From Anthoceros angustus (taxonomy: Eukaryota; Plantae; Anthocerotophyta), in NCBI GenBank assembly GCA_010909165.1, contig MU008158.1, positions 1,761,478-1,825,477 on the forward strand: a stretch of DNA of 64,000 nt. The letters are read 5' to 3'. Position 1 is the first letter of the stretch. Each line of letters starts with the position of its first letter. The position numbers and the translations under genes are program-made. This document shows, piece by piece, positions 1 to 64,000 of the stretch. Below the pieces are notes generated by a model. That model had not been told where the DNA came from. It was given only the letters and a program-made list of their open reading frames with translations, and searched no databases.

Positions 1-1801
1 TCTTAAAACAGTACCTGAAAGTCTGTTGACCCTAGCCTGAGCTTCTGCTCGTTCAGTGACACCAGAGACAAACGTAATATCTAACTCTAACGGTGTCTTT
101 CCTGTAATCTGTGAACCGGTAAATGGTACCCAACAGGACAGGACAAGTTTAGCACAGGACACTTACAAGTAAATCAAGACTGTGCTGGTAGACTTACAAA
201 GCATGCTAAGACCCAAAAGAAATGCTTGTTGCATACGACCACAACCAACCTGGAAGATTGCCGTGTTGGATGCCTGATGCACTTCGTTAGGAAGTTGTAA
301 GCGCCCATTTGTTTGGACCTGATATCAGACTGCTTGTGAAGGTCATCCAGATTCTAAAAGACACAAGGTCGTTCAGGCACAACAAAGAGCAAGGTCCAGT
401 GGCTATTAGTATACCTGTTCGTGCAACACTGCCAAAACAAGCTGAGTAAAATTGTGCATGTGATTGGTATTTAAACCCACGTAATTTATGACCGGTGCAT
501 CCTGTTCACATACAGGAGTACAAAATCAGCAATGTAATAACTCGGTCACACCCCTAAGATTCAAAAGGACCAATAGATTGCCCTACTGCCGTCATATGCG
601 AGCATTATAAGTGAGAACCTCTCTTATAACAACGAGCCAGATATCACAGATACACAGGGGTAACCCCTATCACCTGTACCTTCTGCTGGATATGCAGTTC
701 CCAGTCGTTGATTTCTTTGGAGGAACCAGAGACAGCAGGCCCGCCATGCTCATCTCCCTGCCTAGGCCACAGATTCAAGATGCCTCCTTGTTCATCGTGA
801 ATATATAAGAACAATGAGCTGAAGCTTTCCTCCCTGAAAAGGACAAGTATGTCAGCTCCAACACCTGACTTGAACAGGTTCTCAGGTAGGGACAGCTGAT
901 TAGCAAAACACAATACCTCAGACCTTCGACCTTGATGCGGGCAGCCCAGTCACCACCATACCCTGCCCCTGATTCCAAGCTTTTTATGAAGGATGTAGAA
1001 AGTAACGTGGCCTTATCTACCAATTCCTGCTCCACTCCCCCAGAGAAGCTCAACTTATCACATATACAACACTTCCTGCACAGCTCAAAATGGCAAACCT
1101 CCAGACTTCCAGAAGGTGAACCGACAAGTTGCACACATACCTGATGCCCATACGTGACACCATCATGCTTTAACCATCCATATCTCTCCAACCCGTCAGA
1201 TTCCTCACACGTATGCCGCAGAGAAAACTGGCCATCTTTTATTCCGACCCACATCAAGCCAACCAACAACGATTTCGGGGACCTGAATTGCCCCATCATC
1301 AGGACGACAAATGTCGGCAATGAGCTATGCTGTAAAGAGATGACGCCTTAAAACCTGCTGCCTGCAGAGACACCAACCTGGTGCGAAGGCCAAAGTAAAG
1401 ATGTGGTCGGTAAGTGCCCCAAAACAGCCGTTCCCGATGCTCACCTTGAAACTGCCACATGGTTGCAGAACTCAGCACAAAATTTGCAGTTGTGCAAGGC
1501 ACAGGAGCATTCGTTCACAATCTGTACTGACCTGTGGCAGATCTGCAACCCGCTCTGCTGGCAGCGGTGTAATTGCTGTAACTTCTGGTGCACTATGGAT
1601 ATCTGCGTACCAGGATTTCACAAACGTCCTCAATGCTAGCACGATTAGCGATGCCAAAATCCCGTACATGGGAATTCTGATGTAGGCAGGGCGCTGCTTG
1701 GCAGCCTTGGGCGGTCTTCTGGGGGGCTTGATCTGTCCAGACTGCGATGCAGCACCCTTGCCGGGCCTGCGCTGCTTCATGGTGCCTTCCACCTGATCCA
1801 T
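1..1801 (-). CDS. GCS1: Mannosyl-oligosaccharide glucosidase I (GH63), 5' part, multi-exon, runs off the window start
   Basis: Exon translations give a basic N-tail and TM helix (MYGILASLIVLAL), then FQGEHRERLFWGTYRPHLYFGLRTR, SPKSLLVGLMW, LRHTCEESDGLERYGWLKHDG and GYGGDWAARI, all glucosidase I motifs. Short GT-AG introns. Start at 1801 or 1780. Confidence 0.93.
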
Positions 1802-2055
1802 AACTCAATGTTCACTCCTTTGAGCCTGAGTCGGATCCTGAGGTCTAACAAGTCATCACGTAGCACTGCATGCAGCGTGCGTTTTCTCACGACTTGCCAT
1901 GTGTCTAGGCTAAACCCAGGATGCACGGGACCTCTAAAACCCCAGGCCCTAGTGTGTGAAGTCTGTGTGTTTGGAGCTTTCCTATTCGAGGTCGTTCAAT
2001 TGTCAGGGGCAAGCAGGCAGGTGACGAGCTTCCTCCTTGAGAGGCGCGGGGATCG

Positions 2056-2817
2056 ATGGTGACCCACGTCGGAGAGTCCAATGTCGATGACAGGCCAGGA
2101 GAAGGAGCAGGAGGGCGGAAGGACCAGGATCCTGATCCTGACGGGTCGTTCTCACAGGATGCAGGAACGGCAACCTCACCGGTTGAGACGGCATCGATTG
2201 CAGGAGATGTGACTGATGTCAGTCCAGCTTTGGAAGCGAGGCAGGGCGGAGAGCCTGCTGCTGCGACAGACGGAGGACCAAGGGGCAGTGGCGGGGAGGG
2301 AGACGTAGCTCGTGATGCGAGCAGTGGGGAGAAGCCAGGAGGTGAGGCTAACTCAATTCCTGTATCGGATGTTCCAGATGAGAGGTCGCAAGGGCAAGCA
2401 AAGGTTAAAGATCTTGAGGCTGAAGGATCCGCGGGGGATGTCATCTCAGAGCCATCGTCCTCTGGAGGACCTCCACCTGACCCGTTTGCAGTGGCTCTGG
2501 AGAATTTATTCCGGAATGTGACGCAAATCGTCCAAGGAGAATTCCAGCTTGCACACATTGATTACAGGCTCCTGGAGAAGCTCAATCTGCGGGCGGCTAA
2601 GGAGTATGACAATTATGTAGACTTTGCAAATGGCCTTAGAGTATTTGTGGAGCAGGTTAGGGAGAAGCACGACAAGTTCCGGGATTATCTGTACCAAATC
2701 GAAGAAATTGACAGAGAAGTCACGCACCTGGAGGCCCTGGTGTCTACTCTGGACAGCTACAGTGGCTCCTTGTACACTAAAGTCATGGCCGCGTACAGCG
2801 AGCACAAACATCAATAG
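2056..2817 (+). CDS. BLOS2: BLOC-1 subunit 2 with a long acidic, low-complexity N-terminal extension; intronless
   Basis: The C-terminal ~110 aa (ALENLFRNVTQIVQGE..LLEKLNLRAAKEYD..GLRVFVEQ..IDREVTHLEALVSTLD) match the plant BLOS2 coiled-coil pattern. Confidence 0.85.
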   Translation: MVTHVGESNVDDRPGEGAGGRKDQDPDPDGSFSQDAGTATSPVETASIAGDVTDVSPALEARQGGEPAAATDGGPRGSGGEGDVARDASSGEKPGGEANSIPVSDVPDERSQGQAKVKDLEAEGSAGDVISEPSSSGGPPPDPFAVALENLFRNVTQIVQGEFQLAHIDYRLLEKLNLRAAKEYDNYVDFANGLRVFVEQVREKHDKFRDYLYQIEEIDREVTHLEALVSTLDSYSGSLYTKVMAAYSEHKHQ

Positions 2818-3922
2818 CATACTCAGCAATTGGACTTTTCAGCTTTTCGAGTCAAGTTCAGAAAAGTGTTGTTCAGGTGTGTGTCCTGTTCTGTGTTATC
2901 TATAATCTAGTTCAACTTGAGCAGGTTGGGGGTGCTATTTGCCAGCAAGAAGCAAAGCCTCCTGCCTGCGAGGGAAGTCACGAGGTTCTGATGGGAATCG
3001 TATGCTGGCCGACCAGGAATCGATGTGCTGAAAGGAAACTTTCTTCTCAGGAACTAGGAATCGAAATGCGGACACGAAATATTCTTACCATTGACCAGGC
3101 AACAAACTGTTCAACGGAGTTCTTGTTCTCATGGACCAGGTTAACTACGATCCTCACATACTCATCACCTCGCCCGGGGTGGGAAAGCGGACTCGCCATC
3201 TGAGATGGTGCCCCACACAAATTATAACACAAGAAAGCTGTGGGTTGTCTTGAACTTAAGGAAGGACTAGAGGGCAGCCTGCAAGAGAAAGAGTTGTCTG
3301 GTCTGCACGCTTTAGTGTGTTCTGCACATCCCGCCAAATTATCTCACAACATCGCAGTCCGTCACCAAGGGCCCCAGACCTGGTGTGGACCGAAAGAATA
3401 TCCGACTTGCAAACAATAGGAGAGACACTAACAAAACGCGGTCGCAGTCTGCCAAGCATTAAGGCAATGCTTGCCTACATAAGCCACGTGCACAAGAGCC
3501 CCATGCAAGCACCGACACGTCTCCCCAGCTCTACCCACAACCTTGTCTTCCGCAATTCTAATCAGGACCTGTCTCCAGCAATTCTAATCAGGTCCAAACC
3601 TCCACCAGCTGGTGCCCTCCCGCCCGTGCTCAAGCAAACCTCAGGAAAGTTAGCAACCGAGATCGCCAGCACTGGCCACCTCGACATAATGGCAATCCTG
3701 GGAATGATCTGCAGCCAAACCGAAGTGTCGGGCCACCATGCTTCGGTAGTACATTCGGGATCCACAAACATACTTCGCAACTGTCACCTGCTAGAATCCT
3801 CTAACCCGAAAACCCCTTTAATCCTACCCACTACAACTGTTGTCTACATGTAAGAAGACTTCTGAACCTTCCGCGCAGGAAGACTCGGAGAAGTTATTGA
3901 GGGCAGAAAGGATGGCAACGAC

Positions 3923-5737
3923 CTACTGATAGAGAGATTTCTGAAGAACCCTGAGAGCATCTTGTGTGTCTCTGTTAGTCGGCTCAAGCACGAGCACTTG
4001 CTTGTAGTCTTCTTCGGCTTCCCTGTAGTAGCCAAGATACTCTCGAGCTCTGCCCCTCCTGAAGTACGCCTTTACACTCTTCTTGTCGAGAGAGATGGCT
4101 TTGCTGCAGTCTGCCACCACTTCCTTGAAACTGCCCATCTTCATGTGCGCCATAGCCCTGTTGGTATAGTAACTGGGATTGCCACCATCCAGCTTGATGG
4201 CCTCGGAGTAGAACTTCACGGCCGTTTGATATTCCTGCTTCTTGAAGGCGGCGTTGCCTTGGTCCTTGGCTGTTTCTGCACCTTCACTGTTGACGTTGGT
4301 GACAGAGGCGACCTCAGGAGCGGCAGCCTGTTCTTGCAGAGTGCCATAGACTGCCACGACTGTGTCCAACAACAACTGGTCCGCCCCTGGCCTTGCAAGG
4401 AAAGAAACCGATTGAGGGATGCCGTCTATGGATCCCACGGGCACGCTGACCTGGGGGCACCCCGACATACCCGCAATGGAGAGCAACATGAAAGACCGGG
4501 CCCGGAACTCATTCAGTGTCGACAACCTGCTGTTCTTCCTGGGAGGGGGGCCGGCGCAAGTGGGCAACACCAAAACCACATCGCTTCTAAGCAAAGCAAT
4601 CAAGGCAGCCTGCACGTCGGTCTTGATCCTCTGGGCAGCCAACAGACCCTCCTCCTCGACTCCAGCTAGGGCTGCCTGCACCCGCTCAGCAATCCCAGGT
4701 CCCAACTTGGGACTGGCTTCCTTCAGCCACTCCTCGTGGTTGGTCTTAAACTCGTAGGCCTGCAGCAGGAATAGAGAGTCCCTGAGTGCCTCCAGGGCTG
4801 CGAACCCTACATCGCCCTTCCCAGCATCCGCAGACCCCCTGAGAGCCGGAACCTTGTTCGCCAAGTGATCCCCCACATTAGCGTGCCCCACATTCTGCTT
4901 CCCAAACAGCTTCTCAATAGTCCTCACCACCACAGCCACATTCCTGGCCTGCGAGGCAAGCGTAATCTTGAACAAGTCATCGGCCACGACAAATCGCCTG
5001 GGCAGCCGGATCTCCGAGTAGGCGGATCCCAGCAAAACCTGCCCCACCAGCCGCAGCGTGAGCGCATCCTTGGCGAACCATCCCACCGTGTCGAAGCTCT
5101 GCGCCATGGGCACCACCCCGACGGTGGACACGGCCCCGTGCGAGGGCCGGATCCCCAGGATCCCGCAAAACGCAGCCGGAACCCTGACGCTCCCGCCAGT
5201 GTCCGTCCCCAGAGCGAAATCCGCGTGCCCTCCCGCCACAGCCACCGCGGAGCCGGAGGAGGATCCCCCGGGCACTCGCCCCGGGGCAGCGGGGTTGTCC
5301 GGGGTGCCATAGTGGAAGTTCTCGCCCTGTATGCTGTACGCCAACTCGTCCATGTGCGTCTTGCCCAGGCATCGGGCTCCCGCGTCCACCAGCACCCCGA
5401 TCGCGTGCGCCGTCCGGAAGGCCGGCTGGTGCGTCTCCCGCCATGCGGGGTTGCCGAATCCCGTCACGAAGCCCTCCACGTCGAAGATGTCCTTCACAGC
5501 GAAGGTGAGATTGGTGAGCGGAGGGGGAGCCAGCGGCGGCGCGGGCGGCGGCGGCGGATCCAGCTCCAGGTACTGGATGAAGGCGCCGTGCTTCTCCTTG
5601 AAGCTCTGGCCCAGCAGATTGCGGCGGAAGAGGTAGATGCCGGCCACCCCGAGCCCCAGCAGCACCCACAGGTTGGCAGCCATCCTGCCGTGCCTCTGCT
5701 CTTCCCCGTCCCCTCTGAGATAGCGCCACAATGACAT
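3923..5737 (-). CDS. TOC64: TOC64/OM64-family protein (TM anchor + amidase signature domain + 3 TPR), intronless, 604 aa
   Basis: TM segment NLWVLLGLGVAG; amidase motifs FAVKDIF, PGGSSSGS and GTDTGGSVRVPA; TPRs AKDQGNAAFK..YYTNRAMAH..KAYFRRGRARE. Confidence 0.93.
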   Translation of the reverse strand: MSLWRYLRGDGEEQRHGRMAANLWVLLGLGVAGIYLFRRNLLGQSFKEKHGAFIQYLELDPPPPPAPPLAPPPLTNLTFAVKDIFDVEGFVTGFGNPAWRETHQPAFRTAHAIGVLVDAGARCLGKTHMDELAYSIQGENFHYGTPDNPAAPGRVPGGSSSGSAVAVAGGHADFALGTDTGGSVRVPAAFCGILGIRPSHGAVSTVGVVPMAQSFDTVGWFAKDALTLRLVGQVLLGSAYSEIRLPRRFVVADDLFKITLASQARNVAVVVRTIEKLFGKQNVGHANVGDHLANKVPALRGSADAGKGDVGFAALEALRDSLFLLQAYEFKTNHEEWLKEASPKLGPGIAERVQAALAGVEEEGLLAAQRIKTDVQAALIALLRSDVVLVLPTCAGPPPRKNSRLSTLNEFRARSFMLLSIAGMSGCPQVSVPVGSIDGIPQSVSFLARPGADQLLLDTVVAVYGTLQEQAAAPEVASVTNVNSEGAETAKDQGNAAFKKQEYQTAVKFYSEAIKLDGGNPSYYTNRAMAHMKMGSFKEVVADCSKAISLDKKSVKAYFRRGRAREYLGYYREAEEDYKQVLVLEPTNRDTQDALRVLQKSLYQ

Positions 5738-5817
5738 GCAGCAGCCACTGCCTCTACGCCCGCAGCGGATCGGTTCCAGCGCCGATCAATCCCTGCACTC
5801 GCCTCGTCCCTCCCCGA

Positions 5818-5843
5818 CTGCCTGCCTGCCTGCCTGCCTGCCT
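5818..5843. repeat. (CCTG)n microsatellite upstream of TOC64
   Basis: About 6 perfect CCTG units. Confidence 0.9.
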
Positions 5844-6866
5844 ACCCGCCGGCCGGCCCCGAGCGGCGGCAAGGTGGCGATACTACCATCCCCAAATCTT
5901 GCGTCCACAAATAATACTTCGGCTGACCTTTGTGTCTCTGTATGTGTTCGTGTGTGAGCGCAGAAACCTAATCAACTCCAGCGATTCAGCGTCACATGAC
6001 AAAGAGCTTCTGCTGCAACGACGCCTCGGATGCTCTTGCCCTTTAGCTCTGCACTTCGTGAGCTGTATCGCCGCCGAAAATCACTGCTCCTGGGTAGGCT
6101 GCATCCACAGCTGCTGCATTTCACGACCGGGACACACGCCGGCCCGGGTTTAGGGTTAGATTTCAGGTCTCCTTGTTATCACTCACCCCGAATGAATTTC
6201 GCTCTCTTTTTTTTTTCTCACTCGCTTCGAATGAATTTCGTTCTCATGTTTTTCTAGCGGAACAATTTCCTTCTCATTTGTCATTTGGCTTCAGGTCCTG
6301 TTAATTGAGAATTTGTTTTGACGGTAGCTACGGTGTTTCACAGGAGGAATCAACGCATAGAAAAAAAGTGACCACACACCGTGTCTAGTCTCACTAGGGA
6401 TTGTCACAAGAACAGTGGCACACTTCGGCGCTGCCTGCTTTGAAGAGCCTTGGACACAAGTGGGCATGAGATATGTAGATACTAAGGAACCGAAGGAGCA
6501 CCTGCGCTCTCTCCCAAGTTCCGAGAAGTGCTTAGCCTACCAGGAGATAGCTTTGAGCCTTGGTTCCTAGGGTTCAAGGAACTTGCAGAGCCCGCATGAG
6601 CCCGCCTACCATGAGACTGCCCACCATGAGCATGCCGCTATCAAAAGTGCACACCAATTGGTGACGAACGTGAACGATAATATATGCACATATAATACAC
6701 AACATAGAATGTCTGCAAATAAAAATCAGCACAAGATTTCACTCCTCTCATATTGGATCAACCACTTGCTCATTGTACCTCTTCAAGGAATAAGCAATCA
6801 TTCATCCGAAAAAGCACAATGTGGGCTACACAATGATACTTTTAAAAAAATTATATTAATCTATGA

Positions 6867-6887
6867 ATATATATATATATATATATA
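6867..6887. repeat. (AT)n microsatellite
   Basis: About 10 AT units. Confidence 0.9.
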
Positions 6888-7049
6888 GTAAGAAATAATT
6901 CTTATCTGAGGTGTGTCTAGAGTGTTCAAGTAAGGATTAAGATATTGTTATCAAAGGTATGTTCTTAGTCATAAAAGAACAAGTATTTTTATTGAGAATA
7001 AAAATGATGGGAAGAACATCTAGAGGACAGCCAAAAAGGACCCTGAACT

Positions 7050-9250
7050 AGAGGGTTAAGATAAAAAAGAGCAACTAAGCTCCTTACTGAAAGTTACCTA
7101 CTACTCCTAAAACATCATAAGCAGGAAGAACAAAGGGCAGGCAAACCAAACCATGGAGGAAGAGGAAGACGCACGGAGGAAGAGGAAGAAGCGTCACCTT
7201 CAGTTGCCGCCTTGTGGAGAATCGCCATCGAGAGGGCCGTGTGGAGGGCGATGGAGACGCACTGTCGTAAGTAGGTCGTGAAGTGAGAAAGGGACAGCCC
7301 CGCGCCGTGCCGACGGGCGTGGTAGGATTTGACAGAGGACTTGAGAAATTTATTGCAGCCTCAAGAGTTAAGATGAAAAGGAGCAACTAAGCTCCCTACC
7401 GAAAGTTACCTATTGCTCCTAAAACATCATAAGCAGGAAGAACAAAGGGCCTATAAACCACGAAGGAAGAGGAAGAAGCGTCACCTACAGTTGCCGCCTT
7501 GTGGAGAATCGCCATCGAGAGGGCCCTCTGGAGGGCAATAGAGATGCACTATCGGAAGTAGGCCGTGAATTAAGAAAGCGACAGCCCCGCGTCGTGCCGA
7601 CGGGCGTGGTAGGATTTGGCAGAGGACTTGAGAAATTTATCGAAGCCCTCGGCCATTGCCCCGTATGTTTCGAGAGCGAGCGGGATAAAGAGGTGGCCCG
7701 ATAGTAGCCTATTGTATACTTCCGGATCTTGAGGGCCACAACCCCAGCAGCAGTCCAACCAGGGCGGTTGGTGATGACCTAAGCAGAGATAGTTTCGCGA
7801 GCTGGGTTTGTAACCACCACGCCCGCCACCAAAACCTGATCACAACGGACAAGGTACAGGTCGGCCCGGATGGAGCGACCTGCACGAAGAGTGTACCCCC
7901 GCTCCCTCCAGGCCATGTAACCACTTTCGTGAGCGGTGGCAAACATGACATCGCGAATGGCATTGTGGGTAGTGATGCGATGACCCCGTGGGGACAACGA
8001 GCAAGGTGCGCCCCAGAGTCATCAAGGGCAAAGCTGCACTCGTAGGTGAGGAGAGAAGACGCCATAGGCTAGAGTAGGCCTAGACGTGATCGCATCGCAG
8101 TGGTAAAGGTGGTTGGTGCAATGACAAAATCCCGTATGCATGGGAGAGTCACAAGCGAAGTGCCTGCCCCCTTATTAGAACAAGAGCGAAGCTGAGACCT
8201 TGTGCACCTAGGGATGGAGAGGTCAAGGAGGACAGACTGAAAAGCCTGGCCAAGCTGCTTCTTAAGTAGCAATGCTTACAACCACCTAAAACCATCGGTG
8301 ATGAGGGGAAGATTCCCTCCTCCACACCAGATACGAGGTCCTTCAAAAAAGGCCTGTCCTGAAGGATGAAGTTAAAGGCCAGTGTGGGGGTTGAGGGAGC
8401 CCAACTGCCTAAGAAAGCCGCCAGGGAAGAAACCTCTTGTGAGAGTAGGCCAGTGCCCCAAAGTTGCATTGGCATGAACGCTTGCCAGCGAGCTAAATCA
8501 CATGTTGGGCACTTAAACGCCCGTGGGCCCATGATGTCCCCCAGAGTATCCATAATCTTCCTGTCAAGCCCCTGCAGTCGAGACAGGAGGACCGAAGATG
8601 GAGGCAACGTGTGGGTGAGGCAACCAGGGCGCCAAGAAAAATAGGAGGAAAGAATACCAAAGGCCACCTGAGCATCCCCAAGCAAAGAGAGGTCCTCGAC
8701 CGGGGATAGGTCCAAGGAAGTTGTCGAAGAAGTCGGGGGAAGCGAAGAGGACCCCCAGAATCCGAAGACCCAAGGCTGAAGCAATTTCCCCAGCAGCGAA
8801 CTATAAAGTGGGGAGGATCCCCGATGGGGACCAGACACGGCACTTGGAAAGCTTGACCTTTAAGGCCACTAAACAGAGCTCATGGGAGAAGAGCCCGAAG
8901 GCCTCCTTGACCTTATCTCGAGACCCAAGGATGTGAGAGTCGTCTGCCAGCGATGGAAAGACATAGTCGCACGCAGAGGAAGCTGGCCTGCAGTGGGCGA
9001 CAGCGAAGAAAGCGCCGCCCACAGGGTCGCATTGCTGAGTACCAGTGGCCAATTCCATGATAGAAATAGCAAATCCCAAAGAGGCGTTCTTATAATGGTA
9101 GTAAAGGTTAGAAGACCTCCTATAGAAGTATAGGACAAAAAGGAATAAGGCTCCCAAGTAAAGTAAATACCATTTAACAATACGATTATGATACAATTAT
9201 GCAACGAACTCTCACAACAAAAGAATTGCCCTTGCCACGAATCCACGAAT
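7050..9250 (-). mobile_element. Decayed, 5'-truncated non-LTR retrotransposon with a restriction-like endonuclease (CRE-like); 3' end present twice in tandem
   Basis: Minus-strand fragments: RT motifs GTQQCDPVG, LADD and LKVKLSKC; PMQLWGTGL (LPxRxGGLG-like); HLARCPHG..THNAIRD; RLE motifs RADL..VVVTNP, KIRKY and FIPLALETYG. Many frameshifts. About 7050-7360 duplicates about 7362-7640. Confidence 0.8.
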
Positions 9251-9438
9251 CAGCACAAAAAACGAGGGCTTGCCACGAACTGTGATAGCTAGAAGAAAAT
9301 AAGAAAAGAAGTTTTTTTTATTGGTAGTCAAAGGCATGTGTGCTTGCCACTTTTTTGGAGAGCCACTTATCGGCACTTCACGGTGAAGGTATAAATAACG
9401 TAACTGAAGCGGGAAGGGACCGTGCGGATGGGCTTGCG

Positions 9439-10056
9439 ATGGAGGAGCAGTTCATCCTGCGAGTGCCCCCGGCTCTGGCGGAGCGCCTGGAGCGAGTGCT
9501 GAACGAGGATTCTGCTGCGTTAAACGATGGCTCCATCGACCTCTCCTTCTTGGAAGACGGCAGGACTGGCACGTTTGTCATTGGCGAGGATTCTTTCCCT
9601 GCAGCTTTACTGGACCTGCCCGCGGTTGTGGAATCGTACAAGACCTACGATCACAACGTGCTCATCAAAACGGCTGACGTCGGGCAGATGATTGTGGTAC
9701 GAGAGGCGAGGGACCCGGCGCCCGAGACGCACGAGTTCAAGCATGGAATCACGCCTCCGATGCGGGACGCTAGGAGGCGGCGGTTCCGCAAAGACCCGGA
9801 CTTGAATCCGGAGCTGGTGCAGCAGGTGGAGAATGACCTGCAGAGCATCCTGGCGGGAGGGACTGCGCGGGACGTAGATGTGGAAGTGGTGGAGCAGGAG
9901 GAGGATGCGGATGATGGCGAGGAGGAGGGCGCGGCATCTCAAGCTGCGCCTGCGTCGGCCCCCGCCGACGCCAAGACCCCCGAGCCAGGGACCCAGGAGG
10001 CGGATGGGGATAACGACATGATGGACGAAGACGACGACGATGATGACTATGATTGA
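9439..10056 (+). CDS. TAF7: TFIID subunit 7, intronless
   Basis: MEEQFILRVP..LLDLPAVVESYKTYD..LIKTADVGQMIVV..HGITPPMRDARRRRFR, followed by an acidic tail. First ATG is at 9439; the ORF-track start at 9340 is non-ATG. Confidence 0.93.
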   Translation: MEEQFILRVPPALAERLERVLNEDSAALNDGSIDLSFLEDGRTGTFVIGEDSFPAALLDLPAVVESYKTYDHNVLIKTADVGQMIVVREARDPAPETHEFKHGITPPMRDARRRRFRKDPDLNPELVQQVENDLQSILAGGTARDVDVEVVEQEEDADDGEEEGAASQAAPASAPADAKTPEPGTQEADGDNDMMDEDDDDDDYD

Positions 10057-11964
10057 TTCAAGCTTCCATGTCGTGAGTCACTGTTTGCTACTTGCTCTTG
10101 AGGTTTATGTGGTTCCTCGTTGATGATGGGCTGCTGGTAGCAGCTCAGTTCTTCTGCCTTGCTTTAGGGTTGCAAAGTTCCGGCCTTTCTTGCAGGAGCC
10201 TTGGCAAGAAAGGCTCCTGCTTTGATGTCGAATGACGTCCTCGGTGTTTGCCCTAATTCTTGTATCCAACACTCATCCCTGCTGTAGCGTGGAATCGCCT
10301 TGTCTGATGTGCCATGGTTTCCTACCTTGCCTCTCGATTTGCCGCACATTCCCTCAGCAGGTACTCGGTGGTTCCACATGGTTTTCATCCTCTTCTCAAG
10401 CTGTAGCTGCTGGCCGAAATGGCAGATCTCCTTCCAAGCAGGAGCGGCATAAACGAGCAGGTGACTGTCGATGTATATTTTATGCCCTTTCCTTGAGATC
10501 AGAAGAAAAGTCTCCTTGACAAGGCTGCTTAGGCTTACACTACATGTGTGTGTCCGGGTCCTGATGGCAATGTATATTGGATTGGTATTCGCAGCTTCTA
10601 CGAAAAGAAGCAAGCAAGATTTGTGTCACCGATTGTCTGGTACGGTGACAAAAGGCAGAAACTGTATCACAGAATTGTCATCTAGTAAAGCTGGTTCAAG
10701 GCTACCTGGGTTCCCGGACCAAGGTAGCCCTCACGACGTTCTCCATGAGTCCATTGTCGTTGTCACCTCCTCCTGCGCTCACCTGAACCCCTGAACTCTC
10801 GTGCTGGCTTCAAATATTTAACTGCATGAACCCCCGAGTCTGCCTTCTTAGGACTGTACACTCTTCCGCTTTTGTCATTGACAGTGGTGGGCACTTCTGC
10901 TTTTCAGCTGTGACGGAGTGATGACGAGATGCAAGCAGCAAACAATGGAGGTACCTGCTCTCTAAAGATACGCCAAGTTTGTGAGAAGGTGTTGGTGAAG
11001 AAGAAGGCTATGTCCCAGGTTACCTTCGCCCGTCAATGCCGATTACCACCGATGCTTTTCATGACGGTCATGTTGCACACTAGCTCCTACTGGTTGTCCC
11101 GTCGGCGCATGTGAAACGTGTTCGGCGTCGAAAATCTCATTGATGCCCACACAGGTTTTGCGATATTTCCCGGGGATGCATATCTGATATTTTTAGCATG
11201 ACGCACGGTGGAAAATATTTGCTCTGTGGACATGGCCCACTCCTTCACTTCTGAACTGTGCCATTGGCACACACAGCGTGTCATGCTTGTGTTTGGGCTG
11301 TATTGTTGTTGCGGGGTCCTCATCAAGCTTTCCCCAGACGGGTGCCTTCCTTGCGGGGACGGTGTCGCTGGTGTGTGCTCCTGCGCTTGCTGCCGCAGAC
11401 TGTCACGAGAGTCGTTGCCCTCGTGAGCTTTTGATTCTGAATCACGTTAGGCAAAGACACAGACAGTGTACCTAGTACGACTGACGTCTTATTGCCGACG
11501 GGTCTTCGATGACAGCTATTCATGCAAGTACATATTTATATACTTGTCCAGTGTTGCCGTCCTGATATTGTAGGCCTGGTGACTATTGTGCACGACGAAT
11601 CGCACAATCAACAAGGCTTGGCCACTCACATAGTGGGAGACTGAGCTCAAGTCCAACCCCCCCACCGAGTTTAACCTTTTATAATACAGGGCTGCATTCC
11701 AGCCGGGTGTGGATGTCTCCACCGATGGTGTTATTTTATTCTACAAAACAGGACTGACAACTCCTGTACAATTACTGTCTGTATACCTGGCTTGCCTTGT
11801 CCCGAAAGATGTCCACCGCCGTAGTGTGCACGACTGCTGGAGAAGGAACTGCGAGGAGGACAGCTAGGTGCCTTCACCGTGTCCACATCTAAGATCCCTG
11901 AAACAAAGATTGCGCATGGAAAAACATGGTCCATGAACAGGTAGGACAAGAGGGAACCACCATA

Positions 11965-12498
11965 CTACTTCTGTACAACGATGGTGCTGAATTTGCCAGC
12001 TGGATCAGGCCTTTTACACGCCTGCAGACAGGCATCTTTGCAATCCTGCCATCAACCGACACCAACACAAGTCAGAAGGCTCGATCCACGCACAAATTCC
12101 AAATGCTCAATCACGCAAGGTTATCTACCTCCTGGTGCACGGCGCAAGCTGAGCAATTGCTTGGTTTCCAAGCATATAGTACCTGGTAGGCAGAAGTGGA
12201 GTTGGCATGCTGACTCGCTCGCTCACACGCAGCAGCACACCCCGTCTCGCAGGCGTCCTCCACACTGATGTAGCAGCAGGTTGCATCCCCCTGCGTCGCC
12301 ATACTCTGGTTGCACAGTCCTTCAACCTGAAACCAGAATACTGCCAGTGAGCTCCTCCCGCAACAATCCCCGAACTGCGCACAAGAGCAAGCAACGCCGA
12401 GACCGGACTCGTACCTGAGCAAAAACTCTAATCGTATGCCGTCCCGCTTGCTCCAAGGCCGTTATACCTTTCACCGCAATCCGCCGGTAGTCCAACAT
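11965..12498 (-). CDS. Predicted 3-exon small Cys-rich protein (102 aa), function unknown; may have further 5' exons
   Basis: Exons 12498-12415, 12326-12183 and 12045-11965. Introns of 88 and 137 bp are both phase 0 with CAG|GTAC donors and CAG|G acceptors. Product has two CxxxCxxxC motifs. Confidence 0.6.
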
Positions 12499-14289
12499 TC
12501 TGCCCGTGGCTCACACAATGCGGCTGCAGCGCACTCCCGAAATCGAAGCCGCCGCCTTCGCACCACACGTCAAACTCCAACCTTCAACTCTCCCGAGCCT
12601 CGACACTCACAGCTTCCACACGAAGCTCTATCCGCAAAGCCGCCTCCTTCAAGTCTCAGCAGAACGCTTCAAAGAGCGCGCACAATTCTCCCATGCCACG
12701 CCTCAGCAGATTGCAATACCACACCACCGCACCAAGCCGTGACACGATCCGAGACACCAAAATGCGCGCATGCGAGATCAAGCAGCGACAACTCGGCCGC
12801 AATTGCGCACCGCTGCTGCCCTTCCGCTCCGACAGCGAGCAATTAGCCACTCCACTACCACGCCAATGGTGCCACACAGCCGCAGCAGCCGTCTGCAGCA
12901 CTCCCGCCCGCCCTAGCCTCCCAGTACACCTCTCTCACAGCCACACCGAGACGAAAAGGTGAAGCTGAAGCGGAGCCGAAGCTGCACCTTCCCAGCCTCC
13001 TCCTTCTCCTCCTCCTCCTCCTCCTCCTCCTCGGCCGCAATGGAGCTGCGCACGCCAAAGCAGATGCGATCACACAGCACACACACTGCGTCTCCCGCGC
13101 TTAAGAAGGGGAGAAGCGTGAAGCGCGTTCCTTTGTGCACACCACCCGCCCTATACCTCCCCCCTTCTCCACAGCCTCGCAATGCTAGGCGGCGGAAGCC
13201 CCAGGCCGGGCGCAATACGGCGGCGTGCGAAACTCCGGTCCTTTCCCCTGACAGGTCTATCCTGTATAATTAGCGGCCGACGGAGCGCGTCTCAGCATAT
13301 TCTAATTCCGTCCTAATTCAAATTTGCGGGCCGCATTTGGGCCTCCCTGTGATAATAATAGGATTAGCAGCGCTGCACCCGCATCCTCAATGCGGCAAAG
13401 ATCGTTGGTGCTGGGCCGCTGGAAACCAGGATTTTGCGCTTATCAAAATGCCGTGCTACGGACACGTGGCACCAGCTTCCCCGTTCAGGACCGACCACGC
13501 CAAGTCGCTCGCTCGGGTTTTGGTCTACTTCCAGGGGAGATGGAGTGAAATTGCAGCCAGACACTCGTCATACATACGTGATCGAGGAACCCTGCCAGCG
13601 GCCCAGGCCCAGGCCCAGGCCCACCCACACTTTTCTCTATATTGCCATACTTTCTGCCATGTGCAACATCAATGTTTCTCCCTCCTCATTGCTCGCATGC
13701 CAAGGGTGGTGCTTTTGCCCAAGAACTCTATCTAAGTTTATAAGGCATGAAATCGTCATAAGTTTATGAGATTATTATTGAAATATCTAATAATATATAA
13801 AAAAGCAAGTATTACGATTTATTTATATCTTGCAAAATATATATTATTTTTCAGATCCACAATATATGTAGGTAATCCTCCTCCTCTTATAAAGCTCATA
13901 ATAGACAACTCTTTTCAAACAACATGCTCTACCATAGGGTGTGAATTCATCAGCTACAAAAAAAAGAATGTATCGATAGAAAGGGCAAGAGGACAAAACA
14001 CAACCACAATCCGGTCTTCACCCTACAACCAGCAAATTGGATACCAAGTCCAAAACATTTATATCAAACTCCAAGAACTTCAATTCCATGAAATATAATC
14101 CTGTGATAAAAAGAAATATGTCAAATTATATATACATATATATATATACATAAGATGCATCATAGACTATGTAATCCATCCCTCGCCGTATTTCATGGGC
14201 TTGTTGACAATCCTATGTGGACACCGGAACCGGAGGACGCCGTCTTGGGCGAGTTGCCCTTGCTTTGCGATGCCCATATAAGCGTGATC

Positions 14290-14345
14290 CCCCATGGCCC
14301 ATGTCCCATGGTCCATGTCCCATGGCCCATGTGCCATGTCCCATG
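14290..14345. repeat. Degenerate 7-bp tandem repeat with CCATG core
   Basis: cccatgg/cccatgt/gtccatg units, about 8 copies. Confidence 0.75.
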
Positions 14346-14993
14346 CCCTACACTCATACCCATGCGATGCCCTAATGGCTCGTGCTGCTCCATTGCTTTA
14401 GGACGACACGGTTAAAACCCAGGTAGATAGATTTTTCCCATTTGTTTTATAATAAAATCTTCTTCTCCTAGGGAAAGGGAGAGAACAAAAAATCCGCCAT
14501 TATTTTATCTTACGTATATGTGCGGAGCAAGTACCGGTCCCCCCGAGTTTCGTCATCCGCACTCAGATGTACGAGGTCCCACCTGGACACCTGGACAGGC
14601 AGCGCTTGCATTTATGTGTAGGAGCTGTACCGTTACAAATAATGTGCGTCGTTGCGGGCCATGGCGAAGAGGCGACTGTGAACCACGGCTGTGACGACGT
14701 GTTGTGATGGGAGTGTCCCGTGGCCGCATCGCGCTGTTCGGTGCCCATGTACATAATGTTCGACCTGTGAACGAGGCCACCCGGCCGGCAATCGCATCAG
14801 TGGCGGATAAGGTTGCGGGGCAGATAAACCTGAATATGGAAGGACTAAGGACTACCGGGATGATGTGACAATACCAGCATGGCTGCTACGTGAAATGGTA
14901 GTACAATGAGCATCTGGTGGTACATGGCACAGGCATTACGGTGGTTCACAAGTCCCTTTCAGAGCGTTCGGATTCGCGCTCTGCCTCCCGGTC

Positions 14994-17958
14994 TCACTGA
15001 GCTTGGGCCGTTTGATCCAACTCCTCTACATGTTTGATGATGATTTGCGGGCAAGAGTGAGCCTTCAGGAGCTCCAGACGGTTGAACTGAGGAGCAAACC
15101 GCAGTATGTAGTCCTCATCTGAGAAGGACAGCAAACACGGGCCAAAGGTTACATCCGCATCCCTTTTCAACATCATGGGGCCAATCTGGTTAGCAAAAAC
15201 CGGCAAATGCTGCGACACGCACTTTCTTTCACCGTTCCATAGAGCCAGCAAAGTACTCGGTCAGCAAAAGCCAGACATACCCCTCCCTGGACAGAAAACC
15301 AACCTCAGTTAGTGTGTGCCATCCCCTGCGTAGCAACCACTATGGACACAGTGATCAAGCATCCATACCTCCCAATGATGCTTGGCTTTCACTCTGTTGG
15401 TGATTTCCTTCAGTCCCATCACTTCCGTGCGCACAAGATGGCCTGAGTCATCCCTGCAAAACATCTTACACACTTGAGTTCGTTGGATGAACGGTACACA
15501 CTGCTCACAGAGTGCCTGGTACACAAGATTTTGAACAATACCTGAATCCTACGATAATTCTGGAAACGCCTGCTAAGAACGATTGTATCTGTCTCCACAA
15601 GCAGCAAGTAGAAAAAATCAGGAGGCGGCAGGGTGGAAACAAGCAGGAGAAAAACTTGAAATCACCCAGAGAGAATGGACTTAAGTGTCTGTGCCAGGAT
15701 GAACTCACCCAAAACTTCAGGAGCTTTTCTCTCTCGAACTTGTCAACGGTATGACCTGCTAACTGCACCAAACATTTGGGTTAAGAAATGAATCTGATTG
15801 TCACTGCATTCTGAGCGTCCTGAAGCATCTGACTATATATACCTCACGGCTTGTCTTCAGTTCAATGTAGTGTCGTTTACCATCGGGGTTGCCCTCAAAA
15901 CAGTCCATCTCTGCCCCCATAACTATCCTATGGGCTCCTAACTTCGTACGGATGACAGCACAATACTCGACGTTTGCATCAACAGCACCAATTTTGCTCC
16001 TAGACGTTCCATTGCTCTTCTGTCGACCTGCTTGACTGCTTGAAACAGATGGATCCTCGGTTGCAAGACGCTCAAAAGAATAGCCCCAGTAGCTACTGTA
16101 CACACAGAAAAGAGATTGAGCGTCAAACCTGAAGCGCATCTACACAGCCTGGCGGTGGAGCTAAAGCTCAAAGTTATTACAGGCAGGTTTAGGTTTGCGG
16201 GGCCTGCCCTCCGCACCTTCTCTGCTGAAAATCATTCTGTGTCTCTGGCAACTTGTGCACGTCAAGATAAACAGTGCCGCACCGCTTATGTACACCCATC
16301 TTCCAAGCCTCGTACCTGTTGTAAGCTGTTCCCAGGATCTGCACAAATGAAACACCTTGCTTGAGCTCCACGGTAGGAGTAGACTGTGGTCAAGTGACCA
16401 GTAAAAGAGACCACTAGAAACGAGCTCATGCAGATATCTCACCTTGTTGAGATTGTTTCGAAAGGTCTGAGCAAAACGCATACGCTAACGAGTCAGTGAT
16501 AGACTTTCACCTAGTGCACGTAAACCAGACAAGCAGCATCCAACATCGTCTGCCTCACCACAAAGTGAATGTTGTCAAGTGATATCCTTTTGGTCCTTAG
16601 GCAAGCAAGTAGATCACCAAATCCCTCGCTTCCTGCATCTGCAGTATGATCATCCCTGTTATCGTCCCTTCCAAGTGCAACCAGAGCGGTCACTTTAATT
16701 CACTGTCTAGTTTCAAGAAAGCATCTCTGTCAACTTGTCCTGGTACTGCAAAAACTTTCAAAGAACCTCAAACCTTTCTTTGCTACAAAGCTTTCATAGC
16801 CTTCATTTAGATCGGCCCCAATCTCCGTCAAAACAGCCCTCCGAAAGCGCCTCTGCACAACACCAAAGGGATCAACACCTTGACACTTCGATCTCACAAA
16901 CATACCAGCATAACATACAAGACAGCAAACGTACTAGGCAGCGCTCATCAAAGTGGACATTGCCATCAGCAGTCCGGCTGTAGCAGGCAATCTGCGAGGG
17001 CTGTGTTGCAACAAGATGGTGAAAAGAAAGTCAGTCTCAAGCCACCAAAGTAGCAATGACCAAAACTCTGCAATTCTGCGATGTCTTGTAGCCAAATTTG
17101 ACTGTCATCAGCTAACCTCTTGAAACTGTGGACACTTGCTGCGCAGGACCTCATCCTGATGACCAACTGCGCCAAGCTTCATATCAGCCACAAGTGCTTC
17201 ATTTCCTTGGGAAGCACCGGACCGGCCAGGCCAGCCCATACCAGTCTGCCAAACTGGAGGGGTGGGCAGCAGGGCTCTCTGGGGAGGGCCTTTGTCATTA
17301 AACCGCCCTTGCCCTCCCTTATCTCCAAATCTGCCACCAGAAGGAGGACCTTTGTCGTTATATCTACCACCCATGTGACCATTTCGAGCATCCCTGTAAT
17401 CTTGTTTCCGTGGGAATTGAGGTGGAGGTAAACCTGCAGCAGAATCGAAGCTGCCCGTGTCAAACAAATGCCAAAACCAGCTTCTTCCTGATCCAACTCT
17501 GTGCAGACATTGTAAGGTCAGCAGGCCAGCTGCCAAGCTGTGGGAGTCATATACCGTGAAAAAGTGAAAAACAGCGTAGCAGACATACGTGGGGGTTTCA
17601 GCCGACTCTGAGCTGTCGTCTGCACGTACTCCGCATTATCAGGTCCAAACAGATCGGCATCTGGATCTCCCTCCCCTTCTTCTTCGTCACTTTCTTCATC
17701 GTCGTCGTCACGATCCTCATCCTCATCGTCATCATACCCATCTTCCACCACCTCCACCTCCTCTACAACCTCAACCCCATCCCCATCCTCATCGTCCACT
17801 ACCTCCACTACCTCCTCCTCCTCATCTCCCTCCTCCTCCTCAGCTCCAGCAATTTCATCCCCCTCGTCCTCCTCCTCACCCCCATCAATTTCATCCCCAT
17901 CCCCATCCTCCTCCACGTTCTGCTTCACCCTGCCAAACGCATCCGCAGCCTTGCTCAT
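14994..17958 (-). CDS. DXO1: Rai1/DXO-family NAD-cap decapping exoribonuclease, multi-exon, with an acidic and Gly/Arg-rich N-terminal extension
   Basis: Exon motifs [72 protein letters not shown] and [10 protein letters not shown]. Confidence 0.92.
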
Positions 17959-18512
17959 CTCTCAATCGATACCGACGACACCACGTTTCCTTCAACCCTG
18001 AATTCTATATGTCAAATTTCATTCTCGCCTGTCCTTCCTTGCTTAGATTTCTATCCTCCCTCCCCCGGCAGTCCAGAAACCCACAATTCCCGAATTTCCG
18101 ACTCGCAGGTGCGTACATGCGTACAAGGTTGCTTAATTCTCGACCTCCCCGGCCTCACATCCGCACGCAGCCTTCATCATCCGATGACCAAGATCCATGT
18201 TTCCTTCTCCAAACAATCTGCTTTCATCCTTGCCGCCTTAAAGCGGACACAAACCAGCGTCCGCACAACTTGCAAGTGGCAGCCTGCGTGTGAATAAATT
18301 ACTAACCTACAACTTTAAATACCGACTTGCAATAATATCAGACCTATTATCAGACACACACACATATGCACATACGTATGTACATTGGCTACATACAAGC
18401 CCAGGACGTCACCGCGAAGGTGGCAGGAAGGGGGATGCGGAATGCCACGGCCGGAAGCAGCTGCTCTTGAATCCGAGGAGAAGACGCAAAACCGGGTCGG
18501 GTCGGCATTGCA

Positions 18513-19466
18513 ATGGAGGCTCGGCTGCTGGCTGTCGGTCCTGCGAGCGGAGGCGCCTGCTGCTCCAGGAGCTGGGACTCCAGCACCCAGTGCCCTCGCG
18601 TCTGCTCAGGCTTCTGGGGCGGGGCTTTGAGAGTCCGCAGCCGGCCATGGCCGCAGCAGCAACTGGCTGCGCCGGGATGGGCTCGGGCGTACATGGAGAA
18701 ACCCAGGTCGCCGGTGCTGGACTTCTTCAACAAGGTGCAGGGATCGCTACCCGTGGTGGGGCTGATCACGCGGATTCTGAGTGACGAGGGGGGCGTGGGA
18801 GCCGACAGGCTGCATTTCGTGGAATTCTGCAGCAAGGTGGAGAAGAAGCTGTCGCGGGAGGAGGCGCAGGCGTTTTTCGCCTTCGCCGAGCGGCACGGCA
18901 AGGTTTGGTTTGGTTTGTGACAAGATGTGGTTTCTGGGGTTTTGGCTGAAGGGCCGGGCGGGCCTCATGATTTGCGTCTGGCAGGTTGCCAAGCCGCAGT
19001 ACGTCTTGATATGGTGCTGGGCAGCTGCCGTCGGTGCAGGTCTGTTGAGAAGCGAGGACTTGCTGCTGGGAGCGGCGCGCTTGCGAGTGTCGTACGATAT
19101 TCAGTATGAGACGGAGACCTTCGACCTGCTCATGGATGAGGCTGCAAAGGTGACGCACCTTCCCTTCCTTTTCCCCCCTGTCCCCTGCCAGCGGTTGCTG
19201 ATACCGCTGCCCGTTCTTGCGTTTTGCAGAAACGAAGCAAATCCAGGTCGCCGCTTCCCGATGTCCCCATGGCTGCTCGAGTAGAGAAAGCTTTGCAGGC
19301 CATCTGCAAGTGCTGCATTGGGACAGATCTGCTGTCTGAAGAGGATGCAGCGTTGCTCAACACCATCCTGTCGGGTGTTTTTCCTACAGTCGCAGCAGCT
19401 GAAATTGAACAGCTGATCAGGGCTAGGTTGACACAGTCCTCTCCGCAATCTGACACAGGTCGATGA
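18513..19466 (+). CDS. PSA3: Photosystem I assembly factor PSA3 (3 exons, 263 aa, transit peptide)
   Basis: Exons 18513-18902, 18985-19149 and 19230-19466 with GT-AG introns. Motifs GSLPVVGLITRILSDEGGVG, YVLIWCWAAAVGAGLL and KALQAICKCC. Confidence 0.88.
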
Positions 19467-20033
19467 TGGAGAGTTTGCTACTGCACCCTCTCAATGGTCC
19501 TGCCGGGAGCAGCTTGAAGCTGCGACCTTCTGGAAATGTACCAAACGTGGGGGAACACGTCTTGCAAGCAACGATCAAAAACTTTCCTCGTACTATCTCT
19601 ATAATCGATCATTAAAAACATCCTTCTATGGGTTCACCCTCTCCTCTTTACTTAATAAAAACATCCTCTAATCCAAAAACATCCTTGTACCTATCCTTGT
19701 ATCCGCAAGAGGACAGCTTCCAATGCGCAGGGAACGTAACATCTTGAGCTCCCATGGTCAATAGGCCCTTCCTTATTTCAATAAGCCTTCCTTAATCCGG
19801 ACTAGGACAAGCTTGGAAACGGTAGGTAGCTTCATAGTAGACATTTAGGAGCTAGCCCTTAGGGCCTCTAGAGGGATGTGCCCCTTTGCCCCAATACCTA
19901 ATATAGATGAAACTTTTTCATTTCTGCATATTTATAAAGTCTACATGTTCACCTGCAAGGCATATGAAGTTCTTATTAAGGGAAGAGGAGATCGTGAACC
20001 TACTAGGTACTCGTAGACCTAGTGCAGATATTT

Positions 20034-20185
20034 TTTAAACCTTTGCAAAATGCAATAGGTATCGTAACCTTTGCAAAACGTAATTGCTATTGTTTAAACG
20101 CTTGCAAAATGCAATAGGTATTCTTTAAACCTTTACGTTTAAACCTTTGCAAAATGCAATAGGCATTCTTTAAACCTTTGCAAAA
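20034..20185. repeat. About 31-bp tandem repeat (TTTAAACCTTTGCAAAATGCAATAGGTATTC), about 5 copies, upstream of UNC119
   Basis: Directly visible degenerate units; each full-length unit has a TTTGCAAA/CTTGCAAA core. Confidence 0.85.
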
Positions 20186-20378
20186 CCCTCTCGTTCTGTT
20201 TGGTCATCTCAATTTAGTATACCTAATTAGAGTCGATATTATTATTAAAAATATTTAAAAATAAATTTAAAATAAATTAGAATTGCCTAAAATATCTGAT
20301 TTTCCTTCCATTTCATCTACCTATACTTTGCACTATCGTGAGTACATAGGTAATGCTTGTGGGAAAATTTAAAGAAGC

Positions 20379-20987
20379 ATGAAGTCATCTAATCCTAAAG
20401 ATCAACAAAGGGCTCCATGGTATACACGGCCATATCTTGAGGTGATTCCTAGTATTGTTCTAACATTGAAAGAACCTACTCCTGATTATTTATGTTCATC
20501 TCATGCAAATATCTATGGGCTTCGGTTTACAAAGTTTATGCTTACCAATCCAGAAACAAACAAGTGTTTCTTTTCCCTTGAGAAGGAAATGCAAAGATCT
20601 TTGATAAATGATGCTCAGCCAAGTGTGAGACGAGGAGAGGGTATCTTCTTGAGAACTCTATACTACACATTTCTTGCAGAGATTTTAACCGAGAAGAGAG
20701 TTCGTGGTGTAATGGAGTTCAAAATAGGAGAGAGCGAGGTTTCATCTTTGCGAATGATAGAAAGACATTATTTTAAAAAATCTTTGTTAAGAAGCTTTGA
20801 CTTTACATTTGGATTTTGTATACCTCATTCTACAAATACTTGGGATGTTATTTATGATCTTCCTACTCTGTCTTGTGCAATGATTGAAGATATGATAAAA
20901 CACCCATATGAGACCAAATCTGATAGTTTTTATTTTGTGGATGACACCCTCATCATGCATACTAAAGCAGAATATGCCTACCAATAA
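20379..20987 (+). CDS. UNC119: UNC119 (PDE-delta fold, myristoyl-cargo carrier for ciliary trafficking), intronless, AT-rich
   Basis: MIERHYFKKSLLRSFDFTFGFCIPHSTNTW..PYETKSDSFYFVDDTLIMHTKAEYAY is the UNC119 C-terminal signature. N-terminal YLC..ANIYG.RF also fits. Confidence 0.92.
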   Translation: MKSSNPKDQQRAPWYTRPYLEVIPSIVLTLKEPTPDYLCSSHANIYGLRFTKFMLTNPETNKCFFSLEKEMQRSLINDAQPSVRRGEGIFLRTLYYTFLAEILTEKRVRGVMEFKIGESEVSSLRMIERHYFKKSLLRSFDFTFGFCIPHSTNTWDVIYDLPTLSCAMIEDMIKHPYETKSDSFYFVDDTLIMHTKAEYAYQ

Positions 20988-21330
20988 CAAAGAGTATATT
21001 AGGAACAATATTTACTTATGAACAATGTATATTTATCATATAAATAATTTCTTAAATATATGATTAAGTATTACTTTGGAGACTCTATCATCTCTAGGTA
21101 TATATTTTATCATTCTTTTCAGTTTTTTTCACTTTTATAAGGAGTATTTACAATGTGTTATCAAAAGCCTAACTACTATTTCATGGGAGCCTAACCGTCT
21201 TGTCCACATTCACAGGAACTTGTTCATTTGTTCACTCTATTGTAGACTTCCGAGTTGTTCTTCATCAGCTCTTCAAATTCATAGCTTGGCTTCTATAGGA
21301 TTCAAAAATCATTTCAACAAGTACAGCAAA

Positions 21331-22759
21331 ATGTGGCAAGAAGTAAAGAATCGCGCAGCTACCACTTGTTCAGAATATATCCAAGACGCTGGGTTACTAG
21401 GACCTAGTCCAAGTTCTCAAAGTAGCCAAAAAATAAAAACATGGGTTCCAAATACTTTAAAAGCTCAAATTGCAGCATATGCACTTCAATGGCACCGTGC
21501 TCTTCCTCTTAAGGGAATTATAATTGGACAAACTCCTACACTCTATGATAAAGGAAGTCCAAGCACTGTTGAAACAGCTCCACCTTTAGCTGCTAGCTTT
21601 TCCTTTTCTGAAAGTTGTGAGATTCCAGCTACGTCTGAAATTTTGGCAAACGAAATAAGTCTTTGTGGTAAGATGAGAGTATGTTCGTTCTAGAGGAATA
21701 TGTGAATCAGAGCTTGCTTACTGACCTATTCTAATCTATAGTAGTGAATTGAAAATTGTAGGAAAAGATAGGAATGGTGTATTGGAGGCCATCAGAGATT
21801 GTTGGAAGCTAGTGGACCATGGTGTTTTATCCATTTTTGCTCTTCCATTAGGAATGGAAAATCGATTTGATTGGTCACCAGCTACAGAAAGTGACACTCT
21901 TCAAATGCAAATTCTTGTACGATGTCTTTGTGACTTGATTTCATTGTCAGCAGAAATGGGTCCTCGAGGAACCACAATTGTGGTAGCCATGGGGAGATGG
22001 GCACATGATTTGTCCTCAGAGCTAAGGAGACAGTTTAATGAAAAGCTTCACAATGGCCGAAGTAAATATTGGACATTGGATATTCGTGCCTCCCTTTATC
22101 ATCCTGCAAGAACGTGGCACAAATATAATACCCGGAATCCTGATCACATTACCATGGGCCGTGAAGATGAGTTGCTATTGCTTCACAACCTTTTAATTTC
22201 AGGAAGAGATTTTTCACAAACAATTGAAGTTCAGCAACCAAATAGAAATATGAAAACAAACACAGTAGGTCATACAAATGCAATAGATCATACAAATGCA
22301 ATAGATCGTACAAATGCAATAGATCGTACAAATGCCGTAGGTCATACCAATGGAAATGGAGGTGGTTTTCAGTTAAAGAGTGGAGGCGTTGGGAAAAATA
22401 TTTTTGAGTGTCCAGCAAGAAATAATGGTTATGATGATGTAAATGAGAATTCAAACTATAATTTCGAGCGGTCAACAAGAAACAATGGTTATGATGATGT
22501 AAATGAGAATTCAAACTATAATTTTGAGTTGTCAACAAGAAACAATGGTTATGATGATGTAAATGAGAATTCAAACTATAATTTCGAACTGTCAACAAGA
22601 AACAATGGTTATGATGATGTAAATGAGAATTCAATCTATACTAGTCACCCAATCCCCGTTGCTTCTCATTTTCGAAGGCCACACATAGATAGAATGTCAG
22701 AAAAAATATATAGTTGTGATAGCGATGATTCAAGTGTCATTATGACCTCACATTATTGA
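21331..22759 (+). CDS. Divergent uracil-DNA-glycosylase-like protein with a repetitive Asn-rich tail (2 exons, about 444 aa; true start may be further 5')
   Basis: A phase-1 intron at 21668-21761 (G|GTAAG..TTGTAG|GA, 94 bp) joins two ORFs in frame. UDG-like motifs occur in order: KGIIIGQTP, ASFSF..IPATSEILANEI, WKLVDHGVLSI, IVVAMGRWAH, YHPAR. Confidence 0.6.
22256..22351 (+). repeat. In-frame 18-bp tandem repeat (TNAIDH/R), about 5 copies
   Basis: acaaatgcaatagatc(a/g)t units. Confidence 0.9.
22416..22640 (+). repeat. In-frame 60-bp tandem repeat (RNNGYDDVNENSNYNFELST), about 3.7 copies
   Basis: Near-identical units start at 22416, 22476, 22536 and 22596. Confidence 0.95.
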
Positions 22760-23229
22760 TATTGAATGAAATATTTCAATAAGAATCATCCTACCTTTGA
22801 GGAAGGGGAGATCTTTATGGTATCCCATCTTTGAAAATTCAATAAAATATATAGTTTTGAATAAAAAATTTTATGTTATATATCAATACTTTTAAATATA
22901 TATAAATCTAATTCTAAATTTTAATAGGTATATAAATTATCTAATAGCGATATTAAAGTTTAAGATAGTGTTGAAGTGATGAATATATTTACTTAAGAAA
23001 GCAAACACGTACCAAGAAAAATAATATCAAGAACTTCATAAATCTAAATCAAGGCAGGAGCAGGCGCCCATCATAGGTTGTTCCCCTTCGTCTAGGGGTA
23101 GATGGGATTCCCTCTCTTTTTTCTTACATATAAAGTCTCCATTTCCCTCAAATCAAAGGCGGGGTGGACGTGGGATCCAACATCTGGGCCCTGAGAGGTG
23201 CCAATGTTGCTTCCGCCGGCCCCGCAGCC

Positions 23230-25324
23230 TTATACTGCCCATGGGGTACTCGGATCCTGCTGCTTACGTCGCTTACGTCCCTTGAGGAGTACTGTCAGGA
23301 CATAAGCTTGGAAGCTGCTGCATACTCCAACTTTGATAAGCTTGAACGAATCCAGGCGAGGGATACGTAGGACGCGGCTCGAAGCTAGCTATCTCGATGG
23401 AGCTCGTGAGCTTCACTCCGAAGTTGGCGATGTCACCTGCCCATTCTGGGTTTGCTGCCGCTTCGTTTCGTTCCTTCGTTTTATTTTCTTTTGCTTTCGC
23501 GGGCGCAGAATATACGAAGGGAATGTGCTTGCAGCCGTCCATGCACGGATAGAGTACCCCTGGGACATGTACTCCTGTTGCTGTTTGGTAGTTTTCCCAA
23601 ATGCAACAGAGCTCCAGAGACTATGGAGACCACCCTGCAGGGGATCCCAAGCTGTGGAAAGCACAAGGTTTGGGGTTTCATAATGAGAGAGGCAAAGCCA
23701 CGGCCAAAGAACCTACTGTGCATCTACTGGAAAGAGACAAAGAATTGAGCGGGCGTGTTGGTAGAACCCCTCTGAATTTGCAAGCAGTTCCTCGTGGACT
23801 TCAAACACTAACTGTCAAGACGGCTTGTTAAGACGAACTGCTCGACTGTGAAAAGCCCGCGCAGAAGGAAGAGACCAAGCGGAACCTCCCATGAGATCCA
23901 GCCTCCATTCTGAAGCATGTTGAGAAGCCTGCATATCTGGAACACGTCTACCACAATCTGTGTCAGGGCGTACTCATGAGTTACATGCCACTGTGAACCG
24001 TGATATTAATCAAGCACAATACAACAACCCACCTAAGCGGCAATTACTTGGGATCAATCCATTCCTTTCGATGGTACGCACATCCAGGTTGCTCAGATGT
24101 CACAATGAGATACGTATCATCACCTTCCCCTGTGACCTGGACATTTCTGACACAGTATCATGTGACGTCCGAACTCAACACAAGCAAGACTTCCAGCCGC
24201 AATCAGGCAAACCGTTCGTGAGTATAACCCGCACCTTGTAGAGCTCTTCATAACGCTGAGCCAACTGAGCACATTCCTCCATCACATCCATTCTCATAGA
24301 AAATTGGCAGCTGCATAGGTTCAAAATTGCAGCCCTTCAAGAACTTATGAGCGAAAATGACCAGAGCCAGACTCAAATCGTAACCAAGAGCCCTCAGATA
24401 GTACACTCTGCTTCCCGCAACATCCGTACCTGGACCGAATTATAAAACATGGATGTGAGAAAATTCGTGATCATCACACAAGCCCTAGCAAAGATTCAAC
24501 ACCCAACTGCCCACACCTTTCACCAAGTCCGCAATCCCCAAAGCTTGAACAAGGTCGACAGGGTTCTTGAGGTTTGCCTCTTCCCTTCTTGTCCCCAACG
24601 TCCTCACAACTTCATCATCGGCCTAAGCAGATCCAAGAGCTGCACATGAAAAGCTAACTCCACGACACAGCCAGCAACTACTCGACCACAACGAGCACTC
24701 ACCTCATCATTAGAAATGGGGACCGAGTCATGAATAACATTCCCAACAAGTTTCAACCCCTTAACCATTTCCTGACAAGTGCGCTTCAATGCAGTCCACT
24801 CCACTGCCCTCCGTTCCAGGTCGATCGCATTTTCTCCTTTCAGAAGATCCGCCAAGCCAGGTCAACACAACCTCTGAGCAGTAGAATCTGCTTCACGACC
24901 AGTGCTTGCTTTCCAGCTCGGTCGTGCTTTCTCCTTTCTGAAGGAATCTGCCGAACCAGGTCACTAAGCCCTGAGCAGTCGGATCTGCTTCACGACGAGT
25001 ACACTATTTCCAGGAGGCCACTTACACGTGTGTCGTAAAAGGGCGACACCCTTGTTGAGCTTGTTATACTCTGACTGGATCAAAGTGCTGTCCTGAAACC
25101 CGATCAAAGGGCTTCTTCAGTTAGCGATGCAACCCTCCAGAGGTCCCCACCCTTTTTCACAAAAACAAACACGGGTGTGAAGGGGACATGCCCTGCCACC
25201 ACTCCGTGTCGAGCTTGATAATCTCATCGACCAGCTCCACACTGGCAAATCGTGTGTGCTGGGACTCCCTCACCCCGAGAGGCTGAGGGCCCTTCTCCGT
25301 CCGAGACAAGCTGATGTTCAACAT
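23230..25324 (-). pseudogene. SerRS: Cytosolic seryl-tRNA synthetase, intron-containing decayed copy
   Basis: MLNISLSRTEKG..RESQHTRFASVELVDEIIKLD, EYNKLNK, VGNVIHDSVPISNDE, LKNPVDLV, ECAQLAQ.YEELYK and YAGFSTCFRMEAGSHGR. Frameshifts near 24298 and 23880, degenerate motif 2, in-frame stops, eroded 3' end. Confidence 0.82.
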
Positions 25325-28252
25325 GGTTCGCTGCTCGAGCTTGCTCGCTTTCTGCGGGCAAAAACGCCCTTACGAATTACCTCGCCTCGTCCCAAGCGTT
25401 CACTAAATTCGTCCAACACGCCCCCCGGGCCCCGGCCTCTCCTCCCCAGACAGCACCCGCCGTTAGTGAGAAGTGAACCAAGCCCGTCCGAATTCAGCAT
25501 CGTTGCGGTGGTGAGAAGTCGAAACGGCGTCGAGCGCGGTGGCTGAGGACAGCCTTTGCGACCAAGATTGAGATTGCCGGGGGCATGGAGTTGTGAAAGA
25601 AGCCACTTTTCGGGCGGTCCTGAGAGTCCAATTTTGAAAGACATGGTTTCAAATTTGATTCTTTGGTACTGTGGTTTCTCTCGGAACGTGACCCTGTTGG
25701 AGCTACTGTGGACTACCTGTTGTTGACGAGCGCCTTCAAGCACCGTCCTGGTTACATGACACAGAGCTTAAAGGAGCCCACAATTCCGATATCGACAACA
25801 GGGAATTTGAAGTGACGCGAAGAAGAAATGCTGTGACCCCATCTGGATGCTGTTGGATTCCGAGAGTGGTAGGAACATGCCAGGGGAAGGATGTCAGCTT
25901 GCTGCACCCTTTCCCAGCAATCAGCACCTGCAGAATTGGAATCGACACAGAGGAGATCCGGAGGCACTCACACCAGGCTGGATTGCCAGGATCCTGGTGC
26001 AGAGAACCACACGGAGACTCCTCCCCTGTCCATGTCTTACTCCCATGACGAGCAGCTGCAGGGGTGCGTGCAGAAATCAGGCGCCACCCCAACAGTTCTC
26101 TCGCGACGATGGCGAGCCCGACATACAGGGCCTTACTCTCATCACCAGAACACGGAAGCTCTCCGTATAACAACGCCGTGATTAAGCATCCTGAGCTTAG
26201 ATCGGTACTTAGATGGGGTGCCTAAAGGGAGTGGATGCCCTTGGTGCAAGTAGTTTAGGCACTCCATGGTACAAGTTGTTAAGTACCAAGTCCCGTGACG
26301 GAAATCCGTCCTTAGTGGACTTAAATAAAATTCTTCTTCTTCTCCGGCTGACGTAGCATTAGCTGATGGGGGCTAGGGAAAAATAATATGACTCCATGAA
26401 ATTCTGAGAATGCACGGGTGGACTAATAGTACATATACGCCAAGGTGGCTTAGTCCGTGCTTCGCCCCAACTGCAGGCCCACCCTGCCCCGCCTCCGTGC
26501 GGCGCCCCTTCTCGCCCCGCCTCGCCTTGGTGATTCGCCCCCCTCGCCCCTCCACGCCTGTGTGCCTCGGCAGCTGGCCCTGCCTGCCCCGCCTGCATGC
26601 CGCGCACCTACTCGCCCCAACTAGACTGCCTGCCTTGCCCCTCGTCGCCCTGCCCACCTTCCGTCCCTGGGCTTGGCTCATCCCGCCCTGCCCCGCCTGC
26701 GTAACGCGCCCCGACCCGTCTGGACGCGCCTGGCTGCCAGGACCCGCCTAGACGCACCTGCGCGCCTGCGTGGACGCTCTTGCCTGCCTCGCCCCTCGTC
26801 GCCCCGCCCGCCTGCGTACCTCGCCCCTCCTTCCCCCGTCCCGTCTGTCTGCCTCGCCACTGGTCGCCCCAAGCAGCGTCCGTGCATCCCCCAAATCAGC
26901 CCCGCCAAGCCTGTGTTCCTCGCCCCTCAGGGGCCCTCGCCCCTGCCCAAACCCTGCTCCCACCGTCCCACCCTCCTAGGAGATGAACCCTAAAAACGGG
27001 CAGTGGCTTGGCAGTGGCTTGCCCCGCACCCTAAAGTGGAACAGAGCACGCGCAAAAAAAAATTTTGGTGCCCGCGCAAGAAAAAATCACATTACGCGAA
27101 AAAAAGGAAGTTCCCTTTCTGTGTACCGGTGAGCGCGAAGTGGCCGCTTTGGTGCATCCGCTTTGGGCTACCCCATTTTGGTCGGGTTACCAAACCGACA
27201 CCAAACAGACATGTGGTGTGAATAAAAGTTTTGCGCGCAGAAAAAATGCCCCGTCCCCTCTGTCCTCTTTGATATGCCGTATTACAGCCTATGTGGACCA
27301 GCTCTATAATGGGCTTGGTGAGGAGTGGAGACTCAAATACTAGTCTCAATTATTACCACTCTCTTGTATTGCCTGCCAGACCAAGGACTACCTCGGTCTT
27401 TCAAACGAGACTCACGAGATAATGCTCAAGACAGGCATGGCTTGCAAAACACGCTTAGCATACTTCATTTTGCGCAAAGAATCTAGGTGGGAAATCTAAC
27501 AAATTGCCTACTGATAGATACATACTGATAGAGAGCATTTGCTTGCCGCACACTTGTTGATGAGAACACATGTTGATGAGAACACATGGGTGGTAATTGA
27601 AAAGCCCTAATTTGCTTCAAGTTTTAATGAAGGAGCTTCGGTTTTTCTTTCACTCTAGAGTTAAATAACTGTCTTGTGTAAAACATCTACCCCCATTCAA
27701 TATTAATTTATTAAAGATAAATAAAAGCTTTAATATGTCGGTGAAAGCGGATCGAGTCCTCCCTTCAGGTGTGGAGAGATGGTACTCCCTTCATAAGTAG
27801 ACACATCGAATCCTTCCTCCTCTTCAGGAGAGGAGAGATAGTCCTCCCTTCATAAGTAGACACATCGAATCCTTCCTTCGAGAACAATATCTAGAGGGTT
27901 CCACTCGAACTCCACGGTCAAGTACCCTTTGGATCGAATCACTCTTGGAAAGGGTGCTATCCATCCCTTCTTTTGTAAAAGGGCCCTACGCGGCCCGCCT
28001 GTTGGAAAAGCCTTCCGGGCTCCTCAGCATTAAATTCGCGATCAAGTTCATTATTTAGAAATAGACAGGTGGCAAAAATATCCACATACATGTCAGAGGT
28101 CACAGAGGGGCAAGGAACATGATACAGGGGAGCCAGAGACGACAATTACGAGTGGCTGCCAGGAAGGCGGTGGAGGTTCAAATGAATCCATGCAGGGTTT
28201 GCGTGAATGAATCAATGCAGGACTTGCGTGAACATTTGCAGACACGGCAGTG

Positions 28253-29853
28253 TCAGACTTTTCCCTGTAGATTCGTCACACGTGCAAAATTGGCAGGACC
28301 GTCTTCCAGGTTGGGCATGAAGACGCCGTTGCATAGTTTGAGGGTCTCCATGTTGAGTTTCTTCAGCTCCGAATGCGCCGAGAGGCGTGTGATGCTGGAG
28401 TGCGGTAGGTCCGTCCACGACCCGCTCTTGATATCGTACACCGTTCTCAGGCCCGAGCAGTCCACCGCACACTTGGCATTACACTGCGAAGACTGAGTGA
28501 AAACAATGCGCCCATCGTGAGTCGCAATTGAGCTCTGGCGGGACATGTCCGCAATTCTGTAGGGGTTCTGCCCCAGGACCTTCCACTTCCATGCGGACGC
28601 CTCCTGGTCGGCGTCGCGCACCAGCTCCAAAATGAAGTAGGTCTCGGCTGCACGTACGCGGACGACGACGAACGAAGAACGTGTGAGAAACACAGCCCGT
28701 TGAGAGGCCGAGAAAAAAAAGGAGAAAAGGTGCAACGATGAAGAGGCAACAACGACAACAAATTGAATTGGCTATGTGTGTACGTACTTGTGTCTTGGCG
28801 CAATTGCGCGGTCCCAAACATGCGGCCCTGCCACTCGCTGATGCAGTTAGGGATGAGAAGGAATTCTTTGCCGTCCACGGTGATCTTGGAGGAGGCGATC
28901 TCGTCGCTGCTGATCCAGCCTCCCTGCGCCAGATCGAACACGGCCAGGCGCTGGCGGGCTAGCAGATGCATCCCGGCGCGGAGGTTGATCGACTTCTCCA
29001 CCAGGCAGTAGAGCAGGCCGGGGTTGGCCGGCGTGTTGACAGACCCTACCAGCACGTTGCAGCCATCCGGGAGGCGGTACTCGGGGCCCCAGCCGCTCCA
29101 GCCCGAGCGGAAGAGTGTGACGGAGGTGACCGTGGAGGCGTAGTCCCGGGGGGATTTGAGGCCGGCGGCGAAGATGGTGAAATCCGCGCGCCTCCAGCTG
29201 CTTCGCGGAGGCTGAGCCTGCAAGGGCTTGGATTTGTACATCCGGCAGTAGTACATGCCGAAATTTTTCACCGCCGGGAGCTCCACGCTCCAGTCTGTGG
29301 CCGGGTTCCAGAGCGTAACGCACAGGTCTTCCAGCGACGTCCCGAAGCAGAAAATCCCGCCTGCTCCCGACACGAACGCCACTCTCCCCCCGCGCCCTGG
29401 CCTGCAGAAAGGCGGCAACCGCTCCCAATTCTCCGTTTGCATGTTGTACCCCACGCTCTCCAGCGCGATGGAGCCGGCGCTGGAGACCGCTCCCGCGCCG
29501 GGGCCGGAACCGTTCCGATCAAGAAAGAAGACCGGCGAGTGCTCCCCCCACATCTGCCTGCCCGCGGGCCCGTCCGCAGACAACACCGCGTTCCAAGTCC
29601 GGCACACGCACCTGGCGATGCAGCGCGACTGGAAGCCCGGGAGGAAGCCGAAGATCTTGCTCCATATCTCTTCCGGCAGAAACACGTCTCCCGGGCCCTG
29701 GCCCGACCCCGGCACCTTCATGCCCTGGCTGCCACTACAGTCGTCTGCCGCCGCGTGGCTCTTGGCGCGCTCCGGTTTGAAGCTTCTGCGGTGGCTCACG
29801 CTAAACTTGTGCACAGAGCGCGAGACCATGGCGGAATCCTGATCCACCGCCAT
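28253..29853 (-). CDS. F-box protein with kelch/FBA-like C-terminal region (2 exons, about 486 aa)
   Basis: F-box LPEEIWSKIFGFLP..ARCVCRTWN; WNPATDWSVELP. A phase-1 intron at 28787-28648 (GTACGT..TGCAG) joins two ORFs in frame. Confidence 0.85.
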
Positions 29854-31188
29854 GGAATAAAAGGCAAGCTCCGCTGTCACACACACTCCCCGATTCTAGC
29901 AGGAAAGATAAAGCTCCTGCGCACACACTCCAATTTCTTCTTCTTTTCCTTCCTCGCAGGGCTGGCAAGAAAGACAAAGCTCTTGCACCACACACTCCAA
30001 TTTCTTCTTCCTCTTCGTTCCGCGCCGGGCTCGCAGAAAAGGGAAGCTCGCTCGGTGACGCACACACAAACTCCGATTTCCCCTCCTTCTTCCTTCCCCG
30101 CTGGGCTCGCAAGAAAGGCAAACTCCCTTGGCGCACAAACTCCAAGTACTCCTCCTTTCGTCCTCGCGCCGCTCGCCTCCTCCTCCTGCTCCTCCCCGAT
30201 ACCGAATAAAAAGACAAAAGCCGGCCGAGGCCAGCTTCCCCGCGCGGGACGGGGAGGCACAGCCAGAGGTGGCCTATCTTGTGCAGCAGGAAAAGCAGAA
30301 TCCGAAAAGCGGGAAAGCAGCCAATGCGCAGGCGCGCACCGCCACACCCTTTCAAGGGCCGGGCCGCAGAACGTAACGCTGGAGTCCGGAGGAGCAGCCT
30401 GCCTTCTGCCTCCTGCAAGCCTGGCCTGGCAGGCGAGGATGCGTGCCGGGTTTAAGGCCGCCTGGCACGCGCTTGCGGGAGGAGGAGACAGATGGCAGAA
30501 CGGACCCCGTTTCCATAGTCAACAGACGAGGCGCCAGGCTACAACGCTGTCGGTTTCCTGATACGTGCGCGCCTCTCTTGCAAAACGTGATACCGCGTTG
30601 GCACCGACGGCTGCCAGTGAAACGCACACGCGCCGCTTATCACCAGCAATCGCAGCAAAGACTCGGAGAGCATGGGAAATAAACAAGGAACCTTCTGTGC
30701 GGCAAGACGAAGGAATGGAAAGGAAAAAAAGGAAGGAAAAAACTGGAGAGAGACCTTTACTTTTTGCACATGCGTGCCACCACCCCGGGTATACCCTTCA
30801 AAGCGACGTGCCTTACGTGTCGCTTTGACAACAGCCACGAAGTACCCAGCCCATATTCACCGCGGGCAGTGCCACAATGTGTGTATGTACATGGTAATGG
30901 AGCTTCACCTAAGTGCCCCACGCACAACCGTCCAAGATAGTCTTATGCTCTTTGTAACAAGATTGACAAGGATCAGGGCGGGCGAGGGGTGGCCCATAGG
31001 ACACGACCAAAGCAAGGGATGGCGGGGGGTGGCCCAAAGGACACGACCAAAGCAACATACAGGCAGCATCAGTGATTGAAGCAAATGGCACGGGACCATG
31101 GCGTGACCAGGTCAACAAGGTATATTATGGAAGGAACATAAATCCCCTTTGACCATATGCAGCTCGGACGCCTGCAGACGCATGAGGA

Positions 31189-31870
31189 TCAGGTGAGGTC
31201 GTCTTCCACGGCCTCGTCCCGTGCCTTCAGCGCCTCCTTTGCATGTAGCAAGAGTGTGGTTCTCCATTGATCCTATGCAAGGCGGGTGAGGTGGGTCAGT
31301 CCAGGCTTGTCGGTGTGACTAGGAAAGATAAACCAACAATTGTCGACAGCACAAGGCAAGCAAGGAAGAGACGGAAGCCGAAGAGTCACTCACCAACCGG
31401 GATAGGCTCTGGTACTCTATCACGGTGTCTGTCAACTTTGCCACGTCCGACTCCTCTACTCTTGTTGCCACGGTCTGTAGCAATGGGCAGGGTCAGGACC
31501 AGACGTACTGTACCACTTGCAGTCATTTCAGCTCACCTGCCGGATGCGACGCCGCGAATACCATTAAGAATTTACACTCCCGGTCTGATTCAAAACTCGT
31601 ATCCAAATCCTACACAAGGTTACAGCAAATCCCCATCAAGGATACCACCAATTCACGTTCTACATGCAACGGTGCTAAAACCTGACTGCTTGTTACGGAC
31701 CTGGATGGCGTTCAGCACAGCCACACCATTCATTTTGCAGATTTGGCAAATGCCAGCATTCATGAGATGGTCCTTCACACCAAATCTTAGCACATTGCTT
31801 TCAAACGATCGTTGTGCAACGTTACACCGTAGATGGCTCTCCGGCACGAGCACATGATTGTCTCAAGCTT
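31189..31870 (-). pseudogene. ASNAP: alpha-SNAP 3' fragment (about 4 exons), frameshifted, 5' part lost at the edge of the TE block
   Basis: SNVLRFGVKDHLMNAGICQIC / DLDTSFESDRECKFL / VEESDVAKLTDTVIEYQSLSRL / DQW(frameshift)TTLLLHAKEALKARDEAVEDDLT* matches the plant alpha-SNAP C-terminus (..EEDDLT). Confidence 0.85.
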
Positions 31871-31895
31871 ATGCAGCTACATATGTTACATCCAC

Positions 31896-32637
31896 TGTAA
31901 GGAACGGTGAATAGTAATAAATCGTAGTAAAAACCAGCAAATAAGGGTAGAAGCCATTAGTAAAATATAGAGCAAAGTAAGTAGAAAAATTGGGATGAAT
32001 AATAGTAAGTATTGGTAGTAAAATCTATCAGATAAGGCTAGCCCTCTACTAACCCAAGGGTCCGTGACAGTGGCAGAGTGGCAGTCGGGACGTTGACAAG
32101 CTCAAGTATAAATACTTGATCAATTAGAGAACTAGGCACGGTTCTCAAGCATATTTGTTATAGTAGTATCAGAGCCTGTGTCCAACTGTTGATTGGACTG
32201 TCTATCCTCACTTGGGGAACAAAATTAGCATTGGGAGTGAAGTTGATTCATCATCCAATGTCAAGTGGTCTTTGAAGTAGGACTTGTGGGTTCCTGCTCT
32301 TTGGATGAGTCACTGGGGGGAGTCAGATTAGTGTGGCGACGTGAACGTGCTGAGTTCTCCACAAGGGTGACTGTGGGAAACTCACATCTTCACATTGCAG
32401 CTTTCAAACCAGGGACCAGTGGCACCAGCTGAGGCAGCGAATGTGGACTTATCCCTACACCACTCGAAGACCACAGTCTCTCCTCAAAAATCTAGTGGAC
32501 CGGTCACAACATGTCTGGTTGTTAGAGAGTGTGGGAGGGAAATCTCGGGGCTCCAAAATTCACCCTCTAGCTGCCACACTTATCCCATTGTCGTATCGTA
32601 CACTGGATTTCATCTCATGAGATCTCCGATTGTCAGT
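31896..32637 (+). mobile_element. LTR retrotransposon 5' fragment: LTR of about 267 bp (31896-32162) followed by a tRNA-Met-type PBS
   Basis: Starts TGTAAG, has a TATAAATA box, ends ..GTTATA, then TAGTATCAGAGCC (one mismatch to TGGTATCAGAGCC). Confidence 0.6.
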
Positions 32638-35306
32638 TGTGGACCGCGGACTCTCCCCTGGGGTAGGAAATGAGTTAGGTTTTGTTTTTTCGTAGGCGCG
32701 GAGTAGAAAATAAGGCGGAAAGGAAGAAATAAGTCTGGAGTACTCCGGACTGCACTTCGAAGTAGGTCGAGGGACTCCGGAGTAGGTCGAAGGACTCCGA
32801 AGTAGGTCGAAGGACTCCGGAGTAGGACTCCGAAGTAGGTCGAAGGACTCCAGAGTAGGTCGAAGGACTCCGGCGTAGGCAGAAGGACTCCGGAGTGGGA
32901 CTCAAGTGGTCGAAGGACTCAAGTAGGTCGAAGGACTCCGTGAGGCGAGAGGACTCCGGAGTAGGCCGAAGGACTCCGGAGCACACTCCGGAGGAGCTAC
33001 GGACTACACTTTGGAGGGAGCCCGGATCGCACCGAGTGCCAGTAAGTCCTCCGGACTACACTCGGGCCAGTAGGATGAGTCGCCTGTAAAGTAACTTAGG
33101 AGTCAGGCGTATTTAAGCAGAGGAGCCACGTGGGAGATGCGAGAGGTGGAAGGGCATGCGTGCACTGGACCGTAGGGTTGCGATGGCGTTATGGCGGTAT
33201 TCACGCTCCGGAGTAAGCGGGCGTAAGGCTAAATGCTGTGGCTAAGGCGGAGTAAGCGGAAGCGTAAGGCGGGAGTAAGCCATGCAGGCCTCTGACAGTT
33301 ACGGGCAGCGAAGAGCCGCCCTTCCGCGCGGCGGTTACTCTCGACGGAGCGGACCGGGGCGGAGGTCATTCTTCCAAGCAACCTCGCGGCGGTTCTCGCA
33401 GTCTCTCGCGCTCAGACACCCGGCTCTCTGGCGTTGTCTTTTCGAGCGCTCAGGCACCCTCACGCGTGGCTCGTCCTTGTGGTTGGAGCGACTGACGCAG
33501 CGGCAGAGGAACGTGAGATTGTTGAGCTTCAAGCCCCAACAGCGGAACAAGAGGAGCGCGGCGATGGGACCCAAGAAAGCGGCGGAGGTGTGGGAACCAT
33601 GGCGCTTGGTGGAACGCAACATCGTCACCAAGCGCTACCCGGACTTCGGTCCTTGGCTAGAGGAGGCGGAGGAGCTGGTGGAGGACTGGCACCTGGATAT
33701 TTTCCAGTACGTATTTTCAGCCGCTATGGACCTTGACGCCTAGTCCGGAGTATGCCAAGATGCTTGCGGCCAACAAGGAGGTCCGCTTAAGAACTGCGGA
33801 GGACCCAGGAGGAGGTGGACCGTGGAGGAAGTCTGAGGCGGTCTACAACCGCCCAGAAGGAAGTAGGAGTGGTTCCAGCCGAAGGTGAAGGAAGGTGGAG
33901 GTGGCAGGCGGCCTCTTGCGACCGAGGCAGCGATCCTCCAACGGGTGGTCGATGCTCTGATCTCCGGGCGGAGGAATGCGATCAGTGGCGAAGATCATCG
34001 TCCACTAGAATATGCTCACCAAAGTGGACCACCTTGGGGATAATCTGCTAGTGTTCCTCCACGACTTACAGAGGGGGAAACGCGCCGACTGGGGTAGGAT
34101 CATATTCACCCGAATCAACCAGGAGGCCCGGAAGCTGAGAAGTGAGAAGCCACCCCCGTCGGCGTTGTCGCCGTTCATCATCCATGTGTGGGGGCACATG
34201 AACCTCCTGAAGGAGGGGGAAGAGGAGCGGGCGCTACGGAAGGGGCTGGCCGTCCTACGAGAGGCAGAGCGAGAAGGAAGAACGCAGGAGGCCGAGGTCC
34301 GTCCGACCCGGACCAAGCGGGTCCGGGAGGAGGGCAGCGGGAGGATTGGGACTCCATACGTGGAACGGACCCCTCGCCACCTGTGGAGGTGTGGAAGACA
34401 TTCCGCTTCCTCCTCTTGGTTCCCACCCAACACTGCGTGAGGAGGTAGCCAGGAAGGGAGGCTGGCGGGCGCAAGCTAATGACCCACGCTGGCCGAACCT
34501 CGCCCGGACTCGTGAAGCGAAAAGGCGGGCGCCTGTAACGCCCAAGACTGCATTCCCTTGCCCCTACCAACGGAGTGGCAGGAAGCGGAGGAGGCCGTGC
34601 GGAGGGCAGAGGGACGCCGCCGAGGAGGCGGAGGGCAGCGGCCACCCGAGCCTGCTATGTCCCCAAGCAGGAGGCAAGAGGGCTGGCCTCCTCCGGACTC
34701 CCTCACCACCTCCGAGCCCCAAGCGGAGAAGAGCGGAGAAGGAGCTAGCAGCCAAGAGGGCCAAAGAAGAAGAAGGTTCGGATCAAACACTCAGACACAG
34801 GTGTCCTCATTGGTCAACGTTGGTCCGCCTCGCTCCGGACTGGATGGCGGCCCCGACCGAGAGATGCCGGGCCGCGGACTTCTTAGGTGCCTCTCCAATA
34901 GCGACCGTGGAAGAGACACGGCGAGTTCTGGCAACCGTCATGGACGGTATGCTTTGGGGTCTCTGCAGAACGGCGGAGAAGACCCACGAAGTGGAGGCCA
35001 CCCGACGACGGATGGTGGAGCTCCAGGGTCAGGTGGAGGCGGCCCAAGCGGCCAGGAAGAAGGCGGAGTCCCTTGCGGGGATAGAGGAAGAGAAGCGCCG
35101 GAAGGCGGAGAGGGATGTCCGGTCCGTCCAACAAGATCGGACTAAGATCACACAATCTGCAGACAAGTGACAACAAAACAAGCAGGAGGCTTAGGCAAAG
35201 GCGGAGGACCTTTGCAAACGGCAGAAGCCGCTTCAAAGGAGGCTGGAGGAGGCCGCAGCAGGCGAGAAAGGGCCGGGACACAGCGAGGCTGCTCAATGAG
35301 AACAAG
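32638..35306 (+). mobile_element. Truncated giant LTR of family A (copy 1), with the best-preserved copy of the LTR-internal ORF (ATG 33564)
   Basis: Begins TGTGGACCGCGGACT and is colinear with 54579 onward. Encodes MGPKKAAEVWEPW.., KRADWGRIIFTRINQEARKL and a coiled-coil region. Confidence 0.75.
32761..32980. repeat. 20-bp minisatellite (AGTAGGTCGAAGGACTCCGG), about 11 degenerate copies
   Basis: Head-to-tail units with no unique spacers. Confidence 0.9.
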
Positions 35307-36175
35307 CGTGGAAGACCACATGTACACTAACCCTCCCACTGGTTGGTTTGAATGTTTTTTGTTTTCTTATGTTTTGTGTGATGGAGTGCTTAGGAAATGT
35401 CCGAGGCAAGGCCTTTTATACTAAAAGTTGTCCTTGGCCCATGGCAATATTACTTTTACAAATAATTAGTCCTTGGGCCTCGAACATGAATATCGGGGCC
35501 GAGGCTAGAAGGTCCTTGGACCTTGGGATTTTAGGAATAAAAATTGTCTATATAAGGTGGGGATCCTTCATTCAAAGAACATGCGCAGGGAAGTGGGAGG
35601 TGGCTAGTTCCACAACGGTGGCGAATATGGAACGACAGAATCGAGGGGGGGAGATAACAACCCTAGTTGCGGGCCGGGGTTGGCAGTGGTGAGCACTAGC
35701 GAGTTGGAGCGCAATTGGAAGAAGACCGCACCTTAATGCGTGACTGCGAGATTTCAAGGGTTCAGGCAGTTCGGCCGGGCGGACTGCAGTGAAGTTAAGT
35801 GAAGGAGGCGCATCACGACGAATGAGGAGCTCCAGAATGAAATTTCACGAGCCCAGGAACAAGTGGAGACGCCGGCACCTGGAGAAGTTCAAGAAGCTAG
35901 CGGAGAGGTATAGCGGAAGAGATGAGGCTAGGCGTGGATGGAGGAACGCCTTTGTTTGGCATCCGGTGATGAAGGGCGAGGCAACATGCGGGGGCGATGG
36001 GCAGGCACCTCCTTGCAGGAGTGAGAGGACCTCGGATAGCGGAGTGAGGTGGAGGTATTAAGGGAGAATCTTTCGGATCGGGCGTGGTAGGAGGCGAGGG
36101 AACACCCATGGGCCGGGTAGGCTGCAACGAGGCGGGCGGGTTGATTTTAGAGGCGGCATCATAGGTCAAGGGCTT

Positions 36176-38460
36176 TGTGGCGTGACTTTGTCATGGCGTA
36201 AGGCGCACAATCCCGCGTGTCGTTGTAGTAAGGAGTCCGCTCCCAAGAGAATGATCGCCCGCTTTGCCACGTTTCAATCGTTCCTCACCTTACTTAGTAG
36301 TTAGGTCTCAACACGCCTATTTATCGTTTCACCTAACTTTACCCAAGCGTTCAGAGCTGGCGGTGCGAAACGCTTAAGGACCCGTCACGTCCGTGTCGTT
36401 CAAGTTCGCTCATCCATCTAGTCCTTTCCTCTCACCCACACTACACTCATCGTCCTTGGGGAAAACGGTGGCTACGCGGTCCGGACCTCCTCCGCGCTCT
36501 GCAGCCTCTCCGCCTGCTCAGAGACGCCCTCCGGAGTTCCTCCGCTCACGTCCGGCCTCAGTCACAGCCAGCCTGCAGGCAGCAAGGGTCCCTAGGCGCC
36601 CATTCTGCACACACCACCACACACCACCACACGTTAGGGGTCGTCACCAAGACCTTGACTGCCTCGGTGTCGGCCGCTCAGTGACTCAGACTGCGTTAAC
36701 AAGAAGGCACCCAAGAGCTCGCTGTGACGCTGCATCAACACCAAGAGAAAGATGCTTTTATTCAGAAAGCCTCGCCCTCTTATACTACGCCAAGGTCACG
36801 GCTTATTACACCTCTATTCATGAGGGGCGACTCATTTCTTCCCCTAATCGGCCGCTTACTATTCTCCCTATTCCTCCTATCTCCGGCCGATTGGGTGGGA
36901 TTGCTCTTGGCACCGGCCCAAAGCCCAGCCTTGCGCAGGCGCACCAATCGGATGATCTGCGAGGCGGGACCCCTACCTCCCGAGTGCGTCTGCGCTCGGC
37001 GGCCGGCTGACAAACGTCTGCTAAGTCCTCCTCCTCCTCCTCTCTTATCTCTGGCGGGCCCTGCGAAGGGCCCTCCAAGAGATGGATCTGGGCTGGTGAT
37101 CGGTGGCTCTCCCACTCCACAGTGACCTCGGGACCCGTCTCGACTCGGGAGTCCGGACCTCTAGGTCCGCCTTCCTCTCTGGGTCCGGGTCCCGTGTCCG
37201 GCCTTCTTCTCTCGAGTTCGGACCTCGGGGTCCCGGATTGCCTCTAGGGTCCACTTCGGGCCCAACCCTTCCTTGGAGTCCTGGACCTCGGTCGGTCAAG
37301 TCTGAGGGACCTCTAAGTCCGCCTTCCTTGAGTCCGGACCTCTAGGTCCGCCTTCCTTGAGTCCGGACAAAGTCCGGACCCACTCTGGTTTTGCCTCCTC
37401 ACCGGGCTGATCACTGCCTCACCCACGAGCCCTCCCTTGGTTCCCGAAAGTGCCCGGTTGCGCCCTTCCTTTGCCTTCCCAGGCCTTCTTCTCGAGTTCG
37501 GACCTCGGGGTCCGGACTTGCCTCTAGGGTCCGCCTCGGGCCCAACCCTTCCTTGGAGTCCTGACCAGTGGTCCGGCCTGTCTAGAGGGACCTCAAGTCC
37601 GCCTTCCTTCAATGACTGATTCGGCTTTCCTCGGGAGTCCGGACAAAGTCCGGACCCCACGCTCTCACTTTGCCTCCTCACCGGGCTGATCACGGGCTCA
37701 CCCAGCCCTCCCTTGGTTCCCGAAAGTGCCCGGTTGCGCCCCTTCCATCGCCTTCCCAGGGCCCTCCTCCTTCCGTGCCCAAGTGCAGTGCTTACCTTGC
37801 AAGTGACCTTCCTCCGTCACTCCTCCCACTCCACGAGTGCAGGACCTCGTGGACCCTGATCTCGACTCGGTCCGGACCTCTAGGTCCGCCTTCCCCTCTG
37901 AGGGTCCGGGTCCCGTGTCCCAGGCCTTCTTCTCGAGTTCGGGACCCTGGGTCCGGAACTGCCTCTAGGGTCCGGGGTCTTCGGGCCCAACCCTTCCTTG
38001 GAGTCCTGACCTCGGGGTCCGGGTCCGGACCTCTAAGTCCGCCTTCCTTGAGGCGGCCAGGATTCGGCTTTCCTCAGGAGTCCGGACAAAGTCCGGACCC
38101 ACGGGCTCCTGGTTTTGCCTCCTCACCGGGCTGATCACGGGCTCACCCACTGAGCCCTCCCTTGGTTCCCGAAAGTGCCCGGTTGCGCCCCTTCCACGGC
38201 CTCCCCAGGGCCCTCCTCCCTTCCTTCCGTGGAGGTGCAGTGCTTACCTTGCAAGTGACCCTTCCCTCCGTCAGGCTCCTCCGCCGCCTCCCTGCGCTGC
38301 TGTTGTCATCAAACAAGCAGCTCCTAGGTCCCGTGGTTGCGCTGTCCCCGGGTCCTTCCTCCCTCGCTCCTCCTTCCGACCTTGAAGTCGCTCACACCTT
38401 GTGGTGCCTAAGAGATGCCCAGTTACAACCCGGTGCATCTCACGGAGGATCCCAGCAATG
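36176..38460 (-). mobile_element. Inverted, 5'-truncated family-A LTR fragment inserted in element B
   Basis: Reverse complement ends AAAGTCACGCCACA at 36176. Homologous to 46200-46858 and 57500-58783. Internal sub-repeats at 37398, 37677 and 38122. Confidence 0.72.
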
Positions 38461-41400
38461 GCACCTTTACAACGGAGAGGGTGGAACGAGACCAGGAGGA
38501 TGACTTTCAAGATGAGGCCCTGTTTGCAGTAGAAGTGGAGGGCGAGAGGGCCAAACCCACCGAGAGGGGAAGGCGAGGATGGCCTCAATGAGAAGGGGAA
38601 AAAGCTTCACAAAATGACGATCCGGAAATTTGTGAGCTCTGGCATGGCCAAATTCTCAAAACCTCTAAGGTCAGGGCTACGGACTTCCTTGGGGTTAGGA
38701 ATAAGTGGGGTTTTGTTTTTTGTAGGTTGGAATAGTAAAATAAGGCGGAAAAGGAGGAATAAGCACGGATGGCGCCTGGACGGACTCCGGAGTAAGCAAC
38801 GGACCCCACCACTATGGAAACTCGGACTACACTCGAGCAAGTCCGAGAAGCTCGGATACCCTTAGTCTGGGTAAGTCCGGACCCCACTCCGGGTCGAAAG
38901 GATAAATGCGCCGGGAAAGCAACTTTGAATTGAGTCGAGAGGATGACTAGGCGGCGCCACGTGACGGCCCCGAGTGGAGGACGAGCATGCAAGCAGTTGT
39001 GACAGTAGCCAAGCGTTAAGGGCAGTATTCACGCCCGGCAAGCAAGGAGTACAGAGTACGCCATATACAGAGTAAGCAACAACAGAGGGACAAAGTAAGC
39101 CATGCACTTCAACATGGACAGAAGAGCCGCCTTCCGTGGCCAAGCATTACTCAAGAAAGAGCGGGGAAGTCATTCTCCCAAACCTCTGCGCTGATTCTCG
39201 CCTCCCTCGCCCTCCGACATCCGGCTCATGGAGTCTCTTGCGCCAAGGTGTCCCCACGCCGCGATTTCGACGGAGGAGCTAACGAACGGAGGAGAGGAGC
39301 GCAGCGACGCCTCAAATTCCGTGAGCAAGGCACAAGCAAGACGACGGGCGATGGCACCCAAGAAAGCGCTTGAGGAGGTAAGCGTGGCCCTCGGAGGAGC
39401 GCAACATTGTGACAGGGCGCTACCCCGACTTTGGTCCATGGCTCGAGGAGGCGGAGGGACTGGTCGAGTGGCACTGGACATCTTCCGTGCGGTCTGGACC
39501 TATGATAGGCCACCATGGTCCGAGAATACGCCCAAGATGTCGCGGTGGCAAGGAAGGAGGTCCGCTCAGAACTTATGGAGGACCCAAAAGATGGACGGTG
39601 GAAGTCCCGAGGCGCCTATCGCCGCCCAAAGGAGGAGGTAGGAGGTGTGGTGCGAGCCCTCAAGGTAAAGGGAAGGTGGAAGCGGCTAAGGCGGCCTCCC
39701 ACGCCTGTGGACACAGCGATCCTCGATGGTCGCCCGGAGCTCCCGGACAAGAGGGTAGGCGGCAGGGCGAAAATAATCGCCCATCGGAACATGCCGACCA
39801 AGGTGGATCACCTTGGTGATAATCACCGGTCTTCCTCCACGACCTGCAAAAAGGCAAGCGCGCAGATTGGGGGAAGATAATTCACGGAAGGATCAGTCAG
39901 GAGGCGCGCAAACTGAGGTGTGAGAAGCCACCTCCATCGGCGCTGACGCCGTTCTTGATCCATGTATGGGGGCACGCGGACCTCCTGAAGAAGGGTGAGG
40001 AGGAACGAGCCCTGAAGAAAGGGTTGGCTGCCCTACCGGAGGTGGAGGGAGAAGGCCAGGAAGCAGAGGTCCGGCCAGTCCAAAGCAAGAGGGTCCGGGA
40101 GGAAGACGACTGGGAAGGCATTCCGGACTCCATACGCTTGGAACGGACTCCCTCGCCACCTAGGGAAGTTTGGGAGGAGATTCCCCCTTCCCTCCTTTTG
40201 GTGCCCTCCGAGCCAAGACAGGAGGAAGCTGGCAGAAGGGCGCGGCTCCAAGACCGCCGGATAGCCAACAACCACGACGGTGCCGAACCCCGACAAACTC
40301 GGGAGTCAAGAGGCTAAGACGGTGCCGCTTACCAACGCAAAGACCTCGAAGGTGCCGGACTTACCCCGCCCACGGAGTGGCAAGAGTCAAGAGGCGGTAA
40401 GGAGGCGAAAGGGATGCCCAAGGAGCGGAGGTCACCGGCAGCCACCCGAGCCATCCTGCCTCTGTGGAGAGGCAAAGAGCCTGACTCTCACCCCTCCGAA
40501 GCCCTGTGAGAAAGAGGGCACAAAGGAGCAGAGGCCTGAGGGCCAAGGAGGGTGAGGTCCCGACTACACCACTCGACTTGAGGTCCCGACAGGTCCGAGA
40601 ACCCACCCCGACTCCCGGATCTGGTATGGAGGTCCTGACGGACCGAGATGCCGCGCCCACCAAGGACTTCCCTCACATCTGTGGCCGTGGAAGAAACACG
40701 AGTCTTAGCTACCGCCATGGACGGAATGTTGGGGCCTCGTGCAGAGAAGGCCCAGTGGAGGCCACCCGAGGAGGATGGTGGAACCCAAGAGCAAGTGAAG
40801 GCCCGAGGCAAAGGAAAGGCGGAGTCCCTCGCCGGATCGAGGAAGGAAACGCGGCGGAGCGCGAGGCCCGAGCGTCAGACGACAAGGCTCTTCACCACGC
40901 GTACAAAGCAAGCAGGAGGCCCAAGCGGCCGAGGACCTTGCAAAGGCGAGGTCGGAAGGAAGCGGAGGAGGCGAGGCGGCGGAGGCGGCGAGGCGGAGGC
41001 GGCGGCTAGACCTACACCAAGCCCGTGAGGCTAAGGTGAAGGCGGCGAGGCGGAAGCCGCGAAAGAGTCGAGGATCACCACCGACGTGATCGGGCCGGTG
41101 GAGGAGAAGGCCGAGGCTAACTAAGGCCGCACTGATGGAGCAAGGGTAACTCGGGAAGGGAGATGGAGGCCAAGACTCGGGAGATAGGAGATCTCCGAGC
41201 ACCGCAGGAAGTAGAGGAGGCGGCGAGATGGAGGACAAGAAGGACACGCTGGAGCTACAACCCAAGATGCGCTTGAGCAGTGATTCTCAACGAGAGAATC
41301 CACGACTTGAGCACGAAATAGAGTGCCATCCGTCTCAAGACGGAGGAAAATCGGCGACTATCCAAGGAGTTGGACGCTGCCAGTGCGAAGGCGGAAGAAG

Positions 41401-44400
41401 CCGGTCGGATGGATATACCGGTCCGATTGGAGAGGAGGCGGACCCAATGAACGAGGAGGAGGAGCGCGAGGAGAAGCTGCCCTTATCCAAGGAGAAAGGG
41501 GAGCCGGGCTCCATGGCGGGCCATGGCGGCAACGATAAAGGGAGGAGGAGCGGAGCGGGGAGCAAAGGCTGCAGGAGGTGAGTCCGGACCACACCAGGAC
41601 TTGAGGTCCCTGACCACGAGGTCCGGACTCGCTCCGGGGCTGTGTATGGCGGTCCTTGACGGACCGAGATGCCGCGCCCACCAAGGATTTCTGGGCATCT
41701 CCCAGTGGCCGTGGAGGAGACACGGCGGTCTTAGCTTCGTCATGGGCGGTATGTTGTGGGGCCTCGTGCAGAGAAGGCCCGAGGAAGTGGAGGCCACTCG
41801 GAGGAGGATGGTGGAGCTCAAGGCGGTGGGGCCGGAGGCAAGGAAAGGCGAGTCCCTCGCTCGGATCGAGGAAGGAAAGCAGCAGGCGGCGGAGGCGGCG
41901 AGGCGGCGGAGGCGGAGGTCCGGACCAAGGCTCTTGACTACATGAGCAGTGAAACAAGCCGAGGCCCAAGCAGTGAGGACCTCTGCAAGCGTGGCGGAGG
42001 TCGGAAGGAAGCGGAGGAGGAGCAGCGGCAGGCGGCGCCGCGACTTGGCGGCGGGCGGCTAGACCTACACCAAGCCGGTGAGGCTAAGGTGAAGGCAGCG
42101 GAGGCGGAAGCATGACAAGGTCGGGGATCACTACTGGCGTGATCGGGCCGGTGGAGAGTCGGCGGAGGCGGCCTGCTAACGAAAGGCGTGATGGGCGAGC
42201 AAGGTAACTCGGGAAGGGAGATGGAGGCCAGCACTCGGGAGATAGGAGATCTCAGTGCAGTGCGAAGTAGAGGCGGCGAGATGGAGGGCAGCAGGACAGC
42301 TGGAGCTACAACTCCAAGATGCGTCGGGCGGTGATTCTCAGCAGGAGAATCCACGACTTGAGCACGAAATAGAGTGCCTCCAGCTCCGTCGAAGGCGGAG
42401 GAAAATCGGCGACTATCGAGAGTTGGGCGTTGCCGGTGCGAAGGAAGCGGAAGAAGCCGGTCGGATGGATATACGGTCCGATTGGAGAGGAGGTGGCGGA
42501 CCTTGAGTGCAGGTAAGCGGAGGAGGCGCTAGAGGAGGCTCCTTATCCGATTACGGGAGGCGGAAGGGGCTGGGCTCCATGGCGGTCGATTGGTGAGCTC
42601 TGACAAAGGGAGGAGGGCGTTGGCGGCGCTGCGAGGTGTCGGAGGCGCTTTGGTGGCTTCAAAGTGCCGGCGGTTGGCAAGCTGGCGGCGGAGGCAGCGT
42701 GGGCGAACAACACTCCTAACACTTATGGCGAGGGAGACGGTGCCCGCACACGTGGAAGAGGCAATTCAACAAGTCGACCACCGCCTACCAGGCACCTCGA
42801 AGGTGCGGTACCCTTACCACCTTGCAGGTGTAGCGAAGAGGCGGTGAGGAGGCGAGAAGGGATCTTGCCCAAGGAGGCGGAGGTCAGCGGCGCATCCGAG
42901 CCGGTCACATCTCCAGGGAGAGGAAAGGACAGCTCTCGGACTCCTTCACCTCAAGCCCGGGGAGAAAGAGGCGGAAAAGGAGCTCGCCGGAGGGCCAAGG
43001 AGGTGAGTCCGGACCACACCAGGACTTGAGGTCCCTGACCACGAGGTCAGGACTCGCTCCGGGGCTGTGTATGGCGGTCCTTGACGGACCGAGATGCCGC
43101 GCCCACCAAGGATTTCTGGGCATCTCCCAGTGGCCGTGGAGGAGACACGGCGGTCTTAGCTTCGTCATGGGCGGTATGTTGTGGGGCCTCGTGCAGAGAA
43201 GGCCCGAGGAAGTGGAGGCCACTCGGAGGAGGATGGTGGAGCTCAAGGCGGTGGGGCCGGAGGCAAGGAAAGGCGAGTCCCTCGCTCGGATCGAGGAAGG
43301 AAAGCAGCAGGCGGCGGAGGCGGCGAGGCGGCGGAGGCGGAGGTCCGGACCAAGGCTCTTGACTACATGAGCAGTGAAACAAGCCGAGGCCCAAGCAGTG
43401 AGGACCTCTGCAAGCGTGGCGGAGGTCGGAAGGAAGCGGAGGAGGAGCAGCGGCAGGCGGCGCCGCGACTTGGCGGCGGGCGGCTAGACCTACACCAAGC
43501 CGGTGAGGCTAAGGTGAAGGCAGCGGAGGCGGAAGCATGACAAGGTCGGGGATCACTACTGGCGTGATCGGGCCGGTGGAGAGTCGGCGGAGGCGGCCTG
43601 CTAACGAAAGGCGTGATGGGCGAGCAAGGTAACTCGGGAAGGGAGATGGAGGCCCGGCACTCGGGAGATAGGAGATCTCAGTGCAGTGCGAAGTAGAGGC
43701 GGCGAGATGGAGGGCAGCAGGACAGCTGGAGCTACAACTCCAAGATGCGTCGGGCGGTGATTCTCAGCAGGAGAATCCACGACTTGAGCACGAAATAGAG
43801 TGCCTCCAGCTCCGTCGAAGGCGGAGGAAAATCGGCGACTATCGAGAGTTGGGCGTTGCCGGTGCGAAGGAAGCGGAAGAAGCCGGTCGGATGGATATAC
43901 CGGTCCGATTGGAGAGGAGGCGGACCCAATGAACGAGGAGGAGGAGCGCGAGGAGAAGCTGCCCTTATCCAAGGAGAAAGGGGAGCCGGGCTCCATGGCG
44001 GGCCATGGCGGCAACGATAAAGGGAGGAGGAGCGGAGCGGGGAGCAAAGGCTGCAGGAGGTGACCGAGGCCGCCTGGCCTCGGAGTCCGCCCCGGCTGGC
44101 AACTGCGACGGAGACGAGCAACGCAACACTCCTAACACTTATGGCGAGGGAGACGGTGCCCGCACACGTGGAAGAGGCAATTCAACAAGTCGACCACCGC
44201 CTACCACGCCGAGCCTGGAGGCACCACGCCACCCCGAGGTCCGGACCTCGAGGTCCGGACCAAGGAAGGCGAGAAGAAGGCCACGGGATAGTGCGGCCAC
44301 GGGGACCTGTGGAGGAGGCGGAGCGAGGAGGAGCGGAACGAGGAGCGGAACGAGGGAGCGCGGCAAGCGGAGGAGGCACCCCGCACCTCACCATGGAAGA

Positions 44401-46861
44401 AGGCCACGGAGGAGTCCCGGGGCGATCGGGAACATGGAAGGACTTCGAGGGAGAGCCACTGAGGAGTCCCGTGAGGGAGGAAACCCGGGGCGCGAGTTCG
44501 ACTGAGGTCCGGACTGAAGGAAGACTGACCCCGAGGTCCCGACTCGGGAAGAAGTCCGGACCACGAGGTCCGGACTCTGAAGGAAGACTGACCGAGGTCC
44601 GGACCCCTGAGACAAGGTCGGACCAGCCAGAAGCCGACTCGGGAGGCGGAGCGAGGAGGCGGCGAGGACCGGCCGGCAAGAAGGAGGAGCCCCTTCGACT
44701 TACGCTTAGGGGAGCAGATAGGTGGCCCCACCGCAAGGGACCTGTGGGAGGCTGGGAGGATGACGCCGTGGTAACGGGCGGTTGTCGACCGCCAGAGCCC
44801 AACCCGATGTGATTGAGAGAGGAGGGCCCGCCTCACGGATCATCCGATTGGGAGCGCCACAACCGTGACGGGGATTGACCACCCATCCCGAGGCGGCCTG
44901 ACCTTCCCACCACACGGAAGGAGATAGGGGAGGAAATAGGATGGTAGGCGGCCGATTAGGTATACCGAGGCCATCACCGTAATAGGGGTGTAAAGACGCC
45001 ACCTTGGGGCGCAGATAAGAGGGCCGAGGCCGCCTAGTAAAGCATCTTTCTTGGTGTTGATGCGCGTTCTTGCGGACCTTTGTGAGTCTTCTTGCTAACG
45101 TGAGTCCCGAGTCACCGAAAGGTGCACGAACCCGGGAGATTGATCAAGGTCCCGTGACGACTTAACGTGGTGGTGTGTGCGGGGAAGGGCGGTGAGGACC
45201 TCTGCAAGCGTGCGGAGGAGGAGGCGCTAGAGGAGGAACAGCGGCTCCTTATCCGATTACAGAGGCGGAAGGAGGCTGGGCTCCATGGCGGTCAGTTGAG
45301 CTGACAAAGGGAGGAGGAGGCGCTAGAGGAGGCGGACAAGGCTGCGGGAGGTGTCGGAGGCCGCTTTGGTGGCTTCAAAGTCTGCCGGCCGGTTGGCAAG
45401 CTGGCGGCGGAGGCAGCGGGCGAACAACACTCCATTTCGGAGCACCTTTGGCGGCAGAGTCTGGGTGCTCCAGGGCCATGTGGAGGAGGCGATTCGGCGG
45501 TCGACTCGACCCGCCCCAGCTGGAGGCACCACGTCACCTCGGCGGGAGGCGGACTTCAGGGGTCGAAGGAGGCGAGGAAGAAGGCCCGGGGATAGTGCGG
45601 CCACGGGGACCTTGGGCGTTGACGGCAGAGGGGTGAGAGGGAGCGGGAGGCGGAGCGAGGAGGCGGCGAATGTGGCGGAGGTAAGCACCGCACCTCACCA
45701 TGGAAGAAGGAGGAGTCGCTTGATCGGGAGCGGAAGGACTCAGGGAGGCCACGGAGGAGTCCCGTGAGGAAGAAACCCGCAGTTCGGACCACGAGGTCCG
45801 GACTCACGAAGGCCGGACCACGAGGTCAGGACTCCAGGAAGGCCGGACCACGAGGTCCGGACCTCGAGAAGAGAGGACCACGAGGTCCGGACCACGAGGT
45901 CGGACCTGGCTGGGACTCGAAATAAGCCGGACTCACGAGTTCGGGAGGCGGAGGCGGACCTCGAGGTCCGGCTGCGGCGATGAGGAGGGAGCCTTGCGCT
46001 AGGGAAGCGGATGGCCGGTGGCCCGGCGAGGACCAGGAGGCCGAGGAGGATGACGTCGTAATGTGGCGGTTGTCGACGCCGCCGGTAACAACGGCGAGGA
46101 TTCGGGAGAGAGGAGGGCCCGCCTCACGGATCATCCGATTGGGAGCGCCACAAGCTGTCGGGAGATTGGACCACCCATCCCGAGGCGGAACCAGTCTTCG
46201 CCCCACAGCAGGAGATAGGGGAGGAAATAGGATGGTAGGCGATTAGGGCATCTTGGTGGCCATCAGCTCGAATAGGGGTGTAATAAAGGCGCCGACCTTG
46301 GGCGTAGTATAAGAGAGGCGCTCTAGTAAAATATCTTTCTCTTGGTGTTGATGCAGCGTTCTTGCGGACCCTTGGGCGTCTTCTTGCTAGCGAGTCACGA
46401 GTCCGGCGGGCACGGCGACTCGGGAGGCAGTCAAGGTCTGATGACGGACTTAGCGTGTGGTGGTGTGTGCGGGGAAGGGCGGTGAGGACCCTTGTTCGTC
46501 GAGGCGGTCCAACGCCGAACGACCGAACGCGGTGAGCCGGAGGAACTGGAGGGTGTGCAGAGCCGGACGGAGAGGCCCGAGCAACGAGGAGGTCCGATCA
46601 CAGAACCCGCGCTCTTTTCTATAGTGTAGAGAGGGGCGAGAGGAACGGATCAAGAAACGAGTGACGAACGACGAAAACGGGTCTTAAACGCTTGGCCACA
46701 CCGGCCCGTCGGTGAACGCAGTGTAGTTGAGGAGTGTGAAGTGGACCCAAGAAAGGTGAGAATCACCAACGCTAAACGGAGCCTATCATTCCTTTGGGAA
46801 CGGACTTCTACCACAACGACACGGATTGTGCGCTACCGCCATCGAAAGTCGCACCACATTT

Positions 46862-46876
46862 TGGCGCTGCCGGGAA
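46862..46876 (+). other. Primer-binding site, tRNA-Asp type (Athila-like); second copy at 48002
   Basis: CCACA-TTT-TGGCGCTGCCGGGA here and CCACA-TTT-TGGCGCCGTT at 48002, compared with the Athila PBS TGGCGCCGTTGCCGGGGA. Confidence 0.75.
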
Positions 46877-47095
46877 TGAAATCGTCTGCAAGCGTGGATG
46901 CGTGGAGGGCGTGAGGTAGTTAAGGACGGTGCTAAGAGAGCCGGACGCCAGATCGCCAGAGCGCCCGAGCGCAGAACGTGAAAGAGACGAGCTCGGCGAG
47001 GACACCGCCCACGAAGTGCGGTGGACTTGTCGGATCGTGAGGAAGAAGTAGCACCACGCCAACGAAGGTAGGAGCGCCTCAACCCACCGGGCACG

Positions 47096-50000
47096 ATGGC
47101 AACAACGCCACTCAAGCGCATCTATATTGGAGGAAGAAGGAGATGCGAGACCTTTGTGGAGGATTTCGTGTCCAAAGCCAACTTCAATGGGGAGGGATCG
47201 ATGCACACCATCCAAATTTCCAAGGGGTTCTCCGAGGGGCTCAATGGTACCGGAGAAAGTACCCACCACCGAGAATGCCCCACCCGCAACCTTCGCTTGA
47301 AGGATGCCTTCTTGAACGATTCCGTGGAATTGACCAAGAAGGCTACGCCTTGTCCAAACTCGAGAACTCAAGCGCAAGACGGAGAAGTTGGGATCAGACA
47401 TCGAGCGGTTCTATGCCCGAGATCGACATCCAACCCATACCACGATGCAAGCGACGTGGTTCGGCTTAGCCTAAGCCATGGCTAAACACGTCTTTGCTTG
47501 GCGAGAAAGATGGGCAAGGCGGTCGGGCGGAGAATTACGAAGAATCGATCAATAAAAACCGAGGAGGCAGGAGAAAGAAGAAGAAGAAACGGGGTTCGGA
47601 CTGAGGAGGAAGAGTCTAAGAGGAGGATGATGAGACCGAGGTGTCGGAGGAGGAGGAAGAGGACTGAGAAGAACGAGGATGCCATGGAAGAAGAAGTATC
47701 CCCGCAAGAAATAAGAAGAAAAAGCCCGAAAAGAAGCGAGGGTGGAAGAAGGAGGTTATGATACCGACCGGGCGAGAGGTTCACGACCCAACCTGAAAGA
47801 AGGAGGGGCCGAGGAAGATTTGGAACGGGTGATGAAGAGGGTGGAGGAGTTGACGATCAACCAAGTGTTAAGGTGAAGTGGACCCAAGAAAGGTGAGAAT
47901 CGGTGAGCGCGGCAAGCGGAGCTATCATTCTCTCTTGGGAGCGGACTCCATACCACAACGACACGGATTGTGCGCGGCTGTCCATCGGTCGCGCCACATT
48001 TTGGCGCCGTTAAATGAAATCGTTCGTAAAGCGTGGATGCGTGGAGGGCGTGAGGTAGTTAAGGACGGTGCTAAGAGAGGCGGACGTTGTGGCCAGGCTC
48101 CGGCGCGAGCCACGTGAAAGGCGGCGAGCTCGGCGAGGACACCCACGGGTAAGTCACGGTGGACTTGTCGGATCGTGAGGAAGAAGTAGCACCACGCCCG
48201 GGCGGAGTAAGGGGCGGTTCCTCAAACTTTGCGGCGCGACGATGGCAACAACGTCGACCAAGCAAGCGTACTCCCTCTTTGGAGGTAAGAAGGAGAGAGC
48301 GAAACCTTTGGAGGATTTCGTGTCGCGGCGAACTTCAATGGGGAGGATCGGATGCACTCATCCGGTGTTCCAAGGGTCCTTGGCGGGCGGCTCGGTACCA
48401 GGAAGTATCGGCCAATGCTCAACCTTGAGCGTTGAAGGATGCCTTCAGAACGATTCCGTGGAATTGACCAAGAAGGCTACGTCTGTCCAAACTCGAGAAC
48501 ACAGGCGAGGCGGAGAAGTTGGGATCGTACATCGAGCGGTTCTATGCCCGAGATCGACACCCACCCACACCACCATGCAGTGATACGTTGGTTCGCGGCC
48601 TTACCTAAGCCAATGGCTAAACACGTGCTGCTGTTGGCGAGAAAGATGTGAGCAAGGCGGTCCGGGCGGCGGAGAATTACGAAGAATCGATGCACCAACG
48701 GCGACCGAGGGCGCCTCTAGGAGGAAAGAAGAAGAAGAAGAAACGGGGGTCGGACTCCGAAGATGAAGAGTCCTCGGAAGAGGAGGATGATGAGACTGAG
48801 GTGGCATCGGAGGAGGAGGAAGAGGACTCTGAGGAAGAATCCGAGGATGCCATGGAAGAAGAAGAACCTCGTCGAAGAAATAAGAAGAAAAGCCCGTGGA
48901 GCGGAGGGTGGAAGAAGGAGGTTATGATACACTGCGGTCGAGAGGTTCCTGACCCAACCTCTGAAAGAAGTAGCGAGGAAGATTTGGAACGGGTGATGAA
49001 GAGGGTGGAGGAGTTGACGATCAACCAAGTGAAGGACAAAGAGCGCGGAAAACACCACCACGGCGAACCCATCTCGTGTGCGGTATGCCACCAGATGGGC
49101 ACTCAAAGTAACCCCTCAAGCCGCGGAACCGTGAGTACGATTAGGAGGAGGCCGAGGAATGGGAAGAGGCCTATCAGTGCAAGAAGCCCTCCGGGCCGCG
49201 ATATCCCAAAACCATGTATCCGCCAACCGGAGGTCCATCCATACACCGCCCGATGCAAACCGCATGGGAGCCCTTCGTATCCTCCGCACGGTGGTCTTGG
49301 AACTGTGGGAACCCCGCCATTACTCCAACGCTGTCCCACGCAGGTAATGGAGATTTTGAACTTGTGTGGGGATTGTAAGGAAGGTGGCGGCGATGTGTCC
49401 CAACTCGCTCAAGGTGCGATACGCCACACCAAGGGGAGAAGGACCACCAACGCCACCTCCTAAGACTGCTACAAATTGAGGATGCACAACATGGAGTGGG
49501 AAGAGCCAAGGGATGGAACAAGAAGGTAATGGGGAGGAGAAGGGATCGGAGGAGGAGAAGGGATCGGAGGAGGAGGAAGAAGGAGAGATCAAACCTTCGT
49601 GGAGGATTTCGTGTCCAGCCAACTTCAATGGGGAGGGATCGGATGCACCATCCAATCCAATTCCAGGAACCCGCTGGTACCGGAGAAGTATCCACCCAGA
49701 ATGCCCCGCAACCTTCGGTTTGAAGGATGCCTTCTTGAACGATTCCGTGGAATTGACCAAGAAGGCTACGCCTTGTCCAAACTCGAGAACTCAAGCGCAA
49801 GACGGAGAAGTTGGGATCGACATCGAACGGTACGCCCGAGATCGACATCACCCACACCACCATGCAAGCGGTACGCTGGTTCGCAGCTGGCTTAGCCAAA
49901 CATGGCCACGCCGCGAGAAAGATGTGAGCAAGGCGGTCCGGGCGGAGAATTACGAAGAATCGATGCACCAACGAGGAGGCGCAGGAGGCAAGAAGAAGAA

Positions 50001-53000
50001 GAAGAAACGGGGTCGGACTCAAGATGAAGAGTCCTAAGAGGAGGATGATGAGACCGAGGTGGCATCGAGGAGGAGGAAGAGGACTCGAAGAACCGAGGAT
50101 GCCATGGAAGAAGAAGAATCGCAAGAAATAAGAAGAAAAGCCCGAGGAAGCGGAGGGTGGAAGAAGGAGGTTATGATACCGACCGGGCGAGAGGTTCACG
50201 ACCCAACCTGAAAGAAGGAGGGGCCGAGGAAGATTTGGAACGGGTGATGAAGAGGGTGGAGGAGTTGACGATCAACCAAGTGAAGGACAAAGAGCGCGGA
50301 AGGCCACCACGGTTCGAACCCATCCGTGGTGTGTGCGCCAAAGATGGGCACTCAAAGGCGACGCCTCCGCCTGCTGAACCGTAGAGTACGATTATGGGGA
50401 GGAGAGGAATGGGAGGATGCTTACGTGCAAGAAGCACCGGGCCGCGATATCCCAAAACCATGTATCCAACCGGAGGTCCATCCATACACCGCCCGATGCA
50501 ACCTCGAATGGGAGGACCAGGAATCCTTCGGCACGGTGGTCATTGAACTGGGGAACCCGCATTACTCCAACGCCCATATCCCACCGCATAAATGGAGATT
50601 TTGAACGGAGTGGGGATTAAGGCAGTGCACATGGCAAAGACGTGTCCCAACTCGCTCAAGAACGGTGCGCACGCCACCCAAGCGGGAGCCATCACCACGC
50701 CTCCTTCCTAAGCGCCATACAAATTGAGGATGCACCAAGTGAGTGGGAAGAGGCGCCAAGGGACTTGGAACGGATGGGTAGGAGGAGAAGGCGGATCCGA
50801 GGTACGGAAGTGTCAACCCGGTGTCAAGGAGCAAAGGAGAGGAGGCGCTTTAAGAGGAAGAAAATGAAGAACCAACGGATACGAGGACGGACACTGCAGG
50901 AGGCAACCCGCCTAAGGAAGGAGAGTTACTCCGGCAGAGGCCGGGCCGGGTCCGACGTTGGGAGAAACGCCCACCGCAACACGCCTGATTTCCCGAGAAG
51001 TGGAGATGTTGGAAGAGATCCGACAGATGGAGTGGTCCGACCACCACAGATCAAGTGACCCGGAGGACTCGGGAGAGGACGCAGCATGGGAAGGAGCCAC
51101 CCGCCTTTAATGTGGCGACCGATGATGGATCAACAACATTTGGTAACACCGAGGATTAAAAGACAACCCGGCCGGCAGAAGTCCGGAGGGCCATCGGAGA
51201 CACAACCACGCGAAACCGTGAGTAGCACAAGAATGTGGAGGTGGGTGGTCTCATACGACCTGGCGCCAAAGTGGTACAAGTGAGATTGGGTGTGTATCAA
51301 GAACGCTGGACACGGGTCCGAGTCAACCTCATCACAAGCCACCGCAAGATTGGGGTTCATCGCTTTGAGCCATCCACCAAAATTGGGCTTCACATCCTTG
51401 AGCCATCCACCAAAGACTCGATGGCGGATATGAGATCCGCGGGAGTTGTCCGAGTCCAAGCCACCATAGCCCCTATACATTGGATCAACCGGACGCCGGA
51501 CCATTAGGTATGAGGTGTGTGCCGTGGCTGTTTGCCAGTTACACTTTGGAAGGAAGGAGATTCACTTCAAGCCGGATTGGGACCCTAAGGTCGAGAGGAG
51601 GGTGGCTCACCGGAGCAAGGACACCTATTGTGGGGAAACCGTGAGCACCACGAGGGGTACACCTCCGAGGATAATCGGACGATGAAAGAAGCCGAGGAGG
51701 CACTTTCGCCAAGATCACATGGTCCGAGGAGGAGATGGACTACCGAGGATGCCTTTGGCGAGGTGGACGAGGAGGTCGATTGCTTCCGTGCGAGGAACAA
51801 GAGAGGAGGGAAGGAAGAAGAGGGTCCAGCAAAGATGAAGAGTGGGACCAAGGAGTAACACGCTTCACCTCCGACGACTCTTCGAGAATGGGGATGCGAG
51901 AGGACGATCCCGAGTGGAGGACGAGGGGTTTGGACGCAGCCGAGGCAAAGACGAGAACGGAGACGGTGAACCCGACGACGTGGAAGAAGTGGAGGTCCGC
52001 CAGCAAATTCTCAAGTTTAAGAAAGGCATGCCTCCTGACCAAGGAAGGACTAAAGCATACCGGGGAGTTTTATGAGGTGTTCGCCTTCAAGGTCACGGAC
52101 ATGAAGGGCATTCAAGAAGGGGAGAGCAGATCGACGATTTGAAGCTGAGTGCCATCAATCCGACAATACAAGCTCAACCCCAAGTATTCGATCAAGGTGA
52201 AGGAGGTCCTTGATAAGTACCGGAGGCAGACATCATTTTCCCCATCGCCAACAATGAGTGGGTCGCATTGTGGTGGTTCCCAAGAAACACCAGACAAATT
52301 CGGTATGCCAAGATTGAGGAAGCTCAACGTCAAGAACTGAGAAGGACCACTTCCGATGCCATTCAGAGACGACATTTTGGACAAGGTGGTGGACGGACTA
52401 CTTACTCCTTCCCGGATGGCTACTCCGGATACAACCAATTGCACCTAAGGGAGTGACCGACAAGACGACCTTCACTACGGAGTGGGGTACGCTTGCCTAC
52501 AAGAGAAGTGCCTTTGGGATGACCGAGCGCTGTGGTCGCTCATGCGTATGGTGACCAACGCCTTCCGTGACTTCGAGGGACTTCATGGAGATATTCCCGG
52601 ATGATTTTTGTGTGCATGGGGAGCGTGACAAACACCTTGGACATCTAAGAAGGTGCTTGAGCGCCGCCGAGACCCAATTGAGCCTACACCGAGAAATGCT
52701 ACTTTGGAATGACGGAGGGAATCTTGTGATCGTGTCGGCTGAATCGAGGTGGACCAGACAAGGTCCGGTCATCCGCCTCCACCACCGACGAACCTAAAGG
52801 AGCCGAGAGGTTTCGAATGGTGGGATACTACGCGGTTTATTAAGGACTTTGCAAGAGGGCGCTAAGTTGATGTAACCATGGGAAGGAGGAGGTTTGGACC
52901 GGTCTCGTGAGCGAGAGGAGGCCTTCCGGATTTAAACACCTTGGTAAGCGACCTTCTAAGAGGACCGGATCGAGCAAGAAATTTCATGTGTATGTAGATG

Positions 53001-54545
53001 TGTCCGCTTGCTATCGGAGTAGTGCCGAGCCGCATGAGACAAGCGGGGATTATCCCGATACTACCGGACGATACCACCCACGCTGAACGAAAATACACAA
53101 CTACAGCGCCAAGCACCGGGTATGGTATATGTCAAGAAGAAATTCACACTACCGCTACCCAAAGGAGTTTGTGTTCTATGTAGACCACTTTGCTCAAGCA
53201 TCCGGTGAATAAGGCGGACCGTCCGACGGATAGCAAGGTGGATATTGTTGCCGCAGGAGTTCACGTCAAGTGGAAACAAGACAAGGGAGGCAAGACCAAA
53301 ATGCATTTCGTCACGATTGAAAACAGTGTTGAGAGATCGTGAAGATGCGCCCCTGATGAGACATTGGTGCCGCAGAAGTACAACCGGAGGAGCCCACGAC
53401 CAACCCCAAGCTACGAGAACCGGCACTTAGCGTGAGAAGGGAGGGTCCGCGTCATCCGAACGAAGAAATGAGGTACACTGGGAATGGAGCTTCTCAAAAT
53501 CACTGGATGAGGGAGGCATTCGTGCACTATGCTCGACCCTTCGTAATGTACAACGGTGTGTGTTCAAATTAGGGACGAGTAGAACGAAGGTACTTACAAC
53601 CGCAGAGACAGTGAGCGCCGCCGGGAATGCACGAAGGATTGGGGAGGACACTACGCAAAGACAGTCACCACCAAAAGATTTTGAAGCGGATACGTGGCCA
53701 ACAATGTATGGGGACACCCACCAGGAAGAAGTGTGATGCTTGTCCGATCGGAAGCCAACCCCGACACAATGGCCGCTAGTACCGATATTGGCACCGCATT
53801 TTGAAAAGTGGGGTATTGACTTCTGGACCTTACAACGACAGGCACACACAAAGCGATACATTTTGGTGGCAACGACCATCGCACTGTGGGTAGAGGCGAA
53901 CGAGAACGGACTCGCAAGCACGGTGGCAAATTCCTTTATGAGAACATCATCACTATGGGGATGTCCGCCGCAGCTGGTGAAGATAGAGGAACCCATTTCC
54001 TCAATGATGTGATCACCGCCATGACGGAGTATTTTGGCATCAATCATCGCAAGACGGCACCCTACAACCCTAAGGCTAATGGGTTGACGGAGAAGACAAT
54101 GGACTCATCCGCAGATCTCGAATAAACTTAGCTAACTATGCCGATCGATACTGATCGACTGGCCGTGATGGGCAGAGAAGGTGACCACGCAACGAACTCC
54201 TGACTTTAACCTATGGGCATTCCCGTAATGCCGGTGGAGTTTGAAGTGCCCACGAGTAATGATGGAGAGCCGAACGAGGAGAGCCACCGAGCGCTTTTGG
54301 GGTTTTGTCCAAGACACGGAGGGTGGAAGAAGCTCACAAGATGCAACTTGTAAAACCAAGTGGCATGACGCGCCTTCGAATCGGGAGTATGTGAAGGGAC
54401 CCTCCTTTATGATAGTCTATGCATTTTCCGCAAACTTCACCGAGATGGATGGGTCCTTACCAGTGGTGCAAGTGTGACAACGGGTCCGCTCAACTCCGGC
54501 TGATGGAGGCCCACCCGTGAACGGTGGCGTGAAGTATCATGTTAG
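47096..54545 (+). pseudogene. gag-pol of element A (gag start repeated 3 times; many frameshifts)
   Basis: RT motifs DGYSGYNQ, KTTFTTEWG and FMEIFPDDFCV; RH motifs YVDV and HAERKYTT; INT motifs PLVPILAPHFEKWGIDF, KFLYENIIT, DRGTHFLN and HRKTAPYNPKANGLTEK. Confidence 0.88.
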
Positions 54546-54566
54546 TGTTGGCGAGACGCCAATGAT

Positions 54567-54576
54567 GAGAAGGGAG
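54567..54576 (+). other. Polypurine tract of element A
   Basis: GAGAAGGGAG then TA then TGTGG, the same arrangement as element B's PPT at 59017-59029. Confidence 0.75.
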
Positions 54577-54578
54577 TA

Positions 54579-57500
54579 TGTGGGCGGACTTCCCTGGGAG
54601 TTAAGAAATAAGTAGGGTTTTGTTTTTTGTAGGAATAGTAAAATAAGGCAGGAATAAAAGGGGTGGCGCCTGACGAGGCTCGAGTATACTCCACTGAGTG
54701 AACAACACCACGGACCCGACTACACTGGCAAGTCCAGAAGCCGACACCCCGAGTAACGGATAAGTCCTAACCCACCCAGTCAAAACAGATAAGTACGCCG
54801 GGAAAGCAACCTAGAGCGAGAGGATGACGAGGCGGCGCCACGTGGACGGCCCCGAGTGGAGGTCGGCATGCAGAGCCAGACTGTAGCCTCGCGGGCCGCA
54901 GGCAGTATTCACGCCTGCCGCGCGGCGCGCGCGTAAGGCTAGAGTAAGCGCGAGGGTGTATGCACTTCGACAAACAAGAGGCGCCTTCCGCCATATTTCA
55001 AGAAAGAGCGGGAGGGGAGTCATTCTCCAAACCTCTTGCGCCTCGCCCGCCTCCCGCATCCCTGGCGAGTCTCTTCGCGCCTGGGCCCCACGCACCGCGA
55101 TTTCACGGAGGCGGAGCAACGCAACGAGGAGAGGAGGAACATCGCTCAAACCGTGACAAGGCACAAGAAGAGAGAAGCAATGGCACCCAAAAAGCCGGAG
55201 GAGTGGGAGCCATGGACGGAGGAGCGCAACATTGTGACCCGCGCTATCCGACTTTGGTCCATGGCTCGAGGAGGCGAGGGAATTGGTCGAGGAGTGGCAC
55301 TGGACATCTTCCAAATGGTTCGACCTTGATAGCCACCATGGTCCGGAGTTTGCCCAAGATGCCGGGCGATCAACAAGGAGGTCCGATCCAAGAACCTCGG
55401 AGGACGATGGACCTGGAGGTCCCGAGGGCCTACCGCGCCAAGGAGGAGAAGGTGTGGTGCCGGAGCCCTTAAGGCGGAAGGTGGAAGATAGCCCCACGCC
55501 GTGGACAGCCGAACGATCTCGACAACCGGATGGTTGATATCCGAGCCGGACAAGAGGTGGGTAGCCCGGTCCATTGAACATTTCACCAAGGTGGATCACC
55601 TTGGTGATAACGCTGGTATTCCCGCACGCCCGCAAGGCAAGAGCGGATTGGGGAAGGATTATCTTCGCCTGGATCACCAGAGGCGCAAACCGAGGAGCGA
55701 GAAGCCATCGGCCGACGCCCTTGATCCATGTATGGGGCACGCGACCTCAAGGAGGGAGAGGAACGAGCCCGAAAGGGCGCCAAGAGAGGTGGAGGGAGAG
55801 GTGGGGCGCCTCAAGCAAGAGGGTCCGGGAGGAGGACGATCGAGGATTGACTCCATACGCTGGAGCGAACCCCTCACCACCTGGGAAGTTTGGGAGGAGA
55901 TTCCCTCCTTTTGGTGCCCTCCGAGCCAAGACAGAGGGAGCCGGCAGAGGCGCATGGCCCGCACCGGCCGGACAGCAGCCAACAACCACGACGCCCCCGA
56001 CAAACTCAACGGGAGTCAAGAGGCGGAAGACGCCGCTTACCAACGCAAAGACCAAGGTGCCAGACTTCTACCCCGCCCACGGAGTGGCAAGAGGTCAAGA
56101 GGCGGTAAGGAGGGCGAAGGATGCCGGAGCGGAGGTCACCGGGCAGCTCACTCGAGCCGGCCCCTGCTCCCAGTGAAGGGGCCAGCTCTGACCCTCACCT
56201 CCGAGCCCTGTGAGAAAGAGGGCACAAAGGAGTTAGAGGAGGCCAAGAGGGTGAGTCCCTGACCACCACCTGTGACCGAGGGTCCCGATCCGAGAACCCA
56301 CCCCGACTCGCCCGGATCATGGAGGTCCTTGGCGAGAGATGCCCGCGCCCACCAAGGACTTTGTGCCGTGGCCGTGGAAGAAACACGGCGGGCCTTAGCT
56401 GGACTGCTTTGGGGTCTCGTGCTGAGAAGACCTGTGAAGTGGAGGCCACCCGAGGAGGATGGTGGAACCCAAGAGCAAGTGAAGGCGCCTGTGAGGCAAA
56501 GGAAAAGGCGAGTCCCTCGCCGGATCGAGGAAAACGCGGGCGGAGCGCGAGGCCCGGCGCGGTTCAGCAGACTAAAGGTTCTTCACACGCGAACACCAAG
56601 CAGTGAGGCCCAAGCGTGAGGACCTGCAAACGAGGGGGAGGTCCAGAAGTGAGAGGAACGACAAGGAGAGCCCGGACTGGCGGAGCGGCCCGGCCACCCA
56701 AGCGAGGCTAAGGTGAAGGCGGCGAGGCGAAGTCAAGCAAAGAGCGACCGGATCACTACCGACGTGATCGAACCGTGGAGAGAGTCAGCACCGAGGCTAA
56801 CTCAAGGCCGCAGTGCCATGGAGCGTGCAAGGGAGGAGATGGAGGCCAAGACTGGGAGATAGGAGATCTCCGAGTACACAGTAGAGGAGAGGCGCAGATG
56901 GAGGATGAAGGACACGCCGAGCTACAACCCAAGATGCGTCGGAAAGCAGTGATTCTCAACGAGAGAATCCATACTGAGCACAAATAGAGTGCCCAGTCCG
57001 CCTCAAGACGGAGGAAAATCGCGACTATCCAAGGAGTTGGACGCTGCTGCCGCATGTATGAGCCGGAGGAAGTGTGGGGCCTGATGGATATACCACCGAT
57101 TGAGAGGAGGGCGATGGAGCTAACGGGTAAACTGAGGGAGGAGAGCGAGAGGAGAACAGCTGCTCCTTATCCGATTACGGAGAGGAGGGGCTCCATGGCG
57201 GGTAGCCGCGAAAGGGAGGAGGAGCCGTGGAGTGAGCAACAGGCTGCAGGAGGTGACCGAGGCCGCTTTGTAGCCTCAAGGGAGTCCGCCTGCCCTGGCA
57301 AGCCCCAACGGAGAGAGTGGCAACAACACTCCCACCGCCGAACACTTATGAGGGAGTACGGTGCCCGCATGTGGAAGAGGCAATTCAACAAGTCGATCCG
57401 ACTTTGCCTATTACCACGCTGAGCTCAAGGCGAGGCACCACGTCACCCAGGAGGACCCGACTGACGGAAGGCCGGAGGAAGGCGAGGAAGAAGGCCCCGG

Positions 57501-58783
57501 GATAGTGGCCACGGGGACCTTGGGGGCGACGACGAGGAGCGTGAGAGGAGCAGCCGAGGAGCGGAACGGATGCGTGGCGAGGGGCACCCCGCACCTCACC
57601 ATGGAAGGAGGGCCAACGAGGAGTCCGGGCGATCGAACAGCGGAAGGACTGAGGGAGAGCCACTGAGGAGTCCCGTGAGGGAGGAAACCCTGGGGCGGAG
57701 TCTGACTCGAGGTCCGGACCAAGGAAGTCGACCGAGGTCCGACTCGAAATAAGTCCGGACCAAGTCCGGACTAAGAAGACCGACCCCGAGGTCCCGACCC
57801 TGAGACAAGGCCTGACCTAGCCGCCTGACTGAATAAGCCGACTCGGGTTCGAGTCGACAGACCTCGAGGTCCCATGGCAAGAAGGAGGAGCCCCTTCGAC
57901 TTACGCTTAGGGGAGAGATAGCCGGTGGCCCCACCGCAGGGACCTGTGGGAGGCTGGGAGGATGACGTCAGTAACGGGCTTGTCGACCGCCACGAGCCCA
58001 ACCCGACAGTGATTCCGGAGAGGAGGGCCCACGGATCATCCGATTGGGAGCGCCACAACTGTGACGGGGATTGACCACCCATCCCGAGGCAACCTGTGAC
58101 CTTCCCACACCGGCCAAAGGAGATAGGGGAGGAAATAGGATGGTAGGCGGCCGATTAGGGTATACCGAATGCCATCACCGTAATAGGGTGTAATAAAGAC
58201 GCCACCTTGGGCGAGATAAGAGGGCCGAGGCCGCCTAGTAAAGCATCTTTCTTGGTGTTGATGCCGTTTGCACTACGCCTCTTGCTAACGCGAGTCCCGA
58301 GTCACCGAAAGGTGCACGACGACCCGGAGAGATCGATCAAGGTCCCGTGACGGACTTAACGTGGTGGTGGTGTGTGGAAGGACGATCGAGGACCCTTGTT
58401 CGTCCGAGAGCGCGGTCCAACGCCGAGCGGACCGAACGTGTGGAGCCGGAGGTACTGAGGGTGCAGAGCGACGAGAGGCCCGCGAGCAACGAGGAGGTCC
58501 CGACTGTAGCTACTTGCTTTTCTTTCAAGGTTGATAAGTGTAGAGAGAGCGGCGAGAGGAACGGATCAAGAAACGAGTGACGAACGGCACGCAAACGGTC
58601 CTTAAACGCTTGGCCACACCGGCCCGTGAACGTTATAAATAGGGTGTAAACGAAGATTGAGTGTTAAGGTGAAGTGGACCAAGAAAGGTGAGAATCATCG
58701 AACGGAAAGCTATCATTCTTTGGGAACGGACTTCCCACAACGACATCGGATTGTGCGCGCTGTCCATCGAAAGTCGCGCCACA
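54579..58783 (+). repeat. 3' LTR of element A, 4205 bp
   Basis: TGTGGGCGGACTT...AAGTCGCGCCACA termini (10/13 inverted match). Colinear with 38669-46858. TATAAATA at about 58634. Confidence 0.75.
55180..57600 (+). pseudogene. LTR-embedded extra ORF (N-terminal plant-transposon-protein-like domain + coiled coil), frameshifted; end approximate
   Basis: MAPKKPEEWEPWTEERNIVT.., TKVDHLGDN and ADWGRIIF. Homologous copies start at 33564 and 39351. Confidence 0.7.
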
Positions 58784-59399
58784 TATAACAGTGCTCGTCC
58801 ATTACTCGACTGCTCAGACATGGCCACAAGACCAAGTTATATCAAATGGGCCGGACTTGCAAAACTGTTATGGGCGCATTTAGAAAGGTGGATGGGTCCG
58901 AGTATCCCGGAGGTTTTCTGCTGTCCATCCAACCGCAAGATTTGAATGGTCGCCTTTGCCAACCGTGGTTGGCGAGTTGAAAAGTATTATTAATAAGCGA
59001 CAGGATGCCAACAAATGAGAAGGGGAGTATGTGGAAGACCATATGTACACTAACCCTCCTCCTGACCGCCGTTTGAATGTTTTTTTTGTTTTATGTTTTG
59101 TGTGATGGAGTGCTAGGAAATGTCCGAGGCAAGGCCTTTTATACTGTGTGGTCCTTGGCCCATGGCAATATTAATATTTTTACAACACTAGTCCTTGGGC
59201 TCAACCTTGAATATCGCCAGGCTAGAAGGTCCTTGGACCTTGGGATTAGAATAAAAATGTCTATATAAGGTGGGGGATCCTTCATTCACAACAATGGCGC
59301 AGTGGAAGTGGGAGGTGGCTAGTTCCACAACGGTAATATGGAACGTATGACATAAAGCGGGGAGATAACAACCCTAAACACCATAATATTTGAACCGGC

Positions 59400-61100
59400 G
59401 GAATATACATCAAGCGGCTTTATGCATGAATATACGCTTGAACCGGGTTGTGGATGGTCACTAAATCGATGTTCATGTATGTAGTCGGATAATGTGTTCA
59501 AAATTATGGTCAAAATCACATTCTACTTCAAATTTACAAGGAGCTCCAGTAGAAAGGGTCGTGGGGACATTCGTGGGTTTGCAATGATTTAGCACCGACT
59601 TCACACTCCCTTTGTGCCGGGATCTGAAACCATGACAAGAGCATGTATATTGTCTTATACTCAAGGGAATGGAAGCCACTTTTGCATCCGGTTCACATTT
59701 ACGGTGGCAAGGTATGGAAAATGCGGTTCCTCTATGGTAGAAAGGTGAGTAAACCGGCAGGTTATGCGATGGGCGCCGCATGCCGGCGCCACTATGCGGC
59801 AAGGCCCTTAGCCATTCCCTGTGCACCAAACAGGTTCAACATGGCCTTTTGATATCCGCTGTGAGCGGAGAAATCTCTTGTAGTGTACCATGTTCTTGTG
59901 AACCCTCAACAAAACCACAATTTGGCATACTGGCCTGGAAAAGGGGCTGCCAAGTTTCACGGAAACATTGGGTTGGCGCCACCATTAAACGAATCCCACT
60001 AACTGAACAGAGCCATGGCAGGCCCCGGTGACAATGGAAGGGGGCCACTATGAATAGACGCACAAAATGTGGTCCGGAAGGAGTGCGGCATGCCATCGCA
60101 AAGGGTGTTACAAAAGGGTTGCGCCATAAGTTCTTAGGAGCGGACCATGACTGGAATATATTTCGCCGTTCTTATTCACTCCTCACCGACTCGAGACCGG
60201 GTTCTCCATGCCCAAGACTGCGTCATATCCCCATCATCCTCATCACCGAGGAGTGCAGGTTGAAGATGGGGACGGAGGGCATAACTCTTTGATAGCTTTT
60301 TATCCACACAGCGCAGATGTTTCCTAGAAGTGAGATTGAACCCATAGTACACAATGACTCTTATGGACAAACAACCAATGTTGGGAGGCTTCCATGCTTT
60401 TGCACCTTTGTTGGTAGGAGGTAGTTCTCGTCCTCCGGGTCCTAACAAAGTATTCCCCAACATACTTGCCCTCGTATGCATCTGTGGTGCCTGCCACAGC
60501 ACCAGAAGTAGGGTCATCGGTCATGTGCACACTCAAGACCTTTGCAACCCAGAATGCCCTGTTGTGAGTGTCCCTCACAAGGTGACAATAAACATACCTT
60601 TTTATCTCCATGATGTCACCATTCATCCGCCTCGACCTCTTGTTCCGTCTTTCCACACTGTAGCTCCCAAGTACATGTCCGTGGAGGCACGCCTCGCAAT
60701 AAGGCTTGTCCAATATAGCCTCCTCCGGAACTCGCACAGTGGTACAAGTGCATCTCACGGCAGACCGATACACTACCAATCGCCTTTTTCGCAAAGGCCG
60801 ATGTTATTGTCCACAATAGTTGCGATCTCCTCTTGATCCTCCTGTGGTCACTCCACCACTCCTCCTCACCGCTGTTAGATATGTTGACAGCTTTTGCAAA
60901 CCCTTTCTTAAGTGGTCTACTCCATCCTGTCAAGCTTCCATCGCCTTTCTTGTCCTTGGCCTCAGAGAGCTAAGTGTGGTTGTAGGTCCAATCTCAAAGA
61001 TTTGGAATAAAAGACAAGAACTCACCCATCTTCCGCTTCCCATAACGGAGGTCGAACATCACATCTACAATAAGCATTTTTACCTGCCTTTTCCTCCCGT
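59400..61100 (-). mobile_element. Degenerate coding-like sequence, possibly a DNA-transposon remnant
   Basis: ORF 60324-60794 has CTC..CEACLHG and FWVAKVLSVH motifs reminiscent of transposase-associated C-termini. No intact frame and no TIRs found. Confidence 0.35.
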
Positions 61101-61469
61101 GATTTTGAACCGGTGTTGGTATGATAGATTGTTTAGCTAACCGCGCTTTAAACCGCTGCGCTTTCGCTTTCAAAGGCCGACGAAGAACGGAAGTCCGGAA
61201 CCTGGCCGACCTTCACTGGTTTGAAAGCCTTGCTCATATCCCGCATGACGGAAGAGTTTTTGCCTCTTGTGCTTCAAATGTTTGGAAAAACACGAGAACA
61301 TTTGGTCCACCGTCATGTGTGTGACACAAGAAGAAAGCCCACCTTCACTTTTTCAAAGTCCCCTGACCCACGAGCATATTCGGATAAGCAACAAAGAATT
61401 GATTCTGTTCTCCGACATGTCATTCATTTGTCACGCGCGATACTAATCTCCTCGTGACTGGTTTAGTGT

Positions 61470-61770
61470 TTGATTAGTATTAATTAATCTAATTACTTAT
61501 CTTTAAGTAAGTAATTAGTGTTAATTAATCTAAAGTGCTTATGTTAATTAAGCATTGATTAGTGTTAATTAATCTAATGTGCTTATGAATTAAGCATTGA
61601 TTAGTGTTAATTAAACATGGTTAGCAATAGCTAAGTGGATAAGCTCAAGTAATATGCTTTGGCATATTCCTTGCATATTATAGTGTATTCTTAGGATACA
61701 ATAGCTAAGTGGATAAGCTCAAGTAATATGCTTTGGCATATTCCTTGCATTATAGTGTATTCTTAGGATA
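61470..61770. repeat. AT-rich tandem repeats: ATTAGTGTTAATTAA units plus a duplicated unit of about 74 bp
   Basis: Repeated gattagtgttaattaa; caatagctaagtggataagctc..ttcttaggata at 61625 and 61699. Confidence 0.85.
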
Positions 61771-62169
61771 TTTCGCATATCACGCCAATAGGATATCTTA
61801 ATATGCCGAGCCGGTCTAGTATATATAGACCCTTCCATTGAGGACAAGCTCGATCATAGCTTGTCCTCTAGATATGCAATGCAAGAGCTTGTGAGGAGCC
61901 AAAGCCATGACCCGAGAGCGATGTGAGGAATTTGCGTTGTTCTCGCGTGAGAGTGTTTGTGCCACGACGTGCGAGCTCCTCCCTTGTTGCTATGATCTAT
62001 GTGCACGCAGGTGCTGCCGCTAGATGCTAGTGCTAGCGATGCTAGTGCTAGGCGATGCTAGGCGATGCTAGGCTGGGCGAGGTAGCTAGGTGATGCTAGC
62101 ACCCAGGCCATGCTAGCGAGGCGAGGCTGGCACGAGCCAGCTCAAGTAGGCAAGGGACTCTCAAGTGTG

Positions 62170-62460
62170 CCCAAGGCTTAAGGCCAAGGAGAGAGGAGGC
62201 GAAGCCCAAGTCCAAGGCGAGAGGAGGAGAAGAAGCCCAAGCCCAAGGCCAAGGAGAGGAGGAAGCCCAAGTCCAAGGCCAAGGAGAGGAGGCGAAGCCC
62301 AAGTCCAAGGCCAAGGAGAGGAGGAGAAGAAGCCCAAGCCCAAGGCCAAGGAGAGGAGGCGAAGAAGCCCAAGTCCAAGGCCAAGGAGAGGAGGCGAAGA
62401 AGCCCAAGTCCAAGGCCAAGGCCAAGGAGAGGAGGCAAAGCCTACCAAGGAGAGGAATGA
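62170..62460. repeat. Purine-rich tandem repeat of about 30-36 bp (AAGCCCAAGTCCAAGGCCAAGGAGAGGAGGCG)
   Basis: About 8 variable units, directly visible. Confidence 0.9.
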
Positions 62461-62600
62461 GGCCTCCAAGGCTGGCCTTTAAGGCCAACCAACCAAGGGA
62501 GAAACAAGAGTATTTTACTCTTGGGCCTGATTCCAAGGGATAAGGGGAAGTATAGACATGGGTATGTCATCAGTCCATTTGATTTCACTTTCGTCCAAAA

Positions 62601-62661
62601 CTCCTAGTTAGCGACCCCATCCTGTATCGATCCACCCACGGGTGCTTAACTGGAGTTCTAT
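62601..62661 (-). other. 5S rRNA-derived segment (internal control region), Cassandra-like, probably inside a short LTR
   Basis: Reverse complement ATAGAACTCCAGTTAAGCACCCGTGGGTGGATCGATACAGGATGGGGTCGC aligns by eye with plant 5S ATCAGAACTCCGCAGTTAAGCGTGCTTGGGCGAGAGTAGTACTAGGATGGGTGACC. Confidence 0.7.
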
Positions 62662-62899
62662 GCCTTTGCTATCCAACTCACCCAGCTCACATTTTTGAAG
62701 ATATAGCAGAGTATTTGTATGATTTTAACATGCATAGATACTTAGAGGTTTCACTAATCACGATCTAAGATAGCGGGTGTTAACCTTGATTAAGGGTTTG
62801 ACTAACCGCCTGGAGTGCATGCTCGACACACTCGATCCGGACGGAGCTACCAACCAGAAGTCCATCGAGCGAATTCAAGTCCCGACCAAGAGGAGAAGT

Positions 62900-64000
62900 G
62901 CACCTCGATTTTGGTACCACAAGGACGCGGAGGAACCCAACACAATCAACAATCTTTGAAGGATCCGTGAGTGGCAACACACAAGACACGTTAGACAACT
63001 CAACAAGCGATAATGAGGAGGACTTGTCTCTTGAGTCGCCAAGATGGGAGGAGACAAGGATCGAATGGAGTTGTTCAGTGACGAGCGCACCTTTAACGGA
63101 GGACTTCATCGAGAAGTACGGCGGTGCGGAGATGGAATTGAAGACCGGATACACGAAGCATACGGCTTCATCCAAATGCCAAGTACTTGGGGATGAAGCA
63201 TTGGCGTTATCGCGAGCACAAGGCGAGGGTTGAGGCACATGGAGGACCAGGAGTAGTAGCTCAAGTTCAGGAACCAAGGAGCAGCGAGAAAGTGGGCACG
63301 ATCCCATCAAGAGATGTTTGACATCTTCCTACCGGAGTTTCGCAAGCACGGATGAGAAGATCTCCGGTGACACACTTCAAGATGAAGTCGAGACCGCTAA
63401 GATGGCTTATCAAGAATCGACTGGTACGTGACACCAAGATCATGAGTGACCGATCGCAGAGAAGTACTTGTGCATTGCCATATGCACTGCATGAAGGTGC
63501 AACAAGCGTGCACAAGACGAAGGCAACACTACACCTCAAGGAAGTGTACGAGATGGTCGACAAGATAGGGCCCGACACTTTCTCTCGTGTGCAAGTGATT
63601 AGACAAGTAGTGGTGGACATGACCGACGCGGAGGTCGAGTGGAGGAGCTCGGCGAGACAAGCCACCCCACCCCAAGTGACGAGCCCCGCGTGAGGTGCCG
63701 AGGGAGACCATTCCCTCATGAGTGCGAGCATGCATTCGGAGGAGTCAAGGGTGAGGAGCCATGCCCTAGGTGTGGAGGTACGGGCACAATGAAGCGGCAT
63801 GTTGGAGAAGCATCCGAATTGCGGCTCACGGGTTATCGAAAGCAACCCCGCCAATGCATCCGCCAACCTCATCCACAAAATCAAGAGCAAAGGCGCCTGG
63901 AGGAGGCAGCAAGTCCCGTGGACAAAAGAAACGGGAAGCATCAAAGAAGACGATGGACAGCTACGTGGCACGCCTTGCAAAAGCGGAGAAGTTGGCGCGA
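62900..64000 (+). mobile_element. Degenerate gag-like region of a further LTR element, runs off the window end
   Basis: Frameshifted fragments (FIEKYGG; SPVTHF..M..; ALP; LHLKEVYE) lie downstream of a putative LTR. Confidence 0.4.

Follow-up and report, generated by a model that had tools for sequence, protein, structure and literature searches.

A Ty3/gypsy element of Anthoceros angustus whose long LTRs probably hold a selected accessory gene in U3

The window analysed here, a stretch of 64,000 nucleotides from Anthoceros angustus (contig MU008158.1), contains a Ty3/gypsy element with LTRs of at least 4.2 kb. It is fairly probable that this LTR starts from the purine tract behind the integrase and carries an accessory gene whose N-terminal domain is under selection and which likely encodes a regulator binding the LTR itself. 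That the LTR is long and has an accessory gene within its U3 had been proposed by a model that saw only the letters (the sequence-only reading), and this architecture survives the tests. The features are as follows, in positions of the window.

32638..35308, forward strand: copy 1, the 5' part of a diverged LTR, with a TGTGG start after an unrelated flank
33564..35308, forward strand: U3 ORF of copy 1, conserved domain ~33564-34300
36176..38410, reverse strand: inverted, 5'-truncated LTR copy, with a CCACA end at 36176 and an unrelated flank
38671..46858, forward strand: upstream LTR sequence in four overlapping blocks, jointly spanning LTR coordinates 7-4205
39351..41581, forward strand: frameshifted U3 ORF of block A, with a conserved domain at ~39351-40110
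46859..54560, forward strand: internal region with gag (three overlapping copies), protease, RT, RNase H and integrase, frameshifted
46862..46876, forward strand: primer binding site (PBS) TGGCGCTGCCGGGAA, four bases past the LTR end; second copy at 48002
47864..47998, forward strand: further copy of the final 124 LTR bases, then PBS and gag
~52065-52662, ~52690-53300 and ~53550-54545, forward strand: RT, RNase H and integrase, frameshifted
54561..54578, forward strand: polypurine tract (PPT) AATGATGAGAAGGGAGTA, right behind the integrase end
54579..58783, forward strand: 3' LTR, TGTGG...CCACA, 4205 bp as assembled
55180..57450, forward strand: frameshifted U3 ORF of the 3' LTR, its 3' end placed by eye
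57451..58633, forward strand: U3 behind the ORF, with repeats holding the palindrome GTCCGGAC
58634..58641, forward strand: TATA-like box, 150 bases upstream of the LTR end

Architecture of the element

The order RT-RNase H-integrase within pol is that of the Ty3/gypsy class. The domains were located by tblastn with intact relatives (RT 52065-52662, RNase H to ~53300, integrase 53548-54098), the query domains having been confirmed by Pfam; Pfam on 20 broken gag-pol fragments of the window gave 0 matches, and the protease-RT spacing was judged by eye. The integrase ends ~20-30 bases before the PPT and has no chromodomain behind it, which marks the element as a non-chromovirus. An additional RNase H is absent, the spacing from RNase H to integrase being 501 bases as against 483 in the relative L003, which itself has no such domain. 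With duplications excluded, the element measures ~14 kb.

The repeat has TG...CA ends, with the PPT before the 3' copy and the PBS after the 5' copy. As the sequence-only reading had it, AATGATGAGAAGGGAGTA stands directly before TGTGG at 54579 and the repeat ends with CCACA at 58783. This end is found at four places, two before a PBS and two before unrelated DNA. The claim that the same repeat lies upstream of gag holds at its 3' end, where CCACA at 46858 and at 47998 is each time followed by TTTTGGCGC.. of the PBS and then by gag, but the supposed LTR there is an 8.2 kb mosaic of four overlapping blocks. The PBS, which may be that of tRNA-Asp, the type most frequent in Athila, is near-identical in the relative L001, and both noisy PBS copies here match the one in L001. 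A TATA-like box occurs at -150 in two of the three LTR ends examined, and from its position R-U5 would be short and U3 ~4.05 kb long.

Homology among three copies begins at a common point (32638, ~38671 and 54579) behind three different upstream flanks, again as first described; the copy at ~38671 is without the TG start. The inverted sequence at ~38410-36176 is a fourth copy, overlooked in the earlier reading. Copy 1 is 79% alike by substitutions and covers LTR coordinates 6-76 and 445-1979, after which another family's short LTR interrupts it. The four upstream blocks cover LTR coordinates 7-2678, 1672-2818, 1519-3816 and 2559-4205. By substitutions, blocks C and D agree at only 87%, so that the upstream LTR combines at least two or three copies in a mosaic, and it may be mis-assembled. 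The outer flanks (on the left the start of another integrase, on the right the end of one) are not contiguous. Neither a complete solo LTR nor a clean LTR pair occurs in the window.

The 3' LTR copy is ~250 bases short relative to block A across the first 1.5 kb. The window pol is frameshifted like the ORF and falls ~5% short of its homologue in length, and within the ORF a public DNA run (X1) has contigs with letters that are missing from the window; together these point to read error. The true LTR length is likely 4.4-4.7 kb, the assembly having lost bases. Contigs of run X1 also cover the PPT junction deeply, and in three of them one unrelated flank is joined to TGTGG at the start of the long LTR. 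The PPT-TGTGG junction likewise starts a short LTR of another family (B) at 59030, where the tract is nearly identical to AATGATGAGAAGGGAGTA.

These junctions bear on an alternative, Athila-like arrangement, in which the LTR is short, an ordinary extra ORF separates it from pol, and the upstream copy stems from tandem elements or from mis-assembled noisy reads. The region is visibly stuttered and mosaic, no target-site duplication was found in the 64-kb window around the element, and the relatives L001, L003 and L005 have PPT+TG behind the ORF (the L005 contig stops 20 bases later), all of which would suit this arrangement. However, a tandem array predicts an integrase end and a PPT before every ORF copy, whereas unrelated DNA precedes the common starting point in two of the three window copies and in a further case from run X1. 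Furthermore, the 3' LTR has no PPT+TG behind its ORF, a later match at 46548 (block D) being unshared, and the block adjacent to the PBS is already 1.64 kb long and includes the presumed ORF tail. The short LTR that the sequence-only reading named as its own refutation, 0.87 kb from ~57919, is unsupported: a pattern scan gave no PPT+TG site near 57919, the PBS-adjacent block runs through unbroken, and the X1 flank joins TGTGG at the long-LTR start. We consider an ordinary ORF before a short LTR very unlikely.

The inverted ends TGTGG/CCACA, together with a Pfam name that reads 'transposon protein', could also point to an independent DNA transposon of 4.2 kb, bounded by short inverted repeats, that landed beside gypsy elements. 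This is extremely improbable, given that the unit fits exactly between PPT and PBS, that its PPT junction is found at high depth in run X1, and that the homologues of its ORF are extra ORFs of gypsy elements.

Selection on the U3 ORF

The N-terminal domain of the U3 ORF is under purifying selection. The sense ORF of ~2.4 kb ascribed to each copy where complete does begin where it was placed, the ATGs at 33564, 39351 and 55180 all giving M(G/A)PKK, and the motif TKVDHLGDN..ADWG.II..RI.QEARKL..P.SAL.PF.IHVWGH is present; however, the frame is open in no copy, all being frameshifted. The longest homologous stop-free piece used has 142 aa (34012-34437). A dN/dS below 1, put forward as a check of the gene, was obtained: the value is 0.094 on 141 codons of the N-terminal domain only, against 0.27-2.3 in the other five frames. 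Codon periodicity between the 3' LTR ORF and copy 1 is likewise strong in the N-terminal part (p=0.0005), with 67 of 118 mismatches falling in one phase (null 50.1, sd 2.7); the upstream control gave 44 of 98 (null 42.5). The middle and C-terminal part yielded no periodicity (p 0.23-0.93), most comparisons there being between close copies and dominated by read error. The signal of selection is thus confined to the N-terminal ~250 codons, and the long coiled coil described earlier, recognised by eye, falls in a region without codon periodicity.

The dN/dS comparison is between subfamilies that both have the gene in the LTR, so that selection acted while the gene was inside the LTR. This matters for the possibility of a real long LTR with a passenger gene, which a priming shift brought in on a single occasion and which is now in decay or has been shortened; the selection signal would then be older or come from a few master copies. 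Every copy here is broken, selection is limited to those N-terminal codons, and the copying of a 4-kb U3 is costly, as this account would have it. Against it stand the dN/dS of 0.09 between subfamilies that are 79% alike, with the gene inside the LTR in both, and the signs of read error, namely a pol that is similarly broken and X1 letters absent from the window ORF. A passenger gene seems quite unlikely.

Relatives and origin of the gene

The N-terminal domain of the ORF is homologous to extra ORFs behind the integrase in related gypsy elements. With a profile built from metagenome ORFs only, two LTR copies rank first among 2556 translated windows (copy 1 with 20.0 bits, E 4.5e-5; block A with 11.6 bits), while 10 shuffles reached at most 4.4 bits. 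For this homology hhalign gave E 5.6e-5. A plant transposon-protein domain, the family that the sequence-only reading had suggested searching for, is reached by way of the relatives through this profile link: L003 matches Transposase_32 (PF20167) at positions 9-168 of 177 with E 2.5e-4, a weak match seen in one of five relatives and scoring 21.4 bits against a cut-off of 45. The window ORF pieces themselves matched no relevant family in Pfam. PF20167 is described as related to Athila ORF1, PF03078 (PMC11728184), and the gene weakly groups with Athila ORF1.

Neither the ORF piece nor the integrase piece retrieved anything among longer proteins in word-based searches, which is weak evidence, and a related-locus search with the ORF gave 454 pattern matches, of which 0 were confirmed. 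The sole phmmer match among 1.84 billion proteins (P0001) is a proline-rich tandem repeat and was dropped as chance.

A G-rich tract stands behind the integrase in all five relatives carrying the ORF, and GGGG..CTA running into TG stands behind the ORF in all three that extend that far. L001 is a collapsed circle; L002 and L003 also have TG directly after the first tract. In the relatives, pol would be followed by purine tract a, then the ORF, then purine tract b and finally the LTR. That the ORF is flanked by two purine tracts there suggests that the gene entered U3 by upstream priming: plus-strand priming would have shifted from tract b to tract a, and the sequence between the tracts would have become U3, copied into both LTRs in each cycle. 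The chances that the gene arrived by this shift are about even.

Expression and proposed function

The palindrome GTCCGGAC was matched 27 times within LTR blocks and never in gag-pol or in 31.8 kb of host DNA. Tandem repeats are common in long LTRs and require no protein partner.

The ATG of the ORF sits 600-900 bases inside the LTR. As the genomic RNA starts near the LTR 3' end, the gene would need an internal promoter or splicing. Placed within the 600-900 bases at the start of U3, such a promoter would make each 5', 3' or solo LTR a complete gene cassette. It follows from LTR biology that solo LTRs would retain a U3 gene.

The protein is likely a DNA-binding regulator of its own LTR. A Transposase_32-type domain with a coiled coil would dimerise on the GTCCGGAC palindromes in U3, and the bound protein, like VANC, would counter silencing and keep the LTR active; that the protein acts as such a dimer is a tentative proposal, to which we give less than an even chance. 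A fuller account, in which a PPT switch made an Athila-type gene an LTR cassette and a VANC-like dimer with its palindromes allowed deleted elements to activate the family in trans, is unlikely.

AlphaFold models were poor (pLDDT 60.6 and 42.6). The Foldseek comparison recommended in the sequence-only reading produced no match with E below 0.001 and did not list VANC21. In the weak VIA fold list for a relative, VANC21, at rank 46, accounts for the only long alignment: 178 residues were aligned with Z 2.6 and rmsd 7.0, the model used having a pLDDT of 43. VIA on a window fragment listed helical bundles only. Sequence searches of the PDB were empty, with no VANC sequence match.

The gene could instead be functional in U3 and its protein serve particle assembly, nuclear import or integration targeting rather than transcription or anti-silencing. 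Such roles have been proposed for plant extra ORFs (PMC7264820), and the targeting motif of CRM elements is encoded downstream of the PPT (PMC3605345). The protein is separate from the integrase, however, palindromic arrays lie in the same U3, and the reviewed antisense extra ORFs are nuclear or predicted DNA binders, though with other domains. An assembly, import or targeting role accordingly has little probability beside that of a regulator of the LTR.

Implications

LTRs count as non-coding, and the formation of a solo LTR as the means by which the host kills an element. An LTR with a whole selected gene would have that gene doubled at each insertion and retained after recombination; if the cassette reading is true, solo LTRs too carry the gene and the palindromic sites. 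The two tracts of the relatives offer a simple route by which an LTR could grow by kilobases in one step. Candidate binding sites, the GTCCGGAC palindromes, lie beside a gene that is weakly linked to the Athila ORF1 kind. Genes of this kind would escape any annotation that seeks extra ORFs solely in the internal region.

Comparison with known systems

MMTV sag and HIV nef are protein genes within or overlapping U3. They are retroviral and unrelated, and their proteins are much shorter.

Among plant elements, the one described here resembles Athila, a clade of non-chromovirus OTA elements, in having no chromodomain, no extra RNase H, a putative Athila-type PBS and a sense extra ORF behind pol, and its ~14 kb fall within the Athila range in REXdb (7.3-22.8 kb). 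It differs in that the ORF lies downstream of the LTR-starting PPT, in U3, and not in the Athila order pol-ORF-PPT. Selgy and Phygy are also non-chromovirus gypsy elements of seed-free plants without an extra RNase H. REXdb gives 4.4-6.7 kb and an Ala PBS for Selgy and 7.7-10 kb and a Trp PBS for Phygy, with no extra ORFs listed, and the size and extra ORF found here place the element outside both. A search by title and start of abstract, which covered few subscription papers and neither supplement 1 nor supplement 3 of REXdb, gave no plant retrotransposon with a stand-alone U3 gene.

Reviewed plant extra ORFs sit in the internal region (PMC7264820). Retrosat2, RIRE3 and RIRE8 share LTRs above 3 kb and an extra ORF, ORF0, which is described as lying upstream of gag-pol and is treated apart from the LTR (PMC3485330). 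VANC, the anti-silencing protein encoded by VANDAL elements, reportedly resembles MAIL1 and forms dimers through a coiled coil (bioRxiv 10.1101/2024.04.02.587720). It is similar, along with the MAIN/MAIL1 plant mobile domain, as a domain encoded by a transposable element and joined to a coiled coil, but it comes from DNA transposons, and the structural hint here is very weak.

The CRM chromoviruses provide a plant precedent for coding past the PPT, since their CR motif is encoded downstream of the PPT in the 3' LTR, and Bongo3, with an additional PPT at the end of pol, provides one for a second PPT (PMC3605345 for both). As described there, the CRM coding sequence is the tail of the gag-pol frame, an integrase tail reaching into U3, whereas the gene here, of ~2.3 kb, stands apart from that frame and starts at an ATG of its own.

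Extent of the long terminal repeat

Integrase ends at ~54545 and is followed by AATGATGAGAAGGGAGTA and then by TGTGG at 54579, so the repeat does begin behind integrase and a polypurine tract (PPT), where the sequence-only reading had placed it. From here the 3' repeat spans 4205 bases to CCACA at 58783. This repeat was mapped onto the window to locate the starts and ends of the other copies. The same reading had the homology of three copies beginning at one point and CCACA preceding a primer-binding site (PBS) upstream of gag, and both are borne out by the mapping.

LTR limits in the window
32638, start of copy 1: TGTGG, unrelated flank
~38671, start of copy 2: without TG, flanked by the beginning of another integrase
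54579, start of copy 3 (the 3' LTR): TGTGG, directly after the PPT behind integrase
46858 and 47998, ends: CCACA, each preceding a PBS and gag
58783, end: CCACA, preceding another integrase end
36176, minus strand, end: CCACA

Contigs of a public DNA run (X1) span the tract-TGTGG junction with summed depths of up to about 1500, and an unrelated flank is joined to TGTGG in at least three of them; the run is possibly the source sample and serves as an assembly check, not as independent biology. A second family with short LTRs (family B) provides an internal control, as its 350-bp LTR at 59030 also begins with TGTGG, behind a tract nearly identical to the PPT. The alternative of a short LTR, named beforehand at 0.87 kb, was rejected because the PBS-adjacent block is already 1.64 kb, and a pattern scan of the 3' LTR found no PPT with TG behind the ORF. 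A TATA-like box lies 150 bases from the LTR end in two of the three ends examined, so nearly the entire LTR would be U3. No target-site duplication is seen at the element, since its two outer flanks fail to join up. The LTR length is based on the termini plus one continuous copy, the 3' one. A long LTR containing the gene is highly probable.

Assembly of the element

The window derives from a noisy long-read assembly in which small indels are abundant in repeats and host genes are intact. Its pol measures 2049 bases, ~5% less than the 2160 bases of an intact homologue. X1 contigs hold letters missing from the window inside the U3 ORF, which fits read error. The upstream LTR (8.2 kb) is built of four overlapping blocks (A-D); similarity by substitutions is 87% between C and D and 92% between C and the 3' LTR, indicating that several copies are mixed. 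Gag occurs in triplicate (46736-50802; 90–96% alike by substitutions), possibly through stuttered assembly or nested copies. The duplicated LTR end at 47864-47998 starts 26 bases past the first base of the TATA-like box, close to the predicted start of R, and its junction is a short AGTG microhomology with gag; it may represent a template switch or an assembly artefact.

The gene inside U3

All three copies carry an ATG, encoding M(G/A)PKK, 600–930 bases into the LTR. The ORF previously read from the sequence thus keeps its start codon throughout, but not its open frame, which is frameshifted in every copy. Copy 1 represents a diverged subfamily (79% alike). Among the 118 mismatches in gap-free blocks of copies 1 and 2, a single codon phase accounts for 67 (null 50.1, sd 2.7, p 0.0005); the corresponding counts are 46 of 80 (null 38.2) for copy 1 versus copy 3, and 44 of 98 (null 42.5) in an upstream control region. 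The predicted dN/dS below 1 was recovered, at 0.094 over 141 codons in the motif-bearing frame (the four of six gap-free blocks in that frame), other frames giving 0.27 to 2.3. The frame of the longest block was set independently by the profile match with relatives' ORFs. Codon periodicity is absent in the middle and C-terminal parts, so the long coiled coil proposed earlier and the ORF end at ~57450 are readings by eye only. Given a long LTR holding the gene, we are confident that the gene is still functional.

Upstream of the ORF, copy 1 contains a 20-bp tandem array rich in TCCGGA (32761-32988, 12 copies); the other LTR copies have no such array. Its ORF is interrupted by a family-B LTR, after which 35666-36175 is purine-rich and reads like coiled coil. 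This segment has no DNA match to other LTR copies and is possibly a diverged continuation of the copy-1 ORF.

Neighbouring elements and host genes

Family B has its LTR directly behind an integrase end without an extra ORF. A probable further LTR lies about 460 bases upstream of the insertion point of copy 1. The best-scoring named full-length matches of TAF7 are from liverworts and Sphagnum (70–79%), with nothing close, and mark the host as a seed-free land plant.

Neighbouring features
2041-29895, host genes, each with one long uninterrupted frame: BLOC1 subunit 2, amidase-TPR (presumably Toc64-like), TAF7, GMP-PDE-delta/UNC119-like, F-box
31896-32175, probable LTR of about 265 bp, then a PBS that we take from its motif to be Met-type
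35309-35665 and 59030-59380, family-B LTRs of ~350 bp, starting TGTGG after almost the same PPT
62180-64000, 35-bp tandem array, then a further probable mobile element

Relatives and gene family

Direct protein searches gave no genuine match. A pattern of two integrase motifs retrieved eight metagenome loci, whose pol pieces mostly match the window at 26–60%. In five of them integrase is followed by a sense ORF; the remaining three end too soon to tell. These ORFs reach about 960 codons in length, share one N-terminal domain and have unrelated tails, with coiled coil in L003 and L005 and acidic and proline-rich sequence in L001.

Unannotated sense extra ORFs in metagenome gypsy elements
L001: 4406-6631
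L002: 281-895
L003: 428-2089
L005: 2210-5098
L008: 1-570

A profile built exclusively from these ORFs was run on 2556 translated windows and ranked the two best LTR copies top, at 20.0 bits (E 4.5e-5) and 11.6 bits; the next-best window reached 4.3 bits and 10 shuffles 2.0–4.4 bits. Alignment of the window gene with the relatives' ORFs by hhalign gave a probability of 66% (E 5.6e-5). One of the five, L003, aligns with nearly the whole Transposase_32 model (PF20167) at a score below cut-off, and this domain is reported, in the available part of PMC11728184, from a sunflower Athila extra ORF and as related to Athila ORF1. Together these matches indicate that the U3 gene belongs, distantly, to a known accessory family and that its location is unusual.

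Origin of the long LTR

A G-rich tract lies directly behind integrase in all five relatives with the ORF, and that of L003 is nearly identical to the window PPT. All three relatives that extend beyond the ORF have a second tract there (GGGG..CTA, then TG). In L001 this tract and the PBS enclose about 1 kb, and the L005 contig stops 20 bases past it, as expected for a repeat start. The simplest inference, to which we give an even chance, is a priming switch: the first tract would replace the second as plus-strand primer, and this would carry the promoter region and the gene into U3. L002 and L003 have TG immediately after the first tract, and their families could also have long ORF-containing LTRs. 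An extra PPT at the pol end is described for Bongo3 in an excerpt of PMC3605345.

Possible function

The LTR blocks contain 27 occurrences of the palindrome GTCCGGAC, with 23 located behind the ORF or within the inverted, 5'-truncated LTR copy (36176..38410), against ~0.1 expected per block from mononucleotide shuffles, the blocks being related copies and not independent. It is absent from 31.8 kb of host DNA and from gag-pol. The window gene is reminiscent of VANC in joining a domain and a coiled coil (by eye) to adjacent palindromic arrays; coiled-coil dimerisation and MAIL1 resemblance are reported for VANC in the accessible text of bioRxiv 10.1101/2024.04.02.587720. When a low-quality L003 model (pLDDT 43) was used for a fold search, VANC21 ranked 46 (Z 2.6, rmsd 7.0) and was the only listed match covering most of the L003 domain (178 residues; the other 49 listed, 37–88). 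VANC21 is absent from the Foldseek listing, and the fold match may be taken as a hint, not as evidence. A DNA-binding, anti-silencing role for the U3 protein is put forward tentatively.

Comparison with known elements

The window element is Athila-like in lacking a chromodomain and an extra RNase H, in its putatively Athila-type PBS and in its size of about 14 kb. However, its ORF is positioned differently, and the likeness is one of features, so it is not filed as Athila. Nor does it fit Selgy or Phygy as they appear in the part of PMC6317226 available. Extra ORFs of plant elements are placed in the internal region by a review (PMC7264820, in part); in similarly partial sources, Retrosat2 ORF0 sits upstream of gag-pol (PMC3485330), the TRP28 ORFs of Retand run antisense in the stretch from pol to the LTR (PMC11963269), and CRM integrase tails reach into the 3' LTR (PMC3605345). 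Literature searches, judged by title or opening of the abstract, gave no plant case of a stand-alone gene within an LTR. Retroviral parallels for genes in U3 are MMTV sag and HIV nef.
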